Below the pieces are notes generated by a model. That model did not search any database. It was not told the DNA's origin and saw only the letters and a program-made list of their open reading frames with translations. A DNA stretch of 64,000 nt from a virus. Its lineage: Duplodnaviria > Heunggongvirae > Uroviricota > Caudoviricetes. The position numbers and the translations under genes were made by a program. The stretch is from IMG/VR virus record IMGVR_UViG_3300006217_000002. One strand, written 5' to 3'. Below, piece by piece: positions 1 to 64,000 of the stretch; position 1 is the stretch's first letter; each line of letters starts with the position of its first letter.

Positions 1-31
1 TATCCTTTCTCCATTCAAAGGCATTGGTAAA

Positions 32-3000
32 ATGCTTATTAATACTGCTAAATTGCCAATAACATTAGCAGGTGGAGCTGTACGTGGAGGAGCATCTATA
101 GCTGGAGGTCTTACAGGAGGATTCCTAAATAGTATAGCTAACTCTATTGCAGGAAAGAGTACTCATACTGAAATTGATCCTGAGACTGGTGAAGTAATTA
201 CTATGTCTACAAAGGATTGGTTGAAACAGAGGAGAAAAGATAGAAAAGCTGATGTAAAGTCAGATAAGTACGATAGCTACAAGGTATGGAAACAGAAAGA
301 GAATGCCAGAAGAGCTGAACGTATGAAGAAGTTTAAAGGGTATACTGAGGAAGAAGTATCAATTGTTACAGCTGAATCAACAGAACAGATGGCTGAACAA
401 ACTCAGGAAATATCTGATAATATCAGTTCACTAACTGAGCATGCACTTCAAGAAGGATCAATTTATACTCACGATAAAGGTATTCATGATCGTCTAGATG
501 AAATACTTGATTTCTTTAGAGGAATTAAGAAAGATAAGTTAGAAGATAAGAATATTATTGATGGTGAGTTCAGAGAAATAACAGGAGCTTCAGTAGCAGG
601 AATTCCAGGAAAACAAGTACCTTTACTTTCTGGGCCTACTGATCCAGATGCCAATGAGCTCGCAAATAGTGCTGTTATTGCAGCATCAGTTTTCTCAGCA
701 ACAGGAGATGATGTATCCAGTGAAGAGTCTAGACTAGCCGGTTCTATTATGGATGAAGCTGGTAAAGAGAATTCTAATAGAAGAAAAATCATTCCAAAAC
801 TGAAAGAATTGATGGGTATTCAGAAAGCTGGTAAAAAAGAAGGCAAGGAAAAAGAGAAAAGTATCTTTGAGAAGATCATGGACTGGATTGGAAATAGTGG
901 TCTTCTATCTAATCTCGGATTACTTGCTGGAGCAGCAGCTCTTATTGGTGGACTATTAAGTGGAGAACTTGGTAACTGGATTCACAATATATCTGAATTT
1001 CTCGGTAACATATTAGGAGCCAATGATAAATCAGAAGGAAAAGATGCTGTAGATCACGGAGTAAACGCAGCATTAGCTCTTGCTGATAGTAAGGTTAACA
1101 GTAAATGGAGTTTAGCAAATCCTTTTGCTACAGTATATCATACTAGACCTGATGGTTCAGGAGCTGATATTAAGGATCAAGATAAAACATCTGCTAAGTT
1201 TAATTATCAGCTTGGAGTACCATTAGCTCAATCTATTACAACACCTGCTGCATATAATTTACTAGCTTCTTCTCAAGCAAACAGAGCTAACATGTATTCT
1301 TCAATGAGAGATGAAGCTATTCTTTCTGGAAATACAAGTGCAGCTAATAAGTATGGAGCAAAAGCTAACAAAGCATCAGAATTATCAACGCAATATGGAG
1401 AAAAATCAGCAGAATTATCAGAACACGCTGGATCAAGTTTGGCAGCTAATGTTGCTCATAACTATGCTCGTGTTGGAGTTATGAGTGGTATATCAAATAC
1501 AGTTGGAGGTTTAACATCTCTTGGAGCACAACGACTTGGTATGGATGAAGAGAATGCTACTAAAGTTGGAAATATAGCAACAGCAGGAACAACTTCTGCA
1601 TTACTTCTAAATCAGGCTAAGAGTGCTGTAACTCCTGGAAAGACAAGTGTAGTTGATAATATCCTTGGTCTTGTAAAGAAAGCATTTAATGCATTGGCTG
1701 ACAAATTCGCTACTGTAGATAAACTTAAAGGTGTCGCTGGAAAAATTGGTGGTATCTTTGATAAGATTTACAATAAAACAGTTGGAGCAATGACAGAAAA
1801 ATTAGCTACAAAAATTGCTCAAACTATTGCTGCTAGAACAGGACAGGAAGTAACTAAAGAGCTTGTATCTACAGTTACAGTTGGTATTGGTATTGCTGTA
1901 GGTGCTGTATCTGGAATAATTTCTGGTGTTTGTTCTGCAGAACATTTGTTCCAAGTTAAACCTGGAGAAGCAGATGGGTTAATGACTACTATCTCTGCTG
2001 TAATGAAAGGCGTATTTGGAGCACTTGAATGGACACCTGTTGTTGGATTAGTAGTAGCTGCTATTGATATCTTTGATAAGTTCGTTTTCAAAACTCTCTT
2101 CGGAAAGTCATTGGAACAAATTATTGCCGAGGGATTGTATAACTTATTAAAGGGAGATGGCGGAGCTACTCTAAGTGATAAACAGGGAGACATGGTATCA
2201 GAACTTAACTACTATAATGAAACATATGGCACAAATCTTAATATGGATACATTTAATGATTTTGCTAATAATGGTGGTTGGTTAGATAAAGCATGGCGCG
2301 GCGGAATGAAGTATGATGAAAATGGTCATTTCAAAGTCGATGAAGCTGGCGGTCGTATAGACGGCGGAATGAAGAGCTGGTTTGTTGGTGGAGAAAGATC
2401 ATATGCTCATGACGCTAACGGTGCTGTATTAAGAGATGAAAAAGGTAATGCAGTACAAGCAGTTGATAAATATGGTCGAGGACTTAAGAAAGATACTAAA
2501 TGGGGAGATCATGTTGGAAACTGGTTCTCTGATGTAGGCAGATTCTTTGCAGGTGGAGATGAATATGAAGTAGATGCAAATGGTGAAGCTATTAGAGACG
2601 AAAATGGAAATCTTGTAGTAAAAAGTCATGAAGGAAATGTGTTCCAAAAAACCGGTGCAGCTTTATCGTCAGGATGGAACTCAGTCAAAGATTGGTGGGG
2701 TGGAAAGGAAATAACAAATCCTGATGGATCCAAAACAAAGACTACTGGTTTTAAGGATGCAGCAGCAAAAACTCTTGGTAATATAGGAAATACAATTGCT
2801 AAACCATTCAAGGAAGCTGGAGCATCAATATCTGAATGGTGGAGCGGAACTGAAGAACTTGATGAAAATGGTAATCCTATAACAGATGAAGATGGTAAGC
2901 CCATCAAGAAAGGTGGATTCAAAGATCTTGCTTCTAAGACTCTAGGAAAGATTGGTGGTAAAATAGGTCACTTTGCGAAAGGTATAGGAGCAGGTATTAA

Positions 3001-5977
3001 AGATTGGGCCCTAGGCGAATATGAACGAGATGAGAACGGTAATCCAATTTTGGATGACGAAGGAAATCCTGTAAGAAAAGGAGGCCTAGCTGGATTCATT
3101 AAATCTGTTGGAGGAAAGATCAATACATCAATTGTGCAACCAGTAAAAGAAATGGCTCAAGGTGCAAAAGAATGGGTTTTAGATAAGGCTGAATGGGTTA
3201 AGGATAAAGCGATTTCTGCTAAAGATTGGATAATAGAAAAAGCTTCTGCTGGATGGAAAACAATATCAACACCTGTAAAAGATTTTGTATCTGGTGCCAA
3301 GGATTGGGTATCTAATAAAGCAGACTGGATCGGCGAGAAAGCTAAAAATGCAGGTGCATGGATATCCGAGAAAGCAAGTTCAGCTTGGACTACTATTTCT
3401 ACTCCGGTAAAAGATATGGTTTCTGGAGCTAAATCTTGGGTTAAAGAAAAAGCTGGTTGGGTGAAAGATAAGGCAAAAGATGCTGGAGCTTGGATTTCTG
3501 AGAGAGCCGGAAATATCTTTGGAACTATTACTGATAATATCACAAAGATGAAAGATGGAGTGAAAGACTGGGTAGAAAAGAAAGCTGACTGGGTTAAAGA
3601 TGGAGCTAAGAGTGTAGGAGACTGGATCGGCGAGAAAGCTAAAGGAGTATGGGATTGGTTCACTAAACCTTTCAAAGATGCTGAAGAAAGAGGTAAGCAG
3701 GCAGAGAAGGATGAAGCCTATATTGCTGCAGCTAGAAGCGGTGGTCCTTACAGAGTTGGAGGTCCTATATCTGCAATAGCTGGAGGAAATCCGTTATCTA
3801 AGAACTTTGCTATTACAAGTGGATTTGGTTCACGACCTGATATGGGTGACTATCATAAGGGTGTAGACTTAATTCCTCATGATAATTCTGAACAAGCAGA
3901 TGTTATGTCTCGTTTCAATGGTCAAGTATTATCTGTGAAGAATGATGTTCCGAATTCAGATAGTGGAGCTCCTTATTACGGTAATAACTCTGGTGGTAAC
4001 GCTGTAATTATTCAATCTGATGATGGAAGTATTATTAAGAATTACCATCTAAAGGCAGGCAGTATACCATCAAATATCAAACCTGGAAGCAGAGTTGGAT
4101 CTGGTCAAAAGATAGGACAAATGGGTTCAACAGGTCGTTCTACAGGATCTCACTTGCATTATGAAATTGAAGTACCTGGTAAGAATGGACAAATGATTCC
4201 TATAAATCCTATGGGTGGTCCTATAAACAATATCGTTAGAAAATTTAGAAGAGGAGCACCTGCCAATGAAGAATTCACAAGATGGATCAAAGTTATCAAA
4301 GAAGTAAAAGCACAGTTTGCAGCAAAGAAGATGGGGTATAGTCAAAGTAGATGGACCAATATTACTGTAGACGGTTATACCATTAATATGAGGACTGATT
4401 GTTCAGGTTTCGTATCTGCATGTGTATCATGTTTTAGTAAGATAAAAATGATGGAATCTACTCATACGATGGAAAATCCTAATCATTCTATACTGAAACA
4501 AGCTGGATTCATTAAATACGGTTGGCCATCAAATGGATGGAATGGATTGTATCAAGGCGATATTCTTGTCAGAGATGGTCATACTGAAATATTCTCTAAC
4601 AATGAAGGAAGTAGTCATAAGGTATGGAATTGCGGTTCAGATTCATCTTGTAATAGTGCTGTACCTACCGGAAGTTCTAAACCATCATACACAACTGTAT
4701 GGCGACATAAGTCTTCTACAGGAGCATCAGTTGATCCTTCAGTGTCTAGCTATGCTGATATATCAGGAAGCTCTACATCATTTACAAATTCGACTGATTC
4801 AAATAGTAATACTTCAACAGGATTATTAGGAGCTTTATCAAACCTCGGTAATCAATTCTTATACGCTATCACAGGTGGATTGATTGGCAGTAATGGAACA
4901 AGTTCTAACTCTGAAATATCTGCAACAAATGATCAAACTGCTTCAAACGGAGCTTCAGGAAATTATTCTGGAGCATCTAACATAGGTCCTGGAGCGGAAA
5001 ACCTTTGGAAGTATTTTAAATCTCTTGGATATAGTGATAAAGAATGTGCAGGTGTTCTTGGATGTTGGACTGCTGAGTCTGGAAATAATCCAAAACGTGT
5101 TGAATGGGATTATAGTAATACCTTTAAAAATTCCATGACATATGACTCTGTTGCAACAGATAGGAATGCTCTTGATACGTTCACTCAAGCCTTATTCAAC
5201 GCTTATGCAAAACAAGGATTATCAATTAATAGATCTGCATATAAAGCATCCGATGGGCATTTATATCCAGGATTAGGTTATGCTCAATGGACTGGGCCTC
5301 GAGGTAAAGCTTTACTTGATTTTGCTAGATCTAATAATCTTAAATGGTATGACTCTGGAACACAATTAGCATATCTTGATACTGAGTTAAAAGGCGGATA
5401 TTCAAATGTAAGATCTGCTATGCAAGCAACAAATAGTCCAGAAGAAGCTGCAGGAGTTTTCTGTAGTAAATTCGAAGGATATAATGGATCTGGAGTTGCT
5501 AAACGTAAGGCTAATGCACGTTCGCTGATGAATCAATATGGTAGCAGAACTGGAGGTCCAATTGATGAAGAAAGTTATATTTCAAACATTGGTAATACTT
5601 ATGATATTCAAAGAAATATACCAATTACTTCATCTCAAGAAAGTGCCACTGCTAGAACAGTAAGTGGTAAATCTATAGCTACAGCTACAAGTCCTCGTGT
5701 ATTATCAGATACTCTTATCCAGAATAATGGAACAACATCAACTGGAGGTACAGATCTATCTGGAATCGTGTCAGCGTTAGCGACAATCATTGAGCAGCTT
5801 AGATCAATTGCAAGTAATACTGGTTCGTCTTCTGATTTACTTGGTTCTTTGAATGAAAAAGATTTCGTAGATCAAGGTCTAAGAGATACTTTAAATTCAA
5901 TTAAGAGTACTAAACCTCAAAGAAGAACTGGATCATATCCAAGTGCTAAATCAGTAGCTGCAATAGCAAGACCGTAA
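32..5977 (+). CDS. Tail tape-measure-like or tail lysin giant protein (1981 aa) with peptidase M23 and lysozyme-like domains. The 5' end may extend upstream of the window.
   Basis: M23 motifs HKGVDL (~3856) and GSTGRSTGSHLHYEI (~4124-4168). C-terminal GYAQWTGPRG lysozyme-like segment. Repeated DENGNP and KDWV amphipathic repeats. No in-frame stop between nt 2 and 32. Confidence 0.7.
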   Translation: MLINTAKLPITLAGGAVRGGASIAGGLTGGFLNSIANSIAGKSTHTEIDPETGEVITMSTKDWLKQRRKDRKADVKSDKYDSYKVWKQKENARRAERMKKFKGYTEEEVSIVTAESTEQMAEQTQEISDNISSLTEHALQEGSIYTHDKGIHDRLDEILDFFRGIKKDKLEDKNIIDGEFREITGASVAGIPGKQVPLLSGPTDPDANELANSAVIAASVFSATGDDVSSEESRLAGSIMDEAGKENSNRRKIIPKLKELMGIQKAGKKEGKEKEKSIFEKIMDWIGNSGLLSNLGLLAGAAALIGGLLSGELGNWIHNISEFLGNILGANDKSEGKDAVDHGVNAALALADSKVNSKWSLANPFATVYHTRPDGSGADIKDQDKTSAKFNYQLGVPLAQSITTPAAYNLLASSQANRANMYSSMRDEAILSGNTSAANKYGAKANKASELSTQYGEKSAELSEHAGSSLAANVAHNYARVGVMSGISNTVGGLTSLGAQRLGMDEENATKVGNIATAGTTSALLLNQAKSAVTPGKTSVVDNILGLVKKAFNALADKFATVDKLKGVAGKIGGIFDKIYNKTVGAMTEKLATKIAQTIAARTGQEVTKELVSTVTVGIGIAVGAVSGIISGVCSAEHLFQVKPGEADGLMTTISAVMKGVFGALEWTPVVGLVVAAIDIFDKFVFKTLFGKSLEQIIAEGLYNLLKGDGGATLSDKQGDMVSELNYYNETYGTNLNMDTFNDFANNGGWLDKAWRGGMKYDENGHFKVDEAGGRIDGGMKSWFVGGERSYAHDANGAVLRDEKGNAVQAVDKYGRGLKKDTKWGDHVGNWFSDVGRFFAGGDEYEVDANGEAIRDENGNLVVKSHEGNVFQKTGAALSSGWNSVKDWWGGKEITNPDGSKTKTTGFKDAAAKTLGNIGNTIAKPFKEAGASISEWWSGTEELDENGNPITDEDGKPIKKGGFKDLASKTLGKIGGKIGHFAKGIGAGIKDWALGEYERDENGNPILDDEGNPVRKGGLAGFIKSVGGKINTSIVQPVKEMAQGAKEWVLDKAEWVKDKAISAKDWIIEKASAGWKTISTPVKDFVSGAKDWVSNKADWIGEKAKNAGAWISEKASSAWTTISTPVKDMVSGAKSWVKEKAGWVKDKAKDAGAWISERAGNIFGTITDNITKMKDGVKDWVEKKADWVKDGAKSVGDWIGEKAKGVWDWFTKPFKDAEERGKQAEKDEAYIAAARSGGPYRVGGPISAIAGGNPLSKNFAITSGFGSRPDMGDYHKGVDLIPHDNSEQADVMSRFNGQVLSVKNDVPNSDSGAPYYGNNSGGNAVIIQSDDGSIIKNYHLKAGSIPSNIKPGSRVGSGQKIGQMGSTGRSTGSHLHYEIEVPGKNGQMIPINPMGGPINNIVRKFRRGAPANEEFTRWIKVIKEVKAQFAAKKMGYSQSRWTNITVDGYTINMRTDCSGFVSACVSCFSKIKMMESTHTMENPNHSILKQAGFIKYGWPSNGWNGLYQGDILVRDGHTEIFSNNEGSSHKVWNCGSDSSCNSAVPTGSSKPSYTTVWRHKSSTGASVDPSVSSYADISGSSTSFTNSTDSNSNTSTGLLGALSNLGNQFLYAITGGLIGSNGTSSNSEISATNDQTASNGASGNYSGASNIGPGAENLWKYFKSLGYSDKECAGVLGCWTAESGNNPKRVEWDYSNTFKNSMTYDSVATDRNALDTFTQALFNAYAKQGLSINRSAYKASDGHLYPGLGYAQWTGPRGKALLDFARSNNLKWYDSGTQLAYLDTELKGGYSNVRSAMQATNSPEEAAGVFCSKFEGYNGSGVAKRKANARSLMNQYGSRTGGPIDEESYISNIGNTYDIQRNIPITSSQESATARTVSGKSIATATSPRVLSDTLIQNNGTTSTGGTDLSGIVSALATIIEQLRSIASNTGSSSDLLGSLNEKDFVDQGLRDTLNSIKSTKPQRRTGSYPSAKSVAAIARP

Positions 5978-5985
5978 CACAATTA

Positions 5986-6016
5986 AAAGAGAGGAGCAAT
6001 TCGCTCCTCTCTTTTA
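5986..6016 (+). terminator. Intrinsic terminator hairpin
   Basis: aaagagaggagcaattcgctcctctctttt followed by an AT run after the CDS stop. Confidence 0.6.
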
Positions 6017-6145
6017 ATATTTATATATTATTATAATAATATGAATCCTGATTAAGATTCGAAATCCTTAGCCTGATTAAGCTTTAAGGTAAAATTATGG
6101 GCAAATTGTGATATATTAAGTTAAATAAAAAAGGAGGAATGGAAT

Positions 6146-6718
6146 ATGGTATATAGTGCAGATAAATATCTGTATGGATCAGAAGTGCCAATGTACGATG
6201 AGAAAGAACCAGTGCAGATTACAAAGCCTAAAGTCATACCAATGCCGTTCATTAAAGAAGCAAAGGGATCTAAAGATAAAGTAATCGTAACAGAAGATTG
6301 GTATGTAAAAGCTAAGAAAAAGAAATTAGCTAGTATCTCTAAAGATAAAAAAGATATGCAGATTGAAATGATGCAACTGCTTGGTCAGAGAGATATACTT
6401 AAGGGCAAATTAAGTAAGCTTGATTCTAGTAAGAAGAAAGATATGAAGAAGATCATATCTATTAATGTTAGAATAAAAGACATAGATGCAGAGCTTGCTA
6501 TGTTACAAAAAGAATCAGGTATCATTATCGATGAACTTGATAAAGGTAGTAAAGTTGGAAGATTTTTTAATAGATTGAAGAGGTCTGTTAAGAAAAAATT
6601 CAAAAAAGTAAAAAGGTTTTGTAAATATAATAAAGAACTCATTACAGGAATTCTTGGGATTGTAATTCCTGTGTTCGCTGGATTAATCGGCAAAAAGTTA
6701 TTGGCTTTATTAGCATAA
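6146..6718 (+). CDS. Hypothetical lysine-rich coiled-coil protein with a C-terminal hydrophobic segment
   Basis: ORF with GGAGG 8 nt upstream. The C-terminus ITGILGIVIPVFAGLIG is hydrophobic. Confidence 0.5.
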   Translation: MVYSADKYLYGSEVPMYDEKEPVQITKPKVIPMPFIKEAKGSKDKVIVTEDWYVKAKKKKLASISKDKKDMQIEMMQLLGQRDILKGKLSKLDSSKKKDMKKIISINVRIKDIDAELAMLQKESGIIIDELDKGSKVGRFFNRLKRSVKKKFKKVKRFCKYNKELITGILGIVIPVFAGLIGKKLLALLA

Positions 6719-6759
6719 GCCATGTTATGATTCTTTATATAAATAATCATGAGCAAATA

Positions 6760-6796
6760 ATGGTAGCAGGCTACCCCTGCTACCATTATTTTTTAT
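6760..6796. terminator. Bidirectional intrinsic terminator between convergent genes
   Basis: atggtagcaggctacccctgctaccat plus a T-run. Confidence 0.6.
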
Positions 6797-6808
6797 TTAA
6801 TTTTAATT

Positions 6809-8125
6809 TTACTTTCTTAACTCCTGAAGTTCCTTTTCAATATTTTCACCGAAGTTTACCATTTCCTGCAACATATCAGAGAGCAACGGATCAGAAATAT
6901 TAGTATACTTGGTGGCATTCTCCATATTAAGAACAAGGAGAGCTTTGGTTGTATAGATAGATGGAAGCATAGCAAATGTAGATGTGATATCAACAAACTC
7001 ATCATTGCTGTCTAAGATCAGAGTAATACTATTCAAAGTTATTTGATTAGCTTCATTAATTCTCTGATTATAAGCACTGATAGCATTATTGTAGTTTTTG
7101 GTCTTTAATACATCATCCTCATCGGTTGATTCCAAATCCCATACAGGTGAAACAAAATCGTCATATGTTAATCCTCCATCGATAATATCTGACATAGAAG
7201 ATTCATACATGATATCGATTTCGTCTCTAGAGAAATAATTCTCAAGAATCTGCATGTACTCAATAGGAAGCTGAACCATAAATTCCAATTTAAGAGGAGT
7301 TCTGGTACTAGCCATCTGTTTCATTGTCTTAGCTGTAACATCTTTATCAGCATTAAAGAAATTACATCTGAGCTGTCCTCTTCCGATATTATCATACTTA
7401 GTAAATCCTAGCGGACTGAATTTATACAGTCTATTAGTAATACCTTTTTTTAGCGGAGCATATTTAACCAGTTTAAGAAGCTGATTATATCTTTCGTCAT
7501 ACTTAATGATAGACGTAGATCTTACGAACGCCATATCCAGCCTGATCCTTACAGATGACACCTCATTTTCTATGATCTGTTCAGTGAGATTAGATGGATA
7601 AGATTCATTAAATATTTTAGCAGCCTCTGTTTCATCTTTGATAGATAAAACAAAATCCATGAAGCTGATAGGAATTTGAATATCATATCTTCTTGCTAAC
7701 ATCGGCAAGAACATTCTTCCTGCTCCTTCTGTGATGATGTCATTGTCACTGAACATTTGGAGTGCAAGATTATAAAACATACTAGCAGCGTGCTCAGCTA
7801 CTTCGAGTTTAGGAATACTCTTAGTAGTTTCCTCTGATCCTTCTTCTTTGTTATCTATAGTGATAGATCCAGGGAACATTTCTGCGAGTATTTCTCTTGA
7901 AGGAATCTCTGCCTGATTTTCTCTGACAATTTTTAACTTCTCACGATAGATCTGAGTCAACCTGAATAATTCGAACAAATTGACATCTGAGAAAGTTACG
8001 ATGTAAAACAACTCATCATTTATCAATGAACACAACGGTTCATCTCCAAATATGGTTGCTTTATTTTTTAATGCCCATAAAAGTGTATTGTTGCATCCTG
8101 CCTCTTTAATACCAGTAATTTTCAT
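6809..8125 (-). CDS. Hypothetical protein (438 aa)
   Basis: Long ORF. AAGGAGG 7-9 nt upstream on the minus strand. Confidence 0.55.
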   Translation of the reverse strand: MKITGIKEAGCNNTLLWALKNKATIFGDEPLCSLINDELFYIVTFSDVNLFELFRLTQIYREKLKIVRENQAEIPSREILAEMFPGSITIDNKEEGSEETTKSIPKLEVAEHAASMFYNLALQMFSDNDIITEGAGRMFLPMLARRYDIQIPISFMDFVLSIKDETEAAKIFNESYPSNLTEQIIENEVSSVRIRLDMAFVRSTSIIKYDERYNQLLKLVKYAPLKKGITNRLYKFSPLGFTKYDNIGRGQLRCNFFNADKDVTAKTMKQMASTRTPLKLEFMVQLPIEYMQILENYFSRDEIDIMYESSMSDIIDGGLTYDDFVSPVWDLESTDEDDVLKTKNYNNAISAYNQRINEANQITLNSITLILDSNDEFVDITSTFAMLPSIYTTKALLVLNMENATKYTNISDPLLSDMLQEMVNFGENIEKELQELRK

Positions 8126-8220
8126 ATTACTAACCTCCTTGAGTTATTACATTAATGATATATTATAAATATATCGATGGCAAATAATATTTTAATATAA
8201 AAGGAGGATATCAAAATTGT

Positions 8221-8463
8221 ATGAGGAAAGAAACATTTGATCCCAGTGACATTAGTAAAGACGATATGAATAAACTCGCTGATGCCATTGAAGAGTATAA
8301 AGATAGTTTAATGAGCGTCATGGTTATACCTGAGGAAATCGTAAAAGAGTGCGAAGATAAGTTGAAAGAAGGTCTGCGTAGAACCGATAGACTCATTAAG
8401 AAATTAAGGAAAGGAGATAGAAGTGTTTTTAAAGATGATGAAGAGCTAAACGAGTACTTTTAA
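8221..8463 (+). CDS. Small acidic hypothetical protein
   Basis: ORF with AAGGAGG RBS. Confidence 0.45.
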   Translation: MRKETFDPSDISKDDMNKLADAIEEYKDSLMSVMVIPEEIVKECEDKLKEGLRRTDRLIKKLRKGDRSVFKDDEELNEYF

Positions 8464-8490
8464 TTGAATAAATTTATATAGGAGGCAAAT

Positions 8491-9423
8491 ATGGAAAAAA
8501 TTGATTTGAGGATTCATGTGAATCCAAGCGGAGTTAACCCCATGGACCTTGAGGATTTTAATCCTACAAGAGATGGCAAGATTATGTCTACTGCTGATAA
8601 AATTAATGTCAATAAGTCAGCAACTGGATATTCTGTAGTATATGAATCTAATGTATTCAATACTGTAGATAAGGCATTACTTATGGCAAATCTTGTTAAA
8701 ATATTCAAAACTAATCTTCCTAATTGTATTGTGGATCTTGGAATCTGCTATAACTTTGAGACGGAAGAAGAATATGAATTCGATTATGAGACATTCGGTG
8801 CAGTAATGGATTTCAATTCTTTCTGCAAGGATATCGTTAATACCAATAGAGTTGATAATTTAGTTTATACAGAAACGGACTCTATTGAAAATCTTATTGA
8901 ATTCTATGAGACTCATTTTAATAACGAAACTGAGTATGATGACGAAGGTGACGAGGAACCGACGTTCGATGAAAACAGTGATCCGACAGGTATATTGGCA
9001 GCCTTATATGGAATGGAAAGCGATGAAAAGAAGAAAAAGAAACATAAAAAATCCAAAGAATATTATGGACGTTCCAGAGTGTGGAAGAATGCCAAGAATG
9101 CCAAGAGGGCCGTAAAGAGACATGGTGTTGTTATTGCCGATGATAAAGATGATATTAAGAAAGATGAAAAGATTCTTAAAGAATTCTTGAAAGATTTTCT
9201 TCCTGGTAGTGCATCATGGCAGAAAGATTTCAGATCAGACGTTCTTAAGAGGTTCATTAATATGTATGCTGTAAGCAAAAAGAATCTTAAACGTCTTGAG
9301 AAACAACATAAGAAAAATAGACGAAAGAAATACTACAATAATATCGACACAGATAAAGCGTTGGATTTCACAAGACGCCTATTAAATGTTCCCGTTGATC
9401 GTTGGAATGATCCAACAAAATAA
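8491..9423 (+). CDS. Hypothetical protein with a lysine-rich segment
   Basis: ORF with GGAGG RBS. Confidence 0.5.
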   Translation: MEKIDLRIHVNPSGVNPMDLEDFNPTRDGKIMSTADKINVNKSATGYSVVYESNVFNTVDKALLMANLVKIFKTNLPNCIVDLGICYNFETEEEYEFDYETFGAVMDFNSFCKDIVNTNRVDNLVYTETDSIENLIEFYETHFNNETEYDDEGDEEPTFDENSDPTGILAALYGMESDEKKKKKHKKSKEYYGRSRVWKNAKNAKRAVKRHGVVIADDKDDIKKDEKILKEFLKDFLPGSASWQKDFRSDVLKRFINMYAVSKKNLKRLEKQHKKNRRKKYYNNIDTDKALDFTRRLLNVPVDRWNDPTK

Positions 9424-9435
9424 GGAGGTAAAACA

Positions 9436-9711
9436 ATGGCAGAAGAAAAGAATAGTGTACTCATTCAGAATATGTCTGTGCTTGCAACCCCTGAAGGAAT
9501 TCAGAAATATATCTTAGGTTGCAAAAAGAATGGTCAGCCTAGAGCTGTATATGATGTTGTCAAAGATTATACGAAGCCGAAGAAAAAGAAGAAGGGGAAG
9601 AAAGGTAAAGGCAAGGGAGGTTCTAAAAAACCGTCTTCATACTCATTGTATGTAACTGCCAAAAAGAAGAAAAAGAAACATAAAAAGGGCGGTAAGCATT
9701 GGCACATCTGA
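9436..9711 (+). CDS. Small highly basic (K/G-rich) protein, possibly nucleic-acid binding
   Basis: RBS AAGGAGG. KKKKKGKKGKGKGGSKK and KKKKKKHKKGGKHWH tails. Confidence 0.45.
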   Translation: MAEEKNSVLIQNMSVLATPEGIQKYILGCKKNGQPRAVYDVVKDYTKPKKKKKGKKGKGKGGSKKPSSYSLYVTAKKKKKKHKKGGKHWHI

Positions 9712-9780
9712 TATAAAAATTCCATAATGGACTGGTTGAAATATACCAGTCCATAAATTTTTATGAAGGATGGTGATAAA

Positions 9781-11631
9781 ATGATAAAAGGCAAAAACCC
9801 TAACTTACTGAATGTTACGTATATAAGACCTGATAAGAAACGTAATCAGCAAGAATGCTTTCAGGTAATATATAAGACTGAAGATGGGGAAGTTCATTAT
9901 TCAGATGAACCGCCTAATGCGGATATATATATCGTAAAGCCGGAGTATAGAAATTATAATTACAATAAACCTCAAGAGAGAATAGAGCACATGGATAAAA
10001 TAACTGTGCCAATTTCTCAAATTAGAAGAGCTATTGCAGATGCTGCTGGTGAATGGGGAGAGATGGTCGTTAAAAGAGCAGAGCAACAACATAATTTCAG
10101 AATGCTCAATGAGTTATATAAATGGCCATACTGTTATGGATGTGATTTTCAGCCAGAGTATTATTATTACAGAAACTGGTATGAGAAATATAAATTAGGA
10201 ACTCCAAAACTTACGAAGGCATTTCTCGATATCGAGACTGATATGATGGATTATATAGTTGATATGTCTGATATTCCTAATTCAGCATTCTCTCCAGTTA
10301 ACTTGATAACTGTAATTCTTGAGGATACGAGTGATGTATATACATTCGTATTGAAACCATATGAACCACATAGACTTGGTCGTGATGATATAGATTATGC
10401 CAAAAGGTATAAATATTACGAGAAACAAAAAGCTGCTCATGAAAAGATGATGAGCAACATAAGCGGAATGTATAATACACTTCATAAGGAATTCGATGAA
10501 GTGTATGGAGAATTAAATTATCATATCCGTGATTATGATAAAGAGATAGATTTAATTGCAGATGTGTTTAGGTTATTAAATACTAGAAAGCCTAACTATT
10601 GTATGATGTGGAATATGAGATTCGATATTCAATACTTATTCCATAGAATTAAAGCTCTTGGATATGATCCTGCATCCGTGATGTGCCATTGGGATTTTAA
10701 AAATCCTAGATGTAGTTTTAGAGAAGATCGCTCAACATATTTGTTAGAGAAGCAGTTTGACTTCTTCTACTGTTCCTCTTATACTCAGTATATTTGTCAG
10801 ATGCGTTTATATGCATCTATAAGGAAATCGCAACACAAACTTAGATCTGTATCCTTGAATGCCATCGGTGACAGGGAACTCCATGATAGAAAAGTTGAAT
10901 ATCCTGAAGAAACAAATATCATTACATTCCCATATGAAGATTGGATAAGATTCATTATATATAATATCAAAGACGTTTTACTTCAGAAAGGAATCGAACG
11001 AAAGACTTCTGATGTAATGACTTACTATACACGATCTCAAACTAATGTGACTCCATATAATAAAATATTTAGGGAGACACATCTACTTCGAAACGTACGT
11101 GAAAAGTATTTTGAGATTGATGGATGGGTCCAAGGTAATAACCTAAACATCTTAGGCGATTATATGGATGAATCTGAAAAGAGATTCTATGGTGAAGAAG
11201 ATGATGACGATGATGAGAGTGAAGCAACATTTAAGGGAGCTATTAATGCTGAACCTCTTATGAATGATTATGTGGGAGAGCCAGTATTAGGAATTCCTTC
11301 AAATAACGTGTTTGCTAACTCTATGGACTATGACATGGGAGCATTCTACCCATCAATTAAAATAGCTTCCAATATGGATCCTGGAACCCTTCTGTATAAA
11401 GGATCATTTATTAACGAAGAATTCATTTCAGGAGAATATCTCAACCGATCCCTGAACGATAAGTATGAGGAGAAAGATAAGAACGGTAATATCAGACAGC
11501 TGGATATAACTGGAGAGGCAGTGAATACCTATGTGTCTCATAACATGCTGACATTTGGGTTTAATTATTTTGGATTGCCAGACATACCAGACATGTATTC
11601 AGAGGTAATGAGTCGTTTAGCAATTTCCTAA
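9781..11631 (+). CDS. Family B DNA polymerase, N-terminal fragment. It holds the 3'-5' exonuclease domain and palm motif A. The six-frame track starts it at 9763.
   Basis: Exo I FLDIETD (~10219). Exo II WNMRFDIQYLFHRIK. Exo III YNIKDV. Motif A DYDMGAFYPSI (~11330-11355). The ORF ends before motif B and is followed by a terminator. Confidence 0.8.
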   Translation: MIKGKNPNLLNVTYIRPDKKRNQQECFQVIYKTEDGEVHYSDEPPNADIYIVKPEYRNYNYNKPQERIEHMDKITVPISQIRRAIADAAGEWGEMVVKRAEQQHNFRMLNELYKWPYCYGCDFQPEYYYYRNWYEKYKLGTPKLTKAFLDIETDMMDYIVDMSDIPNSAFSPVNLITVILEDTSDVYTFVLKPYEPHRLGRDDIDYAKRYKYYEKQKAAHEKMMSNISGMYNTLHKEFDEVYGELNYHIRDYDKEIDLIADVFRLLNTRKPNYCMMWNMRFDIQYLFHRIKALGYDPASVMCHWDFKNPRCSFREDRSTYLLEKQFDFFYCSSYTQYICQMRLYASIRKSQHKLRSVSLNAIGDRELHDRKVEYPEETNIITFPYEDWIRFIIYNIKDVLLQKGIERKTSDVMTYYTRSQTNVTPYNKIFRETHLLRNVREKYFEIDGWVQGNNLNILGDYMDESEKRFYGEEDDDDDESEATFKGAINAEPLMNDYVGEPVLGIPSNNVFANSMDYDMGAFYPSIKIASNMDPGTLLYKGSFINEEFISGEYLNRSLNDKYEEKDKNGNIRQLDITGEAVNTYVSHNMLTFGFNYFGLPDIPDMYSEVMSRLAIS

Positions 11632-11632
11632 A

Positions 11633-11666
11633 GTAAGGAGGGAGATAATCCCTCCTTACTTTTTTG
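11633..11666 (+). terminator. Intrinsic terminator
   Basis: gtaaggagggagataatccctccttac plus tttttt. Confidence 0.65.
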
Positions 11667-11835
11667 CACTAATACCCACAAGAGAATTAATCGGAACTGC
11701 TCTATCTTAAATATAAAATAAATTATATATTCTTATTAAGTCATAAACTAAAGAGTATACACTCGTAAGAATATGTGAATTTTAACATCAAGATAGAGTG
11801 TATATTTAAAAATAAAGAAAGGAGTTGTTTAAAGT

Positions 11836-14307
11836 ATGGCAAAATATACTGATGATATATTTGATCATTTGAAGTCAGATATACAAAAGATCAGAGTACG
11901 TCATCGCCAGTACATTTCTTACTCAAATGAAGCTGGAGCTAAATCAGTTGTATTCGAAATTCTATACAATGCAGTTGATGAATGTAAAACACCTAAATCT
12001 CCTGCTAACTCGATTCATATTATAATGGATGACAGAGATGGATTCATAACTGTGGAGGATAATGGTAGAGGTATCCCCACTAGTATATTGGAAGAAGTGT
12101 ATACTAGCTTAAACATGGGATCTAATATTAATACCTCCAATAAAGCTAAAGATAAGGTTGAGATTCTTGGACAGAATGGAACTGGTACATTAGCTATTTG
12201 CGGGTTAGCAGAGAGAGTTGAAATTACTTCATATAGAGGCGGTACAGAAAACGTATTCAAAACATTGGTGTTTGAAGAAGGAATTAAAGTAGACGAGATC
12301 GATGGTAAATGTGATCCTAATAAACATGGGATGTGGATCAAATATAAACCATCTAAAGTCATGGGGAAACAAACGAAAATTGTCTGGGAACAGATAAGAT
12401 CTGAACTCCTTAATCTACAATATTTGAATAAGAAGAAGATTAATATCGATTCTGTTTATTATAACAGGAATGGAGAGAAGACTGTAGAGAAATATAAGCA
12501 GGCTCCATTTGAAGATATCTTAACGAGAAATAATAAAGAAGATATCATCAGTAGTAAAATTTGTATCACAATTGATGCAGATGATATTATTGAAGAACTT
12601 GATGGAGAAGATGTTAAGAGATTTTTAAGCATGGATCTTGCGTTTGTTTATACATCTTCACTTAATCCTTATATCGATTCTTTCTCTAACTCTAATAATA
12701 CCGTTGATAATGGTGATCATCTTGATGGAGCTATTGAGGCTTTATGCAGATTCTTACAGTCACAGACTAAGGCAAGTCTTGGAGATAAAGAGAAAGATAG
12801 ATTAGATATCAAATGGGATGATGTGAAGAGTGGATTGTCTGTAGCTGTTGCTCTTAGAACTAACTTCGAAAGAATCTATACAGGGCAGACTAAACACAAA
12901 GTTGTATCAAATGAACTTAAGAGAATTATTGTATCTCTTTATGCGGATGCATTGCAGAATTATTTCAATAAAAATCCTGGTCAGTTAAAAGACCTGATTA
13001 ATATTGTTAAGATGAATGCAAGAGCTAGAAGAGAAGGAGATAAAGTAAAGACAGCGGTTGTTAAAGGAACTCTAAGTAACTGGTCTTCTTACAAGATGAA
13101 AAATTATGATCCTTGTACTAATAAGGGATTGAAGGAGTATAAGGAATTATTCATCATTGAGGGAGATTCTGCAAAGGGTTCTTTGAAACAAGCCAGGGAT
13201 CCAAAGTATCAAGCTCTATTTGCTATTAGGGGAGTATCTGCTAATGTGTTTAAAATGACACTTGATCAAGTAGTAGGACCTAAGGGAAACAAAGAGTTTA
13301 CTGATCTCATTACAGTAATGGGATGTAATGCTGGAGTTAAGTTTGATATTAATAAGCTTCAGTTTAACAAGATCATTATAGCATCTGATGCTGATATTGA
13401 TGGATATTTCATCAGGAGCTTATTAATGGCATTCTACTTTAAACTATTCCCTGAGATCATTAGAGATGGCCGTCTTTATATAGCTGAGCCTCCTTTGTAT
13501 CGGATTGATGATAAGAAAGATCCATTCGTAATCAATAAAGAAGATTACATCAATCGATATGTGAAATCTGCATCTAAAGACTATAAAGTTGGCTATCAGT
13601 CTAAAGACGATGAAGTTAATATAAGATATCTTGGCAAGAGTGAGTTAGCGGATTTCCTTAGTCAGAGCAGCTCATATACTGATGACATGAAGATGCTTGT
13701 TGATCATTATAAAGTATCAGATAGATTACTGGAGATCATCCTTGAAGAAATTGTAATGAACGGATTTGATCCAGATCATCCTAACATCTCTAGTATGATT
13801 AAAAATATCAACATTCAGCATCTAATGAATCGTATTGGAGAAGAATTTCCTGAGCTGTATTTTGACGATAAGGATAAACTTATTAAGGGAGCTCTTGATG
13901 GTAAATATCAACTTATTGAGATCTCAGAACAGTTAATCCGTAAATCAGTTCCACTGCTTGTAGTAATGAGGCAGTGGTTACCGGCAGAAGATACTAACTT
14001 AGTATTGAAAGATAATAAAACAGGAACAGAACACAAATTATCATTACTTGGATTATTGAAAATTCTGAAAAAGTATCAGCCAAATATTCTTCATAGATTT
14101 AAAGGTCTTGGTGAGAATGACGACGATGACATTAAGACAACGATTATGGATCCAAATACTAGAACTCTTATCAGAGTAAATATATCTGATATTGAAAATG
14201 ATATGAAAGTATTTCAAGTTCTAAGGGGTGGATCTCCTGCTGATGCGTTAGCTCGTAAAGAGATGATGAAGAATTACAAGATTCCAAGAGATATGATAGA
14301 CACCTAA
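11836..14307 (+). CDS. Type IIA DNA topoisomerase ATPase + Toprim subunit (GyrB / T4 gp39-like)
   Basis: GHKL motif VEDNGRGIP (~12053). Toprim EGDSAKG (~13160) and IIASDADIDG (~13384). Confidence 0.8.
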   Translation: MAKYTDDIFDHLKSDIQKIRVRHRQYISYSNEAGAKSVVFEILYNAVDECKTPKSPANSIHIIMDDRDGFITVEDNGRGIPTSILEEVYTSLNMGSNINTSNKAKDKVEILGQNGTGTLAICGLAERVEITSYRGGTENVFKTLVFEEGIKVDEIDGKCDPNKHGMWIKYKPSKVMGKQTKIVWEQIRSELLNLQYLNKKKINIDSVYYNRNGEKTVEKYKQAPFEDILTRNNKEDIISSKICITIDADDIIEELDGEDVKRFLSMDLAFVYTSSLNPYIDSFSNSNNTVDNGDHLDGAIEALCRFLQSQTKASLGDKEKDRLDIKWDDVKSGLSVAVALRTNFERIYTGQTKHKVVSNELKRIIVSLYADALQNYFNKNPGQLKDLINIVKMNARARREGDKVKTAVVKGTLSNWSSYKMKNYDPCTNKGLKEYKELFIIEGDSAKGSLKQARDPKYQALFAIRGVSANVFKMTLDQVVGPKGNKEFTDLITVMGCNAGVKFDINKLQFNKIIIASDADIDGYFIRSLLMAFYFKLFPEIIRDGRLYIAEPPLYRIDDKKDPFVINKEDYINRYVKSASKDYKVGYQSKDDEVNIRYLGKSELADFLSQSSSYTDDMKMLVDHYKVSDRLLEIILEEIVMNGFDPDHPNISSMIKNINIQHLMNRIGEEFPELYFDDKDKLIKGALDGKYQLIEISEQLIRKSVPLLVVMRQWLPAEDTNLVLKDNKTGTEHKLSLLGLLKILKKYQPNILHRFKGLGENDDDDIKTTIMDPNTRTLIRVNISDIENDMKVFQVLRGGSPADALARKEMMKNYKIPRDMIDT

Positions 14308-14320
14308 TAAGGAGGGATAT

Positions 14321-14620
14321 ATGTCGTACGGAGGATATGGACATTCAAACAATGAAGGAAGTAGTTGGGTAACTATTATAGTTGGAATTATATTACTTCT
14401 ATTCTTAACATCTGCTACTAAATCCTGCAGTAGAAGTGAATCTCATATGATATATCTGAGTGAAGGATATTGCTATCATGAAGATACTCATATTATTTAC
14501 ATCGAAAGTGAAGTAGGCAGATATGGTGATAGAACATCATATGCTATCTATTATGATGAGAATGGTAAAGTCAACAAATATGATCCTGAGACAGGAGAAT
14601 GGATTCCAGTTGATCAATAA
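14321..14620 (+). CDS. Small protein with an N-terminal transmembrane helix
   Basis: RBS AAGGAGG. WVTIIVGIILLLFLTSA hydrophobic segment. Confidence 0.45.
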   Translation: MSYGGYGHSNNEGSSWVTIIVGIILLLFLTSATKSCSRSESHMIYLSEGYCYHEDTHIIYIESEVGRYGDRTSYAIYYDENGKVNKYDPETGEWIPVDQ

Positions 14621-14656
14621 GATTATATATTCTCTTATCACAAGGAGGTAAAGTAT

Positions 14657-14977
14657 ATGGTTGAATTTATTAAAAGTCCTTTGATAGTAATGGACGCCTG
14701 TAAATTTAATGGGAAATTTACTGATGGTATTACTGTAAAGGAGGCAGTAGAGGAATGTATTGAAAATTCCCCGTCAGAAAATGGTAGCATCAGGCTAGTC
14801 AATTCTAATCCTAAAGGATTGGATTATCAATTTGACTTTAATGAAAAGAATCTCGAAAATAAGTATCATGAATATGAAGATACTATTGGAAATTATAAGG
14901 TGCTATCTATAGAAGCAACTCAATACTACATGTCAATGACATTTCATGTTACGATAATATTTAAGGAGGTAAACTAG
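14657..14977 (+). CDS. Hypothetical protein
   Basis: ORF with AAGGAGG RBS. Confidence 0.45.
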   Translation: MVEFIKSPLIVMDACKFNGKFTDGITVKEAVEECIENSPSENGSIRLVNSNPKGLDYQFDFNEKNLENKYHEYEDTIGNYKVLSIEATQYYMSMTFHVTIIFKEVN

Positions 14978-14978
14978 T

Positions 14979-15761
14979 ATGCCAAGAAAACCTAAGGAAG
15001 TAGAACAGGAGATCGATGTTAATGAAAAGAAGAAACCGGAGACATACGTAACAAGGTGGTTTAAAGAGCATTGTGTTGATAATGTTCGTGAAATTAAGAT
15101 CATCTCCGATTTGACTGCTCGATCTGCAGAAGAACAATTCTCACTCTATATTAGATCTGGGAATAATGAAGTGTTTGCTGTTATATTCTATGCAACCATG
15201 ATGATTATTCTGGAATTCCTGAAGAGCAAAGAGAAGTCTTACAACGAGCTTACAATCGAGATTTGTAATTCTATCAACATCGGTTATTGTAATAACGATA
15301 GCGAGGAGAATGAAAAGGTTGGTAACTTTATGCCTATCCTTGAGTACATTGGTATCAACAGAAACATTGTGAATGATGGATCCGTTCTTGATGCCGATAA
15401 GACTAAACAGAATTACATCCGCTGGAAAGAACTCAACATCAAAAAGAATGTTGAGTATTATAAGGAAATTCAGGAAAAGGCTTATGAGAGGCTGAAGACA
15501 GAGTTTAAGACCAATCTTAGAACATCAGAGGCTGTGATTCCATTATTCTGTATATTCATGGATCATATCTCCAATGTTCTTAAGATGAAATTCAAAGAGG
15601 CTGAAGGAACTGATGTCTCTGAAGTATTCATGGAAGTATTAGGTTTGTTCAAGGTCTTTTATTCATATGACGAGGAAGAAGATCAGGAGATTATTGAATT
15701 CGAGCCTAACATCACGATGAAGCTTGCTCTTAAGGAAGACGGAATCGCCAGCAGAGAATAA
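14979..15761 (+). CDS. Hypothetical protein (260 aa)
   Basis: ORF with AAGGAGG RBS. Confidence 0.5.
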   Translation: MPRKPKEVEQEIDVNEKKKPETYVTRWFKEHCVDNVREIKIISDLTARSAEEQFSLYIRSGNNEVFAVIFYATMMIILEFLKSKEKSYNELTIEICNSINIGYCNNDSEENEKVGNFMPILEYIGINRNIVNDGSVLDADKTKQNYIRWKELNIKKNVEYYKEIQEKAYERLKTEFKTNLRTSEAVIPLFCIFMDHISNVLKMKFKEAEGTDVSEVFMEVLGLFKVFYSYDEEEDQEIIEFEPNITMKLALKEDGIASRE

Positions 15762-15782
15762 AACATATATAATATTGAATAA

Positions 15783-15817
15783 GAAAGGAGGGATTATCTC
15801 CCTCCTTTCTTTTTTTA
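15783..15817. terminator. Bidirectional intrinsic terminator between convergent genes
   Basis: gaaaggagggattatctccctcctttc plus a T-run. Confidence 0.65.
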
Positions 15818-16555
15818 TTACATAAATTGATCCCAATCCATATCAAGGTGAAATTTATCTCTCCAATCATTAAGAAGAGCATTTTTATCAGCTTCAGCTG
15901 ATTGATAGTCTTCAACTTTTAAACTGATTTGACCAAATGCTGTAGGAATTCCTTCATACAATTTCAAGTTATTATAGAGGAACGTTTTCATATCAAGCGT
16001 AGCTAATTCCATAAATGAATCATAGCAACTATCTTCAATTGTTTCTCCACTTGGATCATGTTCAGCTGCTACTTTAAATGTCAATATAGTCTTAGGATAT
16101 CCATATAATTTAATCTTGTTTTCCCCTAAATAATCAAATGTAGGTTCTGATCTCATTTGACCAGCAAGCATCATATATGCTTGACTCGTAATAACGCCTT
16201 GTACTGATCTGTTGATACCATATGCAGGAGCTACATCTCCAAAACTTCCTCTATTATTATACTGAGGAATTCTTACAGATATTACATATTTAATAGGAGT
16301 TATTGTTAAAAATGGATGTAACATATATATTGATTGCCTTTGATCAACTACTTTCATCTTTGACAAATCAGCATCATATTCTCTTATCCATGGAACAAAT
16401 TCCGAATATTCAGGAATAGTTATAGTTGTCAATACATCGTTAATAATTTTTTCAGTAGGTACAGGTTTATTTGTTACATCATCTTTGAATGGTAAAGTTA
16501 TACCATATAAACCAAGTCCCATTTTAAGGCTTGATATTACTTTGCTCATATTCAT
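15818..16555 (-). CDS. Hypothetical protein (245 aa)
   Basis: ORF. AAGGAGG 9 nt upstream on the minus strand. Confidence 0.5.
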   Translation of the reverse strand: MNMSKVISSLKMGLGLYGITLPFKDDVTNKPVPTEKIINDVLTTITIPEYSEFVPWIREYDADLSKMKVVDQRQSIYMLHPFLTITPIKYVISVRIPQYNNRGSFGDVAPAYGINRSVQGVITSQAYMMLAGQMRSEPTFDYLGENKIKLYGYPKTILTFKVAAEHDPSGETIEDSCYDSFMELATLDMKTFLYNNLKLYEGIPTAFGQISLKVEDYQSAEADKNALLNDWRDKFHLDMDWDQFM

Positions 16556-16652
16556 ATCTAGATCCTCCTTTAAAATCGTATATAAGATTATCCCAAAGAT
16601 ATATTATAAAGTTAGTGAACAAAAAGAAATTTCATCTAAGGAGGAATCAAGT

Positions 16653-16994
16653 ATGAAGATTGGAAATGTTATTGGCCCATTAACTGAACTTCAAAATACT
16701 GTTCATAATGCAAAGAATGATATATTTGAAAGTATTAAAGGTATTAATGCGACAGTTGCAATCACCGGACAGTTTCCCTATAATGTAGCAGAAGATCTTA
16801 ATCAAAGAATCAAGGCATACTGCGACAAATTAGAGAATCAATTAGAAGTACTTATCGAAGCCGGCAAAGAGGAGAAACTATATGAACTTCGAAATGTAGT
16901 TGTTAAAGAAGTATTGGTAACTAATCAATTTATCACATATGCTAAGTCAAGTGTTGACAAAATAAGTTCATGGTTAACTGAAAGGAGAGTATGA
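16653..16994 (+). CDS. Hypothetical protein. Start trimmed to the ATG with an RBS; the track lists 16485.
   Basis: taaggaggaatcaagtATG. Confidence 0.45.
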   Translation: MKIGNVIGPLTELQNTVHNAKNDIFESIKGINATVAITGQFPYNVAEDLNQRIKAYCDKLENQLEVLIEAGKEEKLYELRNVVVKEVLVTNQFITYAKSSVDKISSWLTERRV

Positions 16995-16995
16995 T

Positions 16996-17388
16996 ATGGA
17001 ACTTACAAGCAAAAATGTTCAGGAACTGTTTACAAAGTGTCTCTATAATAAGGAGATTAAAGAGGGCGAGACTCCTGAGGATGTTATATTAGTTGAAGGA
17101 ATTGTTCACAACTACGGTCTTGATAAAGCATCTGTAGAAAATGAAAAAGAAAACATTTCTTCAATGCTACATCAGCTTCCTAAAGAGTTTATGGAGGCAA
17201 CTGGGGGTGGGTATTCGTTCCTTGCCGCATGCAATAATGCAGATGGAGTGCAGTGGACAGGCATGCATCTTGTAATGGAAAGCCTGTTTGTACTTGGTAT
17301 GGCGGCTGGAATTGTAAAATGTTTACTGCCACGTGATTTCTGGCCAATGCTTCCTGGATCAGTTCCATACTATGTAGTCACAGATTAA
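16996..17388 (+). CDS. Hypothetical protein
   Basis: ORF. RBS gaaaggag. Confidence 0.45.
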   Translation: MELTSKNVQELFTKCLYNKEIKEGETPEDVILVEGIVHNYGLDKASVENEKENISSMLHQLPKEFMEATGGGYSFLAACNNADGVQWTGMHLVMESLFVLGMAAGIVKCLLPRDFWPMLPGSVPYYVVTD

Positions 17389-17408
17389 AGAAAGAGGGAG
17401 AAGTGAAA

Positions 17409-17798
17409 ATGAAGAAACCAAATAAAGCGATAGAAGTTAAAATCATCAAATCGAAATCTTTCGATGAATATTCAAGTGTGAAATATGATGACAGAGTTCT
17501 GCGGTGGATGGAATTCAAGATGAGGCTGCGCTATAATGAACGGAGGCTATCCCGTTATAAGCTAACAGCTAATGAGATGGAGGTTATCAAGGCTAATTTA
17601 CAAATGATAAAAACTTCCAGTCTTGATCTTGATGTAAATGGATATGAATTTCATATGATTAAAACAATCTATGAAGACATCAAGATGTATTCAGTTCCTA
17701 CTACCGGATATAACAAGAGAGCTATTATTGCCGTTATTAATTTCATTCGTAAAATATGGATTACGAAATATCCTGAATACGTAATCAGAAAGGATTAG
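17409..17798 (+). CDS. Hypothetical protein
   Basis: ORF. gagggagaagtgaaaATG. Confidence 0.45.
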   Translation: MKKPNKAIEVKIIKSKSFDEYSSVKYDDRVLRWMEFKMRLRYNERRLSRYKLTANEMEVIKANLQMIKTSSLDLDVNGYEFHMIKTIYEDIKMYSVPTTGYNKRAIIAVINFIRKIWITKYPEYVIRKD

Positions 17799-18020
17799 AT
17801 ATGGAAAAAGAACACAAATATCAAATGAGCGTATGTTGCTGAGGAGGAACTAGAGAAACATTCGTTATTTCTGCAGCGAATAAACAAGACGCACTTAATA
17901 AAGGTAGATTATACGTTCTTCAGAATCCAAAATATACAAATCAGAAATATGATACAAATGATATCAGATGTGAAAAGAAGCTTAAGAAATGATATACTAA
18001 AATAAGGAGGTCTAGAATTT

Positions 18021-18284
18021 ATGAAACTTGGAATGTATACAAAAGTGGTTAAGTTTTATCCATACAGAACAGCAAGAATGGTACATGATCAGATGTTTTT
18101 AAGACTGGATCGTCACTCTGAAGAGATGCGGGAATTGGAACAGTATCTCAGCAGTAAACTCAATGTTACTGCAGATAACCATACTGCATATAAATTGGAA
18201 AAGAAAGACGGTGGAGAACTTTACATCCAGTTTACAGATTCAGAAGTGAACTTTGGATCCGGCATTATCGAAGAAAGATGGTAA
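18021..18284 (+). CDS. Hypothetical small protein
   Basis: RBS AAGGAGG. Confidence 0.45.
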   Translation: MKLGMYTKVVKFYPYRTARMVHDQMFLRLDRHSEEMRELEQYLSSKLNVTADNHTAYKLEKKDGGELYIQFTDSEVNFGSGIIEERW

Positions 18285-18290
18285 TAACAT

Positions 18291-18321
18291 TAATGGAGGT
18301 CCTTTGATTGGACCTCCATTA
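18291..18321. terminator. Bidirectional terminator hairpin
   Basis: aatggaggtcctttgattggacctccatt. Confidence 0.6.
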
Positions 18322-18330
18322 ACATTCTGA

Positions 18331-18882
18331 TTATGCAAATACGTGTTTTTCTTTTTTATGTTTTCCAAATAATTTTTGAGCAGAGTTATATCCAGATGCC
18401 CATAAAATACGATCCATATCATTCGTAAATGATTCATCTAAACGAGTCATGAATGAATCAACAAAATCATTTACATCTGAAACGGCTTCTGTTACAACTT
18501 CAGCATCACTCATGAATGATTTAATAGAATCTATTGTTTCAAGAATCGTATTAACTCCTTCCACATATGATTGAACGAATTGAGGAAGATCAATATATTT
18601 AACATTTGACTCTTTAAATAATTCATCAGAGATAAATTTGTCAACAGTTTCTCTGATAACTTCCTGTGGAGATGCATTTGGATTCTCCTTATTTTCAACC
18701 ATATACCCTGCATATCCTTTTAAATACTCATTGAACATTTCGAAACTTTCTTTTAGATTAGAGAGCTTCATAGTTGCACCGTTTAGAACCAATCCTTTTT
18801 CTCGAGATATTGTATCGATGCTTGTGATCATATCTCTATTATATCTTTCAGAAAAAGCTTTAATAGCAGAATCAATTTTCAT
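18331..18882 (-). CDS. Hypothetical protein. Start placed at the internal ATG that has an AAGGAG RBS; the track lists 18951.
   Basis: Reverse complement of 18883-18905 reads aagaaaggagatttcacaATG. Confidence 0.45.
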   Translation of the reverse strand: MKIDSAIKAFSERYNRDMITSIDTISREKGLVLNGATMKLSNLKESFEMFNEYLKGYAGYMVENKENPNASPQEVIRETVDKFISDELFKESNVKYIDLPQFVQSYVEGVNTILETIDSIKSFMSDAEVVTEAVSDVNDFVDSFMTRLDESFTNDMDRILWASGYNSAQKLFGKHKKEKHVFA

Positions 18883-18951
18883 TGTGAAATCTCCTTTCTT
18901 ATTATAAATTGCTTCATATAAAATTATATTCACGTTATCTAAAGAAATCAT

Positions 18952-19711
18952 ATATAGAATATCACGTATAAGAAAATCTAAATTATTTAAAATTAAAAGT
19001 TATTATTGGTACTACTATAGTAGTAATCGGCGAAAAAGAATATCCCTTATTTTCAATGATATATTATAAGAGTATAAGAATGGGGATAAACATACCCTTG
19101 AAAAGCTTTCTTTATTGAGACTCATACAGCAATCCAAACTATAAAACAGATTATGAATGTATGAAGAGAAGTACGCCTGGCGCAAGAGGCGCGGCATAAT
19201 AGCGGTGAATTTGTAACGCGCGATACAAAAGATCCGCTTGACGCAATTATGCTATATAGGCGTAACAAAGAATGACCGCCGGCGGCACCCGCTGGGTTGA
19301 AGACCGCGACGGTAAAAAGCGGAGCAAGTAGCTCAAAAGAATTCTGAGTCTCGTAAATATGATTATAGGTGCTTACAGCAATACACAAGTATTCTTTATG
19401 GGAAAAGGAATTATAGCATCTAGAATGATCTTATGACAATAATAGTTACGACTATTATTTAGACACAAACAGCAATATATCTTTCAAATGTATGAAAACA
19501 AAAATTGTGTCTAGTAAATAAAGAAAGCCGAGTAAAGATGTATTTTATCCCCTTCTTCTAAAGACCCGTACAGCAAATCAAAAAAAAATAAAAAGCCTGC
19601 AAATCTTTTTAAAAATTGGGTCTTGATACTATAGACATTTACAGCAACCAAAAAATCTTATATTAAAGAAGACAAAACAATGTCTAGAATATTTTAAGGA
19701 GGAAAAGAATT
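18952..19711. other. 760-bp noncoding region, the longest in the window. It holds a GC-rich structured island (~19160-19340, including the palindrome ccgccggcgg) and AT-rich flanks.
   Basis: No ORF with an RBS. Local GC is far above the genome background. Stops occur in all frames. Confidence 0.6.
19125..19647 (+). repeat. Five dispersed copies of (T)ACAGCAA at 19125, 19374, 19469, 19569 and 19640. Two copies have the extended form TAGACA-N3-ACAGCAA.
   Basis: Direct reading of the sequence. tagacacaaacagcaa at 19461-19475 and tagacatttacagcaa at 19632-19647. Confidence 0.6.
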
Positions 19712-21277
19712 ATGGGATTCTATGAAGCGATGGAGAAAACAGTCAATGGGAATAATAACATTTCTGTGACGGAGAATGGTGCTATTGGATACAGGTCGAC
19801 GGGCAGGAGCCTGTTAGACCTTAATTTTTCCACGTCCTCTTTGAGGAATATGGATCCTGAGAGAATTACTTCGCAATTCTCTCAGGCCTGGGAAGAGGAC
19901 CGTGAGCTGGCGTTGCGCTGGTTATTCTTCCTTCGTGATGTGAGAGAAGGTCTTGGTGAGAGAAGATCGTTCCGAATCATTCTTCATTGGCTCGGAGAGA
20001 ACTATCCTATTCTTACCTGCAAGCTTCTTGTCAATAAAACTGATGAGGGATACGTCATTCCTTTCTACGGTAGGTGGGATGATATCTTCGAACTGATGGA
20101 TATGTTCCCGACACACATCATCAACGTTGTTAAGAAACAGATTAATTCAGATCTTTTTAACGCTGGAAACAATAAACCTGTGTCTCTATTAGCTAAGTGG
20201 ATGCCTTCTAATAATGCTACAAGCAAAGCAACCCTCAAACTCGCTGATCGTTTAGCTAGCGGAATGAGGCTATCTCCGAGGAACTACAGGAAGATGTTAT
20301 CAAAACTTCGTAAGTACATCGATGTCGTCGAGGTAAAGATGAGCGGTGGAGAATGGGACAAGATCAACTACGAGAGTGTTCCATCTAAAGCTAATCTTCT
20401 GTACAATCAGGCTTTCTACAGGCATGATCCTGAAAGACGAAGAGAGTTCCTTGATAAACTTTCTACCGGTGAAGCGAAGATCAATGCTTCTACATCATAT
20501 CCGTATGAGATTTACCATCGGATGAGAGATGCGGATGATGATGAGGTAGCTACGCTTGAAGCTATGTGGAAATCTATTCTGGAAGGAGTGACTATCGAGC
20601 AGAACGTCATTGTAGTATGTGATGGATCTGGTAGTATGGAAAAGCCTATTTCTACCAGTACAAATGCTACTGCATATGATGTAGCAAACTCCCTGGCCCT
20701 ATACTTCTCAGAAACATTGAGGGGTGAGTTCCATGGGAAGTTCATCACTTTCAGTGAATCTCCTAAGCTTGTGGATGTTGGATGTTATGAAACCCTTTCT
20801 GAGAAGATGAGGGAAACATATAGACACAGAGAAGTTGCTAATACCAACATTGAGGCGGTTTTTGACTTAGTCCTTCAGACTGCTGTTGAAAATAACCTGA
20901 GTGCTGGTGATATGCCTGATTCGATCTTAATCATTTCCGACATGGAATTTGATAGATGTTCAGAGGATAATTACGGGAGTTACCTGATGCGTGATGTAGG
21001 AAGATCTAAGACCTTATTCGAACGTATCGCTAAGCGATTTGCTGAGAAAGGGTACAAACTTCCGAGACTTATCTTCTGGAACGTGTGCAGCAGAACGATG
21101 ACAATTCCTGTGAAGGAAAATGAACTCGGGGTTGCACTTGTATCAGGCTTCAGTGTCAACAACATCAACATGATATTGAGCGGAGAAATGGATCCTTATC
21201 TCTGCCTTGTTCATGAGCTTAAGAAAGAACGTTACGATCGTGTGATCGACGTTGTTGGCGAAGAGCTCAACATGTAA
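19712..21277 (+). CDS. vWA-domain protein with a MIDAS motif. It resembles DUF2828 or Ro60/TROVE proteins.
   Basis: VVCDGSGSM (DxSxS MIDAS) at ~20611-20640. Helical N-terminal half. RBS AAGGAGG. Confidence 0.55.
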   Translation: MGFYEAMEKTVNGNNNISVTENGAIGYRSTGRSLLDLNFSTSSLRNMDPERITSQFSQAWEEDRELALRWLFFLRDVREGLGERRSFRIILHWLGENYPILTCKLLVNKTDEGYVIPFYGRWDDIFELMDMFPTHIINVVKKQINSDLFNAGNNKPVSLLAKWMPSNNATSKATLKLADRLASGMRLSPRNYRKMLSKLRKYIDVVEVKMSGGEWDKINYESVPSKANLLYNQAFYRHDPERRREFLDKLSTGEAKINASTSYPYEIYHRMRDADDDEVATLEAMWKSILEGVTIEQNVIVVCDGSGSMEKPISTSTNATAYDVANSLALYFSETLRGEFHGKFITFSESPKLVDVGCYETLSEKMRETYRHREVANTNIEAVFDLVLQTAVENNLSAGDMPDSILIISDMEFDRCSEDNYGSYLMRDVGRSKTLFERIAKRFAEKGYKLPRLIFWNVCSRTMTIPVKENELGVALVSGFSVNNINMILSGEMDPYLCLVHELKKERYDRVIDVVGEELNM

Positions 21278-21340
21278 CAACGACGGGAGGGGGCCATTCG
21301 GTCCTCTCCCTATATTTTTACATTTAAAGGAGGAATGATA

Positions 21341-22846
21341 ATGTCAGCAATACTTAACAAATCCAAAGATCCATTGGTTCAAATTTATCCATTCAGTTTA
21401 ACATATGCGATATTTGAAGATTATGATATGGCCATAAGTATCTATGTTCCTGGGTTAGCTGAAGCAATAAAAACTTTGAATGAGAATGAACAGTTAGCTC
21501 TTAAATTGAGATTCGAAGAAAATAAAACTCTTGATGAAGTGGGAGAAGGATTAGGAGGTAAAAGCAGAGAAAGAGTTCGTCAAATAATTGCTAAAGCATT
21601 ACGTAGACTCAAACATCCATCCAGATCATCAAAATTTATTCCTGTAAGTAAAGAAGAGCTTAGGAATGAAGTGAATAAAGTCAGAGAAGAAAACGATACA
21701 TTGAAAAGAACTATCGGCGGTCTTACTGAGTTATTAGAGAAAGCCGGTGTTATATCTAAAGAAAAGAAACTCGAGATCGATTCAAGAAATGATTTATGGG
21801 AGGACTCCGATGAAATATCGATAGAAGAATTGGAATTATCAGTTAGATCTTATAACTGTCTAAAACGCGCAGGTGTAGAAACATTATTTGATCTCTCTTT
21901 GATGACAGAACAGGATCTCATGAATGTGAGAAATCTTGGAAGATCATCATTTGATGAAATCGTTAAGAAAATGAAAGAACATAACCATACACTTGCCGAT
22001 GGTTTAGATGAAAATAGCATCATTAGTCTTGAATACCATCATCAGATTAAAAGACGATTGATGGAGTTGAATATCAGAACAGTGGATCAGTTAACAGCTA
22101 TGTCAGTAGATGACATAATTAATGCTGGTTTCAATTCGTCCGATATAAAAGCTATAAAGAATGCGTTAATAAGCGTTGGTAAAGAATTATCACATAATGA
22201 AGATGTGATGAAGTTTGATATAGATGATGAAATAAAGGATATACTTCGTCAACACGAATTGCTTACGGTGGCTAGCCTCATAGATAAGTATTACGAAGAC
22301 TATCTGGAAGATGGCGTACTTGATTCATATGGAATGAAAGAGCTTGCTACTTATATGTCTCTAAGAGGTACTCCATTAAATCATAAACCGGATCCATTGA
22401 TTACTAAAACAGAAAAACACATGTACGGTTGTAATGTTACTGATTTAGGCATCACTACTCGTACTGTTGAATTACTAAATGGATCTGGTATATTCACTTT
22501 AGATAGCTTAGTAAGTATCACAGCTAAAAAGGCTAGGAGTATATTGTCGGCAGAAAAAGATCATGTGGATACATTACTGAAAGAACTTATCTACAAAATG
22601 AATGAAAGAGGCCTTCATTTCGCATATACTAAAGAAGACGTCATGAATATCAAGTTGATGAATGCTAACATTTCATTCTATACAAAATCAATACTCAATC
22701 TGTCAATGATATATACTGTTAAAGACTTACTTGAATATGACAGGTTAGATGAGCTTAAAAAGAAAGAGGGTGAGATACATGAAATAGATAGATTAGTTCA
22801 CGATTGTAAAGAATTACTTGAACATGCAGTGGTAGTAGAACCGTAA
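21341..22846 (+). CDS. Fusion of sigma-70 region 4 with RNAP alpha-CTD-like repeats; putative transcription-hijacking factor
   Basis: N-terminal [41 protein letters not shown] matches sigma region 4.1/4.2. [25 protein letters not shown]...[14 protein letters not shown] matches the alpha-CTD HhH. About four more degenerate repeats follow. No sigma region 2. Confidence 0.75.
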
Positions 22847-22894
22847 GGTTTTATTATAGAATCAATATTTTAAAATAAGGAGGAAATATTAATC

Positions 22895-23158
22895 ATGGCT
22901 GAAGTAAAATTTATTCCTATGAACGCATTAGTTGAAGAAGGCAAAGATGCTCCGGAAGGTACTGTAAAGGTGAAGTGCAGCTGCTGCGGCAGAGAGTTCG
23001 CTGTAAGTGGAGAAGATGCAGCATCGTCACTCTTTAACGGAGTACATGTATGTGAGGAATGTAAACCTGCATATGAACAGCAACAGGCACAGGCAAATGT
23101 AAACGAAATGAAAACCAATGATGCTGCTGATACGATCTCGACAGCTCTCGGCAAATAG
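22895..23158 (+). CDS. Small Cys-rich (zinc-ribbon-like) protein
   Basis: CSCCGREF...VCEECK. RBS AAGGAGG. Confidence 0.45.
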   Translation: MAEVKFIPMNALVEEGKDAPEGTVKVKCSCCGREFAVSGEDAASSLFNGVHVCEECKPAYEQQQAQANVNEMKTNDAADTISTALGK

Positions 23159-23248
23159 GATTAACTAAGCAGCGAATATAAAGTTAATGGTGGTGGGGAG
23201 TTTATACCCCACCACTGTAACTATTATTTTTATAGGAGAATTTAAGAT

Positions 23249-23686
23249 TTGGATGATAAATATGGAATATATAAAGTTCCAATAGAGAATGTTAATAACA
23301 ATTTCAAATTCCTCAATCATGTTGATAATATAGAAAAACTTGTTCAAATATGCTGGAGTTATGATATACATGAAGAACTTGAACATGGGGATTACTTGTA
23401 TCAATATATAGAAATTGTTCCAATGGAAGAATATTGGTTGTACATGAAATCTACGCATCCGTGGGGAATCCCTGACAGAATAATCAAATTCACGTTAAAT
23501 TATCAAATGCATCTGGAACGTGATTATGATAAGATAGAAATATACCCTGTTAATATGGATTGGTTTGAAGCATTTCTCATGATAAGATCTCAATGTATAC
23601 AAAGACTCAAAGATCTGTTAATGAAGTCAGATAGACCTAGGTTAATAGATAGAGTTAGAAGGGGTGGTGCAGCATCGAAAGAGTAA
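23249..23686 (+). CDS. Hypothetical protein with a TTG start
   Basis: ORF. taggag 10 nt upstream of TTG. Confidence 0.35.
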   Translation: MDDKYGIYKVPIENVNNNFKFLNHVDNIEKLVQICWSYDIHEELEHGDYLYQYIEIVPMEEYWLYMKSTHPWGIPDRIIKFTLNYQMHLERDYDKIEIYPVNMDWFEAFLMIRSQCIQRLKDLLMKSDRPRLIDRVRRGGAASKE

Positions 23687-23715
23687 AGAAAATTCCATAT
23701 TATATAAACAACAAA

Positions 23716-24006
23716 ATGGATTATCCGTATAATTTAATGGCTAGGCTATTTTGGACCAACGACGTTTGGAGTTTAAAATTTAATTGGGAAGAATTGGAGA
23801 AATGCATATTTAGTCTTCCTGGGGATGAGTTCCATGCTATATATCTACGTTTCAGAAGAAACTATTCTTTCAAAGATATAGGAGAGGAATTCGAAAGTAC
23901 TGCATCATATGGGCGTCACATAGTCGACTACGCATTGCGTCGGTTAAGAAGACCTGAGTACTTATTAAGATATATGAAAGACATGGAAACAGAAGGCTCT
24001 CAATAG
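23716..24006 (+). CDS. Small sigma-70 region-4-like HTH protein
   Basis: FKDIGEEFESTASYGRHIVDYALRRLRRPEY resembles sigma r4 or an ECF sigma C-terminus. Confidence 0.45.
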   Translation: MDYPYNLMARLFWTNDVWSLKFNWEELEKCIFSLPGDEFHAIYLRFRRNYSFKDIGEEFESTASYGRHIVDYALRRLRRPEYLLRYMKDMETEGSQ

Positions 24007-24010
24007 TAGC

Positions 24011-24046
24011 AGTGAAGAGAGGGAGAACCCACTCCCTCTCTTCACT
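24011..24046. terminator. Bidirectional terminator hairpin
   Basis: agtgaagagagggagaacccactccctctcttcact. Confidence 0.6.
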
Positions 24047-24071
24047 TATATTTTATAAATTTATTTTTTAT

Positions 24072-24227
24072 TTAATATCCACTATGTCCAGGCTGGCTAT
24101 TACGAGCATCAGCTAATCTATTATTTATTTCAGCCTGTATTAATGCTTCACGATCTTTATTCAATTCTTTTTGTACAGCTTCATCAATTCGTTTTTGCTC
24201 TTCTGACGTGAACGTAATGTTACTCAT
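24072..24227 (-). CDS. Small hypothetical protein (51 aa from the ATG with an RBS)
   Basis: AAAGGAG 9 nt upstream on the minus strand. Confidence 0.35.
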   Translation of the reverse strand: MSNITFTSEEQKRIDEAVQKELNKDREALIQAEINNRLADARNSQPGHSGY

Positions 24228-24291
24228 AACAGATTTTCTCCTTTCAAGTATTTTCAATTTACTATTATGAGTAATATAAAAATAATATTAT

Positions 24292-24325
24292 AATAGGTAT
24301 GGGGTTAATTAACCCCATACCTATT
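24292..24325. repeat. Perfect 34-bp palindrome (17/17) downstream of the DGR target gene
   Basis: aataggtatggggttaattaaccccatacctatt. Confidence 0.7.
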
Positions 24326-24401
24326 ATCAATCTTTTCGAATCTTTTATAAATCAAATAAGGGGACACACTGCTCGCGTTTCCCCTCTTACTACGCTACGC
24401 T

Positions 24402-24431
24402 GCGTAATTCACCCTTTCTTCGACATTACGC
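24402..24431 (-). other. Short hairpin overlapping the stop codon of the DGR target gene, just beyond the VR end (24443). The target gene stop is at 24423-24425.
   Basis: gcgtaat...attacgc, a 7-bp stem. Confidence 0.45.
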
Positions 24432-26045
24432 TGCAGGCTTACAAGAAACAGCCGCGCCAATGCCCCAGTACGAGTTCGAAACGAGATCGTCCAAGGTGCA
24501 GGCGAACGCGCCGCAGTAAGAACCATCGTCCGAACGACCACCGAACAAAGCGAAACGTTTATCATTATTTCTATACCATAAACGATCACAAAAGTCAGTA
24601 GTAGAACTTCCATTGAGACTATTAGGGAATAGTCCGAATCTATTAACAAGCATATTGTTAATATATCCGTAGAAATAACTAGGATCATCAGGATTAGTAA
24701 TACCAGTTTGTCCAGCAAGACGAATAGTAGTATCAATGTATCCTTCACCTGTCTCGTTATAATCAGTAGCTGTTGATCCATCATGCTTACCTTTGGTCAT
24801 CTTGACTTTCAAGACTCCATTATCAAGAATCATACCATGCGTACGTTTCCATACATTTCCCCAGAAGTTTTCAATACCAAATACCTTAACAGCAAGGTTA
24901 TCTGCTGAATATCCGAAGAACAATCCCTTGTTATCAAGAGTACCGGAATTGAGTACTCCCTGATCACCTGAACCAGGGGCTTTATTATAGTAACCATTCA
25001 TATTACCATTACCAAATACAGCCTGTGTATTAGTACTCTTTCCAATTAATATTAAGAGTAAACTGAGGAGTTGACGATCTGAAAGTACATCAATATCCCA
25101 ACATGTTTTACCACTCGGATTGTTAGCACGGCATTCAGTAATCTGAATAGTTCCAGTTTGAGATCTTGTAGGAGCTTTACCGCTAAGAGATCTAATTTTA
25201 TCTGATACTAACGCTCCATCATATGCAGCTCTGTATAGATAAGGAATAATTTTACCATTTGCGTCAGTATGAGCAAATGCAAAATAGTTCTCATCGATCT
25301 TACTAGCAGCAAAATAAAACTTAGGTTTATTGGAATTAGAAGTATCAATCTTGATATAAACAGTAGGAATACCTACCATTACATTACCAGCAAGAGAATC
25401 ACTAGTAATGTTAGATGCTGATCCATCCTTCTTCTTACTGTAATCATTTGGATTAAGTTCATATGCTACTGTACCATCAAAGTTCAGTACACATGGTTTC
25501 AGATTCTTAATGAACCATGCATCTGCCCAGTCACCATAATCGAATGCTCCTGCTGTGAAATCCATGTGTACAGGTTCATAGTTTGCATTCGCACCAAGAT
25601 AACGAACTTTACAATCAGGGTCTGATTCATTGAGATTAAGCTCAAATCCAAATACATCAGGATTTGTCTCTACGATAGAATCGTCCATAAAGATAGGAGT
25701 TGGGTTTCCATCATCATTGAATCCAACTACCTGACCCTTTGTTCCTGTAATCTTACTCTGTGCTCCAACATCTGATGCACTTAATGAAATATCCTTATCA
25801 AGTGATTTTCCATTAATAGTTCTGGATGTTGGAACTGCTCCTACTTGTTCTGCTGTAACCTCATGAGGGTTATCCTTGTTTGTGGAATGACCGTTGTCAA
25901 CATCTCCATCAAGAGATACGGTAACGGTTGAACCTGACTGGGTAATATCGATATTTTTACCACCTACAAGTTCGATTGCGCTCTGGCCGTTAATTGTGGC
26001 GTCTCTGCCACGTACTGGTCCTAAATCTAATTCTTTAGCAGCCAT
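24426..26045 (-). CDS. DGR target protein. Tail-fibre or receptor-binding-like, with a C-terminal CLec-type variable region.
   Basis: The C-terminus ...ALFGGRSDDGSYCGAFACTLDDLVSNSYWGIGAAVS contains the VR. The N-terminus is paralogous to the ORF at 63445. Confidence 0.8.
   Translation of the reverse strand: MAAKELDLGPVRGRDATINGQSAIELVGGKNIDITQSGSTVTVSLDGDVDNGHSTNKDNPHEVTAEQVGAVPTSRTINGKSLDKDISLSASDVGAQSKITGTKGQVVGFNDDGNPTPIFMDDSIVETNPDVFGFELNLNESDPDCKVRYLGANANYEPVHMDFTAGAFDYGDWADAWFIKNLKPCVLNFDGTVAYELNPNDYSKKKDGSASNITSDSLAGNVMVGIPTVYIKIDTSNSNKPKFYFAASKIDENYFAFAHTDANGKIIPYLYRAAYDGALVSDKIRSLSGKAPTRSQTGTIQITECRANNPSGKTCWDIDVLSDRQLLSLLLILIGKSTNTQAVFGNGNMNGYYNKAPGSGDQGVLNSGTLDNKGLFFGYSADNLAVKVFGIENFWGNVWKRTHGMILDNGVLKVKMTKGKHDGSTATDYNETGEGYIDTTIRLAGQTGITNPDDPSYFYGYINNMLVNRFGLFPNSLNGSSTTDFCDRLWYRNNDKRFALFGGRSDDGSYCGAFACTLDDLVSNSYWGIGAAVSCKPAA
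24443..24552 (-). repeat. DGR variable repeat (VR) encoding the C-terminal ~36 aa of the target protein
   Basis: The reverse complement aligns over 110 nt with the TR at 31166-31275. All 11 mismatches are at TR adenines. Confidence 0.9.
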
Positions 26046-26143
26046 AAATTAATACCGTCCTTTCTTATTTTCTTTCCTAATATATTAGAAAATAGAATAC
26101 CAATATATTAGTTTACATTAATTTGTTCTTTTTAAAAACGGAA

Positions 26144-26422
26144 TCATTCCAATGTTGCAATAAGATGCCCATCAGAATTGATATGCATATTTGGAGCTTC
26201 ATCACCGGTATATGTTGCAATAAGATGCCCATCACTTTCTCTAATATCAAAAGCAATGAATCCAGTCCCTCCACCACCAATTTTCTTAATAATTTCGGCA
26301 ACTTTCTCTTCGAACGTATTCTGACTAACATAAGCTCCTTTAAGTGCGGAAAAAACAGCTTCAAGCAATGCGTCAAGACCATTTTCGTCAATAACACTAA
26401 TCTTATTAGTTGTATCAGCCAT
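26144..26422 (-). CDS. Small acidic protein containing a tandem SDGHLIAT repeat
   Basis: AGGAGG RBS on the minus strand. A 23-bp direct repeat atgttgcaataagatgcccatca lies at 26151-26173 and 26209-26231. Confidence 0.5.
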   Translation of the reverse strand: MADTTNKISVIDENGLDALLEAVFSALKGAYVSQNTFEEKVAEIIKKIGGGGTGFIAFDIRESDGHLIATYTGDEAPNMHINSDGHLIATLE

Positions 26423-26575
26423 TTTAATCTACCTCCTTAATTATATTTTTTGAGAGATGAAATTAAGTTCCATCAGATTATATCCTGGTTTAAATAAAAG
26501 AGCACCATTAATACTATAATTTTCAGTACAGCTTCTTAATTTATAATCTCTATATAGAAAGGTGAGTGTTTTAAT

Positions 26576-29500
26576 ATGGATGAAATGAGATTTGAAGACA
26601 TCGGATATGGATCACATATATTAGAATATCCCAAAGATTTATCATTTTCTGAAAATGTTAAGTACGCAAGCGCTGAATTCAATAAACTTCATACAAGAAA
26701 AGTGAGACTTCCTGATGGTAAAGGAAATGTAATTTATCTATTAACTAATACATTCGATTCTGCTATTAGGATGATTAATTCCAATCACTTTATCATTCCT
26801 CCTTCATATACAAAAATTTTTTATCCTCAGTTTTCTGCAGGATCATTTATGGGAAAACGATATAAAGTTAATACTGGTAAATTGAAAAAGGATAGAGATG
26901 TGGTTATCAAATCGAAGACTAGGTTAAAACCATATCCTACAAAGAAACTTCAGAAGAGTATCGAAAATATTTTGTTTTCTACATCTGATATTTATGAAAC
27001 ATTCAAGCCTATAATGGATAGATATTCTATTAAACGTTGCTATGAAGAGTTCATGTCTAATTTCGTAGATGTGTTAACAAAACTAACTCCTGAAGTTACC
27101 CAACAGAAAGATGATCCTAACTGGAATAACAGGCTGATCATCATTGATGCAGATTCATTTAGCTTTAAAAAAGATGCTAAGTTAAATGATAATAAAACCA
27201 ATCCTCTATATCTAATATATCTTGCATTTCTGAGAAATAGAGATTTAAGTAATATGAATGTAGATATAGATATGATGATTTGTTCAAAGAATATGTTTCT
27301 GAAGTTCAATCCAGCAAAGACAACTATGAAGACTTGGAGCGTATTTAGACAAGGATTATTCAGAATCATAAATGCAAATTTGGATGATTATACAGAAAAA
27401 CTTTCTGAAGAGGAGAAGAACGAATTAGCAGAAACTGCAAACGATAAAATTGTAACAAATATAGTCAAGGATGCTACTGATCCTTATACTAAGAATGTAT
27501 CAGCATCTACTAAAGCTGTAGTAAATAATGCAGTTGAGAATAAACTTCGTAAACAAGTTGCGGTTGTTGTGGCTCAGGATCAGGAGATAAAAAAGACAAT
27601 AGGTGATGAAGAACCTAAACCTGACTTATTCAAGCAGAGCTTACAAAAACAATCTGCTGGATCTTCATTAATAAATCGAAATCCTATATCTAATCCTCTT
27701 GATAAGAAACATGAGAAATTATTTAAGAATATAGCAGGATATCAATCACTTGGATCTGATACTGGGCAGTATATTGACGATGACGATGAAGACTTCGATT
27801 ATCCTTATGAAGATGAGGATGAAGAAGGAGTGGAAGAATTCGAGGATGGTATCAAGACTGATGCTCAAGATCTTCTTATTAATGATGCTGACATTGCTGA
27901 AGAGATACTAGATGAAATTCAGGATAAGGTAGTTCCTTTGAAGAATGATAAGAATTCTCCTGTTAATTCAGCAAGAGATAAGAAGTTACGTGAAGAGCAA
28001 AAGAAAGTAGTAGTTCAAAATGAAACTATCGAACAGATACTTGAAAGAGATACATCGAATGTAAAAATTCAGGAAGAAGATAAATCTAGTGTAATGCATA
28101 CTACCAATCAGAATATGCATAAGATTAGATTTGCTAATTTTGATAAGACATACATCGATGAGATATACATGAGAGATATTGTGAAATGTTTCGATATGTT
28201 GAAAGATCAGGAGAGTCCTTTCTATATTACAAATATAGATATCAAAGATACATCTACTACACTTGATTTCAAAGATACCTGGACTGTTTCATTGAAAGAT
28301 GAATTAGGTAAGAAGCATACAATTAGAGTAGATATACCTAAGTTCCAAAATGACCGATTTATGTTAATCAACGGAACAAGGTTTATGATCTTAAAACAGA
28401 ACTTCTACAATCCTCTTGTCAAAGATACACCCGATACTGTTATCCTTACTACGAATTACAATAAGATTACTATACAGCGTAGATCCACTAAGTCTCTTGG
28501 TACTATAGAAAGAATCTTTAGCTTGATAAAGAAGAGCGGAGATTCTGATATGTTTATGACTGGAGATTCTAGCAAGGGAAACATGAAGTATATTTCTTCT
28601 CTTGAATACGATGAATTATCAAGAAGACTTTTCAGATTTAAGTCTGATAATTGTTTATTATGTTTCTCTAGAGACTATATTAAGGATAATATGGAAGATC
28701 AAATTCCTTCTGATATAAAAGGTAACGAGTTCTTTATAGGAATGGAAGGTAAAACTCCTGTACTGATAGATGAAGATACTGGATTGGATAGAACTGGAAG
28801 AACTATAGTCGATATTATAGAAGCTAATCTACCAGATCAATACAAAAAGATCTTTGATTCAATTAAAGGACCTAAACAGTCTATGTTTGTCGAGGGTAAA
28901 CTTGCAGGGGAATTTATTCCTATTATTTCTACATTGATAGTATGGATTGGATTAACAAAAGCTCTTGATAAAATGAATATTACTTGGAGATTTGATCCAA
29001 ATGCTAAACGAGTTCCTCAATCTACATCAAGTAAGAGGTATATAAGATTTGCTGATGGAGTACTTGAATATGAAGCTAAGACGTATGCAGAATTGATTCT
29101 TAATGGATTAGCTAAAATGAAACCAGAACAGTTCAAGTTTGAAGATTTCAACAGCGAAGTGGGATATGATGATTTCATTTACTCTCAATGGGGTAGTTAT
29201 AATGGAATTACAGAGTTGAAAAACTTTAAAGAATTCCTTATTGATCCTATAACAAAGAGAGTATGTCAGGATATGATGCTACCTGATGATCCAGCTGGAT
29301 TGTTAATAAGAGCAGTACAGTTATTATCTGACAATGCATATACCTCAAAAGCTTCTGATAAATCATACAGAACTAGATCTGTTGAAATTATTGCAGCAAT
29401 ACTTTATTCATGCTTAGCAACTCAATACAGAGCATACGTTAAATCAGGACGAAGAATACCTATGACACTGAATCAACGATGTGTAATATCTAAACTTATT

Positions 29501-31030
29501 GCTGAGAAGACTGTTGAACCTTATTCTACTCTTAATCCTGTAACTGAAGTTAGTAAAACGCATACTATATCTACGAAGGGATATAAAGGATCTAACTCAG
29601 AACATTCATATGATGAAGAGAAAAGATCTTATGATCCTTCAGCAATTGGAAAGTTGGCCATACAAACTTCTCCTGATAAGAATGTAGGTATAAATAGAGT
29701 GCTAGTTGTAGAACCTACAATTTCGAATGTAAGAGGATACAGGGAACCTGTTGATGATATTGAAGAACTCAAAGATGTTAATATCTTCTCTCCTGTAGAA
29801 ATGTTAACACCTGCAACAGCTAGAGTAGAAGATCCTATTCGTGTGTCCATTGGTGGTAAACAGTCAGGTCACGTTGTTCCTGTAGCAAATGCTTCCCCAT
29901 CATTAGTTTCTAATGGTTTTGATGAAGCATTACAGTTCCATTTATCTGATGACTTCGTAGTGAATGCTGAAGAAGATGGGAAGATAATTGAAATAAATGA
30001 AGAAGTTGGATTCATGGTAGTTCAGTATAAATCGGGTAAGAATAAAGCCATCAATATCAAACCTGAGGTTGTAAAGAACAGCGGTGGAGGATTCTATATC
30101 TCTAATAAGTTGAGACCAACTAAGACTAAAGTTGGAGAGACGTTTAAGAAAGACGAACCTCTCGCATATCATGATAAGTATTTCCAATATTCTAAGATTA
30201 ATGGTCTTAGATATGCTATTGGTCCATTAGCGAAGATAGCATTCATGTCAACATATAATACATATGAAGATGCAGGTATATGTACAGAAAGTTTGGCAGA
30301 ACGTATGAAGACTAGCGTTGTATATCAGGAACTTGGTAAGTTTAAGAAAAATAACAATATCATCTCTATGGTAGAAGTTGGGGACCATGTTAACATTGGA
30401 GATGTCTTAATCAAGTTTGATGTTTCTGTTGAAGATAATGAGTTAGCGAAATATTTATCAAAACTTTCAGATGATAATGCTGCTTTATTAGAAGAGGAAA
30501 CAAAAAATGATATCAAGACAATGCATGCTGGTAAAGTTATTGCTATTAAGGTATATACGTTATTAGCACCTGAACAACTATCTGAATCATTAGGAAGAGT
30601 AGTAAAGAAATATTTTGATAAGAGTACTACTAAGAAAGAATTCCTTGAGAAGTATGATCAAACTCCAGGAATTATGAAAGCTGGATATCTACTAACTGAT
30701 TCTACTGAACCTGTTAAGAGTAGATATAATTCAATAAAGGGTATTAAAGGAATAGATGTACTTATTGAAATTTATATCGAGCATGATGACGTTATGGGTG
30801 TTGGCGATAAGATCGCATTGTATTCAGCTAATAAACAGATCGTATCTGAAGTAATCCCTAAAGGTTGGGAACCGTACTCTGAGTTTAGGCCTGAGGAGGA
30901 AATATCTGCTTTCTCATCTCCTGGTACTATTGCAAGACGAATGACTCCAGGTTCATTATCTGTATCAGCATGTATGAAGTGTTTGATAGAGCTAAAGAGA
31001 AAAATAAAAAGTGAAATAAAGTATAGGTAA
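26576..31030 (+). CDS. Highly divergent RNA polymerase beta-like subunit (1484 aa)
   Basis: VGDKIALYSANKQIVSEVIPKGWEPY...PGTIARRMTPGSL (~30803-30960) resembles the rpoB motif GDKxAGRHGNKGV.SKI.P..DMPY...PSRMN.GQ. Confidence 0.5.
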   Translation: MDEMRFEDIGYGSHILEYPKDLSFSENVKYASAEFNKLHTRKVRLPDGKGNVIYLLTNTFDSAIRMINSNHFIIPPSYTKIFYPQFSAGSFMGKRYKVNTGKLKKDRDVVIKSKTRLKPYPTKKLQKSIENILFSTSDIYETFKPIMDRYSIKRCYEEFMSNFVDVLTKLTPEVTQQKDDPNWNNRLIIIDADSFSFKKDAKLNDNKTNPLYLIYLAFLRNRDLSNMNVDIDMMICSKNMFLKFNPAKTTMKTWSVFRQGLFRIINANLDDYTEKLSEEEKNELAETANDKIVTNIVKDATDPYTKNVSASTKAVVNNAVENKLRKQVAVVVAQDQEIKKTIGDEEPKPDLFKQSLQKQSAGSSLINRNPISNPLDKKHEKLFKNIAGYQSLGSDTGQYIDDDDEDFDYPYEDEDEEGVEEFEDGIKTDAQDLLINDADIAEEILDEIQDKVVPLKNDKNSPVNSARDKKLREEQKKVVVQNETIEQILERDTSNVKIQEEDKSSVMHTTNQNMHKIRFANFDKTYIDEIYMRDIVKCFDMLKDQESPFYITNIDIKDTSTTLDFKDTWTVSLKDELGKKHTIRVDIPKFQNDRFMLINGTRFMILKQNFYNPLVKDTPDTVILTTNYNKITIQRRSTKSLGTIERIFSLIKKSGDSDMFMTGDSSKGNMKYISSLEYDELSRRLFRFKSDNCLLCFSRDYIKDNMEDQIPSDIKGNEFFIGMEGKTPVLIDEDTGLDRTGRTIVDIIEANLPDQYKKIFDSIKGPKQSMFVEGKLAGEFIPIISTLIVWIGLTKALDKMNITWRFDPNAKRVPQSTSSKRYIRFADGVLEYEAKTYAELILNGLAKMKPEQFKFEDFNSEVGYDDFIYSQWGSYNGITELKNFKEFLIDPITKRVCQDMMLPDDPAGLLIRAVQLLSDNAYTSKASDKSYRTRSVEIIAAILYSCLATQYRAYVKSGRRIPMTLNQRCVISKLIAEKTVEPYSTLNPVTEVSKTHTISTKGYKGSNSEHSYDEEKRSYDPSAIGKLAIQTSPDKNVGINRVLVVEPTISNVRGYREPVDDIEELKDVNIFSPVEMLTPATARVEDPIRVSIGGKQSGHVVPVANASPSLVSNGFDEALQFHLSDDFVVNAEEDGKIIEINEEVGFMVVQYKSGKNKAINIKPEVVKNSGGGFYISNKLRPTKTKVGETFKKDEPLAYHDKYFQYSKINGLRYAIGPLAKIAFMSTYNTYEDAGICTESLAERMKTSVVYQELGKFKKNNNIISMVEVGDHVNIGDVLIKFDVSVEDNELAKYLSKLSDDNAALLEEETKNDIKTMHAGKVIAIKVYTLLAPEQLSESLGRVVKKYFDKSTTKKEFLEKYDQTPGIMKAGYLLTDSTEPVKSRYNSIKGIKGIDVLIEIYIEHDDVMGVGDKIALYSANKQIVSEVIPKGWEPYSEFRPEEEISAFSSPGTIARRMTPGSLSVSACMKCLIELKRKIKSEIKYR

Positions 31031-31034
31031 CATT

Positions 31035-31064
31035 AAAGCGGTGGGATTTACGTCCCACCGCTTG
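31035..31064 (+). terminator. Hairpin after the beta-like gene
   Basis: aaagcggtgggatttacgtcccaccgcttg. Confidence 0.5.
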
Positions 31065-31165
31065 ATGTATTTAAGAGAGTTTGTCAATGAATTATTTTAT
31101 TTATCGAACGCGCCAACATATATTTATTGTTCACAGAACAATAAGGGATTTGGAGTGCGTGTTCC

Positions 31166-31275
31166 CGCTTTGTTCGGTGGTAATTCGAACAATGGTTCTA
31201 ACTGCGGCGCGTTCGCCTGCAACTTGAACAATCTCGTTTCGAACTCGAACTGGAACATTGGCGCGGCTGTTTCTT
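31166..31275 (+). repeat. DGR template repeat (TR)
   Basis: 110 nt identical to the VR except at 11 adenines. Adenine-rich AAC/AAT codons in the VR reading frame. Confidence 0.9.
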
Positions 31276-31427
31276 TTATCCTCGTCGGGGCGTAAAACCC
31301 TTTTTGAATGCACTCTATCTTCCTCACCTCTTGGTGAAAATTTGCCCCATGCGTTGTTCGTTAGTAGCCTGTCGAAAGCGAAATAAGGGGATAAAAAGAG
31401 AGAACAGGCTATATCTAAAATGGAGGT

Positions 31428-32543
31428 TTGAATATGAAATCTTATAAAAATCTCTGGAAAATATTTATTTCAGAGAACACTATAAGGTATTCTATTTCAA
31501 AAGGTGCCATTGGGAAAAAGAAAAGGCGTGAAGTTAGAAAAATCATGAAAGATGTTGACGGTTACGTCGATGTCATTCATGATTACGCCTTGAATTTCCA
31601 TAATTATCATCATGAACCAGTCAAAATCCGTGATGGATGTAGTGGTAAGGAGCGAGAGATAATCGTTCCTAAATTTAATGAACACGTAATCCATCATATG
31701 GTGGTTTACGCGATGATGCCTTTGCTTACTAAAGGCATGTATAAACATACTTATTCTTCAATTCCTGGAAGAGGTCTTCATAAAGGAATGAAAAGAATCA
31801 GAACGTGGATTGACAATGATCCTAAAAATGTAAAGTATTGTCTTAAACTGGACATAAAAAAGTTCTTTAACTCGATTGATCATGAAATATTAATGAATAA
31901 ATTTAGAAAATATATTCATGACAATAAATTCTTGAAAATACTTCAAGAAATAGTTGATGCATCTCCTAATGGAATTCCTTTGGGATTTTATACTTCCCAT
32001 TGGTTTGCTAATTGGCTACTTCAACCTTTAGACCATTTTATCAAAGAAGAACTTCATATTGTTCACTATATAAGATATATGGATGATATGATTTTATTCG
32101 GGTCTAATAAGAGGCAATTGCATAAAGCTCGTAAAAAGATAGAAGAGTTTTTAAGTAATCTTAAATTAAAGATTAAAGATAATTGGCAATTGTTTAGATT
32201 CGATTATATCAAAAATGGAAAACATCATGGTCGTCCACTTGATTTCATAGGATTCAAATTCTATAGGGATAGAACTATTTTAAGGAAGAATATTATGTTA
32301 AGACTTACAAAGAAAGCGAGGAAAATCGAAAAGAAAGGTAAGTTTACAATTCATGACGCTCACCAAATGATGTCCTATTTAGGATGGATAGACTGGACTG
32401 ATACGTACAAAGTGTATACAAAGTACGTAGCTCCCTACATTAACTTTAAGAAGTGTAGAAAGTACATTTCACAGTATGATAAGAAACAGAGAAGACTTTT
32501 AAAAGAATTAAAGGAGGAATATAATTATGGAGCTGAATTTTAA
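31428..32543 (+). CDS. DGR reverse transcriptase
   Basis: IPGRGLHKGM, LDIKKFFNSIDHEIL, and YIRYMDDMILFG (YMDD, ~32076-32090). Sits 150 bp downstream of the TR. Confidence 0.9.
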   Translation: MNMKSYKNLWKIFISENTIRYSISKGAIGKKKRREVRKIMKDVDGYVDVIHDYALNFHNYHHEPVKIRDGCSGKEREIIVPKFNEHVIHHMVVYAMMPLLTKGMYKHTYSSIPGRGLHKGMKRIRTWIDNDPKNVKYCLKLDIKKFFNSIDHEILMNKFRKYIHDNKFLKILQEIVDASPNGIPLGFYTSHWFANWLLQPLDHFIKEELHIVHYIRYMDDMILFGSNKRQLHKARKKIEEFLSNLKLKIKDNWQLFRFDYIKNGKHHGRPLDFIGFKFYRDRTILRKNIMLRLTKKARKIEKKGKFTIHDAHQMMSYLGWIDWTDTYKVYTKYVAPYINFKKCRKYISQYDKKQRRLLKELKEEYNYGAEF

Positions 32544-32874
32544 GAAATCCCAGTCTCTAACTGAACCTGCATTGGTTGATAATACGTCTTCTAAGTATAC
32601 AACTTATATTAGACGTAATATTGAACTTGTAGAGAAGACAGAGAACAATTCAGAAGGTGGAGAGCCTACAACTGTTTCTGTATATGAATACGAAGAGGCT
32701 AAACTCACGAAACAGGAATATCTCATCTACCTTGCTGAACAGGCATCCGAGAGTAACAATACTGAGGCTCAGATGGCCATCGCTGAGCTTGCAGAATCTC
32801 TGGAAACTAACTACACAGAGCTTCAGTTAGCTCTTGCAGAGATGGCTGAAACAGTAACTACTATGATTAATTAA
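32527..32874 (+). CDS. Acidic hypothetical protein downstream of the RT
   Basis: ORF with AAGGAGG RBS. Confidence 0.45.
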   Translation: MELNFKKSQSLTEPALVDNTSSKYTTYIRRNIELVEKTENNSEGGEPTTVSVYEYEEAKLTKQEYLIYLAEQASESNNTEAQMAIAELAESLETNYTELQLALAEMAETVTTMIN

Positions 32875-32898
32875 AATATTTTAAGGAGGATAATTAAA

Positions 32899-33012
32899 AT
32901 GGTTAAACTTTACGTCGATCTTATTAGAAAAGGCCTTAGAACTGTCGATCAGGTTCCACCGAAGTGGAGAGAAGATGTAAGAGCTGAGTGTGAGAAACAG
33001 GGACTCATTTAA
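32899..33012 (+). CDS. Unlisted 37-aa micro-ORF, XkdX-like small phage protein
   Basis: ttaaggagga...ATG. Encodes MVKLYVDLIRKGLRTVDQVPPKWREDVRAECEKQGLI. Confidence 0.4.
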   Translation: MVKLYVDLIRKGLRTVDQVPPKWREDVRAECEKQGLI

Positions 33013-33041
33013 CAGCGGAATCAATAAGGGGGTGAGACATT

Positions 33042-33272
33042 ATGGTATGCCCCAGATGTTTTGGTAATGATGTGACACCTATAGGTACGACTCATTATGT
33101 GTGTAATAATCCTGATTGTAAACAAGAAGATGGATCACACGTTCAATTCAGAATGGTTCAGGATGATAAAGTTCATTTTCCTTATAACCAGATATTCGTA
33201 AACAGAGGAGTACATGAATTCTATAGATTGCCATATTTGACATTGCCATCAGTAGGAGTGAAAACTGTATAG
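33042..33272 (+). CDS. Zinc-ribbon small protein
   Basis: CPRCFGND...CNNPDCKQ. Confidence 0.45.
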   Translation: MVCPRCFGNDVTPIGTTHYVCNNPDCKQEDGSHVQFRMVQDDKVHFPYNQIFVNRGVHEFYRLPYLTLPSVGVKTV

Positions 33273-33281
33273 AACAAGTAA

Positions 33282-33312
33282 ATATCAGGGGAGGATGATC
33301 CTCCCCTGATAT
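33282..33312 (+). terminator. Intrinsic terminator
   Basis: atatcaggggaggatgatcctcccctgatat plus a T-run. Confidence 0.65.
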
Positions 33313-33363
33313 TTTTATTTATATATTATTACTATATAAAAATAATGAAGGAGGAATATATAT

Positions 33364-33783
33364 ATGAAAGCTGAAGCAACATTACAATGGATGGCTGATT
33401 TCTATCCTAGAATATTCCCTACAAGAAAACATGCATTGAATCATTTATTTTGTGTTTTGGGAAATGGTATGGAATGGAAAAATGGAGAACTTGTAGAGAA
33501 AGATTCTAAATATCTTCGAAGATACAGAATGATTGAGGATATTGAAAAAGCTGAATTTCCTAATGAAGATCAGTGGAATGAAATGCATGAGTTTTATACT
33601 GATATGTATAAAAGTTGCGATAAAGAAGAAAAGATACCATTTGAATATCAGTTTGAATGGTATCCATTAGCTGGAGATTATGAAAAACTTTATAACTATC
33701 CTAAGGATATTAAACCTGATTGGAAAGCACTTCTTGAAGAGTGTAAAGAGTTATTACGACAAGATGGTATACATGTAGAGTAG
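33364..33783 (+). CDS. Hypothetical protein
   Basis: RBS GAAGGAGG. Confidence 0.45.
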   Translation: MKAEATLQWMADFYPRIFPTRKHALNHLFCVLGNGMEWKNGELVEKDSKYLRRYRMIEDIEKAEFPNEDQWNEMHEFYTDMYKSCDKEEKIPFEYQFEWYPLAGDYEKLYNYPKDIKPDWKALLEECKELLRQDGIHVE

Positions 33784-33795
33784 AGGAGGTAAACT

Positions 33796-33999
33796 ATGGC
33801 TGCGAATAAGGAAATTGCTGAAGCTAAATCATTAAGATGGTTAGCTAATAATTTTCAGTATATTGAAAATCCAAAGGATGAATTAGATAAGATGAATAAT
33901 GCTATACATATTTATTGTACAGCAGGAGCAGATAAAATTGATTCACTCAATGATGAATTGACGGAACTGAAAGAGCTTTTAAATAGAAAGGAGAAATGA
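33796..33999 (+). CDS. Small hypothetical protein
   Basis: RBS GAGGAGG. Confidence 0.4.
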   Translation: MAANKEIAEAKSLRWLANNFQYIENPKDELDKMNNAIHIYCTAGADKIDSLNDELTELKELLNRKEK

Positions 34000-34003
34000 T
34001 ATT

Positions 34004-34153
34004 ATGACAAAGAAAAAGAAAAGTTTTAAAGGATCTAAAAAATATGGGATTAAGCATACAGAGAATCCTACAGGTAAAGTATTAACATCTACTGCTTATG
34101 GAGTAATGGGCGGAAAGATAAAGAACTATTCAAGGAACACAAGAGGAAAATAA
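34004..34153 (+). CDS. Unlisted 49-aa lysine-rich micro-ORF
   Basis: AAGGAG 10 nt upstream. Encodes MTKKKKSFKGSKKYGIKH... Confidence 0.3.
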   Translation: MTKKKKSFKGSKKYGIKHTENPTGKVLTSTAYGVMGGKIKNYSRNTRGK

Positions 34154-34155
34154 TA

Positions 34156-34401
34156 ATGATAGATTTATTAGGTAATATTATATTGGCTATATTTTGTTTA
34201 GGAGTAATCTTCATGTTAGGTTTATTATTCATTGCAGTTTTAATACCTGACGATGTTGAAGAAATTGATAATTCTGACGGTAGTATAGAATGTTGCTATA
34301 TCGACCGAAAGTGTATAAAGACTAAATTATATACAAAATGTAACAATTGTTCTGATTGTCCCATATATGAAGATATGGTAGAAAGGAATGAAAATGATTA
34401 G
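34156..34401 (+). CDS. Small membrane protein with a Cys-rich tail
   Basis: LLGNIILAIFCLGVIFMLGLLFIAVLI hydrophobic segment. Confidence 0.4.
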   Translation: MIDLLGNIILAIFCLGVIFMLGLLFIAVLIPDDVEEIDNSDGSIECCYIDRKCIKTKLYTKCNNCSDCPIYEDMVERNEND

Positions 34402-34756
34402 TTTAAAAGGTCCTTATGTTACAAGAAGAAAAATCGTTAAAATATTAAGATGGTTAAAAAATAGAGAATTCAGTGTAAAAGTTATATATGAATATAATAA
34501 TAGTATGGGAGGACATCAAGTAAGACAACATTCAGGTGTTATAGAAAAATTCTCTATTAAAGATGAGGATGGAGAATACAAAGTAAATATTATATTTAAC
34601 GATGGATATGAAATGTGTGAATGGTTGAATAGTGATTATGAATTTTATTATAAATTTCATCCTAAACATATGGAGCTTGTATACAATAATAGCGGACCAT
34701 TTTGTTATTTCATTATTGATGTATTAAATGATGAGATAACAAAAGAACACAAATAA
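34388..34756 (+). CDS. Hypothetical protein
   Basis: ORF. RBS gaaaggaa. Confidence 0.4.
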   Translation: MKMISLKGPYVTRRKIVKILRWLKNREFSVKVIYEYNNSMGGHQVRQHSGVIEKFSIKDEDGEYKVNIIFNDGYEMCEWLNSDYEFYYKFHPKHMELVYNNSGPFCYFIIDVLNDEITKEHK

Positions 34757-34771
34757 AGGAGGACATAAACA

Positions 34772-35107
34772 ATGAACATTGCACAAATTAAAGAAATGCT
34801 TAAAACTCCTCAATATGGGTTTTTAAAAGAGAATCAGCATCTTGGTTCAAATGTTATTTTGCTGACTCTTGGAGGTAGTCATGCATATGGAATGAATAAC
34901 GAAAATTCAGATCTTGATGTGAGAGGAATATCTTTAAATTCAAAAGAGGAAGTTTTACTTGGAAGAGACTTTGAGCAGGTAGTAAACGTAGAGACGGATA
35001 CAACTGTGTATTCATTCAATAAAATGATTCAGCTTCTTACATCCAATAACCCTAATACGATTGAAATACTTGGATGCAGAAATGATCATTATGTCTACCT
35101 AACTTAG
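34772..35107 (+). CDS. Minimal nucleotidyltransferase (MNT, Pol-beta fold). It ends at an in-frame TAG.
   Basis: LGGSHAYGMNNENSDLDVRGI (GS...DxD) at ~34871-34920. RBS AAGGAGG. Confidence 0.7.
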   Translation: MNIAQIKEMLKTPQYGFLKENQHLGSNVILLTLGGSHAYGMNNENSDLDVRGISLNSKEEVLLGRDFEQVVNVETDTTVYSFNKMIQLLTSNNPNTIEILGCRNDHYVYLT

Positions 35108-35254
35108 TTAGGTAGACAATTAATCGAAAAGAGGAAAATATTTCTATCTAAAATTTGTATTCATACATTTGCAGGATATGCTGGTTCACAGCTGAGGAGA
35201 TTGGAAAATAAATCAAATCGATTGGTTGGGCAAGCTCAACAGGAGCAGTATATC

Positions 35255-35800
35255 ATGAAGAGCGTCGCAAATGCACGATATGATTTTAAACATAGATATT
35301 ATCCTCACAATGAAGGCGGCATTAAGCTTTATATAGACGAAGCTGTACAGGAAGGATTCGAAACAGAGATATTTATTGATTGTAACTTGGAACATTATCC
35401 TTTACGTGATTATGCTGGAATGATTAATGAAATGAAATCTATTGTTAATCATTATGGCAAGATAGGTAAGCGAAACGAGAACGCAATTAGTCATAATAAG
35501 TTAGGCAAACATATGGCTCATTTGATCAGACTATATATGATGGCTATCGATATACTGGAAAAAGAGGAGATAATCACATATCGTGAAAACGAGCATGATC
35601 TATTAATGAGCATAAGGAATGGAGAGTATTTAGATTCAAATCGTCAACCTACTTCAGTATTCTATGATATTCTGAATGAATATGAGAAGAGATTTGATTA
35701 TGCTGTAGAAAATACTTCATTACCTGATAAGCCTAACATGAAAGAGATCGATGAGTTCAGAGCTTATGTAAATGAAATGATCGTGAAAGGAGAAATATAA
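35255..35800 (+). CDS. HEPN-like or NTase-associated helical domain protein. It lies in the same frame as the MNT; the track starts it at TTG 35201.
   Basis: Rx6H motif KRNENAISHN (~35470-35495). AGGAG 9 nt upstream of ATG 35255. No stop between 35108 and 35254 in the MNT frame. Confidence 0.55.
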   Translation: MKSVANARYDFKHRYYPHNEGGIKLYIDEAVQEGFETEIFIDCNLEHYPLRDYAGMINEMKSIVNHYGKIGKRNENAISHNKLGKHMAHLIRLYMMAIDILEKEEIITYRENEHDLLMSIRNGEYLDSNRQPTSVFYDILNEYEKRFDYAVENTSLPDKPNMKEIDEFRAYVNEMIVKGEI

Positions 35801-35802
35801 TC

Positions 35803-36732
35803 ATGGATATCTCTGTAAAATTAAAAGAAAGATTCTGTAAGGATTATAAGATTCCAATTAACTTATTTCAGGAGCCGTACTTTACTGAGCGAATCAATCT
35901 ATATGATAAAGTATATGGTACAATTAGTAAGTACGAAAGATTTATAAATGCGATGAAGAAATACTCCACAGAGCAAGATTATTTTGAAGAATATAATAGA
36001 ACTAAAGACGTAGCCATTGACTTTATCAAAGGAACAGAAGCATATCAACGATTTAATACAGAAGATATGAATAAGTTTGCTGTTGATAATAGAGGTATTT
36101 CTAAACACGATATTTTCAAACCATCTAATGATGGTAAGTTGTTTATCAGTATAGATATGGTCAAGGCTAACTTTTCTGCTTTATCGCATTATGATAGTTC
36201 TATATTTGGTGGAGCTGAAACTTGGGAGGAATTCATATCTAGATTTACAAACAATGATCATATTATCAATAGCAAATATATCCGTCAGGTCATTCTTGGA
36301 AATTGCAATCCAAAGAGACATGTTACTTACGAACGATATCTTATGTCGAAAGTTCTATATATTCTTGAAAATTGCAAATATATAGACAACGTCGTATTTT
36401 ACAGCGATGATGAAATTGTTCTAGATATGTCTAATAACTTTCTTAGTAGATATGAATTTGAAAAATTTTGTAGAATGTTTGGTCTTGTGTTTCCATTAAG
36501 ATTCGAATATTTTACGCTTCATAAAATAGGTGGAATTGATGGATATGCAAAATGCTTTCGCAGTGACTGTGGAGCACCAAGGGTAGAATTTAAGTGTATT
36601 GATGGATATTCTCTGCCTTTTATCATGAGAAAATATCTTGGTGAAGTTATCACTGAAAACGATAAAGTGTTTTATCATAATGGATATTTAGCAAAATATA
36701 TAGAAATTCCTAATGTAGAATTGAGGTGGTAA
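35803..36732 (+). CDS. Hypothetical protein (309 aa) within the nucleotidyltransferase/CCA operon
   Basis: ORF with AAAGGAG RBS. Confidence 0.5.
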   Translation: MDISVKLKERFCKDYKIPINLFQEPYFTERINLYDKVYGTISKYERFINAMKKYSTEQDYFEEYNRTKDVAIDFIKGTEAYQRFNTEDMNKFAVDNRGISKHDIFKPSNDGKLFISIDMVKANFSALSHYDSSIFGGAETWEEFISRFTNNDHIINSKYIRQVILGNCNPKRHVTYERYLMSKVLYILENCKYIDNVVFYSDDEIVLDMSNNFLSRYEFEKFCRMFGLVFPLRFEYFTLHKIGGIDGYAKCFRSDCGAPRVEFKCIDGYSLPFIMRKYLGEVITENDKVFYHNGYLAKYIEIPNVELRW

Positions 36733-38108
36733 ATTTGGCTATTAGTAAAATCATTGGGGAAATGAAAGCTATTTCTCGAATTTGTATACCTGATGAAGTA
36801 AGAAGCATCATTAATATGCTAAATGATTCAAATTACAAAGCATACGTTGTTGGAGGTGCAGTGAGGGATAGCATTCTTGGAAGAGAAGTACATGATTGGG
36901 ATATATGTACATCTGCAACTCCTTATGAAATGATGACTGTCTTTAAAGATTTGAGAGTTATAGAAACAGGTCTTCAACATGGTACTATCACTGTACTTAT
37001 TAATGATATGCCAATTGAAGTAACAACGTTCAGAATCGATGGTAAATATTCTGATAACAGAAGACCTGATAACGTTACATTCACTGACGATCTTACAGAA
37101 GATTTACGAAGAAGAGACTTCACTATGAATGCAATTGCTTACAATCCTACAACCGGTATTGTTGACCCATTTGATGGGATTGGTGATATCGAAGAAAAAG
37201 TAATTGTATGTGTAGGATCTGCAAAAGATCGTTTTGAAGAAGATGCCCTGAGAATTCTCAGGGCATTGAGGTTTGCTGGACAATTAAACTTTGCATTGGA
37301 TAGTGATATAACTAAAGAGATTAGGAATTTATATAAGTTATTATCTAATATATCAATGGAAAGAATAAACAGTGAATTTTGCAAAATTATGCAAACAGAT
37401 ATGATCAATGTTATTGTCTTACAATACCCTGAATTGTCCAAATTGCTTATTCCTGAACTTGAAGATATGAGAGACTTTAATCAAAATAATCCATACCATG
37501 AGTTTGATGTTTTATATCATACTATGATGGCGTTGAGACGAAGTGGAACTAAAGATCTGATCATTCGCCTAGCAATTTTATTTCATGATATTGGTAAACC
37601 TTTTTCATATCAGGACGGTGATGACGGTCATAGACATTTTAAAGGTCATGGAAGAATAAGTGCAGAAATAGCTGGTAAGATAATGACCCGTATGAAATTT
37701 GACAACGATACGAGGGATAAAGTTGTTGAATTAATATATTACCATGATGCAACATTTCAGGTAGGAAAGAAATATGTAAAACGGTGGCTGAATAAAATAG
37801 GAGAAGATCAGCTCAGGAGATTACTAATTCTTAGAAGAGCCGATATCATGGGACAGAAACTCAATTATGAAAAATCAAGAATTGACAAAGTTAGCAAAAT
37901 GGAATTAGTGCTTGATGAAGTTAAGAAAGATAACGAATGCTTTACACTGAAAGACTTAGCTGTCAATGGTAATGATCTTATTCAGTTAGAATATAAACCT
38001 GGAAAAGAACTTGGAAATGTATTGCACAAATTACTTGATGAGGTAATAGATGGTAATGTAAACAATGACAAAGATGAGCTATTAAAATTATCAGAATCTT
38101 TTCACTAA
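36726..38108 (+). CDS. cca: CCA-adding tRNA nucleotidyltransferase with an HD domain; GTG start
   Basis: YVVGGAVRDSILGREVHDWDICT (~36851-36920). HD region LFHDIGKP...HFKGHGRISAEIA. Confidence 0.85.
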   Translation: MVNLAISKIIGEMKAISRICIPDEVRSIINMLNDSNYKAYVVGGAVRDSILGREVHDWDICTSATPYEMMTVFKDLRVIETGLQHGTITVLINDMPIEVTTFRIDGKYSDNRRPDNVTFTDDLTEDLRRRDFTMNAIAYNPTTGIVDPFDGIGDIEEKVIVCVGSAKDRFEEDALRILRALRFAGQLNFALDSDITKEIRNLYKLLSNISMERINSEFCKIMQTDMINVIVLQYPELSKLLIPELEDMRDFNQNNPYHEFDVLYHTMMALRRSGTKDLIIRLAILFHDIGKPFSYQDGDDGHRHFKGHGRISAEIAGKIMTRMKFDNDTRDKVVELIYYHDATFQVGKKYVKRWLNKIGEDQLRRLLILRRADIMGQKLNYEKSRIDKVSKMELVLDEVKKDNECFTLKDLAVNGNDLIQLEYKPGKELGNVLHKLLDEVIDGNVNNDKDELLKLSESFH

Positions 38109-38148
38109 ATAGTTATATATTATACTACAAATAGAAAGGAGAAAAGAT

Positions 38149-38313
38149 ATGGTAGTATTAGTTATACTTGTGCTTTTAGGAGCAGTAGTTTTGTGGTTTT
38201 TATTATCACCGTTATTTGGCAAAATTGGAGATTCAGTTTCCAAGAAAAGCCAGAAAATGTTTAGTGATGATGAAGATAAAAATACTGGAGAGGAGGGAGA
38301 AGAACATGAATAG
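38149..38313 (+). CDS. Unlisted 54-aa single-TM protein with an acidic tail
   Basis: AAAGGAG 6 nt upstream. Encodes MVVLVILVLLGAVVLWFLLSPLFGK... Confidence 0.45.
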   Translation: MVVLVILVLLGAVVLWFLLSPLFGKIGDSVSKKSQKMFSDDEDKNTGEEGEEHE

Positions 38314-38387
38314 TGGATAAAATATAACATAAATATCACACTTTGAAACTAATAACAAAGCACCTTTAAAAAGGAGAATAAAGAATA

Positions 38388-39341
38388 ATGAGTAAAGCAA
38401 AGAAAGTCACTGGAGGTATTGTAGCAGCTGTTGTAATCGTGGTAGCTCTCGTGTTAGTTGCACTGAGTCTGAGGAAGATCGACGCAGGCTATTCAGGAGT
38501 AGTCTATTCCATGAACGGTGGAATTGAGGATCGTGTGCTTGGTCAGGGTTGGCATTGGATTAAGCCTGGTCAGAAGTTGATTCCATATAGTATCGGTATC
38601 GAACAGTCATATCTTACGGCTACCAAGGATGGTGACTCTCCTGACGATGATAGTTTCTCAGCTCCTTCCAGCGATGGTAAAGGGTTGACAATGGAGCTTA
38701 CTTTCACATATCGCTTTGATGAAGACAGGCTTCCTGAGATCTTTACGAGATTTAAAGGAAGAAGCGGTAAGGAAGTACTGAATACATTCATTAAACCTAA
38801 TATCATTAGCTGGTCTAAGGAAGTAACGGCTAAATATCCCGTTACTGAAATCTTAGGAGAAAAGAGATCAGAACTCAATAACGTACTGTCTGATTATCTC
38901 GCTGAGAAGTTCTCTCCTTACGGTATTATCATCGAAAATGCATCCCTTATCAATATTGAAACTGATGATGAAACCAGAGCATCTATCACTCGTAAGGTAA
39001 CAGCTCAGCAGGAGCTTGAATTAGCAAATATCGAAGCAAAAACAGCTAAGATTCAGGCAGAGAAAGATAAAGAAGTAGCCCTTATTGAGGCAGAAAAGAA
39101 TAAGGAAACTGCAGCTCTTAAGGCAGAACAGATGGCAATTGAAGCTCAGGGTAAAGCAGATGCTTTGAAGATCGCGGCAGAAGCAGAGGCAGAAGCAAAC
39201 CGTAAGATTGCTCAGTCTCTTACACCTGAATTGATCGAGAAGATCAAGTATGAGCAGTGGAATGGAGAACTTCCACAGGTTCAGGGTTCGTCTACACCGA
39301 TCATCGATTTCAGAGAAGACGGTGTGGCAACTACGGAATAA
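38388..39341 (+). CDS. SPFH/band-7 domain membrane protein (prohibitin/HflK-like)
   Basis: N-terminal TM helix. Band-7 core. A/E/K-rich coiled coil QQELELANIEAKTAKIQAEKDKE... Confidence 0.7.
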   Translation: MSKAKKVTGGIVAAVVIVVALVLVALSLRKIDAGYSGVVYSMNGGIEDRVLGQGWHWIKPGQKLIPYSIGIEQSYLTATKDGDSPDDDSFSAPSSDGKGLTMELTFTYRFDEDRLPEIFTRFKGRSGKEVLNTFIKPNIISWSKEVTAKYPVTEILGEKRSELNNVLSDYLAEKFSPYGIIIENASLINIETDDETRASITRKVTAQQELELANIEAKTAKIQAEKDKEVALIEAEKNKETAALKAEQMAIEAQGKADALKIAAEAEAEANRKIAQSLTPELIEKIKYEQWNGELPQVQGSSTPIIDFREDGVATTE

Positions 39342-39558
39342 TACATAAAGTAATAACAGGGATAATTGGAGCAATACATTGCTCCAATTATTTTTTTGCT
39401 AAACTAAGCGCAATTGTGGTAAATAAGATTATGGGATATAATACGGATATACTCCAATGTACAGAGTGTAATTTGGATTATTATCTTTCTTTTAATAATA
39501 ATATATAATAATATATAAAATACAGATGTATAAACTATACGGGAAGGAGGAAGTTATT

Positions 39559-39903
39559 ATGTTCGATATCACACCATTAGTGCTATTGGTTATTGCAGCA
39601 GGGGTAACAGCCATTGCATATTTCGGGAGGAAATATGTAGCTCCGGTTCTTAAAGATCAGATGACAATTGAGGAAAGAAGAAACCTCTATGATGCTGTTG
39701 TAATCGGAGTAGCAGCTGCTGAACAGCTGTGCAAGACAGGTGTAATCAAGAAAGATGAACGAATTCAGCATGTATTCGATTTTCTCGAAGCTAACAATAT
39801 CACATATGACAGAGATGTTGTTAATGACATGATCGAAGCCGCTGTTCTTGATTTACCTAAATCTTTTCTTGGTCTTGAAGACGAAGAGAAAAAGAAAGAA
39901 TAA
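39559..39903 (+). CDS. Putative holin-like small membrane protein. Start trimmed; the track lists 39526.
   Basis: GGAAGGAGG then ATG. TM helix PLVLLVIAAGVTAIAYF. Confidence 0.4.
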   Translation: MFDITPLVLLVIAAGVTAIAYFGRKYVAPVLKDQMTIEERRNLYDAVVIGVAAAEQLCKTGVIKKDERIQHVFDFLEANNITYDRDVVNDMIEAAVLDLPKSFLGLEDEEKKKE

Positions 39904-39916
39904 CTGAAAAGATCAT

Positions 39917-39951
39917 AATAAGGAAGGGAGGATGATCCTCCCTTCCTTATT
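39917..39951. terminator. Bidirectional terminator
   Basis: aataaggaagggaggatgatcctcccttccttatt. Confidence 0.65.
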
Positions 39952-39956
39952 ATTGT

Positions 39957-41573
39957 TTATGATGTACTTCTAACGAATTCTACATCTTTCTTAGGAATAT
40001 CTTTAATTTCAGGATAACTCTTAGATCTTGCTCTATGAGTTCTAACGTAATAGCCGTTTTTATCCTTAGCTAAAGAGCAAGCAGTTGATTTCCCGAATAA
40101 CTTATAAAATTCATTTCTCTCAGATGAAGTAATCGCATTTATTTCTTTCTTCATCTTTTCATACGCCTTTTTACTTTCAGTTATCGGTTCCTCTTTCTTA
40201 GGATCTTCTTTCTTCTCTTCCTTTGGAGTAGTTTCTTTCTTAGGTTTATTGACAGCAGCTTTCTTTTCATCAACTACTTCAATCTTGGAAAGTTCTTCGT
40301 TGATGATCTTATTTACTCTATTCTGGAATTCTCCAAAGTTTGTAAGATATTCATCTAAGATCTTCTCAAGTTCTGTTAAGTCTTCCTGTAACTGTTTCTT
40401 TACGATTGTAGATGTATTAGGATCTGCTATATCAGATTTATATTCCTTAATTAATGCACGAGCCCTGTGAATGTTTGTTTTATGAACATCATTAATAGAA
40501 TCTTGAACGATCATAACAATTATATCCTGTCTTGTTCTTTCTTTTTTAAAACGAGAATTAATCATCTTTTCAGATTCTTTATCAAGTTTCTTAAGGCCGT
40601 TTAAAAGCTGAGGACCAAATCCATACATACGAGCAAAGTTATCTGCAAATGCTTCTGAAAATTCTTGTCTTGTAAACTTATCTTTGTCAGATTCAATCAT
40701 CCTTCTAACTTTTTCCAGCTTCTTCTGTTGAACTTTTTCTTTACCTAAGATTTTATCTCTAATGGCATTGAATATAGAACTTACAAGAGTTCCTACCAAT
40801 AATACTCCAAAAATACAAAAGATAACAATAAAATTGTTTTTATGCTTATCTATAAATTTCTTTTCATTTTTATTGATAGCATGCTTTCTATCTGTAAGAT
40901 ATTTAGATAGAATATTCACTTCTGTGTATTTAATATCTACTAAAGCAGGATCGATAGAATGACCAAATTCATGTAACATAACTGCCATGATTTCTTCTTC
41001 ACTCAATGCTCTTATTAAGCCGAGAGAAAGATATACATTCATTCTTACTGATTTACTCTTGTCATAGAATCCTTTATCTGTCACAAGACCTTCAATGGGA
41101 AATCTATCTGCATGATAAATTTCTGCGTTTAGAATTCTACTCTCAAACATCTTCTCTTTGGAATTATATTTCTCAATATAAGGTTCTATAGAAACATCTC
41201 TAAAACCAAATACTTTTGAGAATTCATCTTCGAGTTGTTTGAATAGTTGATTCTTCCAGAAAGCTTTTGGATCAAAGTATTTAACTTTGGTTTTAGTTAC
41301 AGGCTCTCCTTTCTTTCTTTTATTATCAGCATCCTTATTATTTTCAATTCCTTTATCCTGCTCGGCAATTTGAGATTCCAATAGATCTTTGATCTTTTTG
41401 ATAGTTTCTACAATTGGCATCACACTTTCTTTACCGTTAGCAAATACTGCCTCTGTATAAAACTGATCAATAGACTTCTCGACTTCTACAGATTCATCAA
41501 ACAAATTTAAAGAGAAATTAGAAGATGGATCTGATTTCTTTTCAGGGATGGTTAGATTAATAACGTCATACAT
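39957..41573 (-). CDS. Membrane zinc metalloprotease (HExxH) with a lysine-rich C-terminal tail
   Basis: IMAVMLHEFGHSIDP. TM helix FIVIFCIFGVLLVGTLVSSIF. AAGGAG RBS on the minus strand. Confidence 0.6.
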   Translation of the reverse strand: MYDVINLTIPEKKSDPSSNFSLNLFDESVEVEKSIDQFYTEAVFANGKESVMPIVETIKKIKDLLESQIAEQDKGIENNKDADNKRKKGEPVTKTKVKYFDPKAFWKNQLFKQLEDEFSKVFGFRDVSIEPYIEKYNSKEKMFESRILNAEIYHADRFPIEGLVTDKGFYDKSKSVRMNVYLSLGLIRALSEEEIMAVMLHEFGHSIDPALVDIKYTEVNILSKYLTDRKHAINKNEKKFIDKHKNNFIVIFCIFGVLLVGTLVSSIFNAIRDKILGKEKVQQKKLEKVRRMIESDKDKFTRQEFSEAFADNFARMYGFGPQLLNGLKKLDKESEKMINSRFKKERTRQDIIVMIVQDSINDVHKTNIHRARALIKEYKSDIADPNTSTIVKKQLQEDLTELEKILDEYLTNFGEFQNRVNKIINEELSKIEVVDEKKAAVNKPKKETTPKEEKKEDPKKEEPITESKKAYEKMKKEINAITSSERNEFYKLFGKSTACSLAKDKNGYYVRTHRARSKSYPEIKDIPKKDVEFVRSTS

Positions 41574-41640
41574 TTATTCTCTCTCCTTTACTATTAATAA
41601 TAAATTTCTATATAAGATTAAAGAAAGGTGGATGGTAGCT

Positions 41641-42468
41641 ATGGCTATTAACGAAATTGTAAAAAATGCATTGAAAACTCATAAGAGTAAGATTGAAGTA
41701 ACTCAGTGGGCGATAATTGATGGGGTGGCTTCATTGATATATTCTGAATACATATATAATATGAAGAATAAGGTCACGCCAGGTAGAACAATATTGATGG
41801 TTCCTAAAATATCGGCTGTACAAGAATTACTTTCTGAAGAAAGTCAATTGATTACATGGATTTCAGATAATCTCATAGATAAAATGTTGGATGATCTTCT
41901 GTTTAAACAGTTTATTGAATCTCCTGAGTTGGAAATGTTTAAAGAAAATAATGTAGAGATTATGAAGACTATTTTAGATCTTTATATAATTCCAAACATT
42001 AGTAGATGTATTCCAAATACAATAGCAAAGAAATTTGCTATAGGAGATCCAAAGAATCAGGATATTAGAGAATCGAATGAAATAGATTTATTCTCTAGAA
42101 AACCTATTCCTGATGATTATTTAAACTATCTATCCCATGAGATTGTTTTAAACCTATTGACTCTATTGCCAACTATTAAGAAGGATATCACTGTTCCTGA
42201 AAGTAATGCATCTATTCAGATGTCTGCATCAGAAATACTTACAATAAAAAATGTGAATGCAATATGTCCAGTGTTAATTGATAATGTAATATTTCATAAT
42301 ACTATAATGAATTTATTATCGTTTGTAACAAATACTACAATTAAAGCGTTGGATAATACAGAAAATGTTGGTCTTAAGAATAATAAATTATCAATCGACT
42401 ATATAGTTTCTACTGGAGCTTTCAATAATGTATCTCTGACTCACCTTAATAAGGAGGAATGTATATGA
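41641..42468 (+). CDS. Hypothetical protein. Start trimmed to the ATG with an RBS.
   Basis: aaagaaaggtggatggtagctATGG. Confidence 0.45.
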   Translation: MAINEIVKNALKTHKSKIEVTQWAIIDGVASLIYSEYIYNMKNKVTPGRTILMVPKISAVQELLSEESQLITWISDNLIDKMLDDLLFKQFIESPELEMFKENNVEIMKTILDLYIIPNISRCIPNTIAKKFAIGDPKNQDIRESNEIDLFSRKPIPDDYLNYLSHEIVLNLLTLLPTIKKDITVPESNASIQMSASEILTIKNVNAICPVLIDNVIFHNTIMNLLSFVTNTTIKALDNTENVGLKNNKLSIDYIVSTGAFNNVSLTHLNKEECI

Positions 42469-42680
42469 AAGCTAAATTTATAGGTAAAAATGGTTCAATG
42501 GGATTTAAGAGGGGTAAAGTTTATGATTTAAGATGTGAGATAAAACCAGGTACATGGAATGGGAGGTAGACGCATTGTATTTATATACTTATATAGTAAA
42601 TGTGATAATTCCTAGTGTCCGTATGAATCGCTTGAATCAGTGTTAGCAAATTGGGAAATCCTTGGGTAGAATAAGTGAAT

Positions 42681-42712
42681 AATAGAGAGGTGGGATATCC
42701 CACCTCTCTATT
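42681..42712 (+). terminator. Intrinsic terminator
   Basis: aatagagaggtgggatatcccacctctctatt. Confidence 0.6.
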
Positions 42713-42786
42713 ATGTTTATCCTAATAATTATTTTGAAGATATATTATCTAAATAATAATAGAAAATATTTTGGAGGTTTATATAG

Positions 42787-44832
42787 ATGGGATTTAGAAA
42801 AGACTACGTAGAAGAAGTTACTAAAACTATCATGATGATGAATCCTAAATTGAATAAATTAGAGGTTGAGGATATAGTTCATCAGATAGTAAAAGAACGA
42901 ATATGTGATCCTAGTATAGTTATGGATAATAACGTGACTGGAGATAATCATACCATCAAGCTGAGTGAAATGTGTAACTGGATAGAAAAAAGAAACCCAG
43001 TAGTATCAGGTAATGCAACGTTTTATTGCCAACCGTCTGAACTGTTGTCACCTACATCAAATATGTTGAGAAGTTTGAAGAAAGGTAGAAAGAAAGTTAA
43101 GAAAGAGATGTTTTCACTGAAAGCTGGATCTGATGAATATGCAATGAAAGATTTGGAGCAGCAGAATATCAAGGTTGTAATGAATGCGGAATATGGTGGA
43201 TCTGGTGCACCTACAGCAGCATTCTATACTAAGTATTCGCCAGCAGCAACTACCCTAATGGCACAATCTATCATTACTACTATGGCTGCATTCTTCGAAT
43301 CTTATGTAGGTGATAATCAGAAGTTCTTTAACAACAATGAGTGTTTCGACTGGTTGAATCATGTATGTAAGAAAGATGAAAAGATACCTAAGTGGGTAAA
43401 ACGTCCAACGGCTGAAGATGTATATAGAAGAATAACTAAGCACTTCTATATTTTAGATAAGAATATTCTTCCTTGTCTAAAAGATTATATTGATAACAGA
43501 ACTTCAGATCAGCTTGTTTATCTATATTATGCGAATAACATAAAAGAATTCGTCCGTAATCATGGTAATATCCAGCAGCTGTTGATCAATGTATTATCTA
43601 AACTTCCTAACTATGAAGCTGCTATTAAAGATATTCCTGAGCAGTTCAGAACTAAGTTTCCATGGGATTCTGAAGGGAAATATATCGTCGACTATAATAA
43701 ATGGATTTCTAAAGAGATGTTTCTTAATCCATATGATATTCCTGATGTTATAAAAGACGATATGGAGGAGTTTATTTCTCTAATGACTCAATTTATCTAT
43801 GTTGAATATATAACTCCTGATAGCATAGTTAAATTGAATAATCATAAAAGAAATACAGTATTACTTGTTGATACAGATTCTAATATGATCAACGCAGATT
43901 TATTTGTATCATTTGTATTGAACGAGATCGTTGCGGGAGATACATTTGGAAGAAAGAAAATGTATAACGAGATGATACTTGTTAACGTATTAGCAGCATC
44001 ATTGGATAGATCTGTAGCTAAGATACTTGATTATTATGGAAGATGTCATAGGATGGATGAAGAGTCTAGAGCTGAATTAACAATGAAGAATGAGTTCATG
44101 TTTAGACGTTTCTTCTTGATGAGAACTAAGAAGAGATATGCTGCATCAATCGTTCTAAGAGAAGGAAATATCATCATTCCGTTTAAGCCGGAAATTAAAG
44201 GTGTAGATTTTATTAAAGCTGGAGTTACAGACGAGGTAGAATCGAAGTTTAAAAATATGCTACAGAACCACATCTTGTATTCAGACGACTTGGAATTACA
44301 TGAATTGATGACTGAGTTGAAACAGTTTGAAAGAGAGATATTCGATGATCTAAAGAATGGAGGAGTTACATTCTTAAAGCAGCAACAATTTAAAGCAGAA
44401 GGAGGCTATAAGAATATTGCTAAAGCATGGAGTTTACCAGTATTTCGTGGGTCTATGGTATGGAATGAATTATTTCCTGATAAGAAAATATATTCGCTGG
44501 ATAGGGTTCGTATTCTAAAGACTATAGTAACTGATCAGAAGGATTTGGAGAGAGTAAAAGAAAAATATCCTGAAGACTATAATGAGGTTATTGCTAAAAT
44601 CTATATGTCTGACTATGATGAAATTCGTAGATCTGGACTGAAATATATTTGTATACCGAATTCAGTTAAAGAAATTCCTAAATGGATGATTCAAATTACT
44701 GATTTTGATGTAATTATTTCTGACGTGATTTCATCGTTCAAGTCTGTTCTTGAAGCATTAAGGATAGAAGATATAGATTTTAAGACTCCAAATGGTAAAG
44801 CAAGTTTGACGTCATGTTTGATAAGTATGTAA
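42787..44832 (+). CDS. Family B DNA polymerase, C-terminal fragment (palm motifs B and C, thumb)
   Basis: Motif B KVVMNAEYGGSG (~43171-43206). Motif C LLVDTDSNM (~43861-43887). KKRY in RTKKRYAASIV (~44121-44153). Confidence 0.85.
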   Translation: MGFRKDYVEEVTKTIMMMNPKLNKLEVEDIVHQIVKERICDPSIVMDNNVTGDNHTIKLSEMCNWIEKRNPVVSGNATFYCQPSELLSPTSNMLRSLKKGRKKVKKEMFSLKAGSDEYAMKDLEQQNIKVVMNAEYGGSGAPTAAFYTKYSPAATTLMAQSIITTMAAFFESYVGDNQKFFNNNECFDWLNHVCKKDEKIPKWVKRPTAEDVYRRITKHFYILDKNILPCLKDYIDNRTSDQLVYLYYANNIKEFVRNHGNIQQLLINVLSKLPNYEAAIKDIPEQFRTKFPWDSEGKYIVDYNKWISKEMFLNPYDIPDVIKDDMEEFISLMTQFIYVEYITPDSIVKLNNHKRNTVLLVDTDSNMINADLFVSFVLNEIVAGDTFGRKKMYNEMILVNVLAASLDRSVAKILDYYGRCHRMDEESRAELTMKNEFMFRRFFLMRTKKRYAASIVLREGNIIIPFKPEIKGVDFIKAGVTDEVESKFKNMLQNHILYSDDLELHELMTELKQFEREIFDDLKNGGVTFLKQQQFKAEGGYKNIAKAWSLPVFRGSMVWNELFPDKKIYSLDRVRILKTIVTDQKDLERVKEKYPEDYNEVIAKIYMSDYDEIRRSGLKYICIPNSVKEIPKWMIQITDFDVIISDVISSFKSVLEALRIEDIDFKTPNGKASLTSCLISM

Positions 44833-44900
44833 TAAAATTAAATACAAACAAGAACAATTAATGTATTAAATGCAATATAATAAGGAGGATAATATAAGTT

Positions 44901-45713
44901 ATGGCATTGATACCAAGTCTTGATGATAAATTACCACCAACTGATTGGAAACCTGAACCTGTTCCAGAGGGTTCAGACTTTGCCCAATCATATATGGATG
45001 ATCAAAGTAGTGCGGATGAAACTGTTGACTATAGTGAATTGATAGCCGAATCTGCATTCTTAGGAGATTATCCATTAGCAACTATTCTTGAAGGAATTGA
45101 GACACAATTTTCTGATTATATAAATATGGAGGATAAAAGTAATTACGTAGACATATTTTATGATCAGCTTCATTATTCTTATGAAGAGGCACATAAAGAT
45201 CTGGAACATCCTCAGGAACTTAAAGAGGCGCTCGATAAGATCCTCGATACGTTCGTTGATAAACTTAATCAGTTATTCAATAAGCGTTTAACAATTTCGA
45301 TTAATGGTATTGAAGGAGAGGATATCGACGAAAACGAATTAGAATTCATCTTAAGGCGTTTATATGAGTTCTTCATACTTGGAGCTCGTAATAACTTTAA
45401 GGTTGTTATTTCATCTGACGTAAACTACAAGACTGCCAACATTAAAGTCGAAGATGATGACGTAGCATTCTTTAATAAGATTGATGAATTACTAAGTCAT
45501 TATAGTCCTCTCATTCTTGAAATAGGACCGATGGAGTTCCTTAAATACAGAGGAGATCAGGAAATATATGAACTCTTCGCAAGTGGAAAAGTTAATGGTA
45601 ATTTCCTGAGGAAATATACACCAAAGTTATATCAGAATGAAGAGTTCAGAGTAGAACTAATTAACCATATCATACTGACTAAGGAAGTTAAGGAGGAATT
45701 ATTAAATGAGTAA
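44901..45713 (+). CDS. Acidic hypothetical protein
   Basis: RBS AAGGAGG. Confidence 0.45.
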   Translation: MALIPSLDDKLPPTDWKPEPVPEGSDFAQSYMDDQSSADETVDYSELIAESAFLGDYPLATILEGIETQFSDYINMEDKSNYVDIFYDQLHYSYEEAHKDLEHPQELKEALDKILDTFVDKLNQLFNKRLTISINGIEGEDIDENELEFILRRLYEFFILGARNNFKVVISSDVNYKTANIKVEDDDVAFFNKIDELLSHYSPLILEIGPMEFLKYRGDQEIYELFASGKVNGNFLRKYTPKLYQNEEFRVELINHIILTKEVKEELLNE

Positions 45714-46398
45714 TCCAAATAATAGAACACAGACATCTACACAGATCAGGAATTTCTATTCAGAAGGAATGTCTTATTTGAATATGAAGTTTTATAACAC
45801 TAATCTTTCATTTCAGTTCTATCCATTCACAGGTAAAGATCAGAATGGAAGATCTACCTATGATACAAAGAATGGTGAAACTACGACAGTTAATTTTGAA
45901 GGTGCATTCACTCTATGGAAAGCAGCTAAAGATATCATTGACGGGAAAGTTACAGAGACTGATCTTCCTATTCCTTGTGCATCTGGAGCATCTCTGAAGC
46001 TTGAAAGAAAATTAAATCCTAATGGACAGTATGATACAATTCTTTCTATCAGTAAGAATAATCGTACAATTCCTTTCAAGTTTAACGTTATGCAGCAGCA
46101 GGTTAAAGAGAATAACCAGATTGTTACTAAGGTGATTGAATCTGGTCTTGGTGCTGTAATGATGACAATCGAAGGATATCTCACTGGTATTAATGCTGAT
46201 AGGCATCTTAATAAGTTAACTGATGATTTTGCTAAGATTCAGGAAGGTAACAATGGAAACGGTTACAATGGTCAGAATAATTATAAGAAACCTGTTAACA
46301 ATAATAATTACAGGAAGAATTATAATAATCAGGCATCATGGCAGCCTGCTCAGCCGAGCCAACAGCAGAATCTCAGTACTTATTCGCTCCCGAATTAA
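45706..46398 (+). CDS. Hypothetical protein with an N/Q/Y-rich low-complexity tail. It may be an SSB-like protein, but that is unsupported.
   Basis: RBS AAGGAGG. Tail NGNGYNGQNNYKKPVNNNNYRKNYNNQ. Confidence 0.35.
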   Translation: MSNPNNRTQTSTQIRNFYSEGMSYLNMKFYNTNLSFQFYPFTGKDQNGRSTYDTKNGETTTVNFEGAFTLWKAAKDIIDGKVTETDLPIPCASGASLKLERKLNPNGQYDTILSISKNNRTIPFKFNVMQQQVKENNQIVTKVIESGLGAVMMTIEGYLTGINADRHLNKLTDDFAKIQEGNNGNGYNGQNNYKKPVNNNNYRKNYNNQASWQPAQPSQQQNLSTYSLPN

Positions 46399-46430
46399 CC
46401 CTGTCTTTGTAATGTAAAGAACGGGTAAAT

Positions 46431-46466
46431 AGGATGAGGGATTGCCGCCCTCATCCTATTTTTTTT
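46431..46466 (+). terminator. Intrinsic terminator
   Basis: aggatgagggattgccgccctcatcct plus attttttttg. Confidence 0.7.
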
Positions 46467-46492
46467 GCTTGAAATAGATGGAGGTGATACTA

Positions 46493-47227
46493 ATGGGTTT
46501 TGAATCTAAATTTGATACGAATGCTTTCTTTCCTGGTGGTGCAGGAATGTTCATTCAGTATCATGATGTGTTGAAACCTGCATATTTATATGCAATTGTT
46601 AAAATGATAATTACTGATCAAACTTATGGTCTTCCTCTTTTTTTGATAAAAGATTTTTCAATTCTTTCCATAATAGAATGGTACATCAAAAGAAGATATT
46701 TAAATCCATTACAACAACTGGATTTTATGCATAAGTTAGATCCTGATGAATTAAATAATTTGATGCAATATATTTTACTCAACGACGATTCTATTTACAA
46801 GTTAAGTCCTCCATTAAATATTTGCAGGCTATTTGATGTATATAGACAACAGCATATGTCATTTCCAGTATACGTCTACAGCAAAGAAGAGGAGCGTTAT
46901 ATTCCAAAAGATTGTGAAAATATTCTTAGTGGAATTGATTATACTTATCTCCATGGAGATCTTAAAACTGCTATAAGCAAGTGCAATCAAAATTTCACTT
47001 ATATATTTTCTGATATAGAAATGGTCAATTTGGCTTCAAAAATTTTGAGAGGCACATATTCTCATATCCTATTAACACGAGATTATCGATATAATTACAT
47101 CGATAACTGTAAAACATTTAAATATGATTTGCAAAGTTTAGCTTCTGCAAATCCAGTAATACGGATTGGTACTACTATTGCAATGGATATAAGATTGATG
47201 CCTAATGCTTTTTCAAATATTATTTAG
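46493..47227 (+). CDS. Hypothetical protein
   Basis: gatggaggtgatactaATGG. Confidence 0.45.
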   Translation: MGFESKFDTNAFFPGGAGMFIQYHDVLKPAYLYAIVKMIITDQTYGLPLFLIKDFSILSIIEWYIKRRYLNPLQQLDFMHKLDPDELNNLMQYILLNDDSIYKLSPPLNICRLFDVYRQQHMSFPVYVYSKEEERYIPKDCENILSGIDYTYLHGDLKTAISKCNQNFTYIFSDIEMVNLASKILRGTYSHILLTRDYRYNYIDNCKTFKYDLQSLASANPVIRIGTTIAMDIRLMPNAFSNII

Positions 47228-47239
47228 GAGGATGGATAC

Positions 47240-48946
47240 ATGTTACAAATCAATTCACTTAAGCCTATAGAAAAGGCTCAAGAAATACCTAGATGGAAGT
47301 ATAAGAAACACGCATTTCCTAATGGGGCTGCATCATATTGGATTAAATGGAAGCTATATCCAGATGATGCACGATTCTTTTCATTACCAAAAACAATGAT
47401 TATCAAGTTTGATAAAGAGCTTGATCATATAGACAATGAGAACATTTCAGCTCTTAATGAATGGAAAGTTACAAAAATCTCATATTCTTCATATCTTCCT
47501 CGTATGTGTGAAGAATTAAATTTCTTCGAAACAATGTATGATGAAGAAGGAGAATTGATCACATCATTATTCAGAATAAAATATCTGATCGATGTTGATA
47601 ACATTTCCTATACAATGGCCAACTTTGCAGCATTCAAAGATTTGGTATATAAGACAATTTTTACCAATTCTATGAAGGAAAAAATTATCAGGATGATTGA
47701 AGAGAATTATGTTGATGACATAGAAGCAGAGAATATGAAGAACATGCAGAATCCTGATATGCTTTCAATCATGCAAAGAAAGAAGAAATCATTGGAATTC
47801 TTAAACGTACATGTGAAAGCTATGCTCCAGATTTCATTTGGTATAAAGATCTTGTCATTCATTATTAATCACTTTGCTGTTATGAGAAATATTAACATTC
47901 AAAAGAATATTGATATCTTCTATGATTTCTACATAGATATGTTTAATGTATTTGAGTTTGACTTTAATATCTACAATAAGATCTATGCATATGTAGAAAA
48001 TAAAGTTAATAGCTCATATAACTTTAACAAGTCTATCTTTGAACAGCAAGAGATAGAAGGAAAGGACAAATCTATCATTATAAATCAGCTTATGTCCAGG
48101 AACGTTATCATTGACAACTTCATCAAGTTCCAGATGCCTCAGACATGGAATTCAGTTAAGGAACAACCTAAAGAAAGAGTGTTATCTTTCTTAGCAAGTA
48201 TTATCAATACTCATATCTCTATCTTTATAATGCAGGTATTCAGACGTAATTTGATAGAGACATCTATAGTTCCAGATGCAGACGGTAATTCTAAAAATGA
48301 TCGTTATCGTGCATCAAAAATGAAGATCAATGAAGAGTATATCACAACTTGTTCTATGGATATGAGACAGCTTACAGATAAACTCTTTAAGAAATATGAG
48401 AATGAAATTACTCCTGAGGAAATTGAATACTACAGGAAAAACTTGAAACCGAATAGATTACATCAATTGATGATTGAAATCTATTTCTTCAATTACACTG
48501 CATCGTCACAAGAATTTGCTTTATTGAAAAACATAGATTGGTACAAGCTTCTTTTGATAATGAGAAAAGACATCATGAAGAGATTTAATATTACAAAGGA
48601 TTCTTTACTCGATGCTAGTCTGTGTTTGATTATGACAGCAAATATTGAAGAAACTCCTGTTGGAGAAAAGATGTATGTAAAAGATACAAAATACTTCAAT
48701 GACGATCCTGGTTATAATATGCTTATTGATAAATTCTACAGTACAATCGTGGAAATCAATGAGGATATAATTAAGAAGTTCTTAATAACATTTACCAATA
48801 GCAAGTACAGATTTGTACTGTATGAAGAACAGGATATACTCGGTGAAGAGATATCAATAAATAAGAGAGAGCTGATGTCAGAACTTATCAACTTCTTGAT
48901 TATGGCTAATACTAACATCTCACTGGAAAATATGTTTGATGATTAA
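47240..48946 (+). CDS. Hypothetical protein (568 aa)
   Basis: RBS TAGGAGG. Confidence 0.5.
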   Translation: MLQINSLKPIEKAQEIPRWKYKKHAFPNGAASYWIKWKLYPDDARFFSLPKTMIIKFDKELDHIDNENISALNEWKVTKISYSSYLPRMCEELNFFETMYDEEGELITSLFRIKYLIDVDNISYTMANFAAFKDLVYKTIFTNSMKEKIIRMIEENYVDDIEAENMKNMQNPDMLSIMQRKKKSLEFLNVHVKAMLQISFGIKILSFIINHFAVMRNINIQKNIDIFYDFYIDMFNVFEFDFNIYNKIYAYVENKVNSSYNFNKSIFEQQEIEGKDKSIIINQLMSRNVIIDNFIKFQMPQTWNSVKEQPKERVLSFLASIINTHISIFIMQVFRRNLIETSIVPDADGNSKNDRYRASKMKINEEYITTCSMDMRQLTDKLFKKYENEITPEEIEYYRKNLKPNRLHQLMIEIYFFNYTASSQEFALLKNIDWYKLLLIMRKDIMKRFNITKDSLLDASLCLIMTANIEETPVGEKMYVKDTKYFNDDPGYNMLIDKFYSTIVEINEDIIKKFLITFTNSKYRFVLYEEQDILGEEISINKRELMSELINFLIMANTNISLENMFDD

Positions 48947-48959
48947 AGAAAGGAGTAAT

Positions 48960-49340
48960 ATGATTAAAATATTTGATACACGCCAAACTGGAAAGACTAC
49001 AAAGATAATTAAACTTTCTTCAGAAAATAACTGGCCAATTATTGTTACAGATATGAACAGACTTAATTATGTGCTAAAATTAGCAAGAGATAAAGGAGTT
49101 AATATTCCTACTCCTATAACAGTAAATGATATGTTGAATAATAATGCAAAGTTTTTTAGAATTGATCAGGGTGTTATTATTGACGATGCTGATCAGATGT
49201 TAAGTATGATTATTCGTATGAAAATATCTCCTATGTCTGATATAAAAGCAATATCTATGGATATGTCTAATAAGACAGTAGAAAAATCTAATATCTTCGA
49301 TAAAATTTATGAATTATTCAAAGGAGGTAAAGAAAAATGA
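48960..49340 (+). CDS. Small protein, paralogue A of a tandem pair
   Basis: aaagaaaggagtaatATG. Its N-terminus MIKIFDTRQTGKTTKIIKLSSENNWPIIVT resembles the next ORF. Confidence 0.45.
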   Translation: MIKIFDTRQTGKTTKIIKLSSENNWPIIVTDMNRLNYVLKLARDKGVNIPTPITVNDMLNNNAKFFRIDQGVIIDDADQMLSMIIRMKISPMSDIKAISMDMSNKTVEKSNIFDKIYELFKGGKEK

Positions 49341-49666
49341 AGAAAGCAATTTCTGGAAGGCAGACTGGTAAAACTGAGAAACTTATTAAGTTATCTGCTG
49401 AGAAACAGATTCCAATTCTTGTTACAAGCATTGCTTCTGTAAGACAACTTCAGAAACGTGCAAAGAGAATGGAACTATCAATCCCTGAACCTATTTCAGT
49501 TTCTCAATTAATGAGTGATGCATATTTAAATAATATTAGTGAAATTCCTAATATTATTGTAGATGATGCAGAGTTTGTTCTTAGGGAGATTTTATCAACT
49601 CGTAAGGTTCGATCAGTAGAAGCAATCGCAATTTGTACTGATGATCCATGTGATGAGATGATATAG
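49337..49666 (+). CDS. Small protein, paralogue B of the tandem pair
   Basis: MKKAISGRQTGKTEKLIKLSAEKQIPILVT. RBS AAAGGAGG. Confidence 0.45.
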   Translation: MKKAISGRQTGKTEKLIKLSAEKQIPILVTSIASVRQLQKRAKRMELSIPEPISVSQLMSDAYLNNISEIPNIIVDDAEFVLREILSTRKVRSVEAIAICTDDPCDEMI

Positions 49667-49676
49667 GAGGATTCAT

Positions 49677-50312
49677 ATGGCAGTACTAAATAAAACAAAA
49701 ATCTATTATGATGCAGAATTCACAGGTTTGACAAAAGACACGTCGCTAATTAGCATAAGTTTCGTTACTGACACTAATGATTATTTCTATGCTGAATTTA
49801 CTGATTACGATCAGAGTAAAGTAGACGGGTGGTTAAGACAACATGTAATCGATAATCTTCTATTTAGACCTGATGATGAAGAGTATCAGAGATATGTTGA
49901 CGATAATAGAAGTATTGTAATGATGACAGGTAATTCAAACTTTATCAGAACAAAGCTTCTTCAGTGGTTATCAGGAATATCAGAACTCACAGGAAAACAG
50001 ATTCAGATTTATACCGATTGCTATGCATATGATTGGGTTCTTCTTAATGATCTAATATGTAATGGAGCTCCTGCTATCAATATTCCTAAGTTCTTATACT
50101 ACATACCTGTTGATCTTTGTACTTTGATGCAGTATAAAGCTATAGATCCTGATATGAACAGGGAAGAATTTATAGGAGCAGAGAAAGTAAGAACTTTAAT
50201 GGCAATTGATCCTTTTGGTGAATTATCTCAAAATAAGAATATTAAACATAATTCTTTATGGGATGCATTTGTTGCCAGAGAATGTTTTCGTAAAGTTAAC
50301 TTGATGAACTAG
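49677..50312 (+). CDS. DEDDh 3'-5' exonuclease (DnaQ/RNase T-like)
   Basis: Exo I IYYDAEFTGL (~49704-49730). C-terminal HNSLWDAF (H-x4-D). Confidence 0.65.
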   Translation: MAVLNKTKIYYDAEFTGLTKDTSLISISFVTDTNDYFYAEFTDYDQSKVDGWLRQHVIDNLLFRPDDEEYQRYVDDNRSIVMMTGNSNFIRTKLLQWLSGISELTGKQIQIYTDCYAYDWVLLNDLICNGAPAINIPKFLYYIPVDLCTLMQYKAIDPDMNREEFIGAEKVRTLMAIDPFGELSQNKNIKHNSLWDAFVARECFRKVNLMN

Positions 50313-50319
50313 TACCAAC

Positions 50320-50351
50320 AGAGGTTGGGAGCATTTCTCCCAACCTCTTTT
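50320..50351 (+). terminator. Intrinsic terminator
   Basis: agaggttgggagcatttctcccaacctctttt. Confidence 0.65.
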
Positions 50352-50373
50352 AACATTTTAAGGAGGTAAAACA

Positions 50374-51225
50374 ATGGCAGATCGTAGTGATTTAGCAAAA
50401 AGAATGAAGGAAAATTATGAGAATCGTGCAAAGCATTCATTAATTAGGAGGATGCCAGTTGCAATCAGAATTGATGGTAAAGCTTTCCATAGTTTTACAA
50501 GAGGATTTAAGATTCCATTTGATGAAGTATTGATTCAGTCGATGCAGGAGACAATGAAATATCTTTGTGAACATGTACAGGGATGCGTATTAGGATATCA
50601 TCAATCAGATGAGATCACCCTTATTCTTGTTGATTATCAAAATTTACATTCTGATGCCTGGTTCGATTATAAACAAAGCAAAGTAGAATCAATTTCTGCG
50701 TCCATGGCAACAATGGCATTCAATAAGTCGTTTGAAATCAATGCTAACAACTACATCGCTAATGTGCATGTGGGAGGGGGCGTTCCTACAGATGGCAAGT
50801 ATATAGAATCGCTTAAAGCTGCGATTGAAAATAAAGCGATGTTTGATTCAAGGTCGTTCAATATTCCTAAGGAAGAAGTAACAAACTTGATCTTATGGAG
50901 ACAACAAGATGCAACAAGAAATTCTATTGAGATGGTTGGTAGAACATATTTCTCTGATAAGAGATTATATAAGATAAACACCAATGGTATTCAGGATCTT
51001 TTATTTACAGAAAAAGGAGTAAATTGGAATGATTTTCCTACTCATCAAAAGAGAGGTTCTTGTTGTATTAAAGAAAATTACCTGGTAGATACAGAAGGAA
51101 ATGAACATCCATTATCAGAGGATAAACCTGAAATGTCTCTACGTAGTCGTTGGGTTATAGATAAGGAAATTCCTATCTTTACAGGAGATGGAAGAGAATA
51201 TATTGAGAAACTTATCAATATTTAA
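50374..51225 (+). CDS. Thg1-like protein (tRNA-His guanylyltransferase family 3'-5' nucleotidyltransferase) with a C-terminal extension
   Basis: VAIRIDGKAFHSFT. GYHQSDEITLIL (the GQSDE-type motif, ~50596-50631). LILWRQQDATRN (WRQxD). Confidence 0.75.
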   Translation: MADRSDLAKRMKENYENRAKHSLIRRMPVAIRIDGKAFHSFTRGFKIPFDEVLIQSMQETMKYLCEHVQGCVLGYHQSDEITLILVDYQNLHSDAWFDYKQSKVESISASMATMAFNKSFEINANNYIANVHVGGGVPTDGKYIESLKAAIENKAMFDSRSFNIPKEEVTNLILWRQQDATRNSIEMVGRTYFSDKRLYKINTNGIQDLLFTEKGVNWNDFPTHQKRGSCCIKENYLVDTEGNEHPLSEDKPEMSLRSRWVIDKEIPIFTGDGREYIEKLINI

Positions 51226-51242
51226 ATTGGAGGAAAATAAAA

Positions 51243-51452
51243 GTGTCTAAAATTAGAGGAAAGAAATTAACCCGTCAACAGTATGGCATTCTAAATCGTA
51301 ATGGTATTACTGATACAGAGAATTGGCTTTATCTTAAAACTGAAACAACTAAGCCTGACGGAGATAAATCCCCCGCAAGAAATTCTGATAAGATCACATA
51401 CATGGTGTTTCAGAATAGAGATAACGGCGAAACAATGAAAATTGAAGTATAG
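51243..51452 (+). CDS. Small hypothetical protein with a GTG start
   Basis: ttggagg RBS. Confidence 0.4.
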   Translation: MSKIRGKKLTRQQYGILNRNGITDTENWLYLKTETTKPDGDKSPARNSDKITYMVFQNRDNGETMKIEV

Positions 51453-51461
51453 GAGGTAAGA

Positions 51462-51728
51462 ATGACTATAGAACAAAAATTTCTTAAAAGTAGAGGTATT
51501 GTGAATTTTACAAATCATCATTTTGTTGGAATTGAAAATTCTCCAATTAAAGAAACTGATTTGGCAGGTCATGAAGTTTTACGCCTTCATTTTAAGAAAC
51601 ATGATCCATTTAATAATAAACCAGCAGAAGATGTGTATTATCCAATTATAAAATTGGACAAACCATATCATGCTCTTAATAGTGGATTCTATATTATTAA
51701 TGGAGAAATCACTGAAATATTAGTTTAG
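51462..51728 (+). CDS. Small hypothetical protein
   Basis: RBS TAGGAGG. Confidence 0.45.
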   Translation: MTIEQKFLKSRGIVNFTNHHFVGIENSPIKETDLAGHEVLRLHFKKHDPFNNKPAEDVYYPIIKLDKPYHALNSGFYIINGEITEILV

Positions 51729-51745
51729 ATAGGAGGTATTAATAC

Positions 51746-53128
51746 ATGCGAATAAAATTTTCACGATTGAATTTTGAATCAGAATGCATGTATGATTGCA
51801 TAAACGGAAAAGGATTCCTTATTTCAGATACTCCGTTTTCAGATGTAGATAAGTCCGTTAGAAATATGGATGGTCCTAGATCTCCTAGATATGGTACTAC
51901 ATACGGTGATACTAATGAGTTTATGGATAGATATCACTGTAAATGTGGTAAATATATAGGAGCTGCATTTGAAGGAGAAGTGTGTCCGGAATGTGGAACT
52001 AAGATTGAATATAAGGACGTAGACATTCTATATACAGGATGGCTTAACTTCTATCCTTATAAAATTATTAATCCTTTATTCTATCAACGTTTACAATCAG
52101 CATTATCAAAGAAGAACTTAGAGAATATCATCTCTAATGAAAATATAATAACATCTCAAGGTATCATAAGAAAACATACTGATACGATTGAAGTTAAGAA
52201 ATCTATGCTTACATATCATAATATTGGTATGAAAGAGTTCTATGATAACTATGAAGAGATCATGCTTTATTATAAGAGCAAAAGAAAACAGAAGGCTGAA
52301 TTGATAGATTCACTTATAAGAGATAAAGATCTTGTATGGACTGACAAGTTACCAGTATATTCTACAGTATTGCGTCCTCAAGGAATTACAGTTGAATCAT
52401 ATTACTTCTCTCCTATTGATAAACAGATTCATCCTTTAACAAACATCACGTTGAACTTAAAGAAAGCATCTGCTATTGAAGTTCCACTGTACTTATATCA
52501 AGCTCAGATGAGAGCTAATGAACTGTGGAATTTGAATTTCTCGTTGATTGATGGTAAACATGGATGGACAAGAGCTAATGTGCTTGGTGGAGAATTTAAC
52601 TTCTCAGGTAGATCAGTTATTGTCCTTGATCCTACATTACACATCGATGAAGTTGACATTTCATACAAAGCCTTCATCGTACAGTATAGGGGATTAATAC
52701 TCCGAAGAATCATTAAAGATAAAGGATGGACTATTACACGTGCTGCGAATTTCTTATCATCTAAATTCGAATATGATGATTATGTGTACAAGATAATGTG
52801 TGATGTGATAGAAGAGGACAAGCCTAAGCTTATACTTAATAGAAATCCTACAATCACATTCGGAAGTATTTTATTAATGTCAATACGAAGCGTCAAGAAA
52901 GATTCCGGAGATGTAACTTTAGCAATTCCTAGTGCCATACTTCCTGGTCTAAACGCTGATTTTGACGGTGATGTTTTAAATACATTAGCATTAGAAATGG
53001 AAGAGTTCTGGGAGTTGTTTGATGGATTTACTCCTACTAATATGCTGATTAATCGTACTAATAGCTCTATCAAGTATGATATATCGGCGTTGGAGAATAT
53101 TACTATTGCTATTCTTAGTGATAAATAA
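51746..53128 (+). CDS. RNA polymerase beta-prime-like subunit fragment (zinc-ribbon plus catalytic DFDGD region)
   Basis: NADFDGDVLNTLA (~52952-52990) matches the universal beta-prime NADFDGD. N-terminal CKCGKY...CPECGTKI zinc motif. Confidence 0.7.
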   Translation: MRIKFSRLNFESECMYDCINGKGFLISDTPFSDVDKSVRNMDGPRSPRYGTTYGDTNEFMDRYHCKCGKYIGAAFEGEVCPECGTKIEYKDVDILYTGWLNFYPYKIINPLFYQRLQSALSKKNLENIISNENIITSQGIIRKHTDTIEVKKSMLTYHNIGMKEFYDNYEEIMLYYKSKRKQKAELIDSLIRDKDLVWTDKLPVYSTVLRPQGITVESYYFSPIDKQIHPLTNITLNLKKASAIEVPLYLYQAQMRANELWNLNFSLIDGKHGWTRANVLGGEFNFSGRSVIVLDPTLHIDEVDISYKAFIVQYRGLILRRIIKDKGWTITRAANFLSSKFEYDDYVYKIMCDVIEEDKPKLILNRNPTITFGSILLMSIRSVKKDSGDVTLAIPSAILPGLNADFDGDVLNTLALEMEEFWELFDGFTPTNMLINRTNSSIKYDISALENITIAILSDK

Positions 53129-53299
53129 ATTTTCCTGAGCATTTTGGTTTATAGGATCTTTTCACTAATTAGTTATATATTATAAAAATATAGAAAGGAG
53201 GTGATCAATTGGTCACATTACGTGAGACCTAATTATAATACTGATAGAAATATTTGTTAGAGAGAATGGATATATGATAACAGAAAGAAGTGAATAATA

Positions 53300-53779
53300 A
53301 TGCCAACAGAAATTGAAAGAAAATGGTTATTAAAAACATTCCCAGCTATGGAAGGAGCATCTCATAGTGAGGTGGAGATAATATATCTTTCTACAGAACC
53401 TGAAATTAGAGTAAGGAAAAAAGTAGATTTACATAATGAAAAATGCAAATATATTATTACATTAAAATCAGATGGTTCTGTTTCACGTAAAGAATATGAG
53501 AGTAAAGTAAATAAAGAAATATTTGAAGGTGCTAAGATTTTGGTTCCAACGCCTCCTATCAATAAAGAACAATATAAACTTCAAGTTGATGAGCATATGA
53601 TTGTATTTAATAATGTCAATAACAATACATTCTTGTATGCAGAAGTAGAGTTTAAGACAGAAGATGAGGCTAATAAATATATTTTTCCATTCGACGATAT
53701 TGTGATTAAAGAAGTGACATACGATCCTAAATATAAAATGAAAAATTACTGGAAAGAAACCGTTAAACTTCATTCATAA
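53300..53779 (+). CDS. CYTH-domain (triphosphate tunnel metalloenzyme) protein
   Basis: N-terminal PTEIERKWLLK (ExExK). Repeated ExE strands EVEIIYL, EPEIRVRKK and YAEVEFK. Confidence 0.55.
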   Translation: MPTEIERKWLLKTFPAMEGASHSEVEIIYLSTEPEIRVRKKVDLHNEKCKYIITLKSDGSVSRKEYESKVNKEIFEGAKILVPTPPINKEQYKLQVDEHMIVFNNVNNNTFLYAEVEFKTEDEANKYIFPFDDIVIKEVTYDPKYKMKNYWKETVKLHS

Positions 53780-53796
53780 TATGATTCATCAGATAT

Positions 53797-53837
53797 AATA
53801 AAGGAGGGGTATTGATACCCCTCCTTTATTTTTTTAT
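53797..53837 (+). terminator. Intrinsic terminator
   Basis: aataaaggaggggtattgatacccctcctttatt plus a T-run. Confidence 0.7.
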
Positions 53838-53874
53838 TCGAACTCGTCATTAATTAAAAATTGGAGGTGTTATT

Positions 53875-55677
53875 ATGAATATTAATAGATCGTCATTAAT
53901 TGAGTTTGAAATATATAGAAAAACAGTAAACTATATTCCTCCTGAAGGATCTAACTCATTTTATGGTATAGGAGATGGAAATATAAATATACTTTGTATT
54001 TCTGATGATCCTGATAATATTGTATTCAATTTATTTACTAATACCGGAACTATTAAAACAGGTAATGGAAACTTTATTATTTCTTCTAATAAGGATAATC
54101 CATATCAAAAGATGACAGTAATTACTAATACTGGCGTTATGATAGATAAATCTCTTACCGTTGATAACGGAGTATTAGAAGTACATGGAGATATTTCATT
54201 TGAACCTAGTTCTGTACTTAATGTTATTAATGGATCTACTGTAATATTTTATATGGATTCCACATTGAATCTATTAGATATATCATCTATTAATGTTGAC
54301 GAAACGTCAGAAGTCAAAATATATGGTACAATTAATATAGATTTAGTAAATATTGATATTTTATCTAATGAGAGAATAAACATTGACAGTGCTGCAATTA
54401 TTAATGTACGTGGAATAGATCTTGGTAAAAGGGCTATAAGTTTAACAGATTACGAGGCAATCTTAAGAGATGAGATTATAAATGTTAATACCCAAGGAGA
54501 GAGTAATTCTGAATATGGGAGGTTAGGATATAATTGGATTGGAGGATCTCCGACAAAATCTTCTCAAATAATTAAAATGATTCTTTTATGGGGAGAAGCT
54601 GTATTGGGAGATTTTAAACTTCCAGTATTAGGAATACAAAGCAAGGAAATTGATGTTAAACAAATTGTATCAGATCTTTTAATAAAGAAAGGATGTACTC
54701 TTTATATTAGTAACGAATTTAAAGGTTTCACATATCTTCATCCTGAATTATATTTAGGAGTAGTTTTAGGAAATACAAAACGAGCGGCTGAATGCGTTAT
54801 TGAAGGAACTATCGTAGTTGATGGGCCATCTTCTAGAATTACAGTTGATAGAGGAGCTTCTATTCATCTTAAAGAAGGAGCAGAGTTGTATCTTCAGAAT
54901 GGAGCTTATATAAGATCTACTAATAACGATAAAGAATCAAAATTATTTTTTATTGATGGGACTTTAATAATCGATTCAATTGATCAAATAAACACGTTCC
55001 ATTCTAGTAATATCGTTTTTGGAGATAATGGCAAAGTTAAAATATTGAATCCTGATACAGGAGAAAGAAAATTATTATTTACTACTCCTAATGGTATTTT
55101 GGATTCAGACCTATATCGACTATTTAGAGATGAAATAGATCATATCGAATATCATATTTCAAATAATAATGGCATAGGTATAGATCAATATTATGAGTTT
55201 TATGCAAAAGATATGAAGAAATGGTTTGGAGATAGAAGAATCGAAAGAGCTATATACGATGGTATACTTGTATGGCATGATGGAGCTTTTATAGAAATCT
55301 ATAAAAATATAACTCCATGGGCTAGTACAAGTTGTACATTATTGGAAGCATCAAGATTATTTAAGTCATTTGGATCATATGACAATGAAAAGTTACAAGA
55401 AGTTGTAGAAAGATTGACATATGCTGGATGTGGAAATATAACATTCAGATTCATTGATGGAGATAAGTTCAGTGAAGTAACATTAGTTTTAGAAAAAGTA
55501 AAAATGACTAATGTTATTAATAAACCAATGACTGACATGTATGTATTATACACAGATAATGATGGGGATTTATTTATCAAAGATAAAGTAGAAAAGACTA
55601 TTCCGAAACATATTATATCTGAAAGAGCAAAAAATGTGAAACTCAATAATGGGAAAACAGAATTTCAAATTCCATAA
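53875..55677 (+). CDS. Hypothetical 600-aa protein with repetitive beta-strand-rich segments, possibly a beta-helix
   Basis: RBS TTGGAGG. Repetitive I/V/N/D-rich periodic sequence. Confidence 0.4.
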   Translation: MNINRSSLIEFEIYRKTVNYIPPEGSNSFYGIGDGNINILCISDDPDNIVFNLFTNTGTIKTGNGNFIISSNKDNPYQKMTVITNTGVMIDKSLTVDNGVLEVHGDISFEPSSVLNVINGSTVIFYMDSTLNLLDISSINVDETSEVKIYGTINIDLVNIDILSNERINIDSAAIINVRGIDLGKRAISLTDYEAILRDEIINVNTQGESNSEYGRLGYNWIGGSPTKSSQIIKMILLWGEAVLGDFKLPVLGIQSKEIDVKQIVSDLLIKKGCTLYISNEFKGFTYLHPELYLGVVLGNTKRAAECVIEGTIVVDGPSSRITVDRGASIHLKEGAELYLQNGAYIRSTNNDKESKLFFIDGTLIIDSIDQINTFHSSNIVFGDNGKVKILNPDTGERKLLFTTPNGILDSDLYRLFRDEIDHIEYHISNNNGIGIDQYYEFYAKDMKKWFGDRRIERAIYDGILVWHDGAFIEIYKNITPWASTSCTLLEASRLFKSFGSYDNEKLQEVVERLTYAGCGNITFRFIDGDKFSEVTLVLEKVKMTNVINKPMTDMYVLYTDNDGDLFIKDKVEKTIPKHIISERAKNVKLNNGKTEFQIP

Positions 55678-55687
55678 CAATATTGAA

Positions 55688-55718
55688 ATATACGGTGGGA
55701 TTGAATCCCACCGTATAT
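55688..55718 (+). terminator. Intrinsic terminator
   Basis: atatacggtgggattgaatcccaccgtatat. Confidence 0.6.
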
Positions 55719-55824
55719 CGTTATTTTATCTATATATATTATAAAAGTGAATACAGATAAAGAATATCTAGTATTTTACATAGTTATTTATTAAATTACA
55801 TATATAAGAAAGGATGGTATAACC

Positions 55825-56304
55825 ATGAATAAGATTATCAATAACGTATTAGAAGGAAATTTGGAAGTATTTATCATTCCGAATAAAGGCGGCCTTGTAA
55901 CAAAATATCTCAGTGAATCTACTCAGAAGAATATGATCAAGAATATTACAGAGATTGCTGATCTTAGCGGCAAAGAATTTGATCCGGAGAAAGATCCTGT
56001 AGTTCAACTCTGGTTTACAGGGATGGGATGTGATAATCTTGTTGATCATTATCTTCATGCTGAGACAGAAGACAGCAAGAGAATTTACATGAGAGCTAAC
56101 AACCTTGGTCATCTGCCGGCATCGTTCTTTAAAGGAAAGAAAGAGGGAGACGAGATAGATCTGGTGTTCCCTGCTACATGTGAAGTAGCTGGTACAGATG
56201 ATGAAATCAATATCACTGTAAAGGCAAATGTAACTCTGGCGCAGACAAAATATCGTTACAGAAACTTCGGTAACTTTGAAGATGTTCTGAGGCAGGTGAT
56301 ATAA
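55825..56304 (+). CDS. Hypothetical protein
   Basis: RBS AAAGGATGG. Confidence 0.45.
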   Translation: MNKIINNVLEGNLEVFIIPNKGGLVTKYLSESTQKNMIKNITEIADLSGKEFDPEKDPVVQLWFTGMGCDNLVDHYLHAETEDSKRIYMRANNLGHLPASFFKGKKEGDEIDLVFPATCEVAGTDDEINITVKANVTLAQTKYRYRNFGNFEDVLRQVI

Positions 56305-56489
56305 TGACATTTAACATTCCAGGAATAATATGCACTCTGATAGTAGCTCCATTAATAGCTCAATTATTAAAGTGGCTAGATAATAGGCGAGTTTCTAAAA
56401 TCAGGAGACAAGAACAAGATGCAATAGGAGAAATATTCAAGTTCTTTGATGATTTAGAAAAAGCGCAGAAAAAGGAGAATGAGAGATGA
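56304..56489 (+). CDS. Small membrane protein
   Basis: Overlapping ATGA start. GIICTLIVAPLIAQLL hydrophobic segment. Confidence 0.4.
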   Translation: MTFNIPGIICTLIVAPLIAQLLKWLDNRRVSKIRRQEQDAIGEIFKFFDDLEKAQKKENER

Positions 56490-56746
56490 GTAAAGAAGAA
56501 TTAATAAAGAAATGCAACAAAGTAAAAGAGACAGCCGGAAATACTATTCCGTTTCATTCACCGGAAGTTGCCCCTGCACTTGCAAATGAATTACTTGCAA
56601 TCAAATTCGAAGCTATAAGAACATTTGTAAATGAAGAAGATGATTTCATCCAGTCATTCAATAATGCTAAAGAGACGCTGGAGAGTTTGGTGGAATATTA
56701 CAGTATGTATTTCTATGTATTTCTTCCAGGGAAAGTTTCAGAATAG
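56486..56746 (+). CDS. Small hypothetical protein
   Basis: RBS AAAGGAG. Confidence 0.4.
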   Translation: MSKEELIKKCNKVKETAGNTIPFHSPEVAPALANELLAIKFEAIRTFVNEEDDFIQSFNNAKETLESLVEYYSMYFYVFLPGKVSE

Positions 56747-56846
56747 ATAGAGGCGGAATTTAAGGACATTACCAGATACAGTGAACAAACATTGTGTCTG
56801 GTAATTTTTTAAATAAAAAATTACCAGAAGGAAAGAGGATTAAATA

Positions 56847-57546
56847 ATGAATAAGAAGTTTTACAAAGAAGAGGTTGTTATGGCTTGTGATTGGTTCAGT
56901 GATTTATATACAAATAAAAGGCTTCCAAGTCATGATTGTATATCTAAATGGTTCAATGAGTATTATGTTGAATCATTTCCTGTAAGAAATGCATATGTAA
57001 CTACTTTCGGTTTTCCTCTGTTAACGAAAGAAGTTATTGCTGAGATTACGTCGGCCATTAACAGCCTTGTGCATGTGGGAGGGGGCGTTCCTACAGTGCT
57101 GGAACTTTGTTGTGGTTCCGGTTATTTAGGAAGTCTTCTGAAAGGAAAATGGACTGAATGTTATCTGTACAGATAGCAATGCGTGGAAGAACGACGATCC
57201 TGTTCATGGTCATGGAAATTTCTTTCAGAAACCATATACAGAAATTGAAGAAATTGATGCTCTTGAAGCCATTGAAAAATACAAAGATAAAGCAGATGTC
57301 ATTATTCTGTCATGGCCGGAATATGAATCAGAACTTGCAGCAAGAGTTCTTGAGAAGTGTCTGAAGTACAATATTTCTATGATCTACATTGGCGAAAGAT
57401 ATGGTGGATGTACAGGAGATGATGAGTTCTTTGACATCATGGAAGAAAGGTGCAATGAAAGATTTATCAGTGACTCATATATACCGTTTCCTGGTATACA
57501 TGATAACATATATCTTGTGACAAAGAAACCTGAGTTAGTTAAATAA
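56847..57546 (+). pseudogene. SAM-dependent methyltransferase interrupted by a +1 frameshift near 57140-57176
   Basis: Frame 0 reads ...VLELCCGSGYLGSLLKGKW (motif I) and ends at TAG 57174. Frame +1 continues KENGLNVICTDSNAW...ADVIILSWPEYES... to TAA 57544 with no start codon. Confidence 0.55.
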
Positions 57547-57558
57547 GGAGGTACGATA

Positions 57559-58023
57559 ATGAAAGTTATTACAATAACAGCTGGTAATATTAACTATGTT
57601 TATGGGAGACTTAAGAAATTCTTCTATAACAGAAACAGAACAGGTTTCTTGTCATGGCATAACTTTGACTGCGGATTCAAGAAACATATTGATCCTAATA
57701 TTTATTTAGAAACTGACGGGAACAAAATTCCAACGTTTCATGAATATCCATCTCCAGATGACGTTAAACTAGTTAAGAATGGAGAGTACAGTTACATTGT
57801 GATGAATCTGATACCTGGTTATGGTTCAAGCCTTAAATGTGGTGATAAAATTGCATTCTGTGGTAATCGAATAATAACTAGATCAGAATTCTTCTTCGAT
57901 CACAAGTATATTTATAGCGTGATGCAGGTACTTCCAATGAACGAAAGCAAGCAGAGAAAGATGAGATCATATGCCGAAATGGAAGAGGCTGCATACGAAG
58001 AAGATTATTATAATAATTATTAA
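57559..58023 (+). CDS. Hypothetical protein
   Basis: RBS AAGGAGG. Confidence 0.45.
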   Translation: MKVITITAGNINYVYGRLKKFFYNRNRTGFLSWHNFDCGFKKHIDPNIYLETDGNKIPTFHEYPSPDDVKLVKNGEYSYIVMNLIPGYGSSLKCGDKIAFCGNRIITRSEFFFDHKYIYSVMQVLPMNESKQRKMRSYAEMEEAAYEEDYYNNY

Positions 58024-58040
58024 TTAAGGAGGATATAGAT

Positions 58041-58625
58041 ATGGCTAATAAATACGATATGAGAATTTGTAAATGTGGACATATTCATATGATTCCATGG
58101 GATAAAATAGATTCATCTGTAAAGGCTAATAAAAATCTTGTGCTGATATGTGCCAGATGCGGAGCTGGTACCATAATTGGTGCTGATATAGAACCAGATG
58201 AATTCAGTGATAAACCTGATGCAGTATGTTACATGATGTACGCAGGGGATTTATCTCCATATGAAGATAAGATCATCACAGAAGAATTCTTCAAAGGTAA
58301 TGATAAAGAAAAAGCCGTGACCGAAATATTATATAGTCATGGTTTGAGAGTTCCTATGATGACAGGTAATTATGCGGATAACTATTTCGATGGTAAATTC
58401 GCTGATATGTGGTATCCTGATTTCTATAAGATTCAGAGAAAAGATATCACTGTTCCTGAAATCATGGACTTTATCAAAACATGGACTGAGGAAAGAACAA
58501 CTGTCAACATGAGCAGATTTATAAATGAGAATCCGGAAGATATGATTGAAGAGATTTCTCATTACTGGATCAAAGGCTTTAACTGGGCCGGTACCAAATT
58601 TGAAAATGAATGGAATAAAAACTAA
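58041..58625 (+). CDS. Hypothetical protein with a zinc-ribbon motif
   Basis: CKCGHIH...CARCGAG. RBS AAGGAGG. Confidence 0.45.
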   Translation: MANKYDMRICKCGHIHMIPWDKIDSSVKANKNLVLICARCGAGTIIGADIEPDEFSDKPDAVCYMMYAGDLSPYEDKIITEEFFKGNDKEKAVTEILYSHGLRVPMMTGNYADNYFDGKFADMWYPDFYKIQRKDITVPEIMDFIKTWTEERTTVNMSRFINENPEDMIEEISHYWIKGFNWAGTKFENEWNKN

Positions 58626-58973
58626 ATAACACAACACATCTTAGGAGGTAAATGATATGAGTAGAATCAAAATCACTGACAATGGTATGGAAGTTTTAAT
58701 GAAAATGAGCGACGGAAATCCTGGCTGCCTTACATTCCTTATGCAGCTCTTTGATGATGACTTAAGCAAAGCATAAATGCTTTGCTTAAGGTTCGATACT
58801 ATGGAATTGTATGGAAGCAGACTTTATCAGCTGTGGAATGACTGCTGTGATAGAGATCTCGGAACCGTTTACAAAGTACTTGATCAATATAGCGATTCTG
58901 ATATTCTCCGTCACATCGACAATGGAAAAGGGTATGCCGATAGATTTGATCTAAAATAATATCGGAGGTGTTT

Positions 58974-59171
58974 ATGTTTAAAGACGATATTCATATAGAA
59001 CTTAACGGTTATGGAGATGCAGATGATTTTATTCTGCTCTCCATAGATCCTATAAATCCTAGTATTTTCAGAGATGCTAGACAGAAGAATTTTCCTCTGG
59101 AACATGCAACTCCGGAGTCAGTAGGAAATGCAATTGCTAAATACCTAAGAGAATATCTATGGAAGGAGTAA
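58974..59171 (+). CDS. Small hypothetical protein
   Basis: cggaggtgtttATG. Confidence 0.4.
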   Translation: MFKDDIHIELNGYGDADDFILLSIDPINPSIFRDARQKNFPLEHATPESVGNAIAKYLREYLWKE

Positions 59172-59175
59172 GTAT

Positions 59176-59370
59176 ATGTTAAGGGGGAAACCTTGCAATG
59201 AAGTAAAACATGATGACGTATTGGAAACGTTTAAAGAATTTACTAAAGCTGAAAAGATAATAACAGTTGTAGATGAAGAACCTTTAAGCCATATTGAACG
59301 TTTAGAATTACAAGCGTTGCAAATTTTATTCGAAAATAAGGAGGAATGTGCAGGATGTCTAAAGGAATGA
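59176..59370 (+). CDS. Small hypothetical protein
   Basis: RBS GGAAGGAG. Confidence 0.4.
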   Translation: MLRGKPCNEVKHDDVLETFKEFTKAEKIITVVDEEPLSHIERLELQALQILFENKEECAGCLKE

Positions 59371-59762
59371 GTATGGAAGAATTTCGTGCTGGTTTAGCTA
59401 GCGAAGCAACAAAAGAAAATGAGAAGCTCAAGGAAGAGATCTCAAATCTTAAAGCTGCACTTAAAAAGAAGAATGAAGAAATATCTGCTCTCCAACAAGA
59501 ACTGAAGGAAGTTAAACATCATTGTCAGAGTCTCGGCAATAGATGCTTTGTATTTTCAAGAGGCGTGATGTGTACTTATTGTGGTTGCGGAGAACTCTGT
59601 CCTCATGGCTTAACTGATGAAGAATACCATGCAATAGCGGTATTTATGAAAAAGAATCATCTTTCTCATACTGATGAAAACAGAGAGAAAGTTAATGAAT
59701 TCATTATTAATAGAAGACTGGAAGCTGCTAAACGAGAATTTGAAGAAAGGAATAAGAAATGA
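59355..59762 (+). CDS. Coiled-coil protein with a Cys-rich segment
   Basis: RBS AAGGAGG. HCQSLGNRCFVFSRGVMCTYCGCGELCPHG. Confidence 0.4.
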   Translation: MSKGMSMEEFRAGLASEATKENEKLKEEISNLKAALKKKNEEISALQQELKEVKHHCQSLGNRCFVFSRGVMCTYCGCGELCPHGLTDEEYHAIAVFMKKNHLSHTDENREKVNEFIINRRLEAAKREFEERNKK

Positions 59763-60397
59763 GAAAGGTATTGGATTATATAGTAACCCAAGGAAGATAT
59801 GGTAATATCGTATATCTTGATGAAGGTATTGATTGGTTTCCTTACAGAGATGACGAAAAGATTGAAGATCTTCCTGCGGTAGGGGCATGGTGTAAGAGAT
59901 GTGCTAAAGAAAGTGCTAAACCTATGATGCCTGTTTACATGAATTACAAACCTGCTTACGCATTACATTGCGAGAAATGTGGAAGTGAATATGCGATGTA
60001 TAAGAGCATGTTTATACAAAGATACGTTGGTTATGATACAGCTCACGGTGGCCATATTAATCCTACTCATGGATTAATATCTCATGTAGCAGCTATGGAT
60101 AGAAAAGCCCGTGAATATCATGACAGTATTCCTGACAGAGTTGCAGAAGATATGTGCAAGTTATTTCATTGCACTCGTGAGGAATATGACCATATGAAGA
60201 AAGGATGGGATGAGGAAAACAAGAAAGCTCATAAGAGGATAGAACGAGAAGCTGCGGAACGCCACGCTCGTTATCAGGATGAAGAGATCAAAAGAGAATC
60301 TGAAACAAGAAGAGACCTGATTGCGAGAGGAGTTCTGAAATATGTAAAGAACATCGGCCTTGTTAACACTGAAACTGGTCAGGTTGTCAAATTATAA
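59759..60397 (+). CDS. Hypothetical protein with a zinc-ribbon (CxxC...CxxC)
   Basis: CKRCAKES...CEKCGSEY. Overlapping start. Confidence 0.4.
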   Translation: MRKVLDYIVTQGRYGNIVYLDEGIDWFPYRDDEKIEDLPAVGAWCKRCAKESAKPMMPVYMNYKPAYALHCEKCGSEYAMYKSMFIQRYVGYDTAHGGHINPTHGLISHVAAMDRKAREYHDSIPDRVAEDMCKLFHCTREEYDHMKKGWDEENKKAHKRIEREAAERHARYQDEEIKRESETRRDLIARGVLKYVKNIGLVNTETGQVVKL

Positions 60398-60409
60398 GGA
60401 GATAATGAT

Positions 60410-61147
60410 ATGAAAGAGTTCAGAATTGCACCGTGCTTAACCAAAGATGGAACGAAGGACTTTGCCATATTTAAAGATGGTTCCAGAAAGAAGCTTATAA
60501 AAACCAGCGATAAATATGGAAAATATTTTGAGGTCGATAATGATCTTAATCCTGACGGAAAACCATTACTGAAATATAGTTTTACCGGAAGGATTAAGGA
60601 TGCTGTGGAAACAATAAGAAATGGTGGCGGAGACGTTATTTCAACATACAACATATTCGGAGAACACATAGTAGTTGAGTACTTCATAGATCGTTTTGTC
60701 GGAGATGAACTCAGAGCGAAAAGTATCGATGGTTGGAAAGATGCTAAGTTCGCATGGATTATTAAATGCGGAAATAAGAACAGTTTTTCTGGATATGCTC
60801 CTATTAATGATAAGGGAGAAAGAACATCGATGTTTGATGAAAATCGGAAACCTAAAATCTTTAATACGGAGGAAGAAGCAAAGAAGTTTATTGATGATTT
60901 ATTATCAAAAGCTTCTGAATATGCAAAGAATATATCCAGTGCTGTCGAAAGTGCCAAGAATGAGTATGAATCAAGTGATGCAATATCAAAAGGTATATCA
61001 GACATAGAGGAAGGCACCGGAACTAAATTCAGCGTAATAATGGATTTTGTATATGATATGCTTACTGGAGATGGAAAGCTAAAATCTAGCGAGTGTACCC
61101 TTGACGAATGGGGATATCATATTGAGCAGTGGGTTATTCAGTATTAA
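60410..61147 (+). CDS. Hypothetical protein
   Basis: RBS AAGGAG. Confidence 0.45.
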   Translation: MKEFRIAPCLTKDGTKDFAIFKDGSRKKLIKTSDKYGKYFEVDNDLNPDGKPLLKYSFTGRIKDAVETIRNGGGDVISTYNIFGEHIVVEYFIDRFVGDELRAKSIDGWKDAKFAWIIKCGNKNSFSGYAPINDKGERTSMFDENRKPKIFNTEEEAKKFIDDLLSKASEYAKNISSAVESAKNEYESSDAISKGISDIEEGTGTKFSVIMDFVYDMLTGDGKLKSSECTLDEWGYHIEQWVIQY

Positions 61148-61172
61148 ATAATGATCCTAAACATCGGGGGCT

Positions 61173-61206
61173 ATGAAACGCCCCCCCCCCGATGTTTAAA
61201 TATAGC
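61173..61206 (+). terminator. Terminator hairpin containing a C10 homopolymer
   Basis: aaacatcggggggctatgaaacgcccccccccgatgttt. Confidence 0.55.
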
Positions 61207-61225
61207 ATTTTAAGGAGGAAACAAG

Positions 61226-62368
61226 ATGAATTACTTGTATCAAGAACCATTAAGGTTCGACAAAGGAGTAGGTGTAGTTTTAGGATCTTTTTCACCTCTC
61301 CACAAAGGCCACTTAGATTTGATATATCAGGCCAAAAAAGAGTGTATGGGTGGGGCACTCGTTATTGTATGCGGCTATAATCAGGATAAGGGATGGCCGA
61401 AGATGACGTTGAAAGAAAGATATCAGATGGTCAGAGAATATTTTAAGTCAGACCCGCTCGTAGCAGTATATTGTCTCTCAGATGATGAAATGGGAATTGC
61501 TGAATATGCAACTAGACAGGATGAGTGGAAATGGGATATCTGGCTTGACCATCTGGAGAAAGATATAATTGCATTAAATTGTAAATCCGATGTTAGCCAA
61601 AAGGAAAATATTACGTTCTATACAGGTGAGTATGCATATTCAAGAGATCTCTCTGTATTAGGCTATAATACAAGATTGGTTGATCGCAAAATCCATCTCA
61701 TCAGCGGTACTATGATCCGTAATAATGTCATTAAGTACTGGGATGAAATCGCTTGGACATATCATCGAAAATTCAGTCACAACATTCTTATCACAGGTAC
61801 AGCTTCAGAAGGTAAGACAACTCTGGTTGAAGATATCGGGAAATATTTCAACCTTCCATATTCATATGAGTGGCCTCGCACATATATGGATGATCATAAT
61901 GTGTGCGATTGGGAGCTTGACGGAAGAGACTTCGTATCATTCTTGGAAGGTCAATATACCTATAACAGAAGCTGCATTGAAAGTAAGCATAATAACGGTA
62001 TATTTCTTTCTGATACAGATACTATCGTGACTAAAATGTATGCCAAATATTATGCAATGGATCCGGAAATGGATATGACCATGGAGGAATATGAAAAGGT
62101 TGTTGAGCCGGTAGCTGATATGTTTATCAAGAGATCCAACTGGGATAAGATCTTTGTGGTCCTTCCTAAGTCAGAAGAGTTTGTTGATGATCATACCCGT
62201 TATATGAAACATGGCACAATGGAGGCAAGAAACGAGTTGGCTGGAATTCTTCTTGATGAAATTTCTAAAGCCGGATGGAGCGATAAAATTGAACTCCTTA
62301 CAGGAGGGTATCTTAAGAACTTTGAAACTGTAAAGAATTATATCAATAGCATCGGAGGAACAGAGTAA
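61226..62368 (+). CDS. nadR: NadR-like bifunctional NMN adenylyltransferase / ribosylnicotinamide kinase, with no HTH
   Basis: GVVLGSFSPLHKGHLDLI (GxFxPxHxGH, ~61281-61330). P-loop ITGTASEGKTTLVEDIG. Confidence 0.8.
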   Translation: MNYLYQEPLRFDKGVGVVLGSFSPLHKGHLDLIYQAKKECMGGALVIVCGYNQDKGWPKMTLKERYQMVREYFKSDPLVAVYCLSDDEMGIAEYATRQDEWKWDIWLDHLEKDIIALNCKSDVSQKENITFYTGEYAYSRDLSVLGYNTRLVDRKIHLISGTMIRNNVIKYWDEIAWTYHRKFSHNILITGTASEGKTTLVEDIGKYFNLPYSYEWPRTYMDDHNVCDWELDGRDFVSFLEGQYTYNRSCIESKHNNGIFLSDTDTIVTKMYAKYYAMDPEMDMTMEEYEKVVEPVADMFIKRSNWDKIFVVLPKSEEFVDDHTRYMKHGTMEARNELAGILLDEISKAGWSDKIELLTGGYLKNFETVKNYINSIGGTE

Positions 62369-63084
62369 TGGATAAAATTAAGAATGTATTGAGAGATGAG
62401 TTTATCAGCGGGAAGAAATGGTATGATTTTGCATTTATGGGAGTCGGATTGATTCTCCAGGCTATCGCAATTGCAATGGGATTTATCAGTGGAGAACCGG
62501 AAAGTATTGGATTGATCATTTCCGGAATAATGGGAGTTGTATCAGTTGTATTATGCAGTCAAGGAAAGATTTCTTTCTATATATTTGGCTTCATTCAGTT
62601 GTTCACATACGTGTTCTGTTTCACTATTCCTAACAGACTCCATGGTGAAACTATTGAGAATGGTATGTATTTCCTGTCAATGCTGTATGGAATATATGTA
62701 TGGGCTAAACTATATGGACGAAACAACACAAATCAATCTACGGAAATTAAATCCAAGAAACTGACCATAAAAGGAAATATTATTACGGCAATCATATTCG
62801 TTGTTGGAACCTATCTGTATTATTTATTCTTGAAAAATGTTCCTATGTTTGGTGTTATGGATTCTGATCCATTTGTAGATTCTATTACATCTATTCCGGC
62901 ATATATTGCACAGCTTCTGATGATATTAGGTTTCAGAGAACAATGGATATACTGGTTCATTCTTGATGTAGGAAGTGTTGTATTGGCAGCAAGAGCAGGA
63001 TCGATGATAATGGTAGCACAGTTTGTATTCTGGACTATCAACTGTATATATGGATATTACAATTGGACTAAAATGTCAAAATAA
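62368..63084 (+). CDS. pnuC: PnuC-family nicotinamide riboside transporter
   Basis: 238 aa with multiple TM helices. Translationally coupled to the nadR-like gene (ATGG overlap). Confidence 0.65.
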   Translation: MDKIKNVLRDEFISGKKWYDFAFMGVGLILQAIAIAMGFISGEPESIGLIISGIMGVVSVVLCSQGKISFYIFGFIQLFTYVFCFTIPNRLHGETIENGMYFLSMLYGIYVWAKLYGRNNTNQSTEIKSKKLTIKGNIITAIIFVVGTYLYYLFLKNVPMFGVMDSDPFVDSITSIPAYIAQLLMILGFREQWIYWFILDVGSVVLAARAGSMIMVAQFVFWTINCIYGYYNWTKMSK

Positions 63085-63101
63085 ACAGAAAGGAGAAACA
63101 A

Positions 63102-63280
63102 ATGAGAATATGTATCAATGGGGGGGGGTAAATAAAAACCCCTCTTGTAAATTTAACGGCGGTGTTGATTGCCCAATTAAAGATCGTAAATGTGATAAAT
63201 GTGGTTGGAACCCTGAAGTATATGAAAGACGTAAGGAATTAAATCGTAAATATCCATCGAGAGTGAAGATACATAATTAG
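63102..63280 (+). CDS. Small zinc-ribbon protein whose 5' end contains a G9 tract. As sequenced, ATG 63102 with a good RBS terminates after 9 codons. The long frame starts at ATG 63110.
   Basis: aggag-6nt-ATG aga ata tgt atc aat ggg ggg ggg taa. A +1 G would fuse it to ...VNKNPSCKFNGGVDCPIKDRKCDKCGW. Confidence 0.4.
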
Positions 63281-63300
63281 TATCACTAAAAAGTTATAAT

Positions 63301-63330
63301 ATTAGCAGGGAGAAATTTCTCCCTGCTAAT
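63301..63330 (+). terminator. Intrinsic terminator
   Basis: attagcagggagaaatttctccctgctaat. Confidence 0.6.
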
Positions 63331-63392
63331 CATGTATATCTATAATCATTATTTTTTCTTTATTTTTAATATTATAATACATCGTGTTAATT

Positions 63393-63421
63393 ACTTGACA
63401 TACTTACTAGTTTTATATACA
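63393..63421 (+). promoter_or_regulatory. Sigma-70-like promoter candidate upstream of the tail-fibre paralogue
   Basis: TTGACA at 63393, a ~15-17 nt spacer, then TATATAC. Confidence 0.35.
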
Positions 63422-63444
63422 GAAATGAGAGGATGATTATATTA

Positions 63445-64000
63445 TGAGTAAAGAATTAGATCTTGGAAGAGTAGTTGGTAAAGATGCTACTATAAATGGA
63501 CAGAATGCTATTAACATCGTTGCTGGTAATAGCATTGATATTCAGCAACAGGATGGTACACTCACTATTGGTGTTGATGATACTCACTTCAATGATAAGA
63601 GTAATCCACATGAAGTGACTGCAGATCAAGTTGGTGCAGTACCAGTCAGTAGAACTGTAAATGGAAAACAACTTAATGAGAATATTTCTCTAAGTGCAGC
63701 CGATGTTGGAGCAGCATCTACTGATCATAGTCACGATGATAAACAAGATAAGATCAGCGGTATAAAAGGTCAGGTAGCATGTTTTGATGATAGCGGTAAT
63801 ATTATTGCTAAAACATTATCAATGGATGAATTGGGTTACGCATTATTCGGATTTCAAATAAATCCAGACGAGTCAGATCCTAGTAAAATTATTAAATACA
63901 TTGCACAGAATACCAGTTATGATCCAGCATTTATGGATTATGAAAAAGACGAGTTTAATTATGGTGATTGGGCTAATGCATGGTTTATTAAGAATATTAA
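63445..64000 (+). CDS. Tail-fibre-like protein, N-terminal paralogue of the DGR target. 3' truncated by the window end.
   Basis: MSKELDLGRVVGKDATINGQNAINIVAGNSIDI aligns with the target-protein N-terminus MAAKELDLGPVRGRDATINGQSAIELVGGKNIDI. A later shared segment is NYGDWANAWFIKN. Confidence 0.6.

Follow-up and report, generated by a model that had tools for sequence, protein, structure and literature searches.

The 64-kb window, part of the ~285-kb genome of a jumbo phage from the mouse gut, most likely carries a dispersed guild of genes that act on RNA ends. The guild consists of a core operon encoding RlaP, a polymerase-like protein designated X and a CCA-adding enzyme with an HD domain, followed by a Band-7 gene; a second island with a Thg1-like protein (TLP); and a third with a Ro60/TROVE-vWA homologue. 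We favor, with somewhat better than even confidence, the reading that these genes keep tRNAs chargeable despite damage to or trimming of their acceptor ends in the course of infection. The phage has replication and transcription genes of the phiKZ/AR9 type, and the three islands belong to separate predicted transcription units, with 12-15 kb between them. A first-pass annotation had described a 19-kb cluster of five RNA-end repair genes (a nucleotidyltransferase with a HEPN partner, a CCA-adding enzyme, a DEDDh exonuclease, the TLP and a CYTH protein), but it is a cluster in a loose sense only. The span also holds a divergent family-B DNA polymerase, an RNA polymerase beta' subunit, a holin and an opposite-strand gene, and the five named genes occupy at least two predicted transcription units with strong terminator-like hairpins in between. 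Linkage of RlaP, CCA and TLP beyond chance was evident in other genomes, but linkage of the exonuclease and the CYTH protein was not. Three guild members had been overlooked, namely the 309-aa gene X, the Band-7 gene and a gene for a Ro60 homologue, which lies 15 kb upstream.

The first gene of the core operon (34772-35800, plus strand, 343 codons) encodes a Pol-beta nucleotidyltransferase of the RlaP family, the name of which derives from genomic association with RNA ligase. Its N-terminal part matched PF10127 (8e-13; 49.1 bits, cut-off 23), and the Pol-beta motif GGSHAYG...DLDV is readable in the translation. The reading frame is not intact in the window strain, where it is divided by a single TAG at 35105-35107; the readthrough translation is otherwise open. 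The two resulting ORFs had been taken for the nucleotidyltransferase and HEPN pair, which was rejected because they share a frame, are separated by this lone TAG and match positions 19-125 and 189-336 of one family, phrog_388 (its N- and C-terminal parts), with no HEPN domain match in either. The site is AAG (Lys) and the gene intact at 342 aa in six of ten sister-strain contigs, and the nonsense allele is present in the window strain and the other four. The polymorphic A/T at 35105, which switches lysine (AAG) and stop (TAG), is the central base of a perfect 27-nt palindrome with 13-nt arms (35092-35118, no strand assigned) that occurs once in the window and is absent from the homologous site in more than 40 other RlaP genes. 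As the premature stop inactivates RlaP in the sequenced strain, the guild evidently either functions without RlaP or is tolerated in its absence.

Gene X (35803-36732, plus strand) is unannotated, and its start and stop abut the RlaP and CCA genes, respectively, which suggests translational coupling. X matched no Pfam entry and no other curated family in the libraries searched, and it belongs to a large uncharacterized family (~1800 clusters at 50% identity) with an invariant Asp, Lys/Arg and Asp-Glu. The structural model suggests a resemblance to the palm and fingers of family-B polymerases, and X may therefore represent the palm with fingers of a right-hand (family-B-like) polymerase. Its Asp, its Lys/Arg helix and its Asp-Glu hairpin, which resemble motifs A, B and C, respectively, come in the same order as in PolB, the motifs being analogous only in order and chemistry. 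Unlike PolB, X comprises only ~310 aa without exonuclease or thumb domains, and it lacks the canonical motifs DxxSLYPS, Kx3NSxYG and DTD; sequence homology is undetectable, with an hhalign probability of 0.2% against the PolB of the window.

The third gene (36726-38108, plus strand; alternative TTG start at 36735) encodes a CCA-adding tRNA nucleotidyltransferase of class II that carries an HD phosphohydrolase domain at its C terminus, as annotated earlier. This assignment is based on sister-strain gene calls, on profile matches to PolyA_pol (PF01743, 4e-38), HD (PF01966, 5e-10), tRNA_NucTran2_2 (3.7e-12), the NCBIfam CCA equivalog NF009814 (303.5 bits, cut-off 290) and HDIG (28.5 against 27.6), and on the motifs GGAVRD..DWD, RRD (RRRD), EDALR and HDIGK. 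Judged by its sequence, the enzyme is complete. Downstream lies an SPFH/Band-7 gene (38388-39341, plus strand; PF01145, 1.8e-28), the product of which is a candidate scaffold. Band-7 homologues were found at 14 of 80 X loci and in 4 of 41 TLP lineages, and the gene is missing from the sister strain L093, which indicates that it is dispensable.

In island 2 of this phage, a DEDDh exoribonuclease gene is followed by the TLP gene (50374-51225, plus strand). The TLP matched PF04446 (2.3e-27; 95.9 bits, cut-off 29.2), and its best sequence match was the tRNA 5'-end repair enzyme of Bacillus thuringiensis, BtTLP (PDB 4KGK, 2.3e-57), with eukaryotic Thg1 structures at 1e-5 to 6e-9. This comparison places the phage protein with the bacterial TLP type and not with the eukaryotic tRNA-His-specific Thg1. 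The motifs GYHQSDE and WRQQD were found as reported (the latter as WRQxD), and D34, D79 and E80 align with D30, D75 and E76, the metal-binding or catalytic carboxylates of BtTLP (PMC3701042), so that all three catalytic carboxylates are kept. Equivalents of R28 and E12 are also conserved. The phage protein differs from BtTLP by an insertion of ~35 residues (about 120-154) and a smaller one near 240-250, and is predicted to be an active 3'-5' polymerase. The suggestion that a phage-encoded Thg1-like enzyme is noteworthy in itself did not hold, as such proteins occur in 164 GenBank phage records, form a PHROG family and were noted in phage 201phi2-1 in 2010.

Island 3 encodes the Ro60 homologue (19712-21277, plus strand), which lies outside the span first annotated and has a TROVE ring and a vWA fold with a MIDAS motif. 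It belongs to the Pfam DUF2828/DUF7788 family and not to the TROVE model. Ro60 is an RNA quality-control factor (PMC12135203), and the phage protein may provide the guild with an RNA-binding scaffold. In contrast to known Ro60/Rsr RNA quality-control systems, including the Ro60 of Thermus phage phiLo (PMC12135203), neither Rfam nor ARAGORN revealed a Y RNA or a tRNA-like partner beside the gene, and the sequence upstream showed no folding beyond that of shuffled controls.

The genes of the three islands adjoin one another in unrelated gut phages, sometimes in one operon. Five abutting genes in the order RlaP-X-CCA-(DHH-like)-TLP were found at one locus (L100); at another (L020), RlaP, CCA and TLP are contiguous with Band-7 6 kb upstream; and in one lineage RlaP-CCA, Ro60 and TLP follow inside 10 kb. 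Within 10 kb of viral TLP genes (80 loci), CCA was present at 21, Ro60 at 19 and RlaP at 16. Viral X loci carry RlaP in 74 of 80 and CCA in 59 of 80 cases, in the fixed order RlaP-X-CCA; counted by lineage, these values are 14/17 and 9/17. The synteny extends to bacteria, with RlaP and X adjacent at 17-18 of 35 genome loci, mostly in Lachnospiraceae. Other recurrent neighbors have end-healing or counter-defense roles (a metallophosphoesterase, an AAA_33 kinase, Acb1, NAMPT and SIR2), and the RlaP/CCA/TLP guild often lies inside islands with counter-defense genes (Acb1, NAD salvage, SIR2).

RlaP extends damaged RNA at its 3'-OH by one or two NMPs and restores chargeable tRNA (PMC12776372), and bacterial TLPs mend 5'-truncated tRNA (PMC3061083). 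A plausible sequence of steps on a presumed tRNA substrate would begin with cleaning of the 3' end by the HD domain of the CCA enzyme or by an exonuclease. RlaP would then add one or two untemplated nucleotides to the 3'-OH, and X, encoded beside it, may also extend RNA 3' ends, possibly in a templated manner. The CCA enzyme would restore CCA, the TLP would refill missing 5' nucleotides with the 3' strand as template, and Ro60 and Band-7 may serve as RNA-holding scaffolds. A scan of 50 ORFs in the window revealed neither an RNA ligase nor a polynucleotide kinase, so the process would be one of end rebuilding rather than of healing and sealing as in T4. RtcB, the subject of the explicit ligase search, had no tblastn match in the window and was absent from 198 related loci; no ligase was among the 20 recurrent neighbor families. 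The counter-measure to tRNA damage proposed in the first-pass annotation thus survives in part: the TLP carboxylates, the complete CCA enzyme and the recurrent RlaP/CCA/TLP guild fit RNA-end rebuilding, but the HEPN pair was a misreading, and the CYTH protein and the exonuclease are not supported as members. Counting against a repair function are the scatter of the genes over three islands and transcription units, the lack of ligase and kinase matches in the window, and the RlaP nonsense alleles together with the Band-7 deletion in one strain, which indicate that accessory parts are dispensable.

The strongest alternative, which we regard as possible but unlikely, assigns the genes to routine tRNA maturation and quality control, for phage-encoded and also host tRNAs, rather than to repair of defense damage. 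The CCA enzyme would finish CCA-less phage tRNAs, while wrongly processed ends in dense phage tRNA arrays would be trimmed or proofread by the TLP, the exonuclease and Ro60. Among the TLP- or X-bearing loci, 70 of 163 (43%) have tRNA genes within 10 kb, often as arrays directly beside the TLP, and 56 of their 156 unique tRNA genes (36%) lack an encoded CCA; these figures fit maturation equally well, and the known role of Ro60 in RNA quality control (PMC12135203) also favors it. However, the window itself holds no tRNA gene, hosts already supply a CCA enzyme, and the sole phage tRNA-His seen already encodes both CCA and G-1, so that G-1 addition is not needed there. Furthermore, damaged RNAs are the only characterized substrates of RlaP (PMC12776372), and the neighboring Acb1, NAD salvage and SIR2 genes point to conflict islands.

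It is improbable that the five genes first named form no single system and are independent accessory genes in a nucleic-acid-metabolism region of the phage, although this already holds for the CYTH protein and probably for the exonuclease. The DEDDh protein (49677-50312, plus strand), 61 nt upstream of the TLP gene, is a 3'-5' exoribonuclease resembling Rv2179c/RNase AS; PF16473 was marginal (28.3 bits against a cut-off of 27), phrog_2259 matched at 2.2e-39, and the residues D12-x-E14 and H191-x4-D196 were read, with the middle Asp assigned by eye only. The CYTH/triphosphate-tunnel protein (53300-53779, plus strand) is NeuTTM-like, with PF01928 at 26.8 against 23.2, the structures 2FBL and 3TYP at ~1e-10 and an EIERK (ExExK) motif. 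Both domain assignments made earlier were therefore sound, but homologues of neither occurred at any of 160 viral loci (80 TLP and 80 X loci), and the exonuclease-TLP linkage was seen only in this phage. Because they never recur beside guild genes in other phages, their membership is not supported; we judge the CYTH protein to be outside the system, and jumbo-phage CYTH proteins have been proposed to hydrolyze NTPs (PMC7824862). The interleaved genes (DNA polymerase, RNA polymerase beta', holin and the opposite-strand gene) and the hairpins also favor independence. In contrast, the tight RlaP-X-CCA operon here, joined in one operon with TLP elsewhere, is hard to explain without functional coupling. 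Remodeling of RNA 3' tails (tailing and then decay of host or phage transcripts) by the nucleotidyltransferases and exonuclease is very improbable, for although the class II fold is shared with the poly(A) polymerase PcnB (158 bits) and the nearest named relative of the exonuclease is the poly(A)-specific RNase AS, the CCA equivalog scored above its cut-off, the PcnB and A-adding models fell far below theirs, the templating motifs EDxxR and RRD are present, and the TLP would have no role.

Rebuilding of RNA ends as counter-defense, the reading preferred here, had been proposed before; it was foreshadowed by Anantharaman et al. 2010 (PMC2904730), and RNA-end-restoring nucleotidyltransferases (RlaP, CCA, Thg1) were catalogued in jumbo phages by Iyer et al. 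2021 (PMC7824862). The published set shares with ours the three enzyme families, the proposed role of restoring bases lost after host attack and a Ro/TROVE accessory platform. There, RlaP tracks RNA ligases, and Thg1 and CCA are sporadic in group 2 and 3 phages (PMC7824862, PMC2904730); the phage studied here has core genes of the phiKZ/AR9 type, the window showed neither a ligase nor a kinase, and RlaP is coupled to CCA and the previously undescribed X rather than to a ligase. T4 Pnk/Rnl1, which acts on PrrC-cleaved tRNA-Lys, is likewise a phage answer to tRNA damage, but it heals and ligates an anticodon-loop break, whereas the enzymes here would act on termini at the acceptor end. RlaP also resides in RNA repair operons of bacteria (RtcB-RlaP-RtcA and Pnkp/Hen1-type), where its partners are a ligase and a cyclase instead of X, CCA and sometimes a DHH-like or calcineurin-like phosphoesterase.

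What is new here is the X family, polymerase-like by its predicted structure, widespread and located beside RlaP. We tentatively propose, as an unlikely idea, that X represents a new type of compact right-hand polymerase, acts together with RlaP at the 3' ends of RNA and, with TLP and CCA, forms a ligase-independent, two-sided system for rebuilding the acceptor stem. X could then refill the recessed 3' strand with the 5' strand as template, the mirror image of the 5' refill by TLP, and such a pathway would be widespread in gut phages and Lachnospiraceae prophages.

Two tandem small paralogues of phrog_1828 (48936-49666, plus strand) carry Walker-A-like TGKTT and Walker-B-like IIDDAD motifs. 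Their homologues adjoin RlaP-X at 3 of 80 loci, which hints weakly at membership in the guild.

The CCA-adding enzyme (36726-38108) was borne out by its PolyA_pol head, RNA-binding, HD and tRNA_NucTran2_2 domains, by a score above the NCBIfam CCA equivalog cut-off (PcnB models scored below theirs), and by the motifs GGAVRD..DWD, RRD, EDALR and HDIGK. The Thg1-like protein (TLP; 50374-51225) matched PF04446 (2.3e-27) and was far nearer the Bacillus thuringiensis TLP (BtTLP; PDB 4KGK, 2.3e-57) than eukaryotic Thg1. Residues D34, D79 and E80 are aligned with D30, D75 and E76, which are essential in BtTLP; all three catalytic carboxylates are therefore kept, and the refuting condition set in the first-pass annotation, their loss, does not hold. 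The DEDDh exonuclease (49677-50312) scored just over the cut-off of the Rv2179c-like model, and RNase AS is the named protein closest to it; the CYTH protein (53300-53779) was confirmed as NeuTTM-like with an ExExK motif. In contrast to these calls, the "MNT plus HEPN" pair at 34772-35800 was a misreading of a single RlaP-family gene split by one TAG (35105-35107). The two ORFs (34772-35107 and 35201-35800) are in frame with each other, the first matching the N-terminal and the second the C-terminal part of the same RlaP-family protein, so that the supposed HEPN partner is the C-terminal part of RlaP.

Between RlaP and the CCA gene, and abutting both, lies a gene that we designated X (35803-36732), which encodes a 309-aa protein with no match in Pfam, PHROGs, NCBIfam, PADLOC or PDB sequences. 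X has 1394 close homologues and approximately 1800 cluster representatives at 50% identity. RlaP was immediately upstream of X in 74 of 80 viral loci and CCA immediately downstream in 59 of 80 (by lineage, 14/17 and 9/17, respectively). At bacterial genome loci, RlaP adjoined X in 17-18 of 35; these loci were mostly from mouse- and human-gut Lachnospiraceae, which also suggests Lachnospiraceae as the phage host range. Among cultured phages, X was found only in Salicola phage SCTP-2 (gp208), amid hypothetical genes. A diverse alignment revealed invariant residues at a strand end (D118), on a helix (S157-K158-R161) and in a beta-hairpin (D203-E204), an arrangement that corresponds to motifs A, B and C in right-hand polymerases. 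No sequence-level link was detected between X and family-B DNA polymerases (PolB), and X is therefore termed polymerase-like and not a PolB member. Domain fusions were uninformative, with the single exception of one PLD-like fusion. X thus represents a large, enzyme-like and completely unannotated family, and its fixed position between RlaP and CCA makes its function directly testable.

The RNA-end genes had been described as a 19-kb cluster, yet they are not contiguous in the window. Strong hairpins that resemble terminators (39915-39953, 42679-42714, 46427-46461 and 53797-53830) point to two distinct units, predicted as RlaP-X-CCA-Band7-holin and as a unit that ends phrog_1828 x2-DEDDh-TLP-RNAP beta'-CYTH. 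The decisive criterion for linkage is conservation in other genomes, which was assessed at 80 IMG/VR loci with TLP homologues; these together with the window and three GenBank phages formed 41 lineages at 80% identity. Within 10 kb of TLP, the 80 loci carried CCA (21), DUF2828 protein (19), RlaP (16) and Band-7 (4) genes, whereas homologues of DEDDh, CYTH and phrog_1828 were found at none of them. The proximity of RlaP and CCA to TLP was thus upheld in other genomes, and that of DEDDh and CYTH was not. DEDDh is probably an unrelated neighbour, and the same is the better explanation for CYTH. RlaP-CCA-TLP are contiguous in one viral locus (L020), and five abutting genes, RlaP-X-CCA-(DHH-like)-TLP, were found on an NCBI contig (L100). 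Recurrent TLP neighbours, counted by lineage, were a calcineurin-like phosphoesterase (9), an AAA_33 kinase (6) and Acb1 (5), together with NAD-dependent DNA ligase, DHFR, SIR2 and NAMPT; these are end-healing and counter-defence functions. A gene beside TLP in L069, considered as a remote DEDD homologue, proved to be a calcineurin-like phosphoesterase.

Genes for proteins of approximately 306 aa lie just after CCA in L100 (10301-11221) and L171 (10286-11209). They belong to two unannotated families with DHH and/or GGGH motifs and weak NrnA-type DHH/DHHA1 phosphoesterase matches (E ~0.05), and in other phages they are likely to act with the cassette as end-trimming partners. In several lineages (L124, 4486-5826; L164, 1400-4000), a gene set of membrane-stress type recurs a few kb upstream of RlaP-X; it comprises TerD, a PspA-like protein, Band-7 and a P-type cation ATPase, and its tie to RNA repair is not obvious.

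We propose that RlaP, X, the CCA enzyme with its HD domain, TLP, the DUF2828 protein Ro60 (19712-21277) and Band-7 (38388-39341) probably constitute an RNA-end rebuilding guild that would act on tRNA acceptor ends. The HD domain and the exonuclease would clean up the 3' end, RlaP and X would add nucleotides to it, the CCA enzyme would restore CCA, and TLP would carry out templated refilling of the 5' end, with Ro60 and Band-7 as putative scaffolds. The activities of bacterial homologues of TLP and RlaP are established (PMC3061083, PMC12776372), and we infer the other steps. The 50 ORFs scanned in the 64-kb window, which is about one quarter of the phage genome, yielded neither an RNA ligase nor a polynucleotide kinase, and RtcB, the ligase searched for explicitly, was found near none of the related loci.

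The concept of RNA-end repair in jumbo phages is already published: an anti-defence RNA repair role was proposed in the 2010 literature for Thg1 of the phiKZ-like phage 201phi2-1, and RlaP, CCA and Thg1 were catalogued in 2021 as end-restoring enzymes of jumbo phages. TLP is annotated in 164 GenBank phage records, and a crystal structure exists for a phage Ro60. What appears to be new is the fixed RlaP-X-CCA cassette, coupled to a polymerase-like unknown instead of a ligase, and its occasional joining with TLP in one operon. Host nucleases that cut tRNA are a growing class of anti-phage defence, and to our knowledge the sole phage repair route understood in detail is the T4 kinase-ligase pathway. 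A conserved nucleotide-adding cassette in which no ligase is seen would represent a second route, in which ends are rebuilt and not rejoined as in T4. It would, in addition, assign a biological role to the bacterial-type TLPs, for which we know of no in vivo substrate. Should X and the rest prove ordinary, the cassette would be one more example of the RNA-repair repertoire catalogued for jumbo phages.

The main rival explanation is that these enzymes serve phage-tRNA maturation and quality control. Of 163 related loci, 70 had tRNA genes, and CCA was not encoded by 36% of these genes; however, neither tRNA genes nor Rfam families were found in the 64-kb window. A role for TLP in G-1 addition to phage tRNA-His was rejected, since G-1 and CCA are both already present in the sole tRNA-His gene found. 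Close to their TLP genes, three unrelated viral contigs (L012, 312-401; L048, 5603-5677; L057, 9787-9860) carry tRNAs of amber-suppressor type with anticodon CTA, labelled tRNA-Pyl by ARAGORN, and two others (L055 and L058) have tmRNA genes near TLP.

The RlaP codon at 35105-35107 was AAG (Lys) in 6 of 10 sister-strain contigs, in which the gene is intact (342 aa), and TAG, as in the window, in the other 4. Because other accessory genes (Band-7, a phrog_1828 paralogue and the reverse transcriptase) are broken or missing in some strains, an ordinary loss-of-function polymorphism is the default reading of this TAG. Broken accessory genes are common in the population of this phage, or in the assemblies: L093 lacks Band-7 (8307-9030), the phrog_1828 paralogue is split in L006 (8965-9293), and a 232-aa ORF of L004 (16464-17162) is split in the window (56847-57364). 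A perfect 27-nt palindrome within RlaP, TGTCTACCTAACT[A/T]AGTTAGGTAGACA (35092-35118), has the variable base, 35105, at its centre, and the A allele is therefore the reverse complement of the T allele. The palindrome has no second copy in the window, and over 40 other RlaP genes, in which the corresponding residue varies, lack it. All four haplotypes of base 35105 and a SNP 300 nt away were present among the sister strains, which implies recombination or recurrent flipping; the polymorphism could thus reflect hairpin-mediated switching or simply recombination. Stop-codon reassignment was dismissed: the window uses the standard genetic code, 13 of its 72 ORFs end in TAG, no other gene is split in this way and sister strains carry AAG.

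Burroughs and Aravind, writing on RNA repair systems in 2016, reportedly proposed Band-7 and TROVE proteins as repair scaffolds. No Y RNA or tRNA-like RNA was found beside Ro60 or Band-7 by ARAGORN or by Rfam at gathering or permissive thresholds, and the region upstream of Ro60 had a fold z of -1.0. Four exact + strand copies of AGACNNNNACAGCAA lie upstream of the Ro60 gene at 19118-19647, whereas chance alone would give 0.84 copies in the entire window; the copies are partly inside short inverted repeats. A general promoter was rejected for this element, which forms only a local cluster of four copies. Directly downstream of Ro60, sigma-70 region 4 occurs together with an RNA polymerase alpha C-terminal domain and a SAM-like domain in an odd 503-aa protein (21335-22846). 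A conserved 54-aa ORF with no family match (38149-38313) lies between CCA and Band-7, which are 280 nt apart, and was called in every sister strain that keeps Band-7.

The 64-kb window has a G+C content of approximately 33% and is transcribed almost wholly from the + strand. Among its products are a 1981-aa tail lysozyme/M23 protein, a GyrB-like topoisomerase, split RNA polymerase beta and beta' subunits, and a divergent family-B DNA polymerase (PF20286). In cultured phages, this DNA polymerase is most closely related to those of Bacillus phages AR9 and PBS1 (26% identity), and megablast of the region against GenBank phages returned zero nucleotide matches. Contigs with identical copies of window proteins are numerous, and one of them is a 285-kb contig from a mouse-gut metagenome (ERZ941009 k127_64217). 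A sigma-70 promoter scan of the window scored no better than shuffled sequence, a result that is irrelevant because the phage has its own RNA polymerase. A stand-alone reverse transcriptase (31428-32874; RVT_1, 8e-21), matched in PADLOC by generic RT and DRT-like models, directly follows the RNA polymerase beta-like gene and is followed by an overlapping 115-aa ORF; the reverse transcriptase is split in sister strain L098. At the window end, a NadR-like gene (NMN adenylyltransferase plus AAA_28 kinase) precedes a PnuC-like NMN transporter gene (61226-63084), an NAD salvage pair of a type linked to countering NAD-depleting defences.

Follow-up and report, generated by a model that had tools for sequence, protein, structure and literature searches.

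Two overlapping genes near the end of a 64,000-nucleotide viral sequence (IMG/VR record IMGVR_UViG_3300006217_000002, the whole of which is called the window here) raise the question of whether a phage carries its own route from nicotinamide riboside (NR) to NAD+, and what such a route would serve. The initial annotation had read them as a NadR-like enzyme coupled to a PnuC transporter and had connected them with NAD-depleting defences. Our answer, to which we assign a probability of about 0.78, is that the pair is a NARP3-type two-gene NR salvage cassette of a jumbo-type phage. An anti-defence role of PnuC/NadR pairs is not a new idea. A phage operon of an HTH-less NadR and PnuC was predicted in 2024 (Osterman et al., bioRxiv 10.1101/2024.02.11.579819), and the effect was demonstrated in 2026 for NARP3, the NadR-like Bas30_86 and the PnuC Bas30_87 of Escherichia phage TrudiRoth (Yan et al., Sci Adv August 2026; PMC13464706); pnuC and nadR have also already been reported in gut jumbo phages. 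The window adds a distant, intact cassette of this type from a phage of the jumbo type that encodes its own RNA polymerase, and its cassette opens no new question.

The NadR-like enzyme

Both open reading frames were confirmed on the plus strand as initially delimited (Table 1). The product of the first consists of an NMN adenylyltransferase (NMNAT) domain (approximately residues 14–175) followed by a ribosylnicotinamide kinase domain (approximately residues 185–360). According to Pfam and the alignment, the protein has 12 residues ahead of its NMNAT domain and lacks an HTH. The HMM searches proposed with the initial annotation gave 38.5 bits for PF01467 CTP_transf_like (cut-off 21) and 53.4 bits for PF13521 AAA_28 (cut-off 27). 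Matches to phrog_3462 (E 4e-61) and to NadR of L. lactis (PDB 6GYE, E 1.9e-45) agree with these results, and the description of the protein as an HTH-less NMNAT and kinase is borne out. Its score was below the cut-off of the NCBIfam equivalog domain model TIGR01526 (173.3 vs. 341.15 bits, with model positions 2–313 of 325 matched) and also below that of NF005988 (98.2 vs. 201 bits); we therefore consider it a divergent member of the family.

The AF2 model had a pLDDT of 88.8. Its eight best Foldseek matches in the PDB were all NadR proteins (L. lactis, H. influenzae, and E. coli) aligned over the full length with TM-scores of 0.72–0.82 (0.78–0.82 for 6GYF). For residue-level comparison, the protein was aligned with NadR of E. 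coli, H. influenzae, L. lactis, a T5-like phage (Bas30_86-type), and a Lak megaphage. The sequences GSFSPLHKGH and GTASEGKTTLV, quoted in the initial annotation, are present exactly as given, at residues 20–29 and 191–201, and the catalytic residues of HxGH, ISxTxxR, Walker A and B, and the lid are all conserved (Table 1; Walker B and kinase motifs as defined for L. lactis NadR, PMC7221760). D307 is conserved as well and is equivalent to D275 of Bas30_86, which is essential by mutagenesis (PMC13464706). Assignment of this gene to the NadR-type enzymes, with predicted NR kinase and NMN adenylyltransferase activities, is thus supported by sequence and model comparison.

Table 1. Features of the nadR–pnuC locus; positions refer to the window and residues to the respective protein.
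Feature	Position	Strand	Evidence
G+C-rich hairpin of 13 bp, between upstream orphan gene (60410–61147) and nadR	61158–61198	+	RNA fold
Shine-Dalgarno AAGGAGG, 7 nt before nadR ATG	61212–61218	+	sequence
NadR-like bifunctional enzyme, 380 aa	61226–62368	+	Pfam, NCBIfam, PHROG, PDB, AF2, Foldseek
GxFxPxHxGH nucleotidyltransferase motif, GSFSPLHKGH, aa 20–29	61283–61312	+	G20, P24, G28, H29 invariant in alignment
Second NMNAT signature ISxTxxR, ISGTMIR, aa 159–165	61700–61720	+	S160, I164, R165 invariant
Kinase Walker A P-loop, GTASEGKT, aa 191–198	61796–61819	+	G191, S194, G196, K197 invariant
Walker B region, FLSDTDT, aa 260–266 (D263, D265)	62003–62023	+	D263, T264 invariant
Lid segment, DDHTR, aa 321–325	62186–62200	+	D322, R325 invariant
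Shine-Dalgarno GGAGG for pnuC, within 3' end of nadR, 9 nt before ATG	62354–62358	+	sequence
PnuC-type transporter, 238 aa	62368–63084	+	PF04973, TIGR01528, phrog_1880, PDB 4QTN, AF2, Foldseek
Pnu-family ligand-binding motif WxxW(x)3D/N, WIYWFILD, aa 193–200, Asp form	62944–62967	+	W193, W196 invariant
Cys-rich small ORF, 56 aa, between pnuC and terminator	63110–63280	+	no Pfam or PHROG match
Perfect 13-bp hairpin	63301–63330	+	RNA fold

The PnuC-type transporter and its ligand motif

The second gene matched PF04973 with 119.3 bits (cut-off 27.3) and passed the cut-off of the NCBIfam equivalog TIGR01528 (113.2 vs. 42.45 bits), which places it in the PnuC family, as initially proposed, and not in an unrelated one. 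It also matched phrog_1880 and PnuC of N. mucosa (PDB 4QTN, E 7.6e-24). The AF2 model (pLDDT 91) contains nine helices, an N-terminal helix and eight of membrane length, and shows the Pnu fold with its seven-helix core and N-terminal helix. In Foldseek it was superimposed on 4QTN with TM-scores of 0.84/0.85 and rmsd of 2.4 over 238 columns; the next match had an E-value of 0.2. With these scores for both proteins, chance similarity is excluded.

W112 is invariant in a six-sequence PnuC alignment and in 70/70 viral PnuCs, and from its position before the loop in the alignment we take it to be the gate Trp of TM3. W233, at least 90% conserved among close homologues, was taken as the putative gate Trp of TM7.

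The ligand-binding motif (defined as in PMC5749112) ends in D200 and reads WxxWxxxD, whereas all characterised NR transporters have Asn at this position (WxxWxxxN); the thiamine transporter PnuT is described as having Asp (PMC5749112). Of the residues reported to coordinate NR in Bas30_87, N45 is replaced by G56, Q94 falls into a gap, and N180 is replaced by D200; the Gln in contact with NR in both N. mucosa PnuC and Bas30_87 is missing. Together with the presence of transporters for thiamine and other vitamins in the Pnu family, these differences could mean that the protein carries thiamine, riboflavin, nicotinic acid riboside, or a deoxynucleoside, which the kinase would trap, and that the pair is not an NR/NAD+ module. 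We consider this very unlikely. The equivalog cut-off that the protein passes is that for the NR transporter PnuC, and its partner, encoded by an overlapping gene, is a full NadR whose intact NMN adenylyltransferase domain would have no role with other vitamins, while Pnu transporters pair with a kinase of their own substrate (PMC5749112, PMC7221760). Moreover, most viral PnuCs linked to a NadR have Asp (61/70, vs. Asn in 9/70), and PnuC of E. coli, a proven NR transporter, likewise has no equivalents of N45 and Q94 of Bas30_87. By homology, NR is the predicted substrate.

Gene coupling and the transcription unit

The stop codon of nadR (TAA, 62366–62368) and the start codon of pnuC (ATG, 62368–62370) share a single base in the sequence TAATG; the overlap had initially been given as ATGG, which is corrected here. 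Each gene has its own Shine-Dalgarno sequence (Table 1). The cassette is bracketed by two hairpins, both of which came from RNA folding and not from the terminator scan; in a scan for sigma-70 promoters and terminators near the cassette, the number of sites did not exceed that in shuffled sequence. The upstream hairpin (−21.8 kcal/mol, z −2.2) is not followed by a T-run and likely either marks the 5' limit of the unit or terminates transcription of the preceding gene. The downstream hairpin (−24 kcal/mol, z −7.05), matched in stability by 0/200 shuffles, is likely the 3' end of the transcription unit.

The 56-aa Cys-rich ORF is probably co-transcribed with the cassette. It gave no Pfam or PHROG matches, and elsewhere it was found only in a contig of the same phage (L005). 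A conserved third cassette gene was considered and rejected, as neither this ORF nor the upstream orphans had a homologue beside the cassette at any other locus. An NAD+ riboswitch or other regulatory RNA was sought with Rfam: there were no matches at the gathering threshold in the whole window, and a permissive scan of 60900–63500 gave only sub-threshold hairpin matches.

Phage context of the window

Genes for a tape measure protein, multisubunit RNA polymerase, DNA polymerase, topoisomerase, and tail fibre were found in the window, as well as a DGR. A tail-fibre gene lies directly downstream of the cassette, whose neighbours are otherwise orphans. The phage is of the jumbo type, has a G+C content of 34%, and encodes its own RNA polymerase, which resembles the enzymes of PBS1/AR9 and of Staphylococcus jumbo phages (~32% identity). 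Kinship with the Lak megaphages was rejected: beyond the cassette, the only similarity shared within 41 kb of Lak-A1 was one weak match (25% identity) to the phrog_850 protein at 19712–21277. By its RNA polymerase, the phage is instead closer to PBS1/AR9-like and Staphylococcus jumbo phages. An alternative genetic code as in Lak was also rejected, since the standard code gave a coding density of 91% and there was no sign of recoding.

Distribution of the pair

Exact-sequence look-up of the NadR protein returned no records, and the phage collection contained no DNA-level matches. A near-identical cluster (P0001) was found, and the closest relatives are located on phage-like contigs. Strict exact peptide patterns, which are weak evidence in this respect, revealed no close relatives in bacterial and archaeal species genomes. 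Among 80 sampled IMG/VR loci with a relative of NadR, 70 carried a co-oriented PnuC at most 4 kb away, immediately downstream of NadR in 48 cases and immediately upstream in 11. Order and tight spacing were the same in Lak (overlap of 17 nt), in a 72%-identical relative (overlap of 8 nt), and in T5-like phages (gap of 1 nt). Beyond the two genes, there is little or no similarity between these loci and the window, so the pair travels together; the survey thus shows the cassette moving between unrelated phages as a two-gene module. With Lak, Lactobacillus, and Bacillus phages and 70/80 sampled loci, the module is far wider than the 'largely Enterobacteriaceae phages' named in the paper that defined NARP3 (PMC13464706). 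These data can be of use in annotating the anti-defence content of gut viromes and in choosing diverse cassettes for testing.

The neighbourhood of orphans and a 4.4-kb indel that distinguishes the region just upstream among strain variants would be compatible with a passenger or decaying host-derived pair that has no function in the phage. This seems extremely improbable, because neither ORF is disrupted, all motifs are present, the ribosome-binding sites are good, near-identical copies of the cassette are retained in the strain variants in spite of the differing upstream region, and the pair is kept in many unrelated phage lineages at identities from 24% to 72%.

The NadR of the window is 34% identical to that of L. 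lactis, 38% to that of Lak, and 23% to Bas30_86; its PnuC is 39–43% identical to that of Lak and 29% to Bas30_87. The cassette might be assigned to a large separate NadR–PnuC lineage that circulates in jumbo phages and megaphages of the gut (Lak among them), with L. lactis-like NadR and Asp-type PnuC devoid of the Gln. Phages may have gained such a lineage separately from the enterobacterial NARP3, and its altered pocket could confer another substrate range (e.g., nicotinic acid riboside or NMN) or other transport properties. We regard this reading as unlikely.

Proposed function

The NARP3-type reading builds on what is established at this locus (what the genes are, their domains, motifs, and folds, their coupling, the phage context, and how the pair is conserved) and on homology to Bas30_86/87, to NadR of L. 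lactis and H. influenzae, and to PnuC of N. mucosa and E. coli. The genes would be expressed jointly, nadR first, with the one-base stop/start overlap and a ribosome-binding site of its own for pnuC. PnuC in the inner membrane of the host would let external NR enter by facilitated diffusion, and the kinase domain of NadR would convert it to NMN and so trap it in the cell; facilitated diffusion and metabolic trapping by NadR have been described (PMC7221760, PMC5749112). The adenylyltransferase domain would then couple NMN to the AMP moiety of ATP and so yield NAD+, which would be supplied without host enzymes or products of NAD+ cleavage. Most likely, the phage would benefit by keeping up NAD+ when NADase defences (Sir2-HerA, DSR, and similar systems) are triggered; a broader benefit would be NAD+ during the long infection by a large phage.

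The route from NR through NMN to NAD+ and its action against NAD-depleting defences, as initially proposed, have been demonstrated for Bas30_86/87, which import NR and make NAD+; in the face of Sir2-HerA and DSR1, they restore both plaque formation and NAD+ pools (PMC13464706). Substrate, activity, and anti-defence benefit in the phage of the window are predicted from this homology. Of the defences named in the initial annotation, the NARP3 experiments cover DSR1 (and Sir2-HerA), while Thoeris and SEFIR lie outside them.

The same chemistry may have been selected for general metabolic support, supplying NAD+ for the phage's own needs in a long, resource-hungry infection, as was proposed for 'NAD-jumbo phages', and not for counter-defence. 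In gut jumbo phages, pnuC was present in 68 of 174 'NAD-jumbo' phages, and phage nhp215 has a pnuC-nadR-nadM cluster that was read as auxiliary NAD+ synthesis (PMC11662467). The frequent occurrence of the cassette on very large viral contigs (up to 554 kb) is in line with this, as is the lack of any recognisable defence-related gene beside the cassette within the window. However, no NAD+-consuming enzyme was recognised among ~45 window ORFs scanned, the DNA ligase next to the cassette of a 50%-identical relative is of the ATP-dependent type, and the sole experimental test of such a cassette revealed a clear anti-defence phenotype at little cost to the host (PMC13464706). Selection for metabolic support in place of counter-defence is a tentative possibility, somewhat unlikely in our view; it overlaps with the preferred NARP3-type reading, and the two are compatible.

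Comparison with known systems

Bacterial PnuC–NadR salvage relies on the same proteins and predicted chemistry, with structures available for NadR of H. influenzae (1LW7), L. lactis (6GYE/6GYF/6GZO), and E. coli (8X7F) and for PnuC (4QTN). Among solved NadR structures, that of the HTH-less L. lactis enzyme is the nearest, at a TM-score of ~0.8. In E. coli, pnuC and nadR are at separate loci and NadR has a repressor domain, whereas in the window they form one overlapping viral unit, which has neither an NAD+ riboswitch nor NadR-type regulation.

Among phages, both proteins found their best matches in the Prevotella Lak megaphages (MK250015–MK250029) when compared with the phage collection; these records are unannotated. 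The gene order of the Lak pair and the Asp form of its PnuC motif are as in the window, and the rest of the Lak genome is unrelated. Both families are also adjacent in virulent phages of Firmicutes, namely Lactobacillus Herelleviridae (LP65, Bacchae, Dionysus, and others) and Bacillus phages, with identities to the window of 33–35% for NadR but only 26–28% for PnuC. In the LP65 group, pnuC is upstream of nadR at a distance of ~75 nt, the reverse of the order in the window. The genes of these Lactobacillus and Bacillus phages carry annotations in GenBank and PHROGs, with PHROG families 3462 and 1880 already classed as auxiliary metabolic genes.

NARP3 (PDB 9X6F/9X6H; also present in T5-like Salmonella and E. 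coli phages, PMC13464706) is likewise a two-gene phage cassette of an HTH-less NadR (NMNAT and ribosylnicotinamide kinase) with a co-oriented PnuC directly downstream, separated by a 1-nt gap vs. the 1-nt overlap in the window. HxGH/TxGH, ISxTxxR, and Walker A and B are kept in both. Of the Bas30_86 residues found necessary by mutagenesis, F11 (F22 in the window), F110 (Y132), I141 (I159), D275 (D307), and E80 (D86) are kept or conservatively replaced, and K10 (S21), E230 (N247), S112 (G134), and D115 (A137) are changed, as are N45, Q94, and N180 of Bas30_87. Many of the contact residues that the NARP3 paper names are among those changed (K10, E230, and the three of Bas30_87). At most of the changed positions, bacterial NadR and PnuC proteins that are active also deviate from Bas30_86/87, so these residues are not family-defining. 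The two cassettes differ in their low overall identity and in their carriers, an enterobacterial T5-like phage for NARP3 and a jumbo-type phage for the window.

NARP1 (Adps and Namat) and NARP2 of the KVP40 type (Nampt and NMNAT) have the same outcome, phage-encoded resynthesis of NAD+. They start from ADP-ribose and nicotinamide (NARP1) or nicotinamide and PRPP (NARP2) and have no transporter; unlike them, the cassette of the window would depend on external NR.

Identity of the gene pair

Both open reading frames (ORFs) of the initial annotation, and the two motifs quoted for the first of them (GSFSPLHKGH and GTASEGKTTLV), were found in the sequence at their positions (see the table). The overlap of the two genes had been described as ATGG, which is wrong: the nadR stop codon TAA (62366-62368) and the pnuC start codon ATG (62368-62370) share a single base (TAATG). 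The ribosome-binding site of nadR is AAGGAGG, 7 nt upstream of the start, and that of pnuC is GGAGG, 9 nt upstream of the start, within the 3' end of nadR. Because of the one-base overlap and the good ribosome-binding site on each gene, translational coupling is plausible.

The expected NadR-like identity without an HTH domain was borne out. Pfam search detected a nucleotidyltransferase domain (CTP_transf_like, residues 18-96) and AAA_28 (residues 187-344), both above gathering scores. NCBIfam NadR models matched over nearly the full length, yet below the strict equivalog cut-offs (TIGR01526, 173 vs. 341 bits). Among PHROG families, that for nicotinamide-nucleotide adenylyltransferases of phages matched (E 4e-61). 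All solved structures matched were NadR: 6GYE of L. lactis (E 1.9e-45), 8X7F of E. coli, 9X6F, and 1LW7 of H. influenzae. The 9X6F chain is Bas30_86, the NadR-like enzyme of Escherichia phage TrudiRoth, since its residue numbering agrees with the Bas30_86 paper after a 6-residue offset. In the alignment with solved NadR enzymes and phage relatives, all canonical motifs were invariant: HxGH (G20, P24, G28, H29), ISxTxxR (S160, I164, R165), Walker A (G191, S194, G196, K197), Walker B (D263, T264), and the lid (D322, R325). Domain search and alignment revealed no N-terminal HTH domain, which is likewise absent from the active L. lactis NadR (PMC7221760) and from Bas30_86 (PMC13464706). The best full-length PDB matches of the AlphaFold2 model (pLDDT 88.8) were eight NadR structures (TM 0.72-0.82).

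The second protein proved to be a PnuC transporter and not a member of an unrelated family: it passed the cut-offs of Pfam PF04973 (119 vs. 27 bits) and of the NCBIfam nicotinamide riboside (NR) transporter equivalog (113 vs. 42 bits). Its sequence matched N. mucosa PnuC 4QTN (E 7.6e-24), on which its model (pLDDT 91) was superimposed across the full 238 columns (TM 0.84-0.85); PDB structure search found no other close fold. The Pnu family motif WxxW(x)3D/N (PMC5749112) is represented by W193, W196, and D200. By position, we assign W112 and W233 as the gate tryptophans that PMC5749112 describes for TM3 and TM7. W112 was invariant in the alignment and the viral PnuCs compared; in close homologues, conservation of W233 was 90% or more.

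Coordinates of the features in the window
Feature	Position	Strand	Remarks
nadR-pnuC cassette	61226-63084
nadR-like ORF	61226-62368	+	380 aa
pnuC ORF	62368-63084	+	238 aa
Pnu motif	62944-62967		WxxWxxxD
Cys-rich ORF	63110-63280	+	56 aa, zinc-ribbon-like (CKFNGGVDCP...CDKCGW); between pnuC and putative terminator hairpin
Hairpin before cassette	61158-61198		stable
Hairpin after cassette	63301-63330		stable, palindromic
Palindromic hairpins	53797-53830; 55688-55718
Orphan gene block	56457-60883
Microhomology TTGATGATTTA	56446-56456; 60891-60901		11 nt
DGR target tail protein gene	24426-26045	-	phrog_5302 E 6e-84; repeat 24440-24552 at 3' end
RNA polymerase beta-like gene	26576-31030
DGR template repeat	31166-31278	+	113 nt; reverse complement matches 24440-24552
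DGR reverse transcriptase	31428-32543	+	RVT_1 E 8e-21; phrog_1423 E 3e-102
Sigma-70/alpha protein	21335-22846	+	503 aa
RNA/tRNA repair or maturation genes	19712-21277; 36726-38108; 49677-50312; 50374-51225; 53300-53779
SPFH/Band 7 protein	38388-39341	+	E 1.8e-28

Genomic context

The window (34% G+C, 91% coding, standard code) is phage DNA. It encodes a 1981-aa tape-measure-like protein, tail proteins, split DNA polymerase genes, topoisomerase II, and multisubunit RNA polymerase subunits. Orphan genes precede the cassette and a tail-fibre gene follows it, and RNA folding revealed a stable hairpin on each side of the cassette. The Cys-rich ORF is not conserved; among the cassette loci compared, it was seen only in the same phage. 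No riboswitch was found by Rfam in the whole window or by a permissive scan of 60900-63500. Self-reverse blastn matches revealed three intergenic perfect palindromic hairpins of 30-34 nt, one of which gave z -7 on folding; this phage may use them as terminators.

Two metagenome contigs that belong to this phage, L005 and L006 (99.3-99.8% identical), lack a 4.4-kb block immediately 5' of nadR, which comprises some ten small orphan genes. The junction lies at an 11-nt microhomology and yields an in-frame 132-aa fusion ORF.

Apart from the cassette, the most notable feature is a complete diversity-generating retroelement (DGR) aimed at a tail protein. Template and target repeats differ at template adenines in 11 of 12 mismatches; the target lies on the strand opposite to the template and reverse transcriptase, separated from them by 6.6 kb that include the RNA polymerase beta-like gene. 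Two domains that are unusual together in a phage transcription factor, sigma-70 region 4 (residues 44-94, E 8.5e-15) and the C-terminal domain of RNA polymerase alpha (residues 156-215, E 2.2e-27), occur in one 503-aa protein. RNA/tRNA repair or maturation genes include those for phrog_850 RNA-binding protein, CCA-adding enzyme (PolyA_pol and HD), Rv2179c-like 3'-5' exoribonuclease, Thg1 tRNA-His guanylyltransferase, and a CYTH-domain protein; the window contains no tRNA gene. Thg1 is directly upstream of the cassette in closer relatives. T5-like phages have SPFH genes immediately before their NARP3 cassette (see below), whereas in the window the SPFH gene and the cassette are 22 kb apart, so the link here is probably coincidence.

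Distribution of the gene pair

In a phage genome collection, NadR matches occurred in 375 records and PnuC matches in 389, with closely parallel organism profiles. The best matches there were Prevotella Lak megaphages (NadR 38%, PnuC 39-43% identity), in which pnuC again follows nadR directly, with a 17-nt overlap; little beyond the cassette is shared with the window. The closest relatives in a large protein database (50-86% identity) came from phage-like contigs, the longest of 162 kb, encoding NrdD/NrdG, Thg1, RtcB, RNA ligase, and phage-specific domains. PnuC directly followed NadR in all three relatives whose contigs were read, two reached through NadR matches (72% and 52% identity) and the third through a PnuC match (71%).

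A NadR relative was encoded in 80 IMG/VR loci on contigs up to 554 kb. PnuC was on the same strand within 4 kb in 70 of them (immediately downstream in 48, immediately upstream in 11, further away in 11) and was not found in ten, one of them truncated by a contig end. This marks the pair as a conserved unit moving between phage backbones.

The RNA polymerase beta-like protein and the cassette have different nearest relatives: the former is most similar to proteins of PBS1/AR9 and Staphylococcus jumbo phages (~32% identity), the latter, among catalogued phages, to Prevotella Lak megaphages. This suggests that gut phages of very different kinds have exchanged the cassette.

Proposed role and comparison with known systems

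In the cellular model, NR enters via PnuC by facilitated diffusion and is trapped metabolically, the NadR kinase domain producing NMN and the adenylyltransferase domain NAD+ (PMC7221760, PMC5749112). For the phage pair Bas30_86/87, named NARP3, Yan et al. (Sci Adv, August 2026, PMC13464706) reported that Bas30_87 binds NR, concluding NR import, and that Bas30_86 makes NAD+ from NR by a two-step conversion. With both genes, each of which was needed, NAD+ pools recovered and plaques formed again in E. coli with Sir2-HerA or DSR1. Osterman et al. (2024, 10.1101/2024.02.11.579819) noted that phage NadR genes are usually in an operon with PnuC, a possible further reconstitution pathway. Among gut jumbo phages, pnuC was present in 68 of 174 "NAD-jumbo" phages, one with a pnuC-nadR-nadM cluster (PMC11662467, 2024).

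Given the cellular model, the NARP3 work, and the 2024 papers, the initial reading as an NAD+ salvage and counter-defence module appears correct in substance, with the Bas30_86/87 experiments as precedent, and is already in the literature. We infer activity, substrate, and benefit alike for the window cassette. The benefit may be counter-defence, a more general provision of NAD+ to a large phage, or both, as the two are not exclusive. Counter-defence fits slightly better than simple supply, since the window showed no recognisable NAD+-consuming enzyme and the DNA ligase beside the cassette on a relative's contig is of the ATP-dependent, not the NAD+-dependent, type.

The window pair is only 23% (NadR) and 29% (PnuC) identical to Bas30_86/87; L. 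lactis NadR is closer (34%). Several named contact residues of Bas30_86/87 differ in the window pair, but most of these differ also in active bacterial enzymes and thus are not family-defining. The residues that every NadR shares are preserved, among them D307, the counterpart of essential D275 in Bas30_86. The clearest difference from the characterised pair, judged by sequence, is in the transporter pocket. The NR-contacting Gln of N. mucosa PnuC and Bas30_87 is absent, as in E. coli PnuC. The Pnu motif ends with Asp (D200), whereas the experimentally characterised NR transporters of N. mucosa, E. coli, and Bas30_87 are all WxxWxxxN; an Asp here is essential in the thiamine transporter PnuT (PMC5749112). 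Among 70 NadR-linked viral PnuCs from IMG/VR, 61 had WxxWxxxD and nine WxxWxxxN. Asp is thus the usual form with a NadR partner, which argues that it would be compatible with NR. The cassette is real, its interpretation is supported, and it is a distant member of the known NARP3/PnuC-NadR class.
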